Of a stretch of 64,000 nt of DNA, positions 1 through 64,000 are shown in pieces (the first letter of the stretch is position 1; each line of letters starts with the position of its first letter). Under the pieces are notes generated by a model. That model saw only the letters and a list, made by a program, of their open reading frames with translations, did not search any database and was not told where the DNA came from. Made by a program: the position numbers and the translations under genes. The stretch is from Spirogloea muscicola. Lineage: Eukaryota. Location: contig WELB01000021.1 in NCBI GenBank assembly GCA_009602725.1, forward strand, positions 940,634 through 1,004,633. The letters run 5' to 3'.

Positions 1-1572
1 CATCTGCTCAGTTGCTACCTGGAAACTTGCTGTGCTTGAGTGTGCTACATTGTGCGATGAAGCTGCTCCAACGTCTGGCGCTCGCGGGTCCTTCAATCCT
101 TCGTGCCTTCCTACTTGTTGCAGAAAGTTCGGGGCATCAGCAGCCACGTGTACAACAAGCACTGGGCAGAAGCAGCTTGCGGATCTCACGGACACATTGC
201 TGCAAGCCCAAGAGCAGTTACTGGAGTTCCGTGTCCTTGCAGGCCATTTGGAAGTAGCCAGTCCACATGCTTCTTCTCCCTCTCTCGCCCTTGATCGAGT
301 GGTCAATCTGGGAGCATGCAGCAGCCAAGGACCTTCCTCCCTTTGCCCGCATACGGCACCCGCGAGCCCAATGTCTGTATCGACAGTCTCCAGTGAGAAG
401 AACACGTCTCACCTCGCTGGATACTCAGCCCTGCTACCCATGAAGATGGAGGAGGATGTCTGCTTGCAAGCCAGTGCCGATAGGGCGACGAATGAATCAC
501 ACTGCGACGAGGGAGCTGTTGTTCTCACCCAGTATGCTGACAAACGTGGCGGAGCCAAGCGGACCAGATGCTCCAATGGCGACAGGAGCGATGGCAGTCG
601 CCAATCTCCAAGAAAGTGAGTGCTACATGCATCTGGGTGTGGTCAATTGCAATGAGCCACACTGCATGAGCTTGCTCAACACGAGAACTCTGAGCTCATC
701 AAAATCGACACGACAACAGTCTCATTGCATCGACTTGGGACGTCATCTCAAAAAGAATTGCTGGCACGGTGTGTGAGCGGCTAACTGTGGCAATTTTACA
801 ATCCACATGTGTACTAACACCTTCAACATCCAACTTTTGCAGACCAAAGGTGCCCACTAAGGAGATACACGTGATAGTCCAAGAGCCCTTCGACGAGAAG
901 CACATCCCTGACGATGGTTGGAGTTGGCGTAAATACGGCAGGAAGCCCATCAAGAGCTCGCCAAATCCTCGCAATTACTTCCGCTGCAGCCTGGAGGACT
1001 TGGACCAGCCATGCCTGGCAAAGAAGAAAGTGGAGGTTTCTAAGGACGACAAGAATGTGTATGTTGTCACCTATCTTGGCTATCATACCCACGCTGCCCC
1101 TCCAAAACCAATCACGATCTCTCTCATCAGCCAGATTGGGGCCCCGCCCATTGACATCGGTCCAAGAGATCCTCAGCAGCCACCTAGAGGAGGACCGAGC
1201 ACTGCCACACTTCCACATACGAGAGCTCATCAGATGTTGGGGCCTGCACCAGCAACTTCAAAAGCATCAAATGGTGTGCCCGTGGACCCATGCATCACAT
1301 GTGAGCAGTACACACATAAGGCTGGTGTAGATTGCAACATGAACATCGCAACAATCTTCGAGGGACAGGATGCAGGCTATACAGATGTTGCTGCAGCGGG
1401 CTCAGGGGCGGAAGCCATGGAGGACTACATTTCTACACCAAGCTCCAGCAAGTCCTTGGGATTCTTCCCGGAATCTGAGGCTGTCGAACCCTTCTTCAGC
1501 TCCCAGTCAGAAGCAGGTCCAGTGAAGGCACATGTCTTGCACTCGCAAGGTCACTGGCGTCTGCCTTATTAA
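1..1572 (+). CDS. WRKY transcription factor (variant WRKYGRK), 5' part outside window; exons <2-615 and 843-1572
   Basis: DDGWSWRKYGRKPIKSSPNPRNYFRC-x8-C-x23-HTH in ORF 769-1572. A GT-AG intron 616-842 (AA|GTGAGT ... TTTTGCAG|A) joins the upstream open frame (ORF 32-619) in phase. Confidence 0.92.
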
Positions 1573-1779
1573 AAAACAGCAGAACCAGGAAATGGCTTTG
1601 CACCGCTAGGTCTCTCAGACTTCAGCAATATATGGAGCTAAGCTATGGTTCCACAGGTTCAAGGATCATACGCAAGGATATTACCGGCATACAAGGTGGT
1701 TTGTGGTATATATTCGCATGTGCATTGCTAGCTTGGTGACTGGTATCAAGACTAGGCCTAGTGGAATGTTGAGATGTTA

Positions 1780-1839
1780 CCAATGTCCAGACTCTGCTTT
1801 GGAAGTAATCCAATGTCCAGACTCTGCTTTCGAAGTATT
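1780..1839. repeat. 30-bp tandem duplication
   Basis: ccaatgtccagactctgcttt(g/c)gaagta(a/t)t occurs twice, at 1780 and 1810. Confidence 0.9.
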
Positions 1840-4616
1840 CCACCTCCGTCAAATAATTACTCCCATGCAACGATGTTGCTGCACTTTCTGTGTGATGTGC
1901 ACACAGGCTTCCGCTTCCCTCCGCAAGGGCATTACTCTATCAGACATTTTTTCCTGAGGCACTTTGAAGCGCCTCAGAGATACTCTCAAAGTGCCAACCC
2001 TGTTATCCATGAGATGCACGTCCAATCTTCCACCTTTTCGTGCAGATAATCGCACTTCACGCTTTACAGCGTGTCACATTATATCATCACATCTGACCTG
2101 TTCGGATTGAGCTGCCTGATGTCACTCAATGACGAGTAGCACCTCCAGCAAGGTGTGCATCATAATTCCTAAGATGTGACAAATCTGAGTACTTCGGCCT
2201 TCTTGTTGTGTACTCTTATTGTATTTGAGAGACGCAATAGCTACTAGCCGACATAATTCTGCCAGGACATAATCCCGGTTGTGGCTGTTGAGTCTACTAA
2301 GCAAGATTGGGTGGGCCACTGCCAGATGTTACCAACAGCGGCACTTCAGGTGTATATTCAGAAATCTAGTGGTCTAGACGACTCTGTGCAGGAACGACGC
2401 CTTCATGGGTTTCATCAACAAATTACTGATACAGCTTCCGGTGGCAGTACACCAAGGGGAGATGGTCGGTGTAGGGCCGTGGGTGTACGCCGGTGATTGC
2501 AGATAGTTGATAATAACTCATCACAGATCAAAAATTGGTGTACTTGTGGCCGGAAGGGTAGGGAGGCTGTAAAGGGGACAACGTGAGTGTGTGGGGGCGA
2601 GTGAGTTCCTCATCCACCGTCTGACGCCTGTGGACTACTTTGTTTGGTCATGATTTTAGCCGACACACTGCCTTCCAACTTTTCTTGCGTAGCTGTGCTC
2701 TTGGGCGTTCTGATCTGCCCGTCCATAAAAGGGAGCCTTGCAGGAGCGGGATGGATCTGACAAGTTTCAGTATCACCATGCCAGTGAACGGGTGGGAAAA
2801 GGTGACACTCATCCATAGCCAGCATGGATGAACATTTCTCCCTTCACTGTGTGAGTTCTTGGGGATAGCAGCCTGCTTCGTAGCATCAGCACTGCTCATG
2901 GCTTCTTACATGCTAAAAGGCTCAAGAAAGACAGCATTGGCAAGAGCACTAGCTCTCTCAAATCTGGCGTGTATAACCTGGCTACCTCCGCTTCAGCTTC
3001 TGGGCCTGTCTCTCACTAATGCAGCAGCCTCATCTGTCAACTCGCACTGCCTCGACTCAGTCGCCAATCTCATCTCCTGCCTCCTCATTAGGTACAAGCT
3101 TAGATTCGTCAGGTGCAGGCCACTATTGTACGTCACCTACTATCTTGAAGGCCTAAGGAGACAGGCGGAGTCATCTGGACCTCCTTTTCGTCCAAAAACT
3201 GCATCTTTGTTGCATACCCATATTCCTTTCCTCAAGATCAAACAAGTTGTCTTTACTTGCTTACTGTAATCTACCATAACAAACTGACGAGCTTATGTTG
3301 CAAGTCGTGTTGTAATCCACTTGGATTGCGCATCCACCCACAAAAATCGAACACCCTATGATGGGCAACGGTGGTCCTGTCTCGTGTCCAAAGCATGTGG
3401 CCTCGTGCATTCTACTGCTTTGGTAGATCACCTGCTCGGTATGAATATGTGAGTCATGGCTTCAGCCCAGGATTCAGGTAGAGAAGGAAGATGGAAATGT
3501 AGAGAGTGGCAGTCTTCATCACAGATATGTGACATCTTTGTTGACTATGTCGTCTGGCGACGGTCGTACGCTAGTATTTGCTTGTATATGCCTTGTTGCT
3601 GAATCGTGTCCACTTGGATTGGTCGATGTGCTGTCTGGTAAATCACCCTAGTCTCTCCAACTCTCTTGCTTCATTTTGTGAAGCAGGCAAGCCAGCACAT
3701 AGTGTAGCGTCTAATGCTCCCCAGCTACCATCTAGAAGGAGTCGTACAGAGCACTGCATTCAGGTGGAAGCCCCATGAGGACGGTGAGCAGCTGATGCCT
3801 CGCAAGAAATGCCGCTTCAATGTTCCGCAATCTGTAGCACCAAAGCCTTCACTTTTAACAAGGTCCTGTACAGGCTCGTCTTTCTGAACTCGCCAGTTAC
3901 ATGCAGGAACGTGCTAACACTTCTTCTGTTCCCAAGCTTGCCTGAAAACTCAGATATGCATCTCGCTAGCGAGCTGCTTAATGACAATGCAGACCAGCTA
4001 GTCCTCAGATGAATTGACTACTATGGTCGCAGCTAGAGCGTTCTCCCCAGAGGTTGGCTGACAAAGCCCTGAACTTGCTGAAATTCTACAACACCCCCAT
4101 ACGCCCCTAATGTAAAGCAGCTCTGTCGCCTTGTATCTCCAGATTGTCTAATATGCATGACGTGACAGCTTGGGAGAGGACAGGCTGCGAGCAGCCCAGT
4201 GGGCTGAAACTTAATTTCAGTCCAAGCTGGCTACACATCATGTTGCATCTCCAGATTGGCTTCGGAAGCCGCCACCGCCGATTATTGTCTTCCCCAACCA
4301 AAGGTACTCAGCTTGCCATTTCCCTTTCCAAGGGGTACAGACGCAGCACCGCTTATGTCCGGCAGACAAACAAAAATCTTACAGGCTCAGCTTGCGCCTA
4401 TGGTGGATAGCAGCAATAGCTAAGGCATGCACGCAGACTCGCTCGCCTTAGTAACTTTAAGGGTTTGGCTTCGGAATGAATGAGCCCGATGTACTGGTGC
4501 GCTCTTGACACAGACAAGCACTCTAGTTGACCACCGGGCTGAGTCAGTGGGTTCCCAGCCCCGCTGGTTCCCTATATTACCATAGTCATTACTAATCTTG
4601 GTGGCTCAGCTCGCAC

Positions 4617-5560
4617 TCAACTTGCTTCACATACTGGTAAAGGATTGCCGCCATGGAACAGCCCTCTCTCCACCTGCTTGTCTTTTGGCACCTTGTACTG
4701 CTTGCACGCCCAGAAAATTAATCTCAACACAGTTGTGTTTCTTATTACAATGCCATATCCTGGAAGTACACTAACAAGGCAGGATCTAAGTGCAAGCTTG
4801 ATCAACCCTGTGCTCAACAACTTCATAGAAACTGCTTGCGAGGCACCTCCAAGTATGCCTCCAGCTGCAGACCACAATGCTCCCTTCACGAAAGTATGAC
4901 AAACAGATATTGGACGGTCAGGTCGAGATATTTTCCTTGAAGAGTTCAGGTTTCTTCATCTCTACGTTCTTGGGACGAGCAGACTGATACGTTCACCTGA
5001 TCCAAAATACTACACGTATGTATGGCAATTGCAATCAAGGTAAGCAAGAAGACCACCTCCAGTGCAGCATGTTGAGGTTGCCATCCTAGATTCATGACTT
5101 TCCCATTGGTGCACCAGACTTGTCCATGCCACACATTATCCCCTTCAGCTGGATGTAAGGCTGTCCATGCAAGTCAGTGCTGCCACAGATTATAAAGCGA
5201 CCCATCCCTTCTGGCATCTCAATGATGTCTTCATCACAGGTGGCAACAATGACATCGTGATGGTCGACAACCTCTCCCTCTTTTAGCAGCACACCACTTT
5301 CGCGCATTGCCTTGACTTTCTCTATTGCATGCTTTGGTGTCCTGCAGCATATGACACACAATTTCCATTCACATCTTCAATGTCTCATGGCCCAGCCTGA
5401 CGACAGATAAGAGTCACTGAAGCTTATATTGGAATGTCAGCTAGACTGGATCGCTGCAAAGCCTTCACATAGAGTTGAGAAGCGGGCCAGGACTGCTGGG
5501 TAGTGCATTGTACTGAAAGCACAGTACGAACGGTTGGATCGCACTCTGTGAGGTGGCAGT
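4617..5560 (-). pseudogene. Decayed copy of unidentified 'family Y' (paralogue of the 45.4-47.5 kb duplicate)
   Basis: Minus-strand peptides ALQRSSLADIPI*AS and AMRESGVLL..G..HH resemble ALQGQSLSDFQVQQEASS and AM/IGIGGVLL in the 46-47 kb copies. Stops and frameshifts present. Confidence 0.5.
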
Positions 5561-6619
5561 GTGCCATTCTTGAGATGTTGCTACTTACCTGGCCCAGTGA
5601 CGCTCTTGCATTTCGTTGATGAAGTGGTTGCAGCACATCAAGTATGCATCTTCAGTGACAGGGATGAATACACCATGCTGAACATCCTTCAAAGCCTTGG
5701 AAAAACCGCCTGCTCTGTTGGAAACTCCATCAGCTGCTCGGAAGACCAGGCTGGCCTCTTTCGTGGCAACCATTCTTGTAGAATTCACAGCGTTCATTTT
5801 CAGACTCTTAGCTGTACTAGCCAGAGCTGCAGCGCCTGCAACACTTGCAACAGCTGCAGCCTGAAGGAAAACATAGCAATCAGTCAGGAAACACTGACAA
5901 AGCAATCAGCCAAGAAACACCGATGAAGCGGATAGAAAAGTTCGTCCAAGGCTATGACCATACAGATTGTGAGATTCATGCTTTTCCGTTGCGGCAGTTG
6001 GTCTGCTGAAGGGGGTGCCCTTTGGAAGAGTGCGCTAGATACTCAGAAACCTCAGGCTGTGAGAAGGCTCATCAGCCACACTTGGTCAGGCGCTCAGTGG
6101 AGGCCTCGCGAGAAGTCGTGAAGAAGGTGTGAGTTGAGGGCAACATCGAGGTTTCTGCTGGCCTTTTGGCTACCCGAGCTCCACAGGTCGCGGAACACAA
6201 CATTCAAACATACTGCAATAGAAGGTGCGCCAGACCTAGCCGGCTGAATAAGACAAAACAGTGGCACAAGGGCGATGTGAAGTCAGCCCCTTCACACTGC
6301 CTTCTTAGCTGCCTCCGTCCTGTGGCGGCACCCTCGCCAAGCTGAAGCCTCCAGCAACTCAGTCCTTGTTTTGCACGCTTCTCGCAGCCTCTAAGCAGGT
6401 CTTTGCGACTAACTGGCGGTGGGGGGCCGGGTGGTGGTGTTTGGCGGTGGCGGTTGCGGGCCGCCGCCGCGACGCTCTGGCGGCTGCGCCACGACGTGTG
6501 TGCACCCAGCTGGAAGTTCCGCGGACTTCCAGGTACTCAGCAAGAGTTGGTCAGCAACTGTCGCGGCATGCCGTGGCCGCGTATGACAGTGCAACCGAAA
6601 AGAAACAACTTATACGGCA

Positions 6620-8020
6620 GTGGCTGTGAGAGCCAACCCAATAACATTGAACAAGGTCTGAAAGGGCCGGAAGGAAGAACTTATGTAAAGTTGAAAGAAT
6701 CGAAGGCCAAAATGGCCAAACACAAAGGCAAGCACATCTAACGACGTACATCACCCACTGCAAATTGACCGGCTCAGTAAGCACGGGTCAACACATAGAG
6801 GTCGCCAATCAATGCCTGAACACCAGATGGCAAATACCAGATGCCGGAAGGCGCAGGAGCACCCCATAATCTGGCACGAGGCACCCCCCAATATCAGATG
6901 ATGAGGGCTATGCAGCCACTCGTGGAAGCCACTTGCGTAGCTGTCTGGTTTGGCCCAAACCGGCACTTCGGACCTTGTCCATCGCTTTGGGCTGGCTTGT
7001 CACAACCATAGCCCCCTATTTGCAAGAACTTTTGAGTATCACTGCTACTCATCCCCCGTGGCCACTTCGCCTCATAAATAGTGGTAGAGAAAAGCGAGAA
7101 GGCGCGCGGCGCGCAGGAAAGGAGAGGGAGGCCAAACGAGTCAGGAAAACATGAAGACCATTAGGGGTGCCTCTTCAATAACTGCCCATTCAGCAGCCGC
7201 AAGTTGGAGAAGTAGCAGCACGTAGAAGGAAGCAGCTCGTGCAAAGAAAGTGGCTCGTCCAAAGGGGGCGAGGGCTGTAAAAAGCCAGCCCAAGAAGTGT
7301 GGACGAAGTCCGAATGACTGAATGGTGCTCATATCACACAGCTATGCAAGTGACCACAGCAAATAGGAGCTCAAACCCCTCGTCAGCAGCCGCAGGGCGG
7401 AGAAACTCGCAGCTTGAATAGGAGAGCTGCTCACAGCCATCTCCTTACATTGGAGGAGCTTTTCTCAAGGGGGGAGGGCTGCGGAAAGCCAGCCCACAAA
7501 AAAAAAAAAACAAACTCCAGTGGAGCCGAGGAAAACGTGGAAGGATCACTAAGTGTGCCTGCTCAGTAACCCCTAGTTAGCAGCCGCAAGTCCGTAAAAG
7601 TAGCAGCAGGAAGGGAGTTGCGGGTTTTAGGATTTGGGAGTTGCGGAGCAACTCTTTCCCAGTAGAGGAGGCAGAAGTCAGGGCACGCCGAGCACGAGAA
7701 GAATAGAGAAGAAGCACTCTCGCGAGGATAGAAGAACCAGCTTGGCCAAAGTGAGGCGATTGCAGTGAGAGGCCAGCCCAATCAGAGCTTGCAACACAGC
7801 AACACAGCTAAGCAAGTATCAAGCAAAAAAGAGAGGTCGCTCTTTCAACGGGTCGAGGGCTGTGAAAGGCTAGCCCGGAAAGAGTGGACAAGGTCAAAAG
7901 GGCCGAAAAGCACTAAAACCTCACAGCTATGCAAGTGATTGCAGCGGATGGGAGCTTAGTAACCCGAGTCAGCAGCCACAGGTCGGAGTGACTTGCACCT
8001 GGAGAAGAGTCACTCAGAAA
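6620..8020. mobile_element. Stack of 5'-truncated non-LTR retrotransposon 3' ends (several families)
   Basis: Repeated ORF ends (DLRLLTRGY* ending at 7563 on the minus strand; a YVLTRAY*-type end near 6780 homologous to ~40640) with GGGCTG...CAGCCC-type hairpins at ~6990, 7272, 7476 and 7857. Confidence 0.75.
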
Positions 8021-8462
8021 GGAAGTGCGCGCCCATAGAGAAGAGGGGCTGGCAAAGCCAGCCCAAAGAAGAAGGACAATGTCCAAAGCCAAAGAAAGAG
8101 GAGCCGGAGAAAGGACTACAATACAAAACACTGCAGAACACATAGACGATGCAGAGGGAAAATCAGTACCCACGAGTGAGCAACATCAGGTCTGAGTAGC
8201 TCGCTGCAGGGAAAGAGGCACTCTGCCGAGACCCAGAGGCGGCGGCCATAGCACGGCCTGCTCGCGTGTGGACAGCGTGGGCAAGGGAGCGTTGAAGCGA
8301 TATGGCCAGGCGCATGCGGAAGACTTGTGCGAGCGAACCGGCGGCGTTGAAGCCGGGCATCGCCCCTGGCAGACCCGGCCGCCGGTCAATGGCCTGGCGG
8401 GCAAGCCGCTGAATGAGATCCAGCCTGCGGCTGCCGAAAGCCCCGTGTTATCGCCAGGCCGC

Positions 8463-8826
8463 TGTTGGAAAGAGTGTTCTTTGTAAACTCTTGACTGCTA
8501 GCTGCATATGGTCTAGGTCTAGCTGTTTTGTGTGGAGCTGCGCTGTAGTGTTGACCTAGGAGTGGGTGGATGGCATGGGCCCCACACGCTGGTTGCCAGG
8601 TCAGCGGCTTATCTGCCGGGCTGGCCGACCAGCTCAGCCTCCCCGCAATTCCCCAACTGGTCGGGCCAGGTTCATAAGACACTGGAGGGCAGGCAGCCCT
8701 TGGCTCTTCTCAACACCTTCGGGCCCTCCTAGTCCGGTTGCTCCCCAGTCGCCGCCGCCGCTGCCGCCGCCGCCGCTGTCGCAGCCGCTGTCGTTGCCAC
8801 GCCATGGCAGCCGCTGCATTCTTACA
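8463..8826 (+). mobile_element. Solo LTR (364 bp)
   Basis: TGT...ACA termini, perfect 5-bp TSD GCCGC (8458-8462 / 8827-8831), homologous to the LTRs at 9767-10159 and 13377-13906. Confidence 0.9.
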
Positions 8827-9766
8827 GCCGCCTAGTCACCGGGTGATCAGCATATTTTCGTTCCTTGCCCCGTGCCGCCTGGCCGACCGCGTGCCCTGCA
8901 AGGGACGCCGATCTGGTGGGATTGGCGGAGTCGATGCAGTCAGTTGTCACCACATCAGCAATGATGCGGGGACAGCCGCCGGGCGGGATGGCGACCAGGT
9001 CGGCGCGTCGCGTATGGGGCTGGCCGTCCGCGCCCAGCTGGATGGGCATTATGGAGGAGTTCTCCACCGCGACCTTGAAGCCAGCCTTCGAAAACACCCC
9101 CTGCATACCATCTCGCAGGAGGTCGTGCATCTCGCAGGAGGTCGTGGGAAGCGGTCCGCTCGGCCCCGTGCGCGCAACGGAGCATATGGGCAGCCAGCTC
9201 CGAAGGTTCAGCGTGACGGGCACCGCACTCGCACTGAGTGACGCCCTCGAGGCAGGGAGGGAGGAGGCCCAAGAGCCGGTGGACCGCCGTCCTGAAAACC
9301 TCATGGGCATGGTGAGCGCCGCGTGGAGTGGGAGTGCTGATAACCACGCCGCCGCCCCAGGAGAAGTGCGCGCCCATAGAGAAGAGGGGCTGCGGAGGAG
9401 GCTGAGAGCAGCCGGGCGCGCCCTCGAAGGCCGGACGGGGGGAGAAGCTCCACCACCTGGGCAGAGGCCGCTCTTTCAACCAGCGCCGAGAAGCAGGCCT
9501 GGGCACGCTGGTCAGGGGTGTGGACGAGGTGGATGAAAGGGACGGCCTGCTCCGCCATGTTGGGTGGGACCGCCAGGAGCCCGTCGCGGGCAGAGCGGAG
9601 GGCAACCTGAAAGGGCAGCTGACCGATCTCCACTTCGGCTGCCGCCCGCTCCAGGGCGCGCAAGCCGTGACGAGGAACCTTTGGCACATGGGGGCTGCCA
9701 CCTGAGCCCAGCTACCCATGTAGGCCGCCTCGCAGGCGCGGGCAACTGAGCGGCATCCCATGCGTT

Positions 9767-10159
9767 TGTTGAGCCGCGCCGGCCATGGCGTGGCGACGAC
9801 AGCGGCGGCGACGGCGGCGGCGACCGACGCAGCGGCGACTGGGGAGCAACCGGATTAGGCGGGCCCGAAGGTGTCGTGAAGAGAAGGGTTACTTGCCCTC
9901 CAGTGTCTGATATACCCCAGCCCGACGGCGCGCCCTAGCGCCCAACGGTCTGGATCTCACGGGTCGACCCCAAACCCTACGGTGGAGATCCAATCGATCT
10001 ACCAACCGCTGGGATGAACCCTGGGCCCTCCTAAACCTCGCCTACCACTGTCCGTGATGAGCATCCCAAGGCGCTACAACGCAGCTCCACACAGGACAGC
10101 TAGACCTAGACCATATGAAGCTAGCAGGAAAGAGGTTACATGGAACACTCTTTCCAACA
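9767..10159 (-). mobile_element. Solo LTR (393 bp)
   Basis: TGTTG...CAACA termini, perfect 5-bp TSD GCGTT (9762-9766 / 10160-10164); first ~90 nt closely similar to the LTR at 8463. Confidence 0.92.
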
Positions 10160-10298
10160 GCGTTCACCGCCGACGAGGGGGGGATGGTGCGGGCCAGATA
10201 GTGTGGCCGCTGCGCAATGCACCGTGGCAGCATCGGGGTCGCAGTAGTTGACATAGGCGGCATGATACCTGCACGCCGTGACCAGGCTGTCACGGCTA

Positions 10299-10502
10299 GT
10301 TGATTGGGTTAGGCCGCCCGCGTCCGGCGGGACTGGGACGACTGTTTGGGTTTTGCGCCCGCGTCAGGCGCAACGTGTGCAGCGATTGGGTGGTACGCCC
10401 CGCGTCCGGCGGGACGTGGGCAGCGATTGGGCGATGCGCCCCACGTACGGCGAGTCGTGAGCAGCGATTGGGTGATGCCCTCCGCATCAAACGGGAGTTG
10501 GG
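10299..10502. repeat. Degenerate ~41-bp tandem array (about 5 units)
   Basis: agcgattggg at 10381, 10422 and 10463; weaker units near 10302 and 10344; most units carry a GC-rich mini-palindrome. Confidence 0.8.
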
Positions 10503-10711
10503 CCGCAATTGAACTCGAACGTCGCCAAGTGGTACTTCGGCGACAACTTGAGCACCATTTCTGACCACGAGGGTGGAAGGCCCCGCGCTCGCGACCCCAT
10601 CTTCACACCAGATTGATGAATGACGCACCCTCACATAGCCACATGAGCAGCCACCTCCGCATCCTTGTCAGCACCGACGCAAATGAGCCACCGATGGGAC
10701 ATCGCACGACA

Positions 10712-12795
10712 ATGGCGACCAGGTCGGCGCGTCGCGTATGGGGCTGGCCGTCCGCGCCCAGCTGGATGGGCATTATGGAGGAGTTCTCCACCGCGACCTT
10801 AAAGCCAGCCTCCGGAAACACCCCCTGCATACCATCTCGCAGGAGATCGTGGGAAGCGGTCCGCTCGCCCCCAGGTGCGCAACGGAGCATATGTGCGGCC
10901 AGCTCCGCAGGATCAGCGTGACGGGCACTGCACTCGCATTGAGTGACGCCCACGAGGCAGGGAGGGAGGAGGCTCAAGAGCCGGTGGACACCGTCCTGAA
11001 GACCTCGTCGGGCATGGTGAGCGCCGCGTGGAGTGGGAGCGCTGATAGCCACGCCGCCGCCCCAGGGGAGGAGGCTGAGAGCAGCCGGGCGCGCCCTCGA
11101 AGGTCAGTCGGAGGGAGAAGCTCCACCACCTGGTCGGAGGCCGCTTTTTCAACCAGCGCCGAGAAGCGTGCCTGGGCACGCTGGTCTGGGGTGTGGGCGA
11201 GGTGGATGAAAGGCACGGCCTGCTCCGACATGTGGGGGTAGACCGCCCGTCGCGGGCAGAGCGGAGGGCAATCTGAAAAGGCAGCTGAACGATCTCCACC
11301 TCAGCTGCCGCCCGCTCCAGGGCGCGCTGGCCGTGGACGAGGAACCTCTGGCACATGGGGGCTGCCACCTGAGCCCAGCTACCCATGTATGCCGCCTCGC
11401 AGGCGCGGGCAACTGAGCGGCATCCCAAGCCGCCACGGCTGGTCGGCAGGCTAGCCTGCAGCAGCGCAGCTGGTGAGGTGAGGAACGCGGGGTGCTGCAC
11501 GAGGGTGGCCGCGGACGCCAGGATGCCGGAGTGAAAGGCCGCATACGATGCCTTCACCGCCGACGAGGGGGGGAAGGTGCGGGCCAGATAGTGTGGCCGC
11601 TGCGCAATGCACCGTGTCAGCATCGCGGTCGCCAGCTGCATGTCCTGCAGCGTGTGAAGACGGTCCGCTGGCCGGAGGTGTTCCTGCAGCTGCGCCTGCA
11701 GCTGCTCCGTCACGAAGGCAGGTGCGCCTAGGGGGACGCCGAGGAGGGTGAGGCCCCCGGCTGATATCTGGCAACCCTCGGGCAGGCGCAGGTGGGCTGG
11801 CAGGCCCTAAGGGGACCAGCCGCTACATTTGTCCGCTCGAATATCCAGGCCAATCGCGTTCAGCTGCACTTGGAGGGTGTCAAAGGCAGCAGCGACATCC
11901 TCTGACTTCCCCACCAGCGTAGTGTCATCAGCGTATGTCGGCACGAGGACGCCGGGGTGAACCGCGACCGTTGCCTGGAGGGCACGGTGATGTGCCAGCG
12001 CATAGTAGAACCCCGCCAGTGGATCCCCTCGGCGCGCGCCCCCTGGTGGAGTGGAGGGTCTCCAGCGCACCACCCCCCGCCCGCCACTGCAGCTCGCATG
12101 GCTGACCGTACCCCAGCCTGAAGAAGGGGAGAAGGCTGGGGAAGGCCTCTCTCAGCTCCTCCGCGATGACACCACGATCAACGCTGTTGAAGGCGTTGCG
12201 GACGTCAACCGCCATGGCCACCCATTCGGGATGCAGGTCCAGGGCGGCCCGTACGCCGTGCACGACCGTCTCACCGCCGCTCCGCAGCCCCGCACCAAAC
12301 TCTTGGGGCGCCAGGTGTGCCTGGGCCTGCCCTGCATGCTGTTGCCAAAGCGCGCGCCCCACCAGGCGGTAGAGCACCTCACCGATGGTGATGGGCCTGA
12401 CCCCCCCACCGGCCTTGCTGAGCGCCAGCAGTGTACTGGTGCACAGGATGCCGCGAATGCTGGCCGGGACCTGGTCGCGAGCGAGGAGCTGGCACACCTG
12501 GTGGAGCGCCTGGAAGTCGGCCGGGTCGCCCTCCAGGAAGATCTCCCAGAGATGCTCGGTGAGCATGTGGGAAGGACCTCCCACGGCCTCGCGGCGGCTG
12601 CTCTGCAGGGCCCTCCGCAGGGCGTCGGCTTGGAGGACCACCTCCTCCGGCGGTGCGAAGGTGGCCAGCCACGGGGGCAGGGGGTGGCGAGCCGCAGGGT
12701 GCAGGGACTCCAGGGCCACCCTTGTGGCAGCATTGGTGGGCGCCAGCACCGCGTCGTCCAGGGGCTGGACCGCCCTTGACAACTCGCCCGCGTGA
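10712..12795 (-). mobile_element. Non-LTR retrotransposon fragment with reverse transcriptase, thumb, CCHC and start of RLE (frameshifted)
   Basis: GGVRPITIGE, AVDVRNAFN, GARRGDPL, TYADD (YADD at 11924-11935), LPTSRGGLG, GAAAWL, CEC..H..C..HD. Confidence 0.93.
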
Positions 12796-13376
12796 CGCAC
12801 GAACTCCAGGCTGCGCTTCTCGTCCTCCACACTGTCGAGGAGGGTGATAATAGTGTTGAACCTGGGAATGTGCTTCAAGCTATTGAGGAGGATCGCCACC
12901 TGGAAGCTCTTCAGACTTGCTTCCATGCTTGCTCCAATTGCCTCCATCTCATGTACGAGGCGCTTGAACTCTGTAAGGTGCTCTGCCAGCTTTGCTCCCT
13001 CCTGCATCTGGAAGTTCAGAAGCCTCTGCTGCACCGCCAGCATCTTCTGCTGGCCTGTTGGTTCGCAATAGGCCACCAGCTTTCCCCAAGCTTCAGCAGC
13101 AGTGCCTGATGGCACAATCTGAGTAAGGTGGTGCTGGTCCAGGCTGTTCATCAAGAAAGCTAAAACTGCGTTCTGCTCCTCCCACTCCTGAGAGGCTTGC
13201 TCCGACGCATCAGATGCTGGTCCTTCCCCTAGCACGACGCTCCAGAGCCGGTACGCGCGGAGAGTCATCTCGACCTTCATCCGCCACATTCGCCAGTCCT
13301 TGCCCTCAAAGCGTTCGATTCCCGCCACCAATCCTCTGATACCATGTACAGATTTGAGTTCTGCCATCTGTGCTGG
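12796..13376 (-). mobile_element. Ty1/Copia 5' fragment: probable LTR 3' remnant, tRNA-iMet PBS and gag N-terminus
   Basis: ...TGTACA followed by TGGTATCAGAG (PBS 13334-13344); IERFEGKDWRMWRMKVEMTLRAYRLW..TAAEAWGKL..NFQMQEG..EHLTEF is a typical Copia gag N-terminus. Confidence 0.9.
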
Positions 13377-13906
13377 TGTTGAATGACGAAGCGCACAGGG
13401 AATTACTGCAGGCTGCAGCCGCCGCTGTCACGCCTTGCGGGGATTTGCAGAAGCTCCCGTGTGAAGCTGCTGCCGCCGCCGCCGCTACCGCTGCTGCCGC
13501 TGTGGCTGCTGCTGGCAACCTCACTACTCGACCCCCGTACTGCCGCACTTGCAGTGCGCTCTGCTGAGCCGGCGGGGATCGGTGGCGTACGCCCTAGTGA
13601 GTGCAAGGGAGCAAGCCCCCCCAGCCCCTCAAACCCTGAACCCGGCGGCTCGCCTTAGCGCTGCCAGCCTGGATCTCGCGGGTCGGCGCCAACCCCAACG
13701 GTGGAGATCCGCTCGATCCACGAACCGCAGAGACCACCGGACTCCCTAGCTCAGGGATAAACCCTGAGCCCCTCAGTACCCCGCCGACACCTCACTGTGT
13801 GTGGGCCTTATAATGCGCGCATGGAGGTGGTACCGCGCGGCTCCACACACAGTTCTAGAACCTAGATCATACGAGCTAGCAAGAGTCTCATAGACTTCTT
13901 ACAACA
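13377..13906 (-). mobile_element. LTR (530 bp) related to the two solo LTRs; no TSD
   Basis: TGTTG...TTCAACA termini; internal ctggatctc..gggtcg..acggtggagatcc shared with the 9767-10159 LTR; flanks GCTGG and GGGGC differ. Confidence 0.8.
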
Positions 13907-14159
13907 GGGGCGACGGCAGGCGGCGCGGCAGCGGCGGGAGCGACGGTGGCAGCGGGGGCCGGCGCGGGGGCTGGGTCGGGAGGGGGCTTGCACGCCACCG
14001 CGGACCCCACGGCGGGCGCCGCCGGCGAAGGCGCCGGCGGCGGCCCGGGGTTTAGGAGGGGTAGCGGCGGCGGCGGCGCCCTCGACCCCCCAGCAAGCGG
14101 GCCAGCCCGTCGCGCTTGCCGCGGCCCCGACGAGCGCCATTGCGATCGCCCCTGGCGAA

Positions 14160-14605
14160 GCTTCTTTCGTCGGCACCTTCTTGGACTTTGTCCATTCTTG
14201 TTGGGATGGCTTTTGCTCGTAACTACTGAGTGGTCCATCCTCCCCCGTTCTGCCATAGCCTCTTCAGGCCCCGCAGTCGCTGCTTAGCTCGTAGTTTGGC
14301 CCATTCGAACCTTGTCAACTCTTTTCGGGCTGGCTTCTCACAGCCCTTGCCCCCCTTGGGAGAGCCACTTCTTCTTAGGCAGAGCCCTCGCTGCTGCCTC
14401 TGGCTCTGGCCAGGGGACCCGCTTCCAGGAACCCAGTCTCTCTGACCTGAGGCTGCTTAGCAGGGGTTACTGAGTGCTTCGTAGCTGCTTCGTTTCAGCC
14501 CCTATCCTCAATGGGCGAGCCCTTCTCTCTTCTTGGATTGTGTCCATTCTTGTTGGGATGGCCTTTGCCAGCCCCTCTTCTCTATGGCGAACCATTTCTT
14601 CTTCC
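14160..14605 (+). mobile_element. Stack of non-LTR retrotransposon 3' ends
   Basis: ORF ends LARNY* (~14220) and LRLLSRGY* (~14470), hairpin gggctggcttctcacagccc (~14327), tails gagccacttcttctt and gagcccttctct. Confidence 0.75.
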
Positions 14606-15644
14606 AAAGCAGACGGACTCGACAGCCAGCCCCGCCCCACCCCGAGGCCTCCGTCTCTTGGAGGCGCCGCAGCGCCACCACGAGCTCGCCCCACGCAGAG
14701 CCGGCCTCAGCCTGCACGCCGGCCGTGCCCACCTCCGCAGCCGGCCTCAAGGGCGCCGCCACGCGCGTCCGACTCCGCCGGGCTTGCGCTGCGGTGGGCT
14801 AAATCGCGCTGGAGGCGGATCTCCGCACCTTCCTCACCACTGAGCTTCGCAGAGGCCTTCAGCTCAATGCAGGTCTGGACTTCTCCCGAACAGTCGTTCA
14901 GTGGGTTTAGGCCCTATCCTCCCCTCCATTTGCCGACCCTTCACCCTCTCTCGGCCTGGGAGTCCATTGATGGACCTTGCAGAGCAGGTCCACAGGGGTC
15001 CTAAATGGAGTTGAGCAACTGAAGAGAACATGGATTCTACGGCGCCCTCATACCAGCATTCGCCGAGCTGTCAAAAAGGGAGTCTGCAGGTGTCTCGTGA
15101 CAGCTCTCCTCTAGCTGACTGGCTACTTGTGAGCTTGTGGGCCATCTTGTTGTGTGGTAGAATACACCTCGACACCAGAAGCTTACATCTTTTCACCTAA
15201 TGTGGCCGCAGCCCCACCGCAGCAGTCACTCCACTGCTCCAATCTTACAGAGAATCTAAGTGGACTTCTGGAACATCACTAGAGATGGTGTGCCAGCGCA
15301 GCCCTTAAGCGCGAGCCAAGCAGTGATCTGGCATGCAAGCACTGCCACACCATGTCCTGATGTGCTTACGTCCCTCTCATGTTTTTGATACAAGCAACCA
15401 CGAATTTTAGCGACATAGCGTCAATCTTTGCCTTTCCGCTCATGCTGGGTAGATCAAATGGGCAGCACATCTTTGTCCGCGCCTGCGCCAGTGTCCTTCT
15501 TTGCTAATCAGCAGTGTAAAGGCTTGACTACACATCTTGTCAAGTACATGTGAAGAGATGGTGCATAGCTATGAGTACCTTTCCTGTTGTCTGGACTGAC
15601 GCGCGTACAATTGTCTCCATCCTCTGCATCACTTCTACAGTCCT

Positions 15645-16160
15645 ATGTCCACATTCGGCAATGACCGACCATGCACGTGTCTGCCAAGCTGCCTGGTGCT
15701 GGCCGACCAGGCAGATGTCTGTTATACCTGCAAAGAGCTGGAATCATCTCACCCAAGCTTCCTGGGCGAACGCGTACCAGGCCTTCAGCTTGCATTCACC
15801 GACGCCCAGCTGAGTGACTGCCTGGTGGAAAGGATTGTATTCCCAAGAGTCCATCAAGCAGGATCAGTGCTTTCAATAGTCATCCCAGATATGAATGTCT
15901 ACAAGAGCCCCCCTTGGCTGCTGCCAGATCTTGACAATACGTCCGGCATAATAACTACCTGTTCCACACCGCGTGGCTTGTTGCTACTTAAACTTGCTGT
16001 TCATGACAGCCTGCCAGCATGTAGCAAAGGGCACAGCTCTTACCCTTATAACACCTAACACAAGGCACAAGTAGGGGCCAAAAGTGATGTGTAAGTATAT
16101 CTCTGCTTTTGTCCTTCAGGCCCTCTTCTACTTGTACCCCAAAAGACAGCTTAACCACTG
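15645..16160 (+). pseudogene. NAC-like pseudogene copy 1 (CxxC + subdomains A/B, remnant of C)
   Basis: DVCYTCKELESSHPSFLGERVPGLQLAFTDAQLSDCL..IPDMNVYKSPPWLLP, a close paralogue of the 35182 copy. Intron donor lost (CCAG|AT); downstream part disrupted by a LINE piece. Confidence 0.8.
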
Positions 16161-16164
16161 TGTA

Positions 16165-16325
16165 TGTGTGGACACTGGTCGATGTGTTGACGCAGTCAGC
16201 TGTCACCACATCGGCGATGATGCGGGGACCGCCGCCGGGCGGGATGGTGACCAGGTCGGTGCGTCGGGTACGGAGCTGGCCGTCCGTACCCAGCTGGATG
16301 GGCGTGATTGAGGTATTTTCCACGG
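16165..16325 (-). mobile_element. RLE-domain fragment of the non-LTR element inserted in NAC copy 1
   Basis: ENTSITPIQLGTDGQLRTRRTDLVTIPPGGGPRIIADVVTADC matches 8930-9070. Confidence 0.9.
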
Positions 16326-17559
16326 CCCCTTTGGAAGAGCTGCTTCTTCATGTAAGAGTCCATATGGTGTCTGTTATGTGCTCTGCATAACAAAAATAAC
16401 AACAAGCTGTAACAAACAATAGCAAGTGCCATCACTTAAAGCAACCGAAGCACCCACATACTAGTAAGCTTGTCTTGCTGGCTTGTCTTGCTTGCTTGCT
16501 AAGCGGGCAGAGGTGTTACTTGCAGTAAGTCGATACCTACTCTAGTTGCATCTCAGAGGGGCTCACGTTGACTTGAACGGAGAGGGGACTGGTAGGCCCG
16601 CTCCAGGCCGTGACTTGAGGCCGGGCCCATAAACAGAAGAGTAGCCGCCATGGCAGCGAGCGCGGCGCCTCGCTGCGGACTTCGCGGCGGCAAGCCCAGA
16701 GCAGAGCAGAGCCCCAGGCCGTGCTTGGCCACGGCACGACGTAGGTCGCCATGTCGAGCGTCATCATCTTCGGCCGTTACTTCCCGCTCCAGCCTCGCCT
16801 CCACCAAGGCCGGCTAATTTTTGCAGCTTATTCACCTGCTCCCTCGCTTCCGCTCCACTTCCTTGCGCTTGCTCCTCACAAGCTCTAGGTCGCGGCTATC
16901 AATCCCACGCCCTCAATGTATCTTCCGCACTTGCGCCTGCGACTGCTCCTGCTCTGTTTTCGCAAGTGTGCCAGGCGAGCACCGATTGTGCCGTCGACTT
17001 CTGCCACAGAAAGGGCCGTGACCTGCCACACAACAGCACCAGATGTGTGGGGGCGCGCGTATTCGACTTCACATCCGCATGGCTTAAATGCTCGCTTCTG
17101 GTATGAGCCATGCCTTTGTCCTTGGCTTGCCGCTGGGGTTTTCCAGTGGGCAACTTCAAGATGGGTGCGGCATAATCTTGCAGGGAGGACATAAGACAGC
17201 TTCATTGTTGTACATTGAGAGCTCAATGCTGTACATGTGAGCCAAGGAGCTTTGGGCTCACAAGTGCGATGGTTCCCATGCGTGAGGCGCCCAGACGGGA
17301 ACTTGTTTTCAGGCACCCTCTGGAGAGAGGTCCTCGTGGATTGGCTGCAGCAATGTACACAGCTGACCTGATCAGCTCTACCAGGTCACTGTGGCCCTGT
17401 GCGTTGCAGCCTCTGGCTTGCGCACCGGGGTTGCTCTTCCTCCCCTCAGCTCATCTGACTTCCTATTGCTGACACGGGGGTACTAAGAGCGCCCTTTTCG
17501 CTTAGCCTGTGGCTCCGCCAACATATTTATGTACCCTCTGTATGCACCTGGTTTGCTTT

Positions 17560-18012
17560 CACAGCCACTCCTCTGATAACAGCACCGCATTCTGAGTCGC
17601 AAAACACTGCCTAACCCTTGGACCTGAGGCATTCACAGCTGCTGTGCTGTGGCAGTGTGCCAGGATGCACATTATTTCAGCATGCCGAAACCACTCGCAT
17701 TCTTGGCGAGCTTTGCCCTGTGAATGTACCTGTGTCATTGCTGCAGGATGGCCAGTCAACATACTGCAATACTGCTCCAGCATGTCCCATCTTCTCCATT
17801 GGCTGCAGCACAGGATGTTGATACAATGCAAGGATCACGCCAAAGTCAGACTTGCCAGCATTCTGTTGCCCCTCCGCTGCCGCAGCGATATAGTTCCTCC
17901 CTCTTGCGCCGAGAAACATGCAGAAGTGCTTGATAGCATCATCAATACATGGAGAGGCCATATCATCAGCAATATCTATGTCCCTGTCTAGCATGCACCA
18001 GCTAGGTAACAT
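17560..18012 (-). pseudogene. P-loop GTPase fragment (probable paralogue of 48.6-50.1 kb gene)
   Basis: YIAAAAEGQQNAGKSDF Walker A; downstream TGT and AVNASG resemble degenerate G2/G3; broken frames. Confidence 0.5.
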
Positions 18013-18549
18013 CTGGATGCTCTCTTACAGCAGGTCCTCATGGGTCAAGCAGAAAGTGCTCAGCCTGCGCTGATCACGCCTTTTGGCTCAATACGAGTAC
18101 GCGCTTCAGCTGCTGTACCTGCTAGGCAGGTGGTGGATGCTGTTGAGTGCATGGCGAGTGGGGAAGCTTGAGCTCTCCTCTGCAGGTTCTCAGCAGGTGG
18201 TGCGCGCCCACCCCCTGCTCTGCTTGTTGTGCATGGACACGCTCCCCTCTGCAAGGCCCAGAAGTGGTTCCTAGCAGGCACTGAGATGTGGTTGCAGTGC
18301 TGCGGCAAGGGGCCAGCCAAGATTGTAAGAGGTGGGCAAGAGCTGGGCTGCTTGGGAACCACTGACCTCCAGCTGATCACTATCGCCCATCGAACAAATT
18401 GACATGACAGCGTTTCCTGAGCATGACGGGCTGATGAAGCTGGCGAATCTGGCCTGATGTGCTGAAGCACATAGCAGTATGTCTCTTGGTATTGGAGCTG
18501 CTCAGCAAAGATTGGTGCGGCGAAGACCTCAGGTATGAGCATGGAGAAA

Positions 18550-19620
18550 CTCAGTGCTGTATGTCCAATGGGGCTTTGGGCTCACAAAGTGCAATGGCCC
18601 CATGTGTGAGGTGCCTAGACATGAACATGTTGCAGGCTCCTTCTGGGAGGAAGACCCTCTTGCTCGTCCTCATCTTCATCCATCAACTGCAGCGACTCAC
18701 AGAGGTGACATTTCTCCACCTGTCATAGTGGCCTTCTGGCCTATTTCCACATGGCTTACTTTGACGGGCCTGGAGCCTTCATTGCTGCTAACTTGATGGA
18801 GCGCTCTGGGATGCTTTTACTGAGGCTGCCAATGCCAAATGCTGATCTGCTACACAGGAAGCCAACATGAAGGGCCGCTGCAACAGTGACACCCCGGCCG
18901 CTGGGCGCTGCAAAGATGATGTTCTCAGACAAGGTTGATGGACACAAGAATGGGCACTAGCAGCAGCGTTTGCAAGCAGCCTCCTATGCATGAGGGAGAT
19001 TGCATGTATGCATACACATGCACAGAGCACAAAGCAGACCGTGGGGCATTGCATAAGCAGCGGCTACTAATAATGTGCAGCTGCAGCAGATAAACCACAG
19101 CCGCTGGGCGATCTGGCCACCTGGCCAGAGAAGTCAAGGTACACAGTATGCGATGTAAGTGAAGTATGCATGTCAACGTGATAGACAAGGACAAGTTGAC
19201 TTTCTCAGGCTGTCCCAGAAAAGGTGTCAGCCGTGTGCTGCAGGGTGCAATGGCTGCTTCCACCTACCCTGCAGGCAGGAGCTGCAGTACCTGACAATCA
19301 AGGATTCCAGTGAGGTAGCGTGCATGGATCTGGCAGTGACAGTGTTACAAACGGCACTTTTAAGGATGAGGGGGGTAAGCGCGGACGGTGAGCTGGCGCA
19401 AGGTCCGGGCCATGTCATAAGCTTCACTGATAGTAGCGACAACGACATGGACAAGGCACAAGTAAGTGCGCACGGGCAAGAATGGTAATGATGGCATGGC
19501 GACTATCAACAACAGCCACGTGGGCAGCAGCTTCAAGTGGTGGCATCATGTGGGCACTGGCCTGCACTTTCGAATGCCTTCTAGGCACTGCGCGTCTACC
19601 TGCCTGCACTGAGCTTCACT
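18550..19620 (+). pseudogene. Decayed copy of unidentified Cys/His-rich 'family X'
   Basis: Nucleotide matches to 58300-58960 on the opposite strand (atgttctcagacaag.ttgatg.acaca; aaggtgtcagccg.gtgctgc; cctgcagg.aggagctgca). The 5' part is also duplicated at ~17220-17400. Confidence 0.55.
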
Positions 19621-21239
19621 ACATGGATGCAATGTGAAAGCCCCATTCTGGCAACCGCACGGCAATACTCCTGTTTGATTGCCATGTTTCCTCACGCGAG
19701 CAGACACCTCGCGCTAAGTACCCCTTGCATAACATCTTACTACCATCAACAAGCATAGTTTGGCCCTTTCAAGATTGGAGAATCTCTGTACAGCAGCCCT
19801 GGGTCGTAGAAATGGCGAGAGCGGGCTTGCCACGGGCTTGCGATGGTGCCTTGCAAATACTTTGTAACCCTAGGAGCATGCAAAGACATTTTGAAATTTG
19901 CAGGTTTGCTCCCTCAATTATTCGCACCAAGGTTGGATGCGTGACGAATGACGATGAATTTGGAAGCAGAATAGCAGGCCTATGGCTGGAGACATTTGGA
20001 GCCGTGCCGCATTCACTTGAGTACTTGCCATATTCGTAGTGCAACAAAAAAATCAAATGGCTGTGCAATATGAGCGTGTGTGCACGGCTTCTTCTGTGCC
20101 CATTAGCAAGGCTGCGGACAGGCTATTCAGAGACGTGAATCTCAATCTCGAGAAAGTGAACAGGCACAAAAGCTCGGTAGCTAAAACAAACTAATTTTTG
20201 CTTACTCAGACTTGCCTTCTTACAGAGACTGTCTTCTACACTGCAGCAGGCTTGGAGAGCCTCTTAAGATTGGGCATGGGACAAGCCGTATGACATCGCA
20301 GGTCTAAAGCTCAGCAGGGGTAGGGTTGCTGTGACATTGGAGAATCAGGAAAAGTTGGGCATGTTCATCAGTTTGCAAGCCTTGGCAGGGCCATGTCACA
20401 GCTGCGCTCGTTCAAGACCACCAAGTCATGGCAGCATTGTGAACAGCACGCTGGAGTGGCGGAGCCATGCTGATAAGGCTGGTCCTCGAAAGCTCACTCC
20501 ATGGCGCCATGATCTGCAAGTGCTGTGTCCAGAAAAGTCAGCCTGCGGCCTGACTCAAATCCAGTACAGGCACACTGACTCGTCTGCAATGGTGGATCCA
20601 GGGCTAGTGATTGGCAGCCTCGGCCCGTGAAGCGGTGCACCGAGACTGAAGTAAGGGGGTTCACAAGAGCTGCCAGCAAATCTTCCGTGCTCCCCATATA
20701 GTGTGGCGTTAACTGCGGAAAATGTACTGGCAGACACAGAGGAGGCAGAGCATGCAGGGGGCAGACTTTGGAAATGTTTTCGGTCAGAAGGGTACTGCAG
20801 CTGATGCCTACTTGTTAGCATGCAAGATGCGTGCAAGCAATCGCTGGCACAGCATGTGCCAACGTCATGGCCAGGACGATGACGATGTAGACATGGCTCA
20901 GGGGTGGTGGGAGGTGACCAACAAGGCATTGCCTTGTGGCCATGCTTGTAATACACAAGCAGTACATCACAAACTTGACAGGCTTTGTCCCTACCAACTC
21001 CTTCTTTGAATGCATCACAACAGGTACTGGACTGGTGGTGAATTTGCCAGCTCTCCACCTGCTACAATCAAGCAGCAGCAGCAGCAGCAGCAGCAGCGGG
21101 TGGCTACTTGATGTGATCAATGCTATCCTAGACTCAGACTCATCAGAGTGGAGTGAGGAGGAAGCTGGCTTGCCATTTTTAAAGGAATGGCATGCAGCAA
21201 AGCAGATATCTGGGGCACATACTGTCAGGTGAGTTTCCA

Positions 21240-21640
21240 AGTGAAAGTGCTGCCAGGAAGAATTAAACATGGCTTGTAGATCTATGGCTCCGCAGACTTG
21301 CAGCACTGACGGCGTGTGGAGAGGCTTCATCGAGCAACAATGAGGTCGTGGATTGTCAACCCCACTCTGCAAGCCGCCCCCTTGATGAAGCGTAGATAAA
21401 GGGCCACATCTGCTGCAAATATCTGGCGGCTCTGAAGGTCCTCGTTCTCAGCCTGGCAAGGCTGCCGTGTTCTTGCTTGAAAGGCCCTGGCTGGCCGGGC
21501 ACTGTGCAATCTCTTCTGCTCCAGTGCCTGTCTCCAATCTCCAAAGCTGCCATCCTTGCACTGCTGCACCTGCGTGACCATCTCATCATGCTGCAATTGC
21601 GTCCTTCTTAAGCTGATGGACAGCGCCTTCGGCTGGGCTG
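21240..21640 (-). pseudogene. Internally deleted copy of the coiled-coil GTPase
   Basis: QVQQ..WRQALEQKRLHS resembles QVQV..WKKAVAQKSHLS, and QIFAADVALYL..ACR resembles KILAADLVIMFL..NCR of the 49 kb gene; the Walker A-G3 segment is missing. Confidence 0.55.
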
Positions 21641-22030
21641 TAGCCCATCTGACTTATACAACAATTCCCTATGCTGAATAAGGAGCCTCTGCATCCGCAA
21701 TCTGGCAACAGCTATCCTCGTGAATCATTGTCGTCTGCTGGTACTTCCAGAAGTCCAGTATGTAGATTAAGCACTCATACTGTTAACCACGTCCTCATCT
21801 ATATGACGCATGAAATTAGCAGGAGGATGCTTAGCATCCTTGTCAACACTCTGCTGGGTCATCTTGTCACAATTGTTCCCACTCTCCCAACATTGGTTGG
21901 AAGGTCGTCCAGATCCCGTCATTCATCTCTTCGCCTCCTCCTCCCCCACCTCCTCGCCTCCTCCCTGCCCGCCCCCTCCTCGCCGCATCAATCTCTTGCC
22001 TTCCAGCAGGACCAACCACCTGTAAATCCA

Positions 22031-23226
22031 TCATGAATCTTCAGCTGGTTGCAGAGCTGTGTGCAAGATTTTGCATGAGCCCTTGAACAACAGGACCCTA
22101 ACTGGATTATTTGTCTCATTGCAGAACTTAAACCCACCATCTTGGCAGATGAGGGACAATCTTACCTCCCCAGCATCATGTTCCTGATGATGCTGCATCT
22201 CCTGGAACACCTTGCAGAGTGCTACAGTGAGCTGCACAGCCAAATTGGTATACATTGTTGAGAGGGTCAGCCTAGCTTGGTGACCAGCATGCATCACAAG
22301 ATAGAAGATGCTGCAAGATGCTGGGCACCACAGAGCAATACATATGATACACTAGTATCTGAGGTGCTGGCTTGAAAAAGCCATGACCACGCACAGTGAT
22401 GTATTTGTAGTCGATTTCTTGCATAGAACTCAGGGACTCATCTAATGGGCACTCATAGCAGTGAAGACCTACATCAGGTGCATGATGCCCTTCAATCCCA
22501 GGCCTCCACACGATGTACTGCACCATCATCCACTCTGTTTCGATGGCACCTTGCCATCCATGAAAGTATCGATAGTTGATCCTCCTTCCAATGAGTTCAT
22601 TCTCGTCGTTGACAATGTCCTGCATATTATTATCAAATCTCCATCTGCCAATATTACCCCCAAAAGGACCCCGTGGGCCAACCCTCCTGTCAATGTTGTT
22701 GCCTCCTGGTGTTATCCTCAAGGGGCTGAAGACATGCCAGGGAGGGTCCCTGTTGTGTGGAGGACCTGTTTTTCAAATAAGGTAGCTATGTCCTTGTCAG
22801 TCACGAGACTTGCCATCAAATGTGTGCAATCAAGGGGCCACAAGCAAAAACCATCTAGCAGGCTTCCTGGCCACACATGCATGTTGAGCACATGCACTTT
22901 GTGGGATCAAAGATCTCTGCCAGTCTCTTTGGAGTGAGCCAGCACTGCACAGTGAATGAAAGCAACAGGTTGCACACAACTGGCTGCTTAAGTCCTGTTC
23001 AATTTCAACAATCAATGCAGACACCCTGAAGAAACGCATGCAGAATATAAAGTTGCGCGACACCGACAATGTCCCCAAGATTCGCAGGCTCCCGGGCCTG
23101 CACATCAACCTCAGGTACCAACCTAGTCTCCTCCTCAGTTAGCTGCTCACGGTTGTCATTCCTTCTTCTCAAGAGATAGATAGCCTCGACATCTGTCAGT
23201 TCAAACCGTAAATTATGGGCCATCAA
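22031..23226 (-). pseudogene. NAC-like gene/pseudogene copy 2 (three-exon NAC layout)
   Basis: Exon 1 LRFELTDVEAIYLLRRR..VPEVDV..EPANL; exon 2 PWHVFSP..IDRRVG..GRWRF..LIGRRINYRYF..TEWMMVQY (donor GTAGGT at 22472); exon 3 from 22231 LTVALCKVF. In-frame TAG just upstream of subdomain A; exon-2 acceptor uncertain. Confidence 0.8.
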
Positions 23227-24339
23227 GTAAGTGCCGCTCTGTCTCTATCTGCAACAAGCGATCCAACAGCACGGCTGTGATCAAAACTTTGACAGGCCTA
23301 GTCAGCCACTACCTACACTGTGTCAAGCTACTCACATTCAATGGGTGGCCAGAGGTGGGACGAAAGAGGTGGGCAGACCCATGCTTGTCAAGTAGGAGAG
23401 GGCTACCAACTGAGGTAGCCCTACCTCATTGAGGCGGCTGCTTTTACCTGGACAAGTCGTATATGGCGTTCAGCTGCCTGAGAAAGGCGGCTTGGCCAAG
23501 GCCAAGTAAGTTCCTCATCTGACCTCGGGAATTTGAGCAAACAAGAAAAAGAGTGCAAATGGTCGCCTGCAAAGTGGTGAACTACGAATTTGTCAAGCAC
23601 GTGAATCTAGAGCCTCGCCAACAGTGACATGCATGAGAGCAATTAGTCAAAGGCCAAAACTTGGTGCTAAAACGCCAATGGCAGCTCAAGGGGCCTTCTT
23701 GACAACAGGACCCGGCCAGAGCGCATCGCCTTCCACGCACAGAGGTCTCACCAGCGCAAGATGGCTGCACGCGGTGCCTGCCTCGCAGTGATGGACGAAT
23801 GGAGTGTGTGCTGAGTGAGGGACGGGGGAGGCGAACCCGCGCGCCCGCCAGCCGCAGCGAGCATCGGCGCCTGCGCCCACGGGCGCTAGCAAGAGCTGCC
23901 GGACGTCGGTACACGGGAACGCAGCCTGGGTGAGGGGAGGGGCGTGTGGGAGAGGCGAGGGGAGTGGTCTTGGCAATGGGCTGGCACTCAAGGCTTCCCT
24001 TCTTTCCGGGCTGGCCATCCACAGCCCCCGCCCCCATCGGGAGAGCTCACCATCCCGGTCACATGGCCCTTGTCTCGGCGAGCGGCGGCTGGCTGCCGCT
24101 GGCTCAGGAAGCTGGCGGGTGCGCGCCGCCCATGTCAGGAGCCGCCACGTGGCGCACGAACCTCCAGGCGTCGAGTTGGGACTTGCAAATTCTTAATTCT
24201 CCTTTTATGACCGCAGTGTGGACTGCTGCCTAGATGCTGTATCGCCGCGGACCGAGAAGAAGAAGCTCACCCAAAGGTAAGCATTCTAGCTCCCTCGGAC
24301 TGGTGTCCCAGGACAGACTGGCGCTGTGACCAGCCGGCT

Positions 24340-25200
24340 AACGAAAGAAGTGGCTCTCCCGATGGGGGCAAGGGCTGTGAGAAGCCAGCCCTAAAAGAAT
24401 TGACAAGGTTCGAAGGGGCCATTCTACGAGCTATGCAGCGACTGTGGGGCCTGAAAAGGCTATGGCAGAAGGGGGGAGGATGGATCACTCAGTAGTTACG
24501 AGTAAGGAGCCTCACATCCGACAGACTAGCTGCCGGAAATCTATCCCCTTGACGAAAGAGCTCGATGAAGCTTTCAACTAAGGGCAACGGTTGTGAGAGG
24601 CCAGCCCAAAAGAATGGACAAGGTCTGAAACGGCCGGATGGCGCAAAACACAGGATATCAATCTCTAAGACGTCAGCAAGTGAGCTCTCAGGAACCTCTA
24701 GTCAGTAAGTGCAAGCCGGAATAACTCAAGAGATGATCAGAGCCCAAAGTTGGGCTCCACCGGAGGGGAGGGCTCGCCCATAGAAAAGAGGGGCTAGCAA
24801 AGCTAGCCCAGGAAAGAATAGACATTGTCCGCAGGCCTCAAAAGGCCACAAAATAGTGCCAGGAAAGACAAACTACACACGAAGACACGAAATGATGCAG
24901 ATGGATGCTCAGTAACCTCGAGTGAGCATAAGCAAATCAAAATAATTCGAAGCAGGAAAAGCGGCACTCTGCCGAGACCTTGAGGCAGCAGCCATAGCGC
25001 GGCCACCAGAGAGCCCAACTCAACTCTATCCTCAATGGGCGAGCCCTTCTTCTGCCACAGCGAGGCTGCTGGGTTGGCCAGGTAAGCAAAGTAAGGAAGT
25101 GCTGACCTAACAAGCGACGGAAAATTTTGTTCATTCGTTTTTTGGGCTGGCTTTTTGGGCCAGCCCCTATCCTCACTGGGCGAGCCCTTCTTTCAAGAGC
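24340..25200. mobile_element. Stack of non-LTR retrotransposon 3' ends
   Basis: LLTRNY* (~24490,-) and LMLTRGY* (~24910,-) with hairpin/tail modules; near-identical to 61860-62075 and 51060-51300. Confidence 0.8.
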
Positions 25201-28200
25201 GCTGCCATGTCACAGGGCTTCGACTGCCTCACAACGTCGATAAGCCAGACTAATGTGACGTCTTATGGTCCAGAGAGCGGGAAGTCAAAGCAAGATAAGT
25301 GCGAAGCAAGGCATTTAGCTTGCTCAGCTCAAGTACTGGACATGGCCAGCAATATTGACCAGAGGTGAAAATGTCACTCCACTACTGGTCTGTTTTGCAG
25401 ACAAGAGTACCTGCAAACAAAGCCTTGCTGCACGGAAGTGCGCCACCACAGGGCACCAGCTTCAACACAATTAAAATGTGTATTGGGGTTGCAATGGCTT
25501 CATAGCTTGTGTTGCACGGTGGCTACAACAGTACCTCACCTCATCGGTGTATGTGTTGAAGTGCTTGGGCTGAGGTTGACGCAGCCAGAAGTTGCAAACT
25601 CAGGCCTCTACTCCAATAAGGAAGAATCATCTTGGCTTTTCCTTTCCCTGAAGTCACATCCATAGGAAGTATACATTGGCTTTCTTGTGTTTGCTTTCTG
25701 AAGGGGAAGCATTGGAAACATGACCGACATGTGCTGCTATATTAGTACCCTTCTTCTTTTCAGCAGAGGTAACACATGCTTCAATGTGCCAGACTCTCTC
25801 CAACCAGGCCTGTGCCATGTATATTCTGCAGGATTCTTGAATCAAAGCCTAACGGCACTAGTCATCAATTCCAAACAGTATCAACTTTCAGCCTGGTTAC
25901 TATGCTCAAAGCTGAGACGAAAGTGACGCATCTGGGATCTTCTTTTTAGCTGTCAAAGTGATGCGCAGGGAGTATTTGTAATACTGACTATGGTGTCTTT
26001 TGTTGCAGTTTCGATTCGAATAGGATTAGACCACATCATGTTGGCTATAGCCAAGCTACACACCATAGCTTAGCAGGATAAACTGAGAACCTTATCCGAG
26101 AGGACATTTGTTGGCTATGCTGCTGTTTTATTGCTGACCACAACCACAACACCAGTCGAGTTGTTGATGATTGCCAGTTGTGTGGCCCGCTCATTGGGAG
26201 GTTGGCACGGTTGACTATTATCAGCCAGAGCTGTTGAGATGACTCAGCAATCGATGTGATTGTGGGGTCGGTACTTATACTGTGACAACAATATCAGCAC
26301 CAGATTTGTCTGCCGACTTACTTGATTTTCATCTCAGACACGCTAACACAATTAGGGCTTAAAGTAGACGCCTGGATGCAGTTAGTTAGTCAACATGCGC
26401 TGACACTTAACAGGTGCACTTGCATCAGCGTCCTTCTTGGACACTCGCTGAGGCTCGTCATTGTACTTCCGGACCCTGGGCTTGCAGGTAACCTAGAAGT
26501 AACCGATCAGCTTTGGCAATGACGCAGCTTCCACACGCTTTGTAGTTCTGCGAGAATGAGACCTGTAATCAAGCGCCTTTGAGACATGACAAGTAGCAAA
26601 CTTTGTGACGACGTGTTGCCAACCTGAGCGGGTAAAAGGACCGGACTGAAATCCTCATCTGCATGTAAATCTACATTGGAGAAGTGTTGTAGCAACCATC
26701 TCAGACATCCGCTGTCCTCTTCCCTAGCCGGTTTTCTGATAATGTAAGACCAGTCCCTGGTACAAACAGTCACTTCAGAGCGTCCTGTTTGGGATTCGGA
26801 CATAGAAAATGAGAAGCAGACCCTCCTACTCAGTGAAGCGGCAGCAGCCCAGGAAAGAACGGATGCAGGAAGCCCAGCCAAAAAAGCTGGGAAGCTGGAA
26901 ACGAGGCAACTCGACAAGACCCAAGAGTAGCAGCCAAAGCGCGGCGTGCCCGCAAGTGCACTGCAGGAAGAAGGGCTCGCTCATAGAGGATAGGGGCTGG
27001 AAAAGCCAGCCCAAAAAAGAATGAACTGCGGGAGCCTGGCAGGAGGACCAGTCGGGCGGGAGGACCAGCTAACGGGAAGCCATCTGGGGGCGTATTGATG
27101 GCAAATGTGGAAGACTCTGGAAGCTTACGGGGGAGCGTCGGCCCACCTAGCTGGAGGAGCTGAGCTCCTCCAGGGCCCCACGGCCCTGACGAGCCCGGGC
27201 CCTTATTAGACGAGCCCACCCATGTGGCTCGGGCAAAGCACAACACTCACCGCTTCAAAGCCAGCTCCCCGAGGGGCACTTGAGTCCGCAGGCCCCCTCT
27301 CCCTCTCCTCCGCAGCAGCGCGGAGAGCCCGGCCGAGCTTCTGGCGAGCCCGCGCCGCCCACGTCCAAAGCCGGCCCCGACACGGCCGCTGGCGCCGAAG
27401 CCCAGCAGGTCCCACATTGCAGCGGAAAGGCGCTCGCTGCCGAAAAGGACGCGGTTCAGCCCCGCCGCGCCCCGTGCCAAGGCTGCGGCAAGCGCGAGAG
27501 GAGGCGTTGAGGCTCACGATATCGTGGCACTACGCTCATGCCCATTGATTCCGCAGTCCTCACTGAGATTCCCTACAGCTCAATGCAGGTCTGACCTCAA
27601 CCTGCTCCTGGGCAGTCGTCAACGAGAGTTGGCTTCCACCTCCTCTTCGTTGCCGCCGCTTGGCGTCTGTCAAGTCAGAGGCCCGGTGATGGGCTCTGCA
27701 GAGCAAGAGTACATGGGGTGCCTGGCGACGTGTACGTAGAGAGCATGCCACAGATCCTGCGCCCTTCAAATAGCTGCATCTGCCGATATGTTCTCGAGAC
27801 TGCCTGCTGACCGTTTGCGCACGTGTGCAGATCATCATGACAGCTCTGACCGTGTTTGCTGACCATTGAGTGGCTACTTGTGAGCCTGTGAACTATCAAG
27901 TAATGTAAGTAAGAGATACTTGACAACACGAGCCCAGATCCACTCGTGAATTTTGAGGCAAACCCTTCCACTTTGGTCACCCCGTAGCTCTAGATAGTGG
28001 AGAGATTCTAGGGTCGGAATGCGGCACACGAGTAGAGCCAAGGTGCTCTGACATAGAATCAAGTATGCGCGTTTTTTGATGTGCTCGTGCCAATCGTTTA
28101 GACATGGGCTTGCTTGGGAGCAGTCAGCGTGCTTGCACCAGTTGTCAATCGTTGGCGTCTTCGAGGGGGATCAGGGAAGGTGTACTTGAGGGCAGGACAT

Positions 28201-28397
28201 GACAATGCACGCCTGCTTTAAAGTCCTCCTCTGTCCCTAGGAGATCAACAATCTGGTGTACACCCAGTCCGACATATATTTCGAAACTGTAGCGTTCCGC
28301 TGATCTATGACTTTCATTCTGATTGTGTGGACTAACTTGCCTTTGATCGTCTTTCGCCTCTGTATCACTTCCGCAGTGTGGTTGTAGACATCCAGCA

Positions 28398-30160
28398 ATG
28401 ACCAAGCAGACAGAAGATTGCGACCTTTGCAAACTGCTGGGCAAGGGCAAGCGCATACCAGGCCATATGCTTGACTCAAGTCACGAAGAGCTATTGTACA
28501 CCTGGCTCAAAGACTTGGGTGCCCAAGAGGCCCCCAAGTAGAATCAGATCCTTCGCTACTCACTCCATACATCCCAACTAAGAATGTCTACAAATGCCCC
28601 CCATGGAAATTGCCAGGTCTTGGCATCAAAGCTACTCTCTGGTGCTCATCACATGGCTTCGACTTGCTACTCACAATCTGCTGCCCGCATTTAGTCATGT
28701 CACTATCTTCCAGTCACACCACTTACTTGTGCCTTGCCACTCAGCAAGAGCACTACTTACTTACGCTCTCACATATACTTACGCTCTCACATATCTTCTT
28801 CTCCCAAGTCAGGCCCTTCTCCTTATCTACAAACGTCCTCTAGTCTTACCACTATTTGGTGTGAGCAGTTATTCAGTGTGCTTGTGTCTGCCTCCTCAAT
28901 CCTATCCTTCTCATGCAAACGATCTGGCCTGGACATGCGCAGCAAAAAATGTCAAGGAGATCATGCCTTCTACTACCTTAGTCCTTCTCCTCCCTCAAAG
29001 TGGAAAGATGATAGCCGACGAGGAGACCAATGTGATCGCGTTGCAGGAGTTGGCAGATGGAGAGGAGGAAGAACACCACCAGAGGTAGAGTCTGGTGGAG
29101 TGAAAGGCATAAGAGCGACCTTCAAAGTACTTGACAAAAGGAAGTCCCCACAGTAATCAGACAATGCATGGAGGCAAAGGAGCTTGGATGCTTAAAACCT
29201 GGACAATGATTGAGTATGAGTTGACAAGCAGTGATTCCAAGAAGGTGCAGCCAGCTTTTAGTGTGATATGTCCCTTTCATTTCATGCTCCTGTTCTTGCG
29301 TTGAGATGTGTGCACAACAGAAGCCCACACGCTTGTTTGCAGCGGACAAACTCAGCATTCCTCTGCGTTGACTCTGTGCTGTCCTTGATCCACTGGCTCA
29401 TGTTTTCCTCTTTCTTACCCTTCTTGCACATTTCGCATTCGTTTCTGTATGATTTGGTCGACTGGGTATAATTCAGACTGTGAAGCAGGGACACTTTTCT
29501 TAGTCAGCATTGCTAGAAGTAGCGGCTTTGTATGTTGACGCAGTAAGCAATGTGCTTGACTTACTGTCACTGCTGATGCCACATGTTTGTCTCTGGAGTC
29601 AAGATTTACTTACTACAGCAAGTATCAGCAAGTCTCATATTCCTGTGGAGCCCCGCTGGCAATCTTCAGGCTGAGTACATCCACTGCAGGATATGTGCCA
29701 CGGAAGGGGAAAAGAAAAATCAGGTGAAGAGAAAGTCACATAAAAGTGGGCTGAATGGCAAGGTGAGCTATGTACTCCACGCAGGTTTGCAATTGTCTGC
29801 AGCAGCCAACTCGGTCATTAGTATATCATGCGCAGTCCTTTGCATCATGGCGTTCTTAGTTACCTTCTTTTCATTACGGCTTTACACGGCATGCGGCAAT
29901 CCACAGGAAACCCAGCTGCACCTCAGGCAGGCAAGCCGCTGCAACTTCTGCTGAAGGAGACACATCCAGAACGCGTGACCACAGCACAAGTCGGGTATAA
30001 AAGGTCACAGGAAAGGGAGCCGAGTGGCAAGTTTAAGTATGGAGCAAGGAGCAAGAAAAGATTGGAGTCATCTTATGAAGCCTCACTGTCAATAGAGTAA
30101 GACAATGGAAAAGCTAAGGTGCAAGATGAACTAGCAGATGGAAGTCAGTGTGTGGACTTG
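28398..30160 (+). pseudogene. NAC-like pseudogene copy 3 (decayed 3' exons probably extend to ~31715)
   Basis: MTKQTEDCDLCK..KRIPGH..SHEELL..*..IPTKNVYKCPPWKLP|GT; exon 2 DHAFYYLSP..DRVAGVGRW..GIRATFK..WTMIEYEL with frameshifts and stops; exon 3 AEYIHCRIC. Confidence 0.85.
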
Positions 30161-31719
30161 GTGAGCCATGTATTCCATGCTCAGGGTAGCTGAAGAGCTC
30201 TGCAATGCAATGTGTTGTTGCTGCTGTTGTTGTTGCTTGTGTTGTCTCGTTCGTCAGCATATTAAGCAGTTTCCTTTTGCTTTGCGGCCCTTCTGCCATC
30301 TGTATGACAAGTAGCTGAGGATACCCATCTGTAGCGACGGGCGCTCATGTGCACTCGTGGCTCTTCAAGGTGGATGTCTTTACACCGTATACCCGATATG
30401 GCTGGCATCAAGCAGGGCCAGCTTGCCTCGTCTTTGAAGATACCTCAGATGGCATCGACTGCTGTCAACGATAGCGCAAGATGTATGTGGTGCAGCCCAC
30501 CGGCTTCTCTCACGAGCTTCAACAGCATTGCAACAGAGGTTGGGGCCTTGCCCCACAAGCCTTGGCACTTGCGTGCATGTTGTGTTTTCCTATTGGCATT
30601 TAAGCGACTCTGCCTCTTACCCAAGGTTTTGAGGCAGCTTTGGGCTTCTGACGGTACAGCACAGACATTGATGGAGGAATGCTGTTTGGGACAAATGGCC
30701 ACTGGTCATTCTCAACAGTCTGTGTCCAGGCCACTGCATTTGTGCGGCAATGGCAGGCAAGGAGGCGCTGCGGAAGCGGGATGTGTGGCGCGTGTGCGAC
30801 GAAACCCGCATCGTGGGTGAGTCCTCGGGCCTAGCGGCTGGCAACCGCCACAGGGGTCTGGAGGGACCGTTGCCGCCAGCTGTGGCGACAATATGGGGTC
30901 GGCAGAGGTCCAAAAGGGCCATCACTGACAACCATGGCGGCGAGGTGCATCGGTAGAATATGTAACAGCGAACTTCACTAGCAAGTCAGTAAGCAGAGCA
31001 TGCCTGCAGCTTCTGCTGTTTGTGAGGATATATGCCAGCTTTTCGTAATGAGCATTCAGCATTGACAATCTCGGTACAACTATCCAGAAGGAATATATGG
31101 AGGGGAATACTCTGAGCATCATTGATGGCACGGGTCGTGATGGCAACATTGCACCTCTAATGATCTCGAGAACACGCGAAGGATAAATGTCATACTTCTT
31201 TGCCCACAAAGTCATCGAAAGTGCCTGTACAAACCGTCTACTGCTATGCTTTAGCCAGCAGCTTACAGGCGTGACCCAGCCGCAATTAGTTGCTGCGACT
31301 TGAATACGAAGTAGTTCACATACGTGGCAGAAGGAGATTTTGTGTTGCAACTACAAGCTCAAGTGACAGTCACAGTGGATCAAGTTGATACTGATTGTGG
31401 TCACCAATTGTGAATGTGAATTTCCACGACTTGCAGGAGCAGGAAACGTCAGAGGCACTCGAAGCAGTCCTCAATTATCCTGCAGAAGGTGGTGAAGAGC
31501 ACAGGGGTAATGCAGTTGAGATACGTTTAGCAATGTATCACGCGTGGAGCAACTCGCAGGCTACAACAAGAGATCCTGCAGGTGGTGGTGATGAGCAGGG
31601 AAATCCAGAGGCATTCGCTGCACCAGTCCTCGAGAATTCTGCAGAACATGGTGAAGAGCACAGGGATGCTGCACTTGAGGAGATTCGAGACGCTTGGAGC
31701 GACTTGACGACTTGACAAC

Positions 31720-32085
31720 GTGCTAGAGTTGAGCAAGATCGAGGAAGGAAAACTGGATTTTGACGAGCTCGACTTTCGCCTTGAGGAAGTCCTGGAGGCA
31801 GTCCTTTCTCCAAAGGCTAATCCCGCCTTTGAGAAGGGACTTCAGCTGTGCTGCGTCAGGGCCCCAGCTTGCTGCAACATCTGTGTCACAGGCGATGGCC
31901 TCCACGTGCAGCAGATCATTGCCAATTATACAAGGAACCATTTATCATACAATTCACAGGTGGGTGGGCATCAAACTCCAGGCAGCAGAGCTACGAAAGC
32001 CAGGCAGCTTCAGGTACCTCTTCAAGGTCTCAACCTCCGGCAACGGGATGTCACTTGAACAGCAGGAGACTATCTTCCAGGTGCC
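31720..32085 (+). pseudogene. Histidine kinase fragment (end of HisKA + HATPase_c), frameshifted
   Basis: LELSKIEEGKL..DFRLEEVLEAV..AFEKGLQL..VTGDGLHVQQIIAN, then IIQFTGG, then WVGI..YLFKVSTSGNGMSLEQQETIFQ, spread over three frames. Confidence 0.85.
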
Positions 32086-32315
32086 AAGACCAGCCACCTG
32101 TGGTTCATCCAAACAGTTGGAGGTCATGGAGGTCGTTACGCATGAGCGGTTTGGGGCTCGTTCTCTGTCACGTCTGTTGTGGTTCCCCATCTCTGCTCCA
32201 TCTCTTGCCCAATCAGAGTCCTCCACTGTACGTTTCCCTTTCTCCAAAGGACCAGCAGACCGCCCTCGTCTCGGCGCTTCAGATGCAGATCCCCGCTTGA
32301 CGGCACACAGAATTT

Positions 32316-32430
32316 GATCTCACACAGAGATTAGTCACACTGTCACACAGAAGGCTGAGGCTCCGCTCTCACAAAGATCGACCTCACACAGAGATCAGGC
32401 ACACTGTCACACAGAGAGCTCAGGCTCCGC
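32316..32430. repeat. ~65-bp direct repeat (cacacagaga-rich)
   Basis: ctcacacagagat...cacactgtcacacaga...gaggctccgc / caggctccgc occurs twice. Confidence 0.7.
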
Positions 32431-35181
32431 CTGGTCGCACACAAAGCCGCACCCTTGGTGGGTGCCAGCCATAGCTAGAGCGCACAGAGAAGCGCGAGCG
32501 CCCCAGAATAAAACGACTTGCCGTGGGAGCCTCCTACAGGAAGGCACCCACGGCCCACTAGGCTGAGTCAGATGGTCACCTACCCCGACCCGCTGACTCA
32601 CCATATAACTAATTTCAACAGTACTGGCTAGGATTGAGCAGACACTGCGCTCATTGGACAGAGCTACAAGTCTGAGGGATATAGATGCGTGGTGCGCATG
32701 GAATGAAAGGGTGCCATTCAAGCCACAGTACATTGTGCAAGTGTAAGCCACTACATAGTTGAAGCAAAAGCTAGTGCAGAAATTGGGTACAGGATGGCAG
32801 CCATGACTCCGTGTAGAGGTTGGAGGCTGGGCTCCATGAAAGGTGGTGGCGGTCAGGAGCCAGCTGAAAATGATTAACAAGAACGAACAAACTTCACACC
32901 GGCTGGTCAGACGCTACAAGCGACAGGGAACTCTCAGAGTCTGTCCAGTCAATCAGTGTCTTGCTCCACGTTGAGCACTTAGAAACTACTCACAAGACAA
33001 GCTGAAAAAGTGTAACAACCGCGAGCTCACGTCGCCAGCCACCATGGAGCTCTTGATGCTCGGCCCCTTCGGACCTTGTCCTTTCTGTTTGGGCTGGCTT
33101 TCACAGCCCTCGCCGCCTTTGGATGAGCTTACTGTCTTGCTGCTACGAATGCAACTCGCGCCGCGAGCCCCCCACGTCGCCCAACGGCTCCAAAGCACCA
33201 AAGCAAGGCAATGGCTGTGCAACAAAGACTCTTTCCGTGGTGGGCGATGGCTTTGATTGATCAGCCCAGAAAAGATACAAGGTCTGAAGTGGCCAGAGAA
33301 GCGCTAGAGCACACAGTGACTCAAGTGGCTCAAGTTTGACTCAAGTGGCCACCGGGTGCTCACTATCCCCTTTGTGCAGCTGCAGGTCAGAGAAAGTAGT
33401 CTCCGAGTAGCGGGTCTACAACGTCTGTTTGGCCCATCCCTCATCCGTTTCTGACATTAGCGAGTACGAGACTCTGTTGAGCTGGTGTGGGTGACGCGTA
33501 GGTGGGGATGAGGGGCTTTGGAGCAGCTCCAAACGGGACCTGGTCCGCAGTCTGCGGCGGTTGTCGCAGACTCGGGAGTCGCCAGCGCCGGCGGGCGAAG
33601 CAGCAGCCAACGGGGGCCCAGCCGGAGCAAAGGCGGGGGAGGGCGCCGGCCCCCTTCTGCGAAGCTTCGGGGGCGGCCTTGGCGGGCCTGCCCCGCCAGG
33701 GCCCTGCGGCCCCGAGCCCCCGCCCGCGGCCAGACGAGGAAGAAAGAGACGAGAGCACCCATGCGGCTCCCCATTGCTTCCGTGACAGGCCCTTTCGGAG
33801 AGGGCCTGTCACGGCCGTCACCTTGCAGTGGAAGCAGGTGCTCCTGCTTCCCAGCAGTTCTTTGGGCTTGGCCTCCCTCTCAATCTCCTGCGCACCGCGC
33901 GCCGTCTACCTTTCCCAGCAGCCCCCCGACGTGCATCTGACTCCGCAGCACAGCCCGAGGCCCCCCCCAAGGCCCCCGCACTCCTCCCGTCTGCCTCCCG
34001 CTTGGCCGCCACTGCCGCGCCGCGAGCCGCCTCCGCGCCAGCCGAAGGCAAAGAGCTTGGCTCGGAGAGCCCCACTGGCCTTCAGTGCTCGCGTCGGGCG
34101 CCTGCCCCGACACCACGGCCGCCATCGCCGCCGCCGGAGCCAGTGAGGTCGGCGGCAGTGCAGCAGGCCGCCCGCGGCGAAGGCGGGGGTCCGGCTCTCC
34201 GCAGCCCCGGCCAGTGCTGGGGCTGCGGCGGGTACGAGAGGAGGCTCCGAGGCTCACGGCCCTGTAGGCATCAGGCTCTGCCACAGTGCTCCGCGGTCCC
34301 GACTTGGAGCTCCTTCTGCTCAAATCAGGTCTGGCCTTGCTCCTGGACATGCGCTCAAGCCGTCCAGCTCGCCCCTTCCCTTCACCTGGCTGGCTTTCAC
34401 AGCCGCCTCTTTCTGTGTCAGCAGCCGCAATATCTCCTTCAGGTCCCACAGCTTGACCATCTTCGTGTCAGCAGCCTGTTGATGGACCCTGTAGAGCGGG
34501 GACGAGTGAATATTGAGAATGCCACGGATACTGCAAATCTCTGCACAGCAGTATCTGCTGAGTGATCTGAAGAAACTCTGACTGACTGACATTCTGTGAT
34601 ATTGCGCAGATCCGCTTGACGTCTCCGACCGTGTCTGCTGACCCTCGGGTGATTACATGTGAATTTCGTGGGCCATCACACTCTGCGGTGAGACTTACCA
34701 CGTCAACAAGAGCCCAAGTCCTTGGTGACTGTGAGCCAATGCCCACCACTGTGCTAACCCTGTAGCCCAGTCAACAGTGGCGGCCTTTGAGGGGAAACTG
34801 ACACACAATGTACACATGGTAGTATGCTCACCCTGGGCCAAGCAGTGATCTACAGTGGAAGCACACTGCCCATTGTGCTTTGTGCTCGCATTTGAAAACA
34901 ACGCTAATGGGCTGGCCTGCAAGCACACCTTAATCCAGGACTATGTACTTGAGGGCTGGCCTTACTATTGCACGTCTAACCTTCTCTGTCTTGCTGTCAA
35001 CAATCGAATGAACGGCTCTACACGTTGTCAAGTACTAAGTGTCGTCACACCATACGAGTACATCTTTGCAGCAAGGTTTAGCCAGGAGTATGGTTCCAAT
35101 TCTCCAAACATACTGGCCCTGAGTGGGGTTTCCTTCTGCATCACTTCTGCTTTTTCCAGGTGTGGTCAAAGAGAGCCTACT

Positions 35182-36804
35182 ATGACCTACCAGGCGGATG
35201 TTTGCCAAATCTGCAAAGAGCTGCAGTCGTCCCACCCACTCTTTCAAGGCCAACGCGTCCCAGGCCTTCAGCTTGTATTCAGCGATGCACAGCTGCTTGA
35301 GTACCTGGCTGATAGCCCAAGCATCCGAGGATCTGTGCTTTCGCTTCTCATCCCGTTTAAGGATGTCTACAAGTGCCCCCCTTGGCTGCTGCCAGGTCTC
35401 GGTGACACACGACTACAGATGCTGTCTGTTGCTAATTGCATGGCTGCACTCGCGGTTCACATCTGCATGGCAGCATGTAGTCCTTGGCATTGCTATTTTT
35501 ACCGCAGCATTTGCTTGTGCAAAGGCACTACTCATGCAACAAACTGCTTCTCCATGTCTCAGGCCCGTTGTCCCCGACTCACCCCAAATTTCTACTTTGT
35601 CACTGCTTTTCAACATGGGTAGTAATTCAGTGTCCCTGTTTCTCCTCTCAAGCAAATCATCTGGCTTTGGAATGTGCAGCCAAAGACTGTCGAGGCGATC
35701 ATCCCTTCTACTACTTCAGCCCTTCTCCAACCTCAAAGTGGCACAACAGCATCGGGCGAGCAAATGACTCGGATCGCTCTGCAGGAGGCGGCCGCTGGAA
35801 AAACACGGGAGGAACACCAGCTAAGGTGCAGTCTGCTGGAGTGACAGGCACAAGAAGGACCTACAAGTACTTGTTGGAAGGGGTTGCCCAGAGTGATCAC
35901 TCGATGCATGCATGGAAGGCGTACGACTGGACGATGTATGAGTATGAGTTGACGAGCAAATACATGCAGGGAAGGCAGTCAGCATCACATGGTGTATGTA
36001 CCTTCCCATCCCATGCTCGATCCTCATGCTAAAATTCTGTGCAAAACAGGAGCTCATGTCTTGGTTTGCAGTGCACAGATGCATCACTCCTCTGCTTGCA
36101 TTCCCCTTGAGCCACTGGCTCAACCTTCTCCACACAGAGCCCTCATGCCCATGAACGTTCATTTCGATTGGTACTTCTTTACCTCGATTGTGTCAAAAAT
36201 GAGGCTCAGGAATGACAATTTTGCATTGTGGACCCAGTGAGCACCGTGCTTGAACTACTATCACTGCTAGTGCTACATGGTTATACTGTCTCGTCAGAAG
36301 CTTACTGGCTACAGCTACAATCATGTGGGGCCCTGTTGGTGAATTACAGGCTGATATTATCCTGTACAAATTTTGTGCAAAGAAAGCCCAGCCTTCCCTG
36401 GACAAGTGGCAGGCAAGGTGCAGTCATGACCGCACGCTTGGGTCGATTTTGACACCTTCAAAGCACCTGGCCAATGCACAAGGCGAAGATCATGTATCAG
36501 GCAAAAGGGGACCAGATGGAAACTCGAAGCGCAGACCGTTGCATGCAGTCTCACAGCGAGCCTACTCAGATGGGTATGCTGAAAGTCGCCTGCTAGATGA
36601 AGAAATGCCTGCACATCAGTACCAGGACTTGGTAAGCCATGTACTTCACATTCAAGCTGAAGAGCTCTGCAAGTGTTTCAATTGTCGTCTCGTTGTCAGC
36701 ATGCTTTGCACAGTACCTTTCTTTTCAGCACCATAACTATTAACAAACCACTAGCTGACCATCTGTAGCTGCGGGCGCCAGATGTGCATTACAGCGCTTG
36801 CTGA
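35182..36804 (+). CDS. Divergent NAC-domain transcription factor, potentially intact (~281 aa); exons 35182-35395, 35680-35993, 36350-36631, 36769-36804
   Basis: All three GT-AG introns keep frame. CQIC..QRVPGLQLVFSDAQLLEYL..DVYKCPPWLLP | FYYFSP..DRSAGGGRWKNTG..GTRRTYKY..DWTMYEYEL | ADIILYKF. Intron 1 (after LP, phase 1) and intron 2 (before subdomain E, phase 0) match the usual NAC layout. Last exon is least certain. Confidence 0.85.
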
Positions 36805-39800
36805 AATACCAAGGCCTTGATGTCATCAAGTACATGAATAGAGTGTTGATTTATCAGTGCAAGTGCAGGAGCTATATGTGGATCTACGTCCAAAATTAAT
36901 ACCAGAATCTGAAAGTTTATACCTGAAATCCTGTATGGCTTGTAATAGCAGGGCCAAGATGCCTCGTCTCCAACGAGGTCTCAAACGACACCAATTGCTG
37001 TCTGTGAAGAAGAGGATGTCAAAGAGAGCGCAGCAGACAATATTGAGCATACATGGCCAACTGCATCCACTGCTAGCTTTAGCACAGAGGTCAGGGCCTT
37101 GCCCTGCGAACTCCGTCCATTGAGATTGCCATCTTGTTCATACTTCAATCTGAGCTTATTGTTGTTGAATTTGCCTTTGCTTAAGTACAAGCCACCTCTG
37201 GGCCTCTACTCGATCTGTTGTTGACATCTAAGAAGGAGGTGCTGTCTAGGACAGACCTTCCAAGGTCTGGCTGTATGTCACCCTTATCAGTGTGTGTCAT
37301 AAGCACCGCAAGTCACAGAAAGTAATGTTACAAGTTGCTACTAGCAAGTCAGCAGCAGAGCACGCATGCAGCTCCTGCTCTTTGTACGTGCTAAAAGCAG
37401 TCTGCACCTTATGTCATGCTTTTGAAGGTGACGGTATGCAAATTCTGGAACACTTGCCAGGGGCAAAGTATTCAGGAGGACCATGCAGCCCATTTACTTG
37501 AGACGACTCCTGGTGTCAACATTGCACCACAGGTATACCTGAACTAGTTTCAGCATAAGTAGCATGCTTCTGAAAGCACAGAATGTATCATGTCATATTG
37601 GATATATCGTCTAGTACACTGTTTTGGCCCGCACTTTGTAAGTTTGTCCTAGCTGGTTGAGGCTAAAAGCAAGTGTGCACTCTGAATGTGCACAGTCACA
37701 CATAAGTGGCAGAAGGAGCATCAAGTTACCCACTTGTGACTTTCAAGCCCAAGTAACAGTCAATGAGCAGGTTAGATTGACACTGATTTGGCCTCTAAGT
37801 CTGGAGGTAATTGTCAACATTTTGCAGGATGCAAGCAGAGATTTTGCAGAAGGTGTTGACAAGTTTGCTGGTGGTGAAGAATATGGTGGTGGTGCGAAGT
37901 ATACCAGTGAAGGTTGGGATTTCATCTTATCAACTGACTATGGCGGCTTGACCAACATTTGGCCTGATTACACATCAGAGCTATAAGGTCCCTGAAGTGC
38001 AGATCTTCTTTCAATGATAGCTTGTAAGCCGCCTGCTGGGTTGATTACAACAAGCAAGAGTGTTGAGCTTTTTTTGAAGTCAGGCAATGACTTCAACACA
38101 GACATGAACATATTGTGCCAGGAGGCAAGTCGTCACTTGGCACTTGCTCATGTTGCTGGTTCTTTTAGCAATACTTCCCAGTAGCATCTAAATTCTGAGC
38201 TCTCAACCCTTGATTTCAAATCTAAAAGATGAGGTTTAGCATTGGCATACATTGCAGTCTGCTATCCTGGCTCTTTGATCAATGCACATTAAGCAATTAT
38301 CTCTTCCTGTAAGACAGACATGTATTGTATTCAGCATCTACATATACTGGAGTTTGGGTTGTTATGTGCTTTGTGTCTACAATCTGAGTCCTTCGAACTG
38401 CTTTCTGTTTCCCTGCAGCACTCCCTGGCTGCTGCCTCAGGCTATAGGCGGTGTGACTCCTTTCCATTCTGCGGCTGCTGATTAGAGGTTACTGAGTGGC
38501 CATCTTTGAGGGTAACTTGCGCTTCTGAGTAGTGTACAGTTTGCGAATCCTATAGACAACGTTCATTCTTTGTGGGCTACTTCTTCACAGCAGGAAAGAG
38601 CTCCTTACTCTACATGTACACGTATTTTTGGTCACCACGTGAAGGTGCTTGTGTAGTGTGTAGGCTTTGTGCAGTGCTGTTTGAGGTGGACTGCATGAGT
38701 ACATTCTTAAGGAATACGGTAGTACATGCCAGCTTTTCGAGCTGCTAGTCACAAGAATTGCTACGACAGAGTTATTCCTTAACGATGGTCAGCTTGCCAT
38801 CGGTGTCGGTGTCAGTGACCCTCCACCATGCCCTTGTCCCCATGGCATTGCGACTCATGCATGTATGCACGTCAGGCCTGTTCAGCATTGGTGGTAAGGA
38901 GCAGTATACAGCAGGGACTGGGTCCATCTTGCAGAATGATTTGGACTTCAGGAAATCATCAGATCGCTGATGTGGTTTGATGTATGGAGGGTCGAGATGT
39001 CGCTAAAAAGTCATGCGATGAAGCAACCGGGGATAGTAAGAGGGCAGCGAAAAGCCATCTAAAACCAGGAGACAGGAATGGGGCCAACCATTAGACACTG
39101 ACTCTTCAACCAGCTTCACCAATCTCGCGACCTCTGGCTTCAGCCGCTAGCTGCCACGGGGCTTCCGGATCAACCACAAGCGCAAGGCACCTCATGGCGC
39201 AACTCCTCAGCAGGAACTGGGGACCCTCTCGCTACGCCAACAGTCCAGCCTGCTGCTGAAGGAGAATATACCACCCTTACGGAGAGGGCGGTGTGTGAAG
39301 GGCAGAGCCCAGTAACTAAAAGCCCCACCCTGAAAGCAGAAGAAAAGGTCTTCCAGAAGGGGGCTATTTCTGTGAAAGGCCAGCCAAAAAAAGCACCGGA
39401 CAAAGGTCCGGAGGGGCCGGAAGGCGCAAGCCCACATATCTATGCAAGTGGCTACGAGTAATGGGCGCTCAAAATCTCAACAGACCACACATCCAGCAGC
39501 TCAAGTAGCTGTTAGCGAGAGCCCTCATCAAGGTGCAAGTGAAGTTAAGCCTCTCCAGACCCCTCTCCAGACAAAGGCTCGTACTATAGTACTTACAGTG
39601 CTGTGCAGAAGGCCAGCCCGATATAATATACAAGCTCTGAAGTGGTAGCCCCAACCCCAAAAGACACTACGTAAGGCCTTCTGCCCTTGCCGCGTCGCCT
39701 GAGCGTGGAGGGCACCTCGTTCGTGCCTCCAGAGTGCATCAGCCAGCCTTCCTCTTAACAACTCACTGGCGCTTAACCTCTCGCCATCGTCCCCTTGTTG

Positions 39801-40559
39801 CCGTGTGCTTGGGAAATGCCGTTCGCTAAGCTTGCTTGGAAGACGGAGCCTCCTCGCCAGGCGAACGGACCTGGTCCTCCGGGGTTTAAACTGGTTCTTC
39901 AGAGACCTAGTGGGTGGAAAAGCAACTCTATCAAGAAATAGAAGGGAGCGACGGCTACGAAAGGCCAGCTCAAGAGAGGGTCCTTGACGAAGAGTGGGAA
40001 TCGGCTGTGAAAGAAGCTAAGCAGGCGGGGCCGATGGTGTGCAATCGATGCGGCTGCTGATGTTAATAGAGCGGCTGTAAAGCCAGCCAGGTACATGGAG
40101 AGCATGTTCATGACTACACTAGCGAAGCCACAGGCTATGTAGACGGGCGCTCTTAGTTACCCCGTGTCAGCAATAAGGAAGTCAGATGAGCTGAGGGGAG
40201 GAAGAGCAACCCAGCTTCGCAAGCTAGAGGCTTGAAAGGTGTGAAAGAAGAAGTAGCTCGTTTACAGGGGGCAATGGCTGCAAAGGGCCAGCTCACACTC
40301 GTGTGGATGGCCAGGACTAATCTGTGGTGATTTTTACATAGCTGGAATGTTAATGCAGCAGCGACTTAACAGATGCTTGGAGACGAGACACCTCATCTGG
40401 CAAGCAGCTCTACGTTTTCCAGCTTCTTCGGACCCTGTTCATTCATTGTTCAATGGTGGTCTGGCTTTTCACAGCCCTCGCCCCAACTGGAGGAGCTGCT
40501 TTGTCCAAGATGCCGCTGGCGCAGCAGGTTGGGAAACCCTTGCGTGTACTGGAATATTG

Positions 40560-41330
40560 GAAGGCCAAAGTGGCAAGGTACAACGGCAAGCACATCTGAT
40601 GACATACGTTGCCCAATACAAAGTGACTCGCTCAGAAACCACGGGTCAGCACATAAAAGTCGCTAATTGCTGCCTGAACACCAGATGGCAATTCAAGCTC
40701 TTCTGCCACCAACTAGAGCTCGCTCAGCTCTCTCGTGCAAAGCATGAGCCTGATCACGCTGCAAACAGGCCGACACTTGACGGCGCAAGACAGATGTGCA
40801 GTTGGCAAGCCCATCTCGGCCGGGAGCACATCTGCGTATCGTGTATAGCCTTGATTGGCAATCTTGTCAAGGAGAATTTGTAAATCGAGGACCTGTATAG
40901 CCAAAGCTGGCTGCAGCTGGCAGGAGCTGATCGCAGTGGGGTTAGTCGATGTAGTGCTGCAGCTCTCTGCACTGCCCACTGCGTGGCCAGCGATGTGAGT
41001 CGATGCTGCACCTACGCATGTCTTCGTAATGGCGACATCAACCAAGGCCCGTGAGCCTCCACCAGGTTGCACGCTCACAATGTCTAGGGTGCGGCGAAGA
41101 TGACGTCCTTGGGCATCCTTGGTGATGGGCATGATGATGACCAATTCCACGACCGCACAGTAACCGGCCGACATGCAGCAAGCCCGCCAGGGCATCGCGG
41201 ACGAGGTTGTGAATGCCCACCACTGCCGGTCCAGTGGGGCACCAAAGCATGTGTGTAGCGAGCTCACCACCCTCTGCACGAAAGCCAAACTCACACTGAA
41301 ACGGTAGTACTACTACCACACCATCCACTT
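40560..41330 (-). mobile_element. Divergent non-LTR (RLE) retrotransposon 3' part, older family
   Basis: CEFG..ELATHMLWC..IHNLVRDAL, RRTLDIV..RALVDVAIT..GHAVGSAE; 3' end homologous to ~6720-6840. Confidence 0.8.
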
Positions 41331-42039
41331 GTCAATAACCGGCAGTTGATGAAGCATAGTCAAGTATTCTAGACAAGGAGGAAGGAGGTGACATGGTGCT
41401 TACAGGCAGGGCCCCAAGAGAGCACAGGTGCCAACATGCAACAGCTGCAGCATCGACTGGTTGTGGTGCATTCATTGAGCTTGACGATTGCACATCCTGC
41501 ACAAGCGACGGCTATTGAGGGTGTCATTCAAGTGATCTGATACTCTTTAATTTGTCAAGTTGCAGTTCAGCCTGTGACTTCGCTATGTGACGGCCAGTCG
41601 GTAAATCTCATGTACTGATCAAATGGTGTAAGGAAGCGGTACATTTGGTTAGATATTTTGACTCTTCTCAATCTTCTTCTTCTACTCTACAATTCTGACA
41701 GATGTCTCTGCTCTGAGAAAACCGCCGATCGCAAATACGGTGAACCAGCGACTGGGCTGGGCAAGCATCCTGTCCAATGCAGTGGTATGGTAAACCAGAG
41801 GATGCGCTAGGTAATCATCTGACTTAGCCTAGTGGGCCGTGAGAGCGCTCCGTGTGGAAGGGGTGCCCTGGTTTGTCGGTCGACATTTGATGACCAGATC
41901 GACAAGATCTGGTCATCAATGTAAGGAGGGCACATAATACTTTGACTATAAGCCATGGTCATCAAAACTCCGATTGACCCCAAGCGTCAAGCGATTTATC
42001 TGGCTACATTGCAGGTTAGTAATTGAGACTTTAGTGCTC

Positions 42040-43900
42040 TCTTGTCATCGCTTTTTCCATGACAAGAGGTAGTAGAAAACGAAAGAGGTCATGCATTTTT
42101 GGGCTGAGCAAGTGAAGCTTCCGGCCATCTAGATGCTCCAGATTGGTGTTGATTGAGGGAGACCCTTCTTCGGAAGCATAGTGGAGCTCGCACAGATTAA
42201 AGTCATCCTGCAGAAGAACATCTTCTGGTCCATCACCTTGCAGTTATTGCACAGGGAGAAGGGTAAACTACTATGGCCTACTCTGCTGACAAAAACAGAG
42301 CTGGCTGCCTGCATTCTAAGAAATCAAATAGTGATCAATAATAGAGCCAGAGCAAGTTTAAAGCAGGCCATGCATTATATCTATACAGCTTCCACTACAC
42401 ATGCATCAGAGGCTTCTCATAGATTAAATGTGCCCCTTCTGATTGGCTGCTGAGCACGTACGTTATCCACTTCATTTCATGCTTGCTTCCACTCCCTTTC
42501 CTGACCCATGAGACTGAGGCCTCTGTGACTTCATAATGCAGAATGACATTGAAGACCTTAAATTTGTGTGGACTACTTCACTTCGTTACTGTGGGAAATC
42601 AGATATGGATGACGATATATACAGCAATGTGCTCTGTCATCTTGGTAGAGCAACTTGACAAGACAATGGGAAACCACATCACAGTAACTTGGCAGAATCT
42701 CATGTGAGAGGCTGTGACTTTTGATACGGAGAAGTGAAGGCCAAGAAATACCTCACGGTATACTGATGATGCAGTTTCGTGTTAGGTTTGTCTGAAGGGG
42801 CCCTGCCTTCAAGCACCAAGTCCACGGGTTCATCCTCGTCACTTTGGTACATATATGTGCGCTCAAGGACATGCTCATCAGCAAGTTTTATCAACCTAAT
42901 TCTCAGACGCTTCCGCCTGCCATTTCTTGCCTGCATGACTAGAGAGCTCTGTGTCTTTGCATTGAGCATAGAAGTATCTGTCATGCAGCAATCTGCACCG
43001 TCTGCCTGTGAAGAAACATGTTTCAATGTAGCTGACAATATGGGTCAGTCAATCAAGCTTGCTGTCCTCTTTTCGATAATAGATACTGCTCCAGGCACGA
43101 GCTTGAGGCACATCCGTTCTAATCTCTAGTGACTCTTGTCAGAGGAAACATTCCTGGCAGGGCTTCTTTGGAAGGACACAGAGCCTAAGCTACGCAGCTC
43201 CAGGCAGACTCTGATGCATAGGTACAGACTTGCAGATCGATATTGGAGCCCCTCACCAAGCACCACCAGTAGCATGGCTGCATGTCTACTCTTGAGTTCA
43301 TCGAATTTTAACTTGTCAGATCCCATGGTTCAATCCCAAAGACGGCCTTGTCAGAAATGAGCATCTTCTCTTGTTCTGTGAGCTTCCCTGCTGACCGAGC
43401 TTTCAGGTAATGCATTACCAAGTCTTCGTCTGTGGGAACGAATTGGAGGCCCACAACTCGACGGTCTGCACAAAACCAAAGGGTCACATCCTGCTCGGGC
43501 CACAGCTTCACTGTGTAGTTCCACAGTGACTTTTGAAAGACAAAGTAGAATCCTTGCTAACTGCCTTGAGGACAAGAGTAGGGAACGTGGCTTTAAGCAA
43601 GAGACTGGGTGGAGTGCCTGTGCTCGCTGGACTTGTGCTTCCATGCGTGTGCTGATGTACACCATACATGCATTAACTTACTGACTCTATCACAATGACT
43701 GGACAACGAGTGGCCCAATACCTTCTCTCCCAAGTCTTTTGCGGGTGTGTGCAAAGTACCTGATGTGGTCTCCTCTTTGTGCAGTATGCGAGACGGGAAT
43801 GAGTGGCCCAAGACCGTCATTGGAGAGTCCTGCATTAATCGTTCACCTTTCAGATGTTCCAGATGTTGCAGACATTCTGGTCAAAGGCTGCTGGTGGCAA
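42040..43900 (-). pseudogene. NAC-like pseudogene copy 5
   Basis: Exon 43465-43313 RRVVGLQFVPTDEDLVMHYLKAR..ISDKAVFGIEPWDLT is the most canonical A/B subdomain in the window. An upstream exon ending 43847 reads SSL*PECLQHLEHLK in phase; candidate subdomain E DDFNLCEL starts at 42207. Confidence 0.8.
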
Positions 43901-45407
43901 CCGGCACACAGCAGGACTGGAATTAAAGGGACCGGTACTAGTTGAGCTGACGCGTGCAGAGCACAAAGAAAGCCTATGCTTGCATGTACAGCATGTGGCT
44001 CCAACAGGTAGTCAGTAGGTTTGGGGTGTACCATAACAGCAGGGAGTGCTGAGCTCAGCGCACAGTCAGCAGCTCGCAGTATATGAGTTCCAACACTTTC
44101 CTGCACAGCATGCCCGGGCACACTCCATTCACATGAAGTCCGGGGCAATGTTGTGGCTGCATAAGGATCCTGCTTCTCACATTCACCGGGCACCTCATAA
44201 GCACACTCCTCGGTGCTGCTGTCCGTCCTGCGGACCTCTTCACCTCCAAAATGTTGGACAGGATGAAGGTTAGTGCTATCCGGGTGGTCACAGTAGCGAG
44301 CTTCAAACTTCGAAGCGCGCCATATGAGAGACTCACATTACAAGGAGATCTGAAGCTTTGCCAAGACTGTTCGCATGCAACATATTTGAGCTCTAAACCA
44401 GGGAGCTGCTGGAAGTTAAGGTCACTAACTCTAGGCCTGCAGATCCATTGTAGCAGGAGCGAATGTTCTTCCACCATGGCTACTGCAGTGCCTGTTGCTC
44501 CATATACTTCCCGCCTGATGCGCTCGAGTGAGCTTGTGCAATGAACATAGATTGGGGAGACATGACTCCTAGCAAAGGGCAGGGGCTGGTCTTGATTAGC
44601 CAAAGAAGCTTGCACCCGGCTTGAAAAGGAATGCTGCATTCCCATCTCAAAAAATCCCTCGCGCAAGGAGAAGCGTGCGTATTAAGAGATAAACGGCCTG
44701 TGTGGCCAAGTACAAAGGCAAGCACATTGACAAATGTACATCGCCTGCTGCTAAGCTGACCCACTCAGTAACCACGAGTCAGCACATAGAGGTCCCTAAG
44801 TGATGCCCGAATACCGGACGGCAATCGACAAGCTCTTGAGCTACCAGCTGAGGCTCGACCAGCTTTCTAATGCAACGCATGAGCCTGAGCTGGCTGCAGA
44901 CAAGCTGACACTCGACGACGCAAGAATGACAATTAGGCTGTCGGCATGCCCATCTGAGCTGGAAGCATATCCTCACGTCAAGCATATCCCAGACTTGCAA
45001 TATCCTCCTGCAGCATATGGAAACGAAGACCCATGCAGCCGAAAGTGTCAATCGCGGTTCCACAATGGCGCGATAGCCGATTCCTCACGCAAGCGGACCT
45101 CCCAGATGGACGCATTTTGCTCGTTCACACTGAGAGTGATACTTGTGCACAGCAGGACCTGAAATATTAATTCCAGTATATTTTCACAGACAAGATCCAG
45201 ATTTTCCATAAGTGAGGTTTGACACCTGAAGGTCAAGCGACATATGGAAATTCAGCAAGGTCATTGATATTGGCAACCTGAGGCAAGCAACTTTGTCAAG
45301 AAACTTTGATCGATAGGAAGCTTGTCTGGCAGTCAAGCCCTTCATGCCATGCTTCTGACACCTGAAGGCCTAAAGAACCTTGATGCTTTTTTGCCACTTG
45401 CACACCC

Positions 45408-47507
45408 CTATCCAATGACACATAGTAAGCCCAGAACTGCCCACTTGTGAAACATATAGGAACGTGAAGCATTGTAAACGAGAGCTAGATTGTTGTGGCT
45501 ACAAGTTTCAAGCCAATGAGAAAAGATTGCTGCAGTCAACGTCTTTCTGTACTTACAAGGATGCCTCACATAGAACAAAGGCGCACTGCATGGTATTACG
45601 CAAGTATTAAGCCAGAGCCAAGGCTGCCCCTGCTCGAGTGCCAGAGGCCCATCTCTTTCTAAGTCACTCAGTGTCGAGTAATTTCCATATGCAATAACGA
45701 GATCGACGAGCAGTAAGATGCCATTTGCGAACTGTTCGTCCAAGGTGCCCAAACATTCATGAATGGTAAGTTGTCGCTCTTTGATGACATGGTCATAGTA
45801 GCCGTAGCAAGTAATACGTTCGTTAAAGAGGCTTTGCTCCAGGCTCCTCTCATGAGGCTCTGCACATGGCAAGGCTTGCACTGATAGTGAGAGGCCTGCA
45901 ATATCCTCAGCTATCTGCTGGGGACTGCACAAAATGTCCGAGCAACCGACTGAACACCTAAGTAGCGTTTGTAGAGTGCAAACACAGAATCTCAGGAGCA
46001 CCTCTCTTGTGCAGCATCTCCAGCAACTCCACCACAAAAGGCGTCATTGATATACCTGCATGAGGATGATTAACACCATTCACAGCAACATGCCGCCATG
46101 ATGGGTCCTGCCGTTGCAGAGCAGCACGCCACCTATCCCGATGGCCAAGGAGTCTTCTTATAAGGTCGCCCTGAAAAGCAGATGATCCTCTCTCTCACCA
46201 GACTCTCCCACCAAGTGTCGCCGAAAGAAGTAGCTTCCTGTTGAATTTGACAGGCTGATAGGCTTTGGCCCTGCAGTGCCGCGCTGGCTCGCATCCGAAC
46301 CACTCGAACGGCCACGCGACTGACCCTATACCAGCGCACCTGCATCAGGTCTGCTGCAAATCTTGTTTGCGGCAGTGACTTTCGCTGTTGCACCATCCAT
46401 CCTTGCACGACCTTCAGTCTGTCTTCTGAATCTCCTGGACTGTAGATCCTTGATGCTTATTTCCCACTTGCCCTCCCCTATCCAATGACTACCAAAGGAA
46501 GCCCAGAACAGCCCACTCGTGAAGCATATAGGAACGTGAAGCATCTTGCACGAGAGCTAGCTTGTTGTGGCTACAACCTACAAGCCAGTGAGAAAAATTG
46601 CATTAAGACGACAAAGGTCTGTACTTACGAAGATGCCTCACATAGAACACAGGCGCATTGCAAGTAATAGGCCAGAGTCAAGGCTGCCCCTGCTCGAGAT
46701 GCCAGAGAATCATCTCCTCCTAAATCACGCAGTGTCGGTTAATCCCCACATACGATGACGAGATCGACGAGCAGTAGGATGCCATTTGCAAACTATTCCT
46801 CCGAGGCCCAAATATCCATAAACGGTAAGTTGTCGCTCTTCGATGACATGATCATAGTAGCCGTAGCAAGTAACACGTTTATCCAAGAGGCTTTGCTCTA
46901 GGCTCCTCTCATGAGACTTTGCGCATGGCAAGGCTTGCACTGATGGTGAGAAGCCTGCAATATCCTCAGCTATCACTGGGAACTGCACACAGTGTCTAAG
47001 CAACCGACTGAGCACCTAAGTAGCGTTTGTAGAGTGCAAGCACAGAATTTCAGGAGTACCTCCCTTGTGCACCAGGTCCTGCAACTTCACTACAAAGGGC
47101 GTCATTGATTTAGCTGCATGAGGATGACTTGTACCAATTACAGCAGCATGCCACCATGATGGGCTGCTCTGCAACCTGCGGTTGCAAAGCAGCACGCCAC
47201 CTATCCCCATGGCCAAGGAGTTTAGTTAAAAGGTCGCCCTGAAGCGAATGATCGTTTCTCACCAGACTCTCCAACCAAGTGTCGCTGAAGGAAGAAGCTT
47301 CCTGTTGAACTTGAAAGTCTGATAGGCTTTGGCCCTGCAGAGCCGTGTTGGATCGCGACCAAACCACTCGATTGGCCGTGCGACTGACCCTATACCAGTG
47401 CTCCTGCATCAGGTCTGCTGCAACTCCTCTTTGCGGCAATGATATTCTTTGTGGCACAATCTCTCCTTGCGCGAGCTTTAGTCCGTCTTCTGGTCTCCTG
47501 AACTCTA
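45408..47507 (-). pseudogene. Tandem ~1.07-kb duplication of unidentified 'family Y' coding sequence
   Basis: 45409-46444 and 46479-47507 align throughout (offset ~1070); shared peptide IAEDIAG.S.SVQALPCA..HERSLEQSL...R.TCYGYYDHVI.ERQLT; the copies carry different stops and frameshifts. Confidence 0.85.
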
Positions 47508-47870
47508 TGCATCACCTTCAAACCAGAGGATAAGAATTTTACAAACTTTTTATACATTGCCTCTATATCGTTTCGTCAGGTTGCTACACAGACATGAATG
47601 TGCTGTATGCCATAGAACACATGTCATCTGCTGCCACAATGGAATCACTAAGACCACCTTGCGGTGGTCCTCCTCATTCTTCTTGCAGCATAAGGTCACA
47701 GAAGTCTCTCACCTAAGAAAAGAGACTGGAGGTCTCAATAGCAAAAGCAATACACAGACAAATGAAGCTTTGAGGATAGACGTAACATCTGGCTGGCAAC
47801 CAGCCAGTAGCAACACGGGTAAATGGCAGATGCTTTCCTTTATGAATATGAGGTCGACGTGGCCAAAAAT
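47505..47870 (+). pseudogene. Faint NAC-like remnant (copy 8), apparently lacking intron 1
   Basis: ITFKPED..FL, cagacatgaatgt...ctgctgcca (cf. copy 1 cagatatgaatgt...ctgctgcca), CGGPP, and WQM..YEYEV occur in the expected order but in shifting frames. Confidence 0.35.
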
Positions 47871-48591
47871 TAGATTACTTGCTTATTGACGTGCTCTAGG
47901 TGCATTGACTGGTTACCATCGACATTGACTGTCAACCCTGTAAGATATGACTAGTAACCACGTGCTTGCCAAAGTGTGAGGAGAAGGTTAGTCTCTTCTT
48001 GGAAGCGGACGTTCGGTGGTTTTGTTATTTTCTGAAGAGGTATCTGGTGCACTGTGCTCTGATTTTATTGTTTGCAAGGTCAATTTTGCTGCCGAATAGT
48101 TCATTGCTCAAGCACCTAATGCTCCAAGTCACCAACTTGGAGCATTAGAGTAAGCAGTGAAGTGCGCACTGACGCATTACCCTCGGGTAAGGCTTCATGT
48201 TGTATGTCATAGCCAGCCAGAGATCTGGGCAAAGCAGGTGTGAAAGGGAGATGGCAGATCATCAAAGGAGGACTAGCCGGGGGCAAATTGACGTCAAACT
48301 TGACGAGGGCAGTGGTCATGTAAAAGCCCCTCAAACACGGAACAGAGCAATAAGTACACTGCACCTCAGGACTTGTCTAGCTTACTAGATAATCATCTGT
48401 ACGTGTTACGCGAACGACCATCAATTCTACTTGTGCAGATGGCTGTTTCAAGGACCACAAGGTGCACAAAGCAACCTGGCTGGAAGGACTAGTTGCCATG
48501 TCCACTACTGTACTGTATAAGGAGCAGGCACTTCTTTGAGTTACTGTTCTTTGTTGCTATTATGCATCCTCATACTGCTACTACTCGCAAA

Positions 48592-50100
48592 TCATTTGTT
48601 GCAGATAAGGTCAATGAGAGCGTGGCGCTCTCGTGCCATGGCATCCTTTGCGAGAAATGGCAACGAATAAGGGAAGCGCTCATTTCCGATGTCATAATTC
48701 TTTGGGCTGAAGAAGCACCGAAGCGTTGCAACTCTCTTCAGCTGTTCAAGCTTGCCGCTCTTGTCCAGGGTCATGAATTCCTGCAAGTCTGGCGCAATCT
48801 CAATGTCGAAGCTTTCGACGCTCTCCATCACACTTGCTTCTAGCTTTAGTACAAGATCTTCAGCCATGCAGTAATGGGCATGTGCAATAACCTCATCACC
48901 AGCTGGTGTTTGTCTGCAGAAATGAACGCAGCATTAGCTTAAAAGGCATACGCACAAACAAGGGCTGATCATTGATATGCACAAAGACGAGCTGACCATG
49001 GTTGCATACACGTAAAGCAAACCTTGTGACGTTCATCGAAAACTTTTGACAAGCACGCTGACACAGTACGTGCACAGTCTTGACTGCGAAGCTCGCATGT
49101 GCATTGCTCGATGCAAATCGCAATCAGAACATTGGCCAGACCACCAGAGGAAAACCTTACCCAGGTTCTTTCCATATACTTCCTATCCAAGAGTCCATCT
49201 TAGGCAGAATGAAAACACACTGCATGCTTCGTCGAAGACGGTAGGTCAGAGCCAAGGGCTCCCCGTGGATCTCCTCGGCTCTGCAATTGGCTGTAAGGAA
49301 CATAATGACGAGGTCTGCTGCCAAAATTTTGCCACTGGCGAAGTTGGTCCTGACGGTTCCAGCGCTATCGGTGAGCACTATTTTTTTGGCGTCGATGAAG
49401 TAATCGTGATCTGCTGTGGTTCCTACACCGCTGGGGCATGTCCGAAGCGCATCCGTTTCCTCATCCACTGCAGTTGTATGCATTCACGCCTGAACGATGA
49501 GTAGGAGGCCTGACTACTCATTACTGTACTTCACACCGTCTGCGTCGGACAGCTGATTCCACCATCAATTGCTTTTGGCTAGTCGCATGCTACAGTTCAC
49601 CCCGTGACTAACCATTACCTATGTAGTGGAGCTCCTCCAGCATCTGACGGACAAAGGTTGTCTTCCCAAGGCCTGAAGTTCCAATTACAACCACATGACG
49701 CCAGGTCAGATCGCAAGGTGGCAAAGCAGCACGCAGACGGGTCTGCAGGTCCTGCAGAGCTGCCAGGGGCAGTGAAAGGTGGCTCTTTTGGGCTACTGCC
49801 TTCTTCCATTTGCTGCGTGCCTCTTTCGCCTGGCCTTCTGCCACTTGTACTTGCTGATGATAGAGGGTCAATGTTTCTTGCATGTCCTTGGCCTTCTGAG
49901 CTGCCTCATCACTCGCTCTCTGGAGATCGATTGCTGCGTCCCGCAACTCCTTGTCATGCTGGGCCCACATCTCCGCTGATGCTGCTGCTGCTGCCCGACT
50001 TTGTTCTTCCCGTATCTTGTCATTGCGCTTTTGTTCCTCCTCTAAGGCAGCGCACGCCTTGATTGCCTCCTCCTGCAGTGCTCGAAGCTGCACATGAATG
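48592..50100 (-). CDS. Coiled-coil + P-loop (TRAFAC-class) GTPase, IRG/IIGP-like; start and last exons uncertain
   Basis: Coiled-coil LEEEQKRNDKIREEQ..., G1 VVVIGTSGLGKTT, in-phase intron 49618-49468, G2 SGVGTT, G3 LTDSAG, ADLVIMFL, G4 ILPKMD; TATAAG in a GC-rich upstream region (~50760). Confidence 0.75.
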
Positions 50101-51015
50101 TCGAAGTAGTGAGCCACAGCCACTGTCCGTAAATGGCTGGTGAGGAGGCGTGGCCTCGAGGACCTCTGGATATGGGTGTCGGAAGATAATCGATGCAAGT
50201 AGCAACTGTCCTTAATCAAGACACGCAGCACATCATGGCCATGAGTGAATTGGACAGCATGCCATAAGTTATTGTACAAGCTGTTAGCGCAAGCAGTTAT
50301 CCCTGGCAAAGGCAGTCATGGGTAATCGTGCTCTTACCCACAGCAAAATGATCGATGGCTGTCCACCACCCCGGGAACCAAACTAGGCCATGAGAGAGCA
50401 GGTCCAAAGTCTCTCGATCGAGTACCACCGCTTGCGAGATAGTCTAGTCTTGCCTGAGTTGTCCATCATGGGCCCACGTGGCACATGTCAGACCTCAATG
50501 CTCGTTGTCAACGAAGTGGTGAGAAATCTTTTGCTGTGGGAGTGCTTGCGCAGAGCAGAGAATTGACCTGGTGGAGAGATGAGGCGGCCGCTGCCGAGCC
50601 CGGTGGGAAGCGAGACTGCTTGGAGAGGTGTGCTCTGGTGGCGAACGAGGGCCCCGCGAGCTGCAGGCTGTGCAAATGGGCGGCGGGAGAGGAGAGGAGT
50701 GGAGAGGAGAGGGCGGGTGCGGCGGCAGGACGGGCAGGCGAAGGGGCTGGATGAGCGACTTATAGGCAGGTGCGGGCGCCGGGGCGGGGGGGAGATTGGC
50801 GACAGAGACTGCAGCTGGCTGGTATGTGAAGAGCTGGTATGTAAACAGCCAGCCAGCTCGGCGGCGGCAACGGGCTTCGGCCGCCACCGCGGGCGGCCGA
50901 AGGCCCGCCACGGGCACGTGGCAGTGGCGGCAGTGGCGGCCCCCCGTTTCTCCGCCCCGTCATTGGAAAAAGCGTGTACTGAGTAACGGGGGGCCTGAGA
51001 TACGTTCTCGTTTAG

Positions 51016-51950
51016 AAAGTGCTCGCCCATAGAGAAGAGGGGCTGGCGAAAGAAGAAAGGGGAGGGCTCGCCCATAGAAAAAGAGGGGCTAGCAAAGCGA
51101 GCCCAGAAAAGAATGGACATTGTCCGCAGCCCTCAGAAGGCCACAAAGCAGTGCCAGGAGAGACAAAACTACACACCAAGACATGAAATGATGCAGATGG
51201 ATGCTCAGTAACCACGAGTGAGCAACAGCAAATCAGAATAACTCGAAGCAGGAAAAGCGGCACTCTGACCCTGAGGCAGCAGCCATAACGCGGCCACCGC
51301 GCGTGTGGACCGCATGAGCCGGAGAGCGCTGGAGCGAGACCGCCAGTCTCATTCGAAAGACCTGAGCGAGGGAGCCGGCAGCATTGAAGCCTGGCGAACC
51401 CGGCCGCCGCTCGATGGCCCGCCGGGCAAGCCGCTGGAGGAGATCCAGCCAGCCACTGCCGAAGGCCCCGTGAACGTCAGTGGCCAGGGCCGCGAAGGCA
51501 TCGCCTGGAGGGTGCTTAGCGTACTTGCACTCCGAGCCGCCAAAGAGAGAAGTGGCACTCCCAACGTGCGGCAAGGGCTGTGAAAAGCCAGCCCGAAAAG
51601 GATTGACAAGGGTTCAAAGGGGCCAAATGACGGAGGGGCCTAAAAAGCGCTAAGCAGCTATGAAGGGGCCTGAAGCTATGTCAGAACGGGGGAGGCTGGA
51701 TCACTCAGTAATTGCGAGTGAGGAGCCTCAAATCCGGAAAACTAGCTGCCGGAATAAGGTTGCCGAACCCTAAAACATCGTCTGGTAGTGTGATCGCCGC
51801 GTGAAGTGGGAGCGCTGATAACCACGCCGCCGCCTCGGGGCGTGGTTATAGGATTTAGGGGCTAGGGTTTAGGCGCTCGGGGGAGGAGGCGGAGAGGATC
51901 CGGGCGCGCCCTCGATGGTCGTGCGGCGGAAGGAGCTCCACCACCTGGTT
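51016..51950 (-). mobile_element. Nest of non-LTR fragments (RLE C-terminus + 3'UTRs; internal GAAAWL-region piece at ~51795-51948)
   Basis: CKYAKHPPGDAFAALATDVHGAFGSGW..RLAVSLQRS..LLLTRGY*; second 3' end at 51570-51750; 51795-51948 matches 11025-11133. Confidence 0.85.
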
Positions 51951-51975
51951 TAAGGTTTAGGGGCTAGGGTTTAGG
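51854..51975 (+). repeat. Two interstitial telomere-like tracts
   Basis: Identical 20-mer tttaggggctagggtttagg at 51854-51873 and 51956-51975. Confidence 0.8.
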
Positions 51976-53029
51976 TGCGAAAGCGTCAGGCAACCCAGGC
52001 AGTCCGCGAATTCACGGGAAAGAGGAGAATGACTCTTCCAGCAGAGGCGATCGCTGGTTGGCCAGCCCAGAAAGAAAAGAAACCACAGGCTCGCGACTCC
52101 GTTGCAGCAGTCGGGGTGCGCCGCGTGGCGGCTCCAGGACGAGCGGCTCAGCACCGCAACGCCCCGTGCAGTCAACGGCGGTGGGCGGGCCCACCCCTCC
52201 CCCTCCCTCCCCCCCCANCCGGCAATGAGCCCCTGCGGCCTTGGTCACCGAGTCGTGTTCTGTTTACCCGGGCCACCTCGAGCAGCTGCGGCCACGTCCC
52301 GGCAAGCTCGTCGGGTCCTTGAGCTCCTCCCACGGGCAGTGCACAGCTGGCGAGTGTCTGAAGCTGGGGTCATTCCGAAGGGACTGGTACCTCTTCCGCA
52401 TCTGCAGGCCAGGCGACGGCCGGTCCCCTGACCGCTCGGAGTGGCAGATGAGGAGCTCACGCTCTTTATTGGGCGGGCTTTCGGGGAAGTCAACTGGCGC
52501 CCCACACTCTCCTTGTCCTGCCAACTGAGCTGAACCAGGTAACTGTGTCCCTCTCTGTTGGCTCAGGACATTTTGCCACAGTCGATAGCCGAAAGGACCA
52601 ACTCTGACCAACATCACACAAGTTACTAAGTGATAGGGCCACGACCTTTACAACATCAGTGGACGAGATCACATCGAAAGTGTGCCTATTGCCTTGTATT
52701 GACACCATCCAACAAGAGTATTGGCATCACCATCTCCCTGCTTTGGTCATTCACTCCTCACAATTCGAGTGGCAATGGATCATGCTTGTTTGACTATCTC
52801 TTCATGAGGTGAATTCAACCCGCTCATCTGACTGCAAGAGGCAAGGTTACATTGAAAACGCTCCTGATATGCCAGTCACTCTCACTAGCCGGAATTCTAA
52901 TGGCCGGGTAGTTACTCCAGAATGCTCAGGACCAACTTGACAGGATGGACAGAGTCGCCTGATTGCAAGAGGCACTGGCTGGCTGGGGTTGTTACGGTCC
53001 TTGACAAAGTTTGGCAGATGCATTATGTG

Positions 53030-54330
53030 TTGCAGATGCAGGCTGAGGCAGGCCAAAGACAACCATTGGAGTGCCTGCTCTGCGATGTCTTGCAGGAACG
53101 CTTTGACAACATAGAGGTACCTATGGAAGGATCGTGGGTGTGGAAGCTTATTCTCGAGCCCAATGACTCGGAGATTATCGGAGTCCTTCGCAGAAGATCC
53201 ACGAGCACGCTCACCCTTAATGAGAGAAGGCTGTTTCCGGGAAAAAATGTGCATGATCGGCACCCTAGAGAAATTGGATGCATTGGAGGCATGTGCAGTC
53301 ACACCACACATGCACACGTGCACATTGACACTGGTAGGAACTCTCCACTGGGCTGTGGGACACCTCAGAGCACGGAAGCCATGGAAGGATAGCTTGTTAT
53401 TGTGTAAGGTTGTGGGAACAACCTGGCTCATAACAAATTGTCCGTAAGAATTGCAAGTGCTAAATTGTACATATGTATGTAAGCTAGGAAGCCTACAACC
53501 AGGTGCTGCTTGTCTCTACCCCCTAGACCGGATCAATCTTCCTGACACTTCTGACAAGTGCACAGTATGACTCGAATGAGGCCGTGAAACAGGTCGCTGG
53601 TGCAACGGGGGCCACGTCTGGTACTTGTTCAGCCCACTCAGTACCAACATGCAAAAAGGAAAAGTAGAAGTTGAAAGAACAGTTTGAACGATTGGGGATT
53701 GGAAGCAAGACGGAGCCAGTATTGCAGTAATTGACAACAATAAGGTGGTGATTGGGAGGAAGACTTTTCACACATTCGGATTCGCTAAAACAATACACAC
53801 AAGATGGAAGTTGGTGCAGTATGTTAAGGTGGAGGTCACCATCGAGGGTCAGCAAGATTATGTACCTTCTTGCTAAATTGCTTTTAGGCATTTGACTGGA
53901 TTGTTGACATACTGTCAATCTAAAACCTCAAAAAGTATTAACAGTCTGTCCACATGCTGGTTAACTCAAGCACCAGCAAAGTAAATGCAGTATCTCAGAA
54001 AGTATATGCTGTACGTATGGTGCACAGCGTCCTTGAAAATGTGATGCATGTGATGCATGTGGTGGTGATTGGCTGACCAAGGCTCTCCACATTGTCTACA
54101 ATCTCCACTGCGCAGCTCACCACAGCATTCTGCAAGGTCTTCGAGAGGACAGAGAATGCGACCGAAAGGACTGAGCAAGCCCAACCACATCGTCTAGAAA
54201 GCTTGATGCCCAGACCAAGCCATGTTGGAGCAGAGTCAACGCAAGCAGCCACACAGTGTGTCAACAAGGCAGCAAGTAAAGGGAAAGCTGCATGTTGAGG
54301 AAGCAGCTGCGTGATCAGACGTGGACTTGG
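53030..54330 (+). pseudogene. NAC-like pseudogene copy 6
   Basis: ECLLC..WKLILEPNDSEIIGVLRRR..HPREIG; exon 2 GHVWYLFSP..ERTV*TIGDWKQDG..VVIGRKTFHTF..TRWKLVQY (TGA 53685-53687); exon 3 LTTAFCKVF; shares a 3' donor and downstream exon with copies 3 and 4. Confidence 0.88.
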
Positions 54331-55165
54331 TGAGCCAGTTACTTTACTGCAGCTAAACGTCTCTGGACGTGCTTGCAGGTCTCCTGTTTAATGCAAGCTG
54401 TGTCCAGGTCTTCGCTCCACTTGATGCAGCCAATAAAAGATTGAAAAGCTGCAGGAAGCGTCTGTAGCTGCGGGCGCTGATGTGTGTGTTCGGCTCTTGA
54501 AAGTTTCACAAATACCCGATAGTGTATCTTTTCTTGCATTTGCCTTCTCTCGGATGTCTTACATAAGCTTGTACAAGGTTTCTGCCTTTCTGGTAGCTAG
54601 ATATTTGATGGTACAGCACTGACATCTACAAAGGAGTTGTTGTCTAAAAACCAGGACACTGTGCTTATGGGTGTTTCTATGACTCCCGATGGCAGTGTCG
54701 CACCTAAGGTACTCTATCCACATTGCTTGAGCAACAAAGTGAGAGAATCTTATATGCACAAGCCCAACTATGTACAGCCCGACTATGTACATGTCTATCC
54801 ACTGTCTTGGCCCATGCTTTAGAGGTGCTATCTGGCGGGTCTTTGGTCTGTCAGGTTGTATTGAGATTGGTTATCACCCGCAAAGTACAGACAAGTGGCA
54901 GGATGAGTACTAAGCATCATGCAAGCTCAACTGACGATCTAAGAAGCAGAATCAACCTTACAGCAGAACCTGGCTACTAAGTCGGTGCTGAAGTTTGCAC
55001 ATGCAGGTTCCAAGTAGAGAACCTTCAGGAGTTGATGGGGCTCACAGCAATGAAGATGAGGAAAGGAAAAACATATCAAAGCTAACAAAACCTCAGCACC
55101 TGTACTTTCTTCAATATCATAGTACCTTGCTACAGATTGAAGACTGACTGACTTGCGTCAAATAG

Positions 55166-56290
55166 TTGGCCGAACATCATCTCTACAACTATTGCGGATG
55201 TCTCGCTTGTTGCAGGTGCAGCCAGAGTCAGAAACAGCCTTATGGCCCAGATATGGAGTCCCTGCGCTGCCACCATGTTTATCCAGGCCTTCAACGAAAC
55301 GTGGCCAACAGTGGGATACCTCTGGGTAGCTCGTGGAGACTCACGTTTGAACCCACTGATGTTGAGGCAATATTTTACTGAGGAGAAAAGTTGACCCGCA
55401 CGCACAGCTTACTGTGGAGGAGATGGCGTTGATTCCCCAGGTAGATGTTCATGCCGGAGAGCCTGCAAACATTGGAGGTATGCACAGTGTCCTTCCGCGA
55501 GAATCAACCAGTTGAATCTCCTGTGCTGCTGTTAGAGTACTGACCAATAATGCGTAGCGTATTCTCTCAAAGACCTTGCAGTGCTGGCTCATATAAGTAC
55601 TGACCTTGACCCCCACAAGTTGATGAGTCAGGGATGATAGGTGCCTGCTATCAAGAACATAGTGCTTTGTCCCCATTTGTAGCACAGCTTTCAACATCAA
55701 CTTTGTGACTGACAAGAAACATCATGCTCGATGACAAACAGGTCAGGATTGTCTTGGGGGCCATCCCTGGCATGTCTTCAGCCCTTTGAGGAGTACAGAA
55801 GGAGGCGACTTTGGCTGGATGTTGGGTAAGACAGGGAGATGGATGGATCAGGACGATTCGTTTTATCTTATTCTTGACCACGAGCATAAAAACATTGGGA
55901 GTAGGAGCAGTCTTCAGTACTACAATGGACAGCACTTGACAAATTGGAGGATGTGGCAGTACGTTGTGTGGAGGCCAGGTTGGAACGGATGTTCTGAAGC
56001 AGATGTAGGTCTCAGCTGCTCTGAAATGCCTACGACAATGACCGCCTCCTTGCCGAGTATGCATGGACATTACAACAGCCTCATTTGCGTGCATGTTCAG
56101 GCTTTCGCACGGCAAGAACCTGCACAGTGCAGGTGTCAGTTCCTCATTTTTGTTGTCTGTGATGCCTCAATCTGCAGCGTCTTGTCGTGCATGCTGATTA
56201 CGAAGCTAGGCTGACACTCTCACTGTCTACCACTCCCACTGTGCAGCTCACCTTAGCACTGTGCAAGGTGTTTGATGGGACCCAGCATCT
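55166..56290 (+). pseudogene. NAC-like pseudogene copy 7 (close paralogue of copy 2)
   Basis: WRLTFEPTDVEAIF(frameshift)LRRK..IPQVDV..EPANIG|GT; GGHPWHVFSP..GRWMDQ..NIGSRSSLQYY..TNWRMWQY; exon 3 LTLALCKVF. Confidence 0.88.
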
Positions 56291-57299
56291 TCACCAGCAT
56301 AATCTGGCACCCACATTGACTGGTTTGCATTCCTGGACCTAGACGGAGTGGATCTAGGAAAACTGGGCACCGATTATAAAGCTATTTGACACCTCATGAC
56401 GGACGTCTGGGAGAATGTGAGAGACATCTCTCCCGCTACCTTATTCGGCTGTTTGGTTGATGGCTGTAACAAATTGAGGCAGCGAGTGACAGAGATCAGC
56501 AGATTGCAAGGTCTGATGGCATTCGACGTTGAGGGCATTTGGGGCAATACTCAGAATGACCTGGCAGAGCGATTAGCTTCCTGGTGATTGTACTATGGCT
56601 CGCTTATGTGAGTACGTGGGGTAAACAGAATACCTGTCTGACATACATCGAGAAGAAACTGTGTTTCAGTTACTGGTGAGTTTCAGACGAGATTAAATTA
56701 TGAAACATGGTGTTGCTGTACAAACTACCATCAATTGCAGACATCCGCAGATACGGAGGTCTCTTCTTACAAACCGGGGGAAACTGGGGCAATAACACCG
56801 GTTGAGGCCACAGCCTATCTACGAGCCCCTGCCCATCAGCGTATGAAGGACTCGATTTGCAGCAAAATGATCATAGCATTTCAGGTGCAGCAGCTCAAGG
56901 ATGGCAATGCAAAGCGGTGTCATCATTGGAGCAAGGGAGAGTGCATTGTATCTGGCCAACTAGGGCCTTTAGGAAACACCAACGGCAGCCTTGCTAGGCA
57001 AAGGAAAGTGCTCAGACCCTCACAGGCTGCCAAACATTGCAGCACCGGAGGCTGACTACCAATGCCTCGTCCCAGGGGCGGCTGGCGGAGCAAGATTGAC
57101 AGTATTAGGCCCTAATTGGCACCCTGTGAAGCCTCCACATGAAGGCTCCACCATTAACACAGCAATTGGTCGCTGCAGATTCCCAAGGATGTCTTTCACC
57201 TCTAGGCAGTACGGGCATTTGATGTTCCTGGCAGCGTATGCCCCAGCTTACCTGGGACATGTGCTGCTTAGCTAGCCGCCACTCCTAGAAGAAGCAAGC

Positions 57300-58963
57300 T
57301 GAGTTTCCTGTCACTTGCATGACTGTGCCGCTTCATGTGTCTCCTGTACGCCCACCAAGCGCTTATTCCCATAGTGAATTTGTCGCTGAACGTTATCAAT
57401 GGTCATGCCACAGGATGACGTTAGCCTGTGGTCATGCCACAGGCTGGCGTCGTCCTGCTCTCATCGAGTCTTCGAACGAATCAGGGCTGCTATTACCCCT
57501 CCTCTACTTTCCATTGCTTTATCTGCACCCACAGCCCTGCCAAAAGTCACAAAGGTGTTGTGCACAGCTGTGCAATGCAGAATTCATGAGGCAGGACTTC
57601 GTATACATCTGAGTGTCACTCACATCTTGCAACCAGTTTCGCTCAAGATTGCGGTCCCTAGGCCGACTGCTTGCTTCCTTCTATGTGAACCTAACCGGTC
57701 CTCTCATGGCCACCGTGAAGATCATGGCAGATGACTACCTGGGATCGCTCTGCAGGACAACTGCAGCGCTACCAAGGGACGAAGACTGTGCATATCGCTA
57801 CATAGTTTAAGAGCACCCCACTGGACTAAGCACTTGCCTGCAGCAAGCCGGCTCTCACCACTGCAGCTATTCGGCCCTTCTCACGTCCTCCGCCTAGGGC
57901 TGCTCATACTGCACCTACAGCCCTGCCAAGAGCCACTGATTGCTGTATTCAGTAGCCCATCACATGAACGATTTGCGAAGTCTCAGGTGCAGTGCGCGGG
58001 TATCTTAAGTCTCTGCTCCCACACACTAAGCCACCCCCAACATTGCATCTCGCAAACAGAACAGTGCAGGCAAATACACATCTGCATTAGTCGTAGATGG
58101 GACGTCCGATCACAAGGAAGAGTTAAGGGCCAGCAGACCACATGATGATCCTGTCCCTGTCGTGATATAGTCTGGAATAAATATGTCTCGTCATTATGCA
58201 TGACATTTCATCATATTTTGCTGCTGTCATGATTGTCGTGAGTTGCCGTCATCGACGTCCCAATACTACGGAGCTTTTCGTCCATGTCTTTTTTGTCACC
58301 TTTGTGGGGCTTGTTGTCTCACCTGAAGTTTGCATCAGCCCAGGGTCCATGCTCTTCCCCTCGTCCTTGACCATGACATCCATGGCCCTGTCAATTCTAC
58401 AACACCCTCTGGCCCTCCAAGTTGCTGCAATGTTGCAGCTCCTACCTGCAGGTAGGAATCAAAGTATTCCTCAAACTTAGCAGCACGCGGCTGACACCTT
58501 GCCCTATACAGCACGAAAGAGGCCACATGGCATTTCATGTCAATTTGACCTGCACCTTATGGAATCTTGTTTGTGAACTTCTTCTGCAAGGTGGCTACAT
58601 CGCTCAGGCGGCTGTGGTCTGTCTGCTGGGCAGTGGCCGCTGCTTCCCAGAGCCTGTGGCCTGCTTTATTGTTTGCGCAGACCACCTGCTGCTCCTTCTT
58701 GCAGAGGAGCATGTTTTGCAACCTTCCTGCTGCCTCCAGGTCCTGTGTACATCAAACTTGTCTGAGAACATTGCTTGGCAGCGCCCAGGGTAGAGGAAAT
58801 TGTTGCAGAGGCCCTCCAGATTGTAGCAGACGCCAACTAGATTGGACCTGACCTGCTGCGGATACTGGAAGTCGCATTTGTGGGACTCAGCATAGAGGGA
58901 CACATTCCCGTCACGGTGGAGCAAGGATTGGGGATGTTGTGAGCTGGTGTTTGAGCAAAACAA
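57300..58963 (-). pseudogene. Decayed copy of unidentified 'family X'
   Basis: MFSDKFDVH..RCQPRAA matches MFSDKVDGH..RCQPCAA at 18.9-19.3 kb; internal duplication ctgcacc.acagccctgccaa at ~57520 and ~57910. Confidence 0.5.
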
Positions 58964-59379
58964 GCATCAGGCTGGTTAGCAAGAAGCAAGCGCGGCCAGA
59001 TTATTTGGTGGCTGGTTAGCAGGCAAGACAAGGCTGCCGACTGAGCGCCGTTCGAGACCTGCCAGGCCCCTAAGCTCGAGGGCTCCTGGAGGTGAGGGCA
59101 CTAGGGTGGTATGCTTGGCTCGAGCGAAACAAGAGAAGCCACACCGGGCATGCCACGCTCCGACACGCAGAGACGGAGTAGGAGCAGCGGCAGGCGCAGG
59201 TGCAGGAGAGATGGTGAGGGCGTGGCAGTGATGGTCGTCACCACGTGCTTGCAAGGCGCAGGCGTGGGGAGCGGGAAGCTGTGGTCGCGAGGTCGTGCGC
59301 CTGAAGCTGCCCCTCTCCGCCGAGCTTCACCGCGTCCGTCCCATCGAGAAAAGGGAACGACGCTCCAGGAGGGGGCGGT

Positions 59380-62300
59380 GGCTGGGAGAGGCCATCCCAG
59401 GAAAAGGAATGAACAAAGTTCGAAGGGGCCAGAGAAAGCTCTAAAGCACACGGTGACTCAAGTAACCACGAAGCACTCGGTAATCCCTGCTGAGCAGCAA
59501 ACACTGTATCCTACTCCCTACATCGGCGTCGACCGCAGGGCACGCGGTCGGCCTGGCGGCCCGTGCAAATGAAGTGCTCGCCCTGATAGAAGAGGGGCTA
59601 GCAAAGACAGCCCACAAAAAAGCATGGACAATGTCCAAATCCAAAGAAAGAGGTGCCGAATAAGGACTGAACTACAAAACACGAGATGATGCAGAGGGAA
59701 GCTCAGTACCCGCGAGTGAGCAACATCAAGTCAGAGTAGCTCGCTGCGGAGGCGAGGAGCGCAAGTCCGCGGACCACCCTGCTGGTGATGAATCCGCGGC
59801 CTGGCGATTGACATACGCGGGACTTTCGGCAGTCGCTGGCTGAATCTCCTCCGCGGCTCTGGCCAGAGGACCCACTTCCAGGAGCCTAGCTTCTCTGACC
59901 TGAGGCTGCTTAGCACGGGTTACTGAGTCATACGTAGCTGCTTTGTTTTTTTGTTGTGCTTGCTTTCTTAGCGCTTCCCCTGGCCCCCTTCTCGTACTTT
60001 GTTCCTTCTTTTTTGGGCTGGCTTTTCCAGCCCCGGGGCGAGCACTTCCCCCTTTTCCAGCCCCTATCCTCAATGGCCGAGCCCTTTCTCCTCCAGCGGC
60101 TTGCCCGTCAGCCCATTGACCGGCGGCCGGGTGAGCCAGGGGCGCTCTCGGCTCGCTAGCGCAGGTATTCCGCATGCGGCTGGCGGTCTCATTCCAGCGA
60201 TTCCTGGCTCACGCAGTCCACACGCGGGCAGGCCATGCGAAAGAAAGTGCTCGTCGCCAATAGAGAAGAGGGGCTGGCAAAGCCAGCTTGAAAAGAATTG
60301 ACAGTGTCCAAAGCCAAAGAAAGGCAAGCGCGGCCAGATTAACTGGTGGCTGGGAGAGGCCAGCCCAAAGGAATGGACAAGGTCTGAAGGAGCCGTAGTG
60401 CTAAGGACTACGGACAAAGAAAGAGGTGCCGAAAAAGGACTACACCTCAAAACACTACAAAAAACACAAGACGATGCAAAGGGAGCTCAGTTCCCGCGGG
60501 TGAGCAACATCAGGTCGGAGTAGCTCGCTGCAGGGAAATGAGGCACTCCGCCGAGACCCAGAGGCGGCAGCTATAGCACGGCCTGTGCGCGCGTGGACGG
60601 CGTAGGCAAGGGAGCGTTGAAACGATACTGCCAGGCGCATACGAAAGACTTGGGCGAGCAACCCGGGGGCGTAGAAGCAAGAAAGTGCTCGCCAATAGAG
60701 AAGAGGGGCTGGCAAAGCCTGCCCAAAAAGAATGGACAATGTCCAAAGCCAAAGAAAGAGGAGCCGGAAAAAGGACTACACTACAAAACACCGCAATACA
60801 CATAGACGATGCAGAGGGAAGCTCAGTACCCACAAGTGAGCAACATCAGGTCTGAGTAGCTCGCTGCAGGGAAAGAGGCACTCCGCCGAGACCCAGAGGC
60901 GGCGGCCATAGCACGGCTTGCTCGCGTGTGGACAGCGTGGGCAAGGGAGCGATACCGCCAGGCGCATGCGGAAGACTTGGGCGAGCGAACCGGCGGCGTT
61001 GAAGCCTGGCAGCGCCCCTGGCAGACCCGGCCGCCGGTCAATGGCCTGACAGACAAGCCGCTGGAGGAGATCCAGCCAACGGCTGCCGAAAGCCCCGTGT
61101 ACATCTACCGCCAGGGCCGCGAATTCATCACCAACCGGTTGATCGGCATATTTTCGCTCCTTGCCCAGGGCCGCCTGGCCGACCGCATGCCCTGCGAACG
61201 ACGCCGATCTGGTGGGATTGGCGGAGTCGATGCAGTCAGTTGTCACCACATCGGCGATAATGCGGGGACCGCCGCCGGGCGGGAGATGGCGACCAGGTTG
61301 GCTCGTCGAGTATGGTGCTGGCCGTCCGAGCCCAGCGGGATGGGCATTATTGAGTTTCCACAGCCACCTTAAAGCCCGCCTCCATGAACACCCATGCTAT
61401 GGCTGCCGCGTCTGGGTCTCGGCGGAGTGCCTCATTCCCAGCTTCGAGTTACTCAGACTTGCTGTTACGCGTGGGTACGTAGCTTCCTTCCTATCTAGTA
61501 TCAGGCATCGACTAGCGACCTTTATGTTCTGACCCGTGGTTATTGAGCGGGTCAATCTGCTGGAGGTCACGTAGGTTTCAGATATGCTTGGCTATGTACT
61601 TGGCCATTTAGCCTTCGTTTGTTTCAAAGACGCGAAATTTTTTTAGCATCGTCTCGTGTCTAGTTGTGTAGTTTTCTTTCTCGGCACCATTTTAGGTTTG
61701 GATCTTTTTGGCTGGCTTTGTCAGCCCCTCTTCTCTATGGGCGAGCACTTCTCTCAAGCTTCGAGCTTCTGATAATGAAAAAATTCCCTTGTCCATTCCT
61801 TCGGGCTGGCCTCTCACAGCCACCAGTCAATCTGGCCGCGCTTTCTTCTCCTCAGAAAGAGAAGAAGAAGTGGCTCTCCCAATGGGGGCAAGGGCTGTGA
61901 GAAGCCAGCCCGAAAAGAATTGACAAGGTTTGAAGGGGCCAAATTACGAGCTAAGCAGCGACTAAGGGGCCTGAAGAGGCTATGGCAGAACGGGGGGGGA
62001 TGGACCACTCAGTAGTTACGAGTGAGGAGCCTCAAATTCGACAGACTAGCTGCCAGAAAACTATCCACCTGACGAAAGCCGGAGGCCGCAGCAAGAGCAC
62101 GGCCAGCACGCATATGCAAGGCGTGGGCCATGGACCGCTGAAGGGAGACGGACAATCGCATACGATATACCTGAGCCCACGAGCCAGCGGCGTTGAAGTC
62201 AGAAAAGGTAGTGCCAGGAGCCAGCGACCGGAGGCCGTGTGTCAGCAGCTAATGACCCTGGGGGGCGGCACCGTGGGCGCGGCCTGGGGCGCCCTCCACT

Positions 62301-62690
62301 TTTTTTTGGGCTGGCTTTGCCAGCCCCACTTCTCTATGGGCGCGCACTTCTTCTTGCCCTGGCAAAGCTGGGCCCAACAGCGAGCCGTCGCGGCGCACCG
62401 TGAGCCAATCTGCCGCGAGCACGTTTCCCCGGCCAAAAAACGCCGGGAAAGCCCCGTTTCTCGGCGGTGCTGGCTGGGTCGGCGGCCGCCCGGTGGCGCC
62501 CGGCCCGCGTGGCGGCGACGCCGTTGCGCGCGCGAAGGAGTCGCTAAACTGGCTGCTCTGGCTCTCGCCCACTCAGCTCATCTGACTTCCTCCTGCTGAC
62601 ATGGGGTACTAAGAGCGCCATGTCTGCCTAGCCTGGCTGTGGCTTCGCCACTATAGTCATGGACGTCCTCTGTATAAACCTGGCTGGCTT
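59380..62690. mobile_element. Large nest of truncated non-LTR elements in both orientations
   Basis: 60681-61390 nearly identical to 8021-8460 + 8830-9080 (without the LTR); further LLTRGY*/LLSTGY*/LTRNY*/LTWGY* ends and hairpin modules at ~59600, 60015, 60270, 61720, 61890, 62308. Confidence 0.88.
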
Positions 62691-62949
62691 ATGAAGCCGC
62701 TCTATTGTTGACAGCAGCCGTTTCCTTTCCATTTGGGATACCAATCTCCATTGGGATAGCCACTTTCTGGCACGCCGCTTAGTCTGCGCTAACTCCCGAT
62801 CCTTGGCCGGCGGCCGCGAGCGCGGGATTGCGGAGGCGCGCGCCCTGCGCTGCTGTGATCGATTGTCACCCCGTTTGCCAGGAATATATTCGTGTCCAAA
62901 TAGTTAGGGGTTGCAGCAACAATTGAAGCAAGGTGTGTGTAGTCGTACT

Positions 62950-63320
62950 TCAATGGTTGAGCAGCCTGCTTGGCGTCAGACAACACTGCTTATCTTCATC
63001 TTGCTTTCCTGCCCGAGAAGTAGCAACTGCAGCTAGTTTAGCTTTGTTGATGGCATCAGCTTGACAGCTGGCTAACTCTTTTACAGCTGGTCCAGGTGCT
63101 TCTGCAGTCTGTCGAATTGAGATTCTTCCTTTCTCGAGAAGTGAGTAGAAGAAGATTCTGGAGCTGAGCAGGAAAATTATTGGGATTTTCATCCAGCATT
63201 GCAATTCGACATGACCCGACCTTCCGCAATAAGAACAAGTCGCTCCAAACGTCTGATGCAAGGCAATGCAATGTCACTTCATGGGACCTGTCTTACCACA
63301 AGTGCGGCAAGTCACAACAG
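62950..63320 (-). mobile_element. Decayed gag-like region with two CCHC zinc knuckles
   Basis: TCRTCGKTGPMK*HC and TCSYCGRSGHVELQCW. Confidence 0.6.
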
Positions 63321-64000
63321 CTAGTGGTCGGTAATGGTTAGCTCTATGGTCCATCTTCTGAGCATTACCAGGTTCAGCCCCATGCTGCCTCCATCTCTAA
63401 GTCGCCACCACCAGTGCATGAATGCAAATCCTGCCCCGCCACTGCTAGTGCCCCATGATTTCTGGCCACTATGGATCTCAAAGCCGGTCAACATGCCTGC
63501 GGCAGATCTCAATGAAGAAGAGGCTGCATGACTGACGTGATTTGAAAACTGGCACAGCAGGATCACTCCAAGCGCACAATGGGATGCATGAGCTGCATAG
63601 GCAGGCCCTCGATGAGGTGCCGATGCATGTGAAGGTCCTTGACATGGGCATTGCTGCAGCAGTAGGAGCTGCATCAGTGACTGCAGCAGCCCGAAGAGAT
63701 GGTGAGTAGGTCTTGACCACTCTCTTGGCAGACTAAAGCTCTCTATTGAGTAATGTGAGGCTTGGATGGAGGATGCAGGCGTTGGCTGACTACCTTTGAT
63801 ACAAACGTTATGGTCCTTGAAGCTACTCAAAGACCCTGCATGCTTGACCATATCGCACTGAGATAGATGGATGGATTTTCAAATGCGACTTAGATCTACT
63901 TTGTCCTCCTTGCGAATATTAGAGGCCTTCTTGCTGGCACAAACTGATGAGCTCCAAACAGCTGCAAAATGAAACAGTCTTCATTACTTCCAGAGATGCA

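What the first reader, a model, noticed from the sequence alone, without database searches (positions are those of the whole stretch)
15645..56290. Island of 7-8 highly divergent CxxC-NAC genes with a hypervariable DNA-recognition strand
Seen: seven clear NAC-like loci (15.6, 22.0, 28.4, 35.2, 42.0, 53.0, 55.2 kb) and one faint one in about 40 kb. Most keep the usual NAC intron layout, but the normally conserved subdomain-C 'WKATG' reads WRFDN, WRGGR, WKNTG, WKQDG and WMDQD in different copies. Most carry a CxxC motif before subdomain A (CYTC, CDLC, CQIC, CLLC, [C>*]PEC). Known: WKATG is the major-groove-contacting strand, and SOG1-type NACs have an N-terminal CPxC motif. Inference: a lineage-specific, fast-turnover NAC family that is diversifying DNA specificity or acting as decoys/sensors, rather than ordinary TFs.
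Basis: partly seen in the sequence, partly recalled or inferred. Interest (0 to 1): 0.85.

Follow-up and report, generated by a model that had tools for sequence, protein, structure and literature searches.

The report
Decaying algal NAC cluster, GTPase-fused subtype
An alga closely related to land plants carries a cluster of seven unusually divergent NAC transcription-factor genes, five of them broken, so the varied DNA-reading motifs likely reflect general fast drift and decay rather than targeted diversification, though one subtype is predicted to be fused to a degenerate GTPase domain.

Summary
The window is Spirogloea muscicola scaffold s21. Seven NAC loci are real; I found no eighth. Only the 35.2 kb copy (WKNTG) is clearly intact. 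Five carry stops, frameshifts or lost exons, and one (WRFDN) depends on a weak splice donor. The WKATG strand is not hypervariable: it matches the canonical consensus at 10 of 25 positions, against 108 of 271 for other conserved NAC columns (p=1.0). Pairwise dN/dS is 0.39-0.80. WRGGR arises from a one-codon deletion in a pseudogene. The CxxC is homologous in 4 of 7 loci; '[C>*]PEC' is unsupported. So this is most likely a lineage-specific, fast-turnover (birth-and-death) NAC family, with paralogues on s264, s348, s25 and further along s21. Annotated open models keep the base-reading Lys (6 of 6) but vary at the Thr. Two paralogues of the 42 kb locus keep a WKGCS NAC 91-93% identical while their flanks are about 60%. 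The fusion rests on automated gene models.

The parts
15661..15927 (+). Locus A: NAC exon 1 only (CYTC, subdomains A-B); pseudogene fragment
   Evidence: 93% identical over 83 aa to SM000348S12864 (P0003), whose first 10 residues match in another frame; donor position reads AT; no exon 2 in the window; repeat fragment at 16186-16331
22166..23223 (-). Locus B: three-exon NAC (WRFDN), CxxC segment deleted; possibly intact
   Evidence: NAM 17.6 and 22.3 bits; homologous donor lost, open through exon 3 with the weak donor after 23064; deletion against G
28398..29260 (+). Locus C: NAC pseudogene (CDLC; WRGGR = one-codon deletion)
   Evidence: TAG 28539, TAA 29154, frameshifts; one contig with 0-1 differences spans it in three DNA runs of one sample; its automated model SM000021S06516 has no NAM hit
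35182..38970 (+). Locus D: intact CxxC-NAC gene (CQIC, WKNTG); exons 35182-35395, 35680-35993, 36350 onward
   Evidence: Open through subdomain E; model SM000021S06515; paralogue SM000264S09754 92% identical over exon 2, NAM 48.1 bits; a contig of run X5 joins across intron 1
42127..43469 (-). Locus E: NAC domain of the GTPase-like-NAC subtype; pseudogene
   Evidence: NAM 31.9 bits; frameshift at about 42917 and TAG 42896; collinear with P0023 and P0040
43660..44660 (-). Exons between the GTPase-like domain and the NAC domain of locus E
   Evidence: 44660-44424 and 44181-43987 match P0023; donor GT after ...ICRPR where the stand-alone GTPase gene ends
45374..47507 (-). Two tandem, frameshifted copies of the degenerate GTPase-like domain upstream of E
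   Evidence: 1.07 kb direct duplication at 82.8%; matches residues 29-267 of P0023; frames broken
48592..50469 (-). Intact coiled-coil + P-loop GTPase gene (SM000021S06528, P0175)
   Evidence: Open three-exon frame from 50090; 100% match to the model; motifs GTSGLGKT, DSAG, PKMD; ESM Atlas nearest clusters MMR_HSR1/AIG1/Dynamin_N, score 0.93; homologous to the N-terminal domain of P0040, E 3e-11
53036..54181 (+). Locus F: CxxC-NAC pseudogene (CLLC, WKQDG)
   Evidence: TGA 53685 in exon 2; HMM 23.1 bits joined; subdomain E exon at 54116
55217..56312 (+). Locus G: NAC pseudogene (SLRC, WMDQD)
   Evidence: Frameshifts and TGA 55379 in exon 1; NAM 20.8 bits for exon 2

Best explanation
The island is a cluster of seven divergent NAC genes of Spirogloea muscicola, five of them broken, that likely evolves by repeated local duplication and loss under weak purifying selection, so the different WKATG spellings likely reflect domain-wide drift and pseudogene decay rather than selection on the recognition strand. 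Shown: NAC homology; the lesions; three subtypes (A/C/D, B/F/G, E); paralogues on other scaffolds; equal divergence of the strand and the rest of the core. Inferred: an ancestral canonical-type NAC gained a short CxxCxxL leader, was copied by tandem, inverted and segmental duplication (the genome triplication probably added copies), and most copies died. The survivors (D, its s264 paralogue, and the E-type models P0023 and P0040) likely still act as DNA-binding transcription factors, since they keep the base-reading Lys and a basic pair in subdomain D. The E type, with Cys in place of the base-reading Thr, would read a shifted site. The E type likely also carries an N-terminal degenerate GTPase-like domain taken from the neighbouring GTPase family.
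For: Five of seven loci have lesions, and C's are not assembly errors. Strand 10/25 vs other conserved columns 108/271, Fisher p=1.0; for six annotated open models 18/30 vs 147/309, p=0.25. dN/dS for six pairwise comparisons is 0.39-0.80; the three B/F/G intervals exclude 1 and the three A/C/D intervals include it. C-D exons are 72% identical at DNA level, against 72% and 70.5% for their introns. B-G homology extends as an inverted duplication (21.4 kb vs 57 kb, 19 kb vs 58.6 kb). The tail of model P0040, about 46 kb further on s21, differs from window 52297-52512 at 1 of 72 residues. Scaffold s264 holds a D-type and an E-type model; s348 holds an A-type model and a GTPase paralogue. TAPscan lists 24 NACs in S. 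muscicola, against 5 in Zygnema and 6 in Mesotaenium (PMC11712027 supplement 9).
Against: Open models vary at the base-contacting Thr (T, T, M, C, C, D), which is T in 130 of 133 canonical rows; ORE1 Thr104 reads a base (PMC10203392 passage). P0023 and P0040 are 93% and 91% identical in the two NAC blocks but 62% and 60% in the flanks, which argues for real constraint on a non-canonical NAC, or for gene conversion. dN/dS averaged over dead and living branches can hide episodic positive selection, and only within-window pairs could be measured. B may be intact. Summed contig depth is about 3x baseline over B and 4-6x over D (the tool warns this is no copy number), so unseen copies may exist. 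Lesions in A, E, F and G were not checked against reads.
Confidence: 0.68

Rival explanations
1. Adaptive diversification of DNA specificity: the family is being selected to read new DNA sites through changes in the WKATG strand.
For: All six open annotated models keep W-K but differ at the Thr position. The E-type NAC is much better conserved than its flanks. B (WRFDN) may be intact.
Against: The strand is no more diverged than other conserved columns. Three of the five named motifs are in pseudogenes, and one is an indel artefact. No pair has a dN/dS point estimate above 1.
Confidence: 0.17
2. The cluster is a defence or stress module: an active coiled-coil GTPase and a pseudo-GTPase-NAC fusion form a pair, in which the degenerate domain binds the active GTPase (or a pathogen factor aimed at it) and gates the NAC output, or the NAC acts as a decoy.
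For: The G-like-then-NAC order occurs at three places (window E, s21 further on, s264). GTPase paralogues lie on s21, s348 and s408, the s348 one next in gene number to an A-type NAC. ESM look-alikes include AIG1, IIGP and Dynamin_N clusters. Fast turnover in clusters is typical of immune loci (own knowledge).
Against: No NB-ARC or LRR hit in P0023 or P0040. The fusion rests on automated models whose C-terminal ends are visibly chimeric, and a conserved Met in the linker (DMRRG) could start a NAC-only gene. The GTPase family is not assigned above any Pfam cutoff.
Confidence: 0.1
3. The genes are degenerate SOG1-type NACs whose CxxC is the SOG1 N-terminal cysteine motif, and they act in the DNA-damage response.
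For: CxxC 16-20 residues before the subdomain A glycine resembles the SOG1 spacing (recalled, not from a call). None of 143 other hits has a CxxC there.
Against: No protein among the 150 best hits has the recalled SOG1-type WHKTG strand, and the named non-Spirogloea hits are labelled as ordinary NAC or uncharacterised proteins. The D leader is about 25 residues, against 40-45 in SOG1, and the tails hold 0-2 SQ motifs against five (PMC10980851 passages). The E type has the CxxC after the domain.
Confidence: 0.05

Closest known systems
Canonical NAC transcription factors (Pfam NAM PF02365; ANAC019, PDB 1UT4/3SWM; rice SNAC1, 3ULX; ORE1, 7XLJ)
   Same: NAM hits above cutoff for the open models (39.9-80.4 bits); sequence match to ANAC019 at E 4e-8 for P0001 and 2e-12 for P0040; three-exon layout; W and K of the strand and W-x-x-x-E-Y of subdomain D kept in most open models.
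   Different: Only 28-64% of the highly conserved columns are kept, against 97% for the canonical S. muscicola NAC P0016. The D-type dimer arm reads PGLQLVFSDAQLL instead of PGFRFHPTDEEL. A CxxCxxL lies before the domain (A, C, D, F) or after it (E type, P0109). The E type has an insertion of about 45 residues in subdomain D and a predicted N-terminal GTPase-like domain.
SOG1/ANAC044/ANAC085-type NACs
   Same: An N-terminal leader before the NAC domain (PMC10980851 passages); the cysteine pair in it is recalled, not seen in a call.
   Different: Shorter leader, no SQ cluster, no SOG1-type strand; not tested in a tree.
TRAFAC P-loop GTPases of the MMR_HSR1/AIG1/dynamin-like kind
   Same: P0175 has G1, G3 and a G4-like motif, follows a long coiled coil, and its nearest ESM Atlas clusters are of this kind.
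   Different: No Pfam family reaches its cutoff, and there is no PDB match. The NAC-linked copies have lost the P-loop signature.
NLR integrated-decoy fusions
   Same: An NTPase-type domain joined to a transcription-factor domain in a fast-turnover cluster (analogy from own knowledge).
   Different: No NB-ARC or LRR hit; the domain is GTPase-like and degenerate.

Membership tests
NAC (NAM, PF02365) | NAM profile match above the curated cutoff | tested here: met
   P0001 48.1, P0003 39.9, P0023 80.4, P0040 76.4, P0109 55, D exon 2 31.7, E exon 31.9 bits vs cutoff 27. A, B and G exons fall below cutoff and C and F pieces give no hit alone, but joined models of B, C, F and G match a canonical NAC HMM.
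NAC (NAM, PF02365) | Homology to solved NAC domains | tested here: met
   phmmer against PDB: ANAC019 E 4e-8 (P0001); SNAC1 E 6e-13 (P0040).
NAC (NAM, PF02365) | NAC fold in a predicted model | tested here: inconclusive
   Single-sequence AlphaFold2 of P0001 had mean pLDDT 39.
NAC (NAM, PF02365) | Three-exon layout (A-B / C-D / E plus tail) | tested here: met
   B, D, F and G; intron 1 of the D type is joined in a contig of run X5. The layout as the family norm is own knowledge.
NAC (NAM, PF02365) | WKATG strand with base-reading Lys and Thr (ORE1 K102, T104) | tested here: inconclusive
   Lys kept in 6 of 6 open models, Thr in 2 of 6 (D and P0001); both lost in B, C and G.
NAC (NAM, PF02365) | Dimerisation and sequence-specific DNA binding | not testable with these tools
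   Needs biochemistry; the complex predictor was not available.
SOG1-type NAC | N-terminal extension of about 40-45 residues | tested here: not met
   About 25 residues in D and P0001; 39 in P0003, owing to a repeated CxxC segment.
SOG1-type NAC | Five C-terminal SQ motifs | tested here: not met
   0-2 SQ in five tails examined. Weak test: moss SOG1 has two, and ANAC044/085 have none.
SOG1-type NAC | Phylogenetic grouping with SOG1 | not tested
   No SOG1-type sequence was among the session's proteins.
TRAFAC GTPase (P0175) | G1 GxxxxGKT, G3 DxxG, G4 NKxD | tested here: inconclusive
   GTSGLGKT, DSAG and PKMD are seen. MMR_HSR1 18.2 bits is under the 21.9 cutoff. ESM Atlas 0.93 with 150 of 256 shared features. 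The fold model failed in this domain.
NLR with integrated domain | NB-ARC/NACHT plus LRR | tested here: not met
   Pfam on P0023 and P0040 gives only NAM above cutoff.

The most novel reading that the evidence does not exclude
Spirogloea has built a GTPase-gated transcription switch: a pseudo-GTPase-NAC fusion with a rewired recognition strand (WKGCS) and its own CxxC, paired with an active coiled-coil GTPase from the same cluster and turning over like an immune locus. It would be a receptor-to-transcription module unknown in land plants, in their closest algal relatives. The fusion alone being a real transcript I put at about 0.6; the full gated-switch or defence reading is lower.
Probability: 0.15. 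Interest if true: 0.8.

Novelty: new variant of a known kind. Interest (0 to 1): 0.45.

Why it matters
NAC counts in Zygnematophyceae are used to argue about how land-plant regulatory networks arose. This locus shows that part of the high count in S. muscicola may be a private, fast-decaying clade rather than retained triplicates of ancestral NACs, and that automated models here are truncated or chimeric. It also yields natural variants at the base-reading Thr, and a candidate GTPase-like-NAC fusion that a few RT-PCR and DAP-seq experiments could test. The headline claim of a hypervariable recognition strand does not hold.

Tried and rejected
No whole genome is held for this window, so genome-wide paralogue DNA and site-wise dN/dS could not be had. 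AlphaFold2 gave unusable models for P0001 (pLDDT 39) and for the GTPase domain of P0175 (below 50 over residues 172-302); Foldseek on the latter found nothing at E<=0.001. The complex predictor was not available, so the idea that two CxxC pairs bind one zinc across a dimer is untested. My first impression that P0175 is EF-2/Snu114-like was by eye; PDB searches gave no such hit and GTP_EFTU scored only E 0.49, so I dropped it. The ESM Atlas gave no usable hit for the degenerate domain of P0040. No relatives of the GTPase were found in prokaryote genomes or viral contigs, nor of D exon 2 in metagenomes; these find close matches only. The run search listed no holder on record as RNA, which is no evidence on expression. 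An eighth locus was sought and not found. '[C>*]PEC' was rejected as a homologue of the CxxC leader. A read-level check of loci A, E, F and G was not obtained. Earlier scan findings: five look-ups, none relevant. Known flaws in my scripts: exon 3 of G was in the wrong frame (corrected for dN/dS; tree not rebuilt), and the D model carried one extra codon at intron 1. The tree used 34 of the 133 canonical domains; 10 of 143 hits were dropped because my pattern did not extract a domain. Literature: eight answered searches and a gene-id search showed no paper on this cluster or on a GTPase-NAC fusion. The original genome paper and its supplements were not seen and may list these genes.
Full report
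Identity of the window. A protein search with exon 2 of the 35.2 kb locus returned two EukProt models, both recorded as Spirogloea muscicola. SM000021S06515 matches the window at 100% over exon 1, which places the window at about s21:940,634-1,004,633. No assembly file was available. S. muscicola is described as having a genome triplication (PMC11712027, passages). Its supplement 9 lists 24 NACs, against 22 in Penium, 5 in Zygnema and 6 in Mesotaenium (rows seen).

Observation. All named motifs are at the stated loci. Seven loci are NAC-derived by Pfam, by a canonical NAC HMM built from 133 domains, and by PDB sequence matches. Locus A alone scores weakly (8.9 bits) but is 93% identical to an annotated NAM-positive paralogue. 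No eighth locus was found.

State of each copy. D is open from its ATG through subdomain E. A has only exon 1, with a dead donor and a frameshift against its paralogue. C, E, F and G have in-frame stops, and C, E and G also have frameshifts. C lies in one contig with 0-1 differences in three DNA runs of one sample, so its lesions are not assembly errors; that sample may be the source of the assembly. B lost the homologous donor but reads through with a weak one. A 446-base contig of run X5 (RNA by guess) joins exon 1 to exon 2 of a D-type gene at the predicted intron, with 15 differences and 6 gap letters. It is therefore likely a spliced transcript of a paralogue or orthologue, not of the window's copy.

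Is the strand hypervariable? On alignment to the canonical model, the five window copies that have the strand match WKATG at 10 of 25 positions and the other highly conserved columns at 108 of 271 (Fisher p=1.0). Six annotated open models (one of them, P0003, ends inside subdomain D) give 18 of 30 against 147 of 309 (p=0.25). The whole domain has drifted, not the strand in particular. WRGGR is a one-codon deletion relative to WKNTGG. Pairwise dN/dS is 0.39 (B-G), 0.55 (F-G), 0.44 (B-F), 0.52 (A-D), and 0.57 and 0.80 (C-D blocks); the intervals are wide, and the three A/C/D ones include 1. C-D exons and introns are equally alike at about 72%. This is the pattern of relaxed selection followed by decay.

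What survives of the specificity idea. In ORE1, Lys102 and Thr104 of the strand read bases (PMC10203392, passages). Canonical rows have K in 131 and T in 130 of 133. The six open models keep K but show T, T, M, C, C and D at the Thr position. The two E-type models are 93% and 91% identical in their NAC blocks but 62% and 60% in the flanking regions. A non-canonical NAC is therefore probably being maintained in at least one subtype, though gene conversion could give the same pattern.

The CxxC. It is homologous in A, C, D and F, degenerate in G and deleted in B. It is absent from this position in all 143 other hits. A CxxC occurs by chance in 6% of stop-free 30-residue windows here; the four cases are not independent, as they come from two subtypes. 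The A-type paralogue has the segment twice (CQAC...CYTC). E-type models and SM000025S08474 have a CxxCxxL-like motif after the NAC domain instead. A single pair cannot bind zinc alone (own knowledge), so a shared site across a dimer, or a redox role, is possible but untested. The SOG1 parallel is not supported by leader length, SQ content or strand sequence (PMC10980851 and PMC6449083, passages), but no SOG1 sequence was available for a tree.

Family structure. An HMMER search of 1.84 billion representatives with a profile of the window's exons gave 1,760 hits at E<=0.001 and listed 150. Of the 22 listed hits for which I have names, 8 are S. muscicola, 7 divergent and 1 canonical; the rest are land-plant or unnamed NACs. 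No B/F/G-type model appeared. In a tree of 46 rows the 12 divergent rows fall on one side of a branch (100/97) in the groups A/C/D, B/F/G and E, with P0109 loosely placed; the tool warns of long-branch joins. Six open models alone also group (95.5). Related models lie on s264 (D type and E type), s348 (A type and a GTPase), s25, s408 (a GTPase) and about 35-45 kb beyond the window on s21.

The GTPase link. Locus E is the 3' part of a longer unit. Upstream lie two frameshifted copies of a domain that also begins P0023 and P0040, two models 56% identical over 1,067 aligned columns. That domain is homologous to an intact three-exon coiled-coil P-loop gene at 48.6-50.5 kb (E 3e-11) and has lost the P-loop signature. 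The intact protein looks like an MMR_HSR1/AIG1/dynamin-type GTPase by language-model features (0.93) but passes no Pfam cutoff. For the fusion: the same order in three places, an alignable linker, a splice donor where the stand-alone gene stops, and a NAC exon that starts at an acceptor. Against: both models have chimeric tails, a conserved Met in the linker could start a separate NAC gene, and no transcript was seen. I put the fusion at about 0.6.

Mechanism and verdict. Most likely this is a birth-and-death cluster of a private NAC clade, whose few living members still bind DNA, the E type probably at a changed site and perhaps under the control of a degenerate GTPase-like domain. Homology, lesions and divergence patterns are shown; DNA binding, zinc binding, the fusion transcript and any defence role are inferred or untested. 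The genes are NAC family members, not shown to be SOG1-type, and not NLRs. I found no paper on the cluster (search listings, plus passages of PMC11473775, PMC9675596 with its two supplements, and PMC11121595), but the genome paper and its supplements were not seen. Novelty: new variant of a known kind; interest 0.45.

Noticed in passing
window 694-1572 (+): Single open frame with a WRKY domain (77 bits) reading WRKYGRK rather than the usual WRKYGQK (usual form as quoted in PMC10203392); another variant transcription factor 14 kb from the island.
   Followed up: no
window 48592-50469 (-): Intact coiled-coil + P-loop GTPase gene with only two database relatives found, both S. muscicola (s348, s408); family not assigned.
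   Followed up: partly
window 52297-52551 and 54073-54132: Near-identical (71 of 72 and 19 of 20 residues) to the annotated tail of SM000021S06534, about 46 kb further along s21, the second stretch being antisense to locus F's third exon; implies a recent segmental copy with another F-type locus beyond the window.
   Followed up: partly
window 18868-23223 vs 55217-58818: Patchy inverted duplication linking loci B and G and their downstream DNA at 65-76% identity.
   Followed up: partly
window 8000-14000, 16186-16331, 60800-61400: GC-rich retroelement debris: a copia-type gag hit with a weak reverse-transcriptase hit at 11928-13427, and a repeat that resembles the endonuclease end of CRE-type elements (label recalled), one piece lying just after locus A.
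   Followed up: no
window 35182-36031, model SM000021S06515: The automated model skips the second half of exon 2 (subdomain D) although the frame is open, and adds upstream exons; the model for C (SM000021S06516) stitches around stops. NAC counts from this annotation may be unreliable.
   Followed up: partly
   Followed up: partly
window 21985: All contigs of three DNA runs read T where the window has G: a probable single-base assembly error in the tail of locus B.
   Followed up: no
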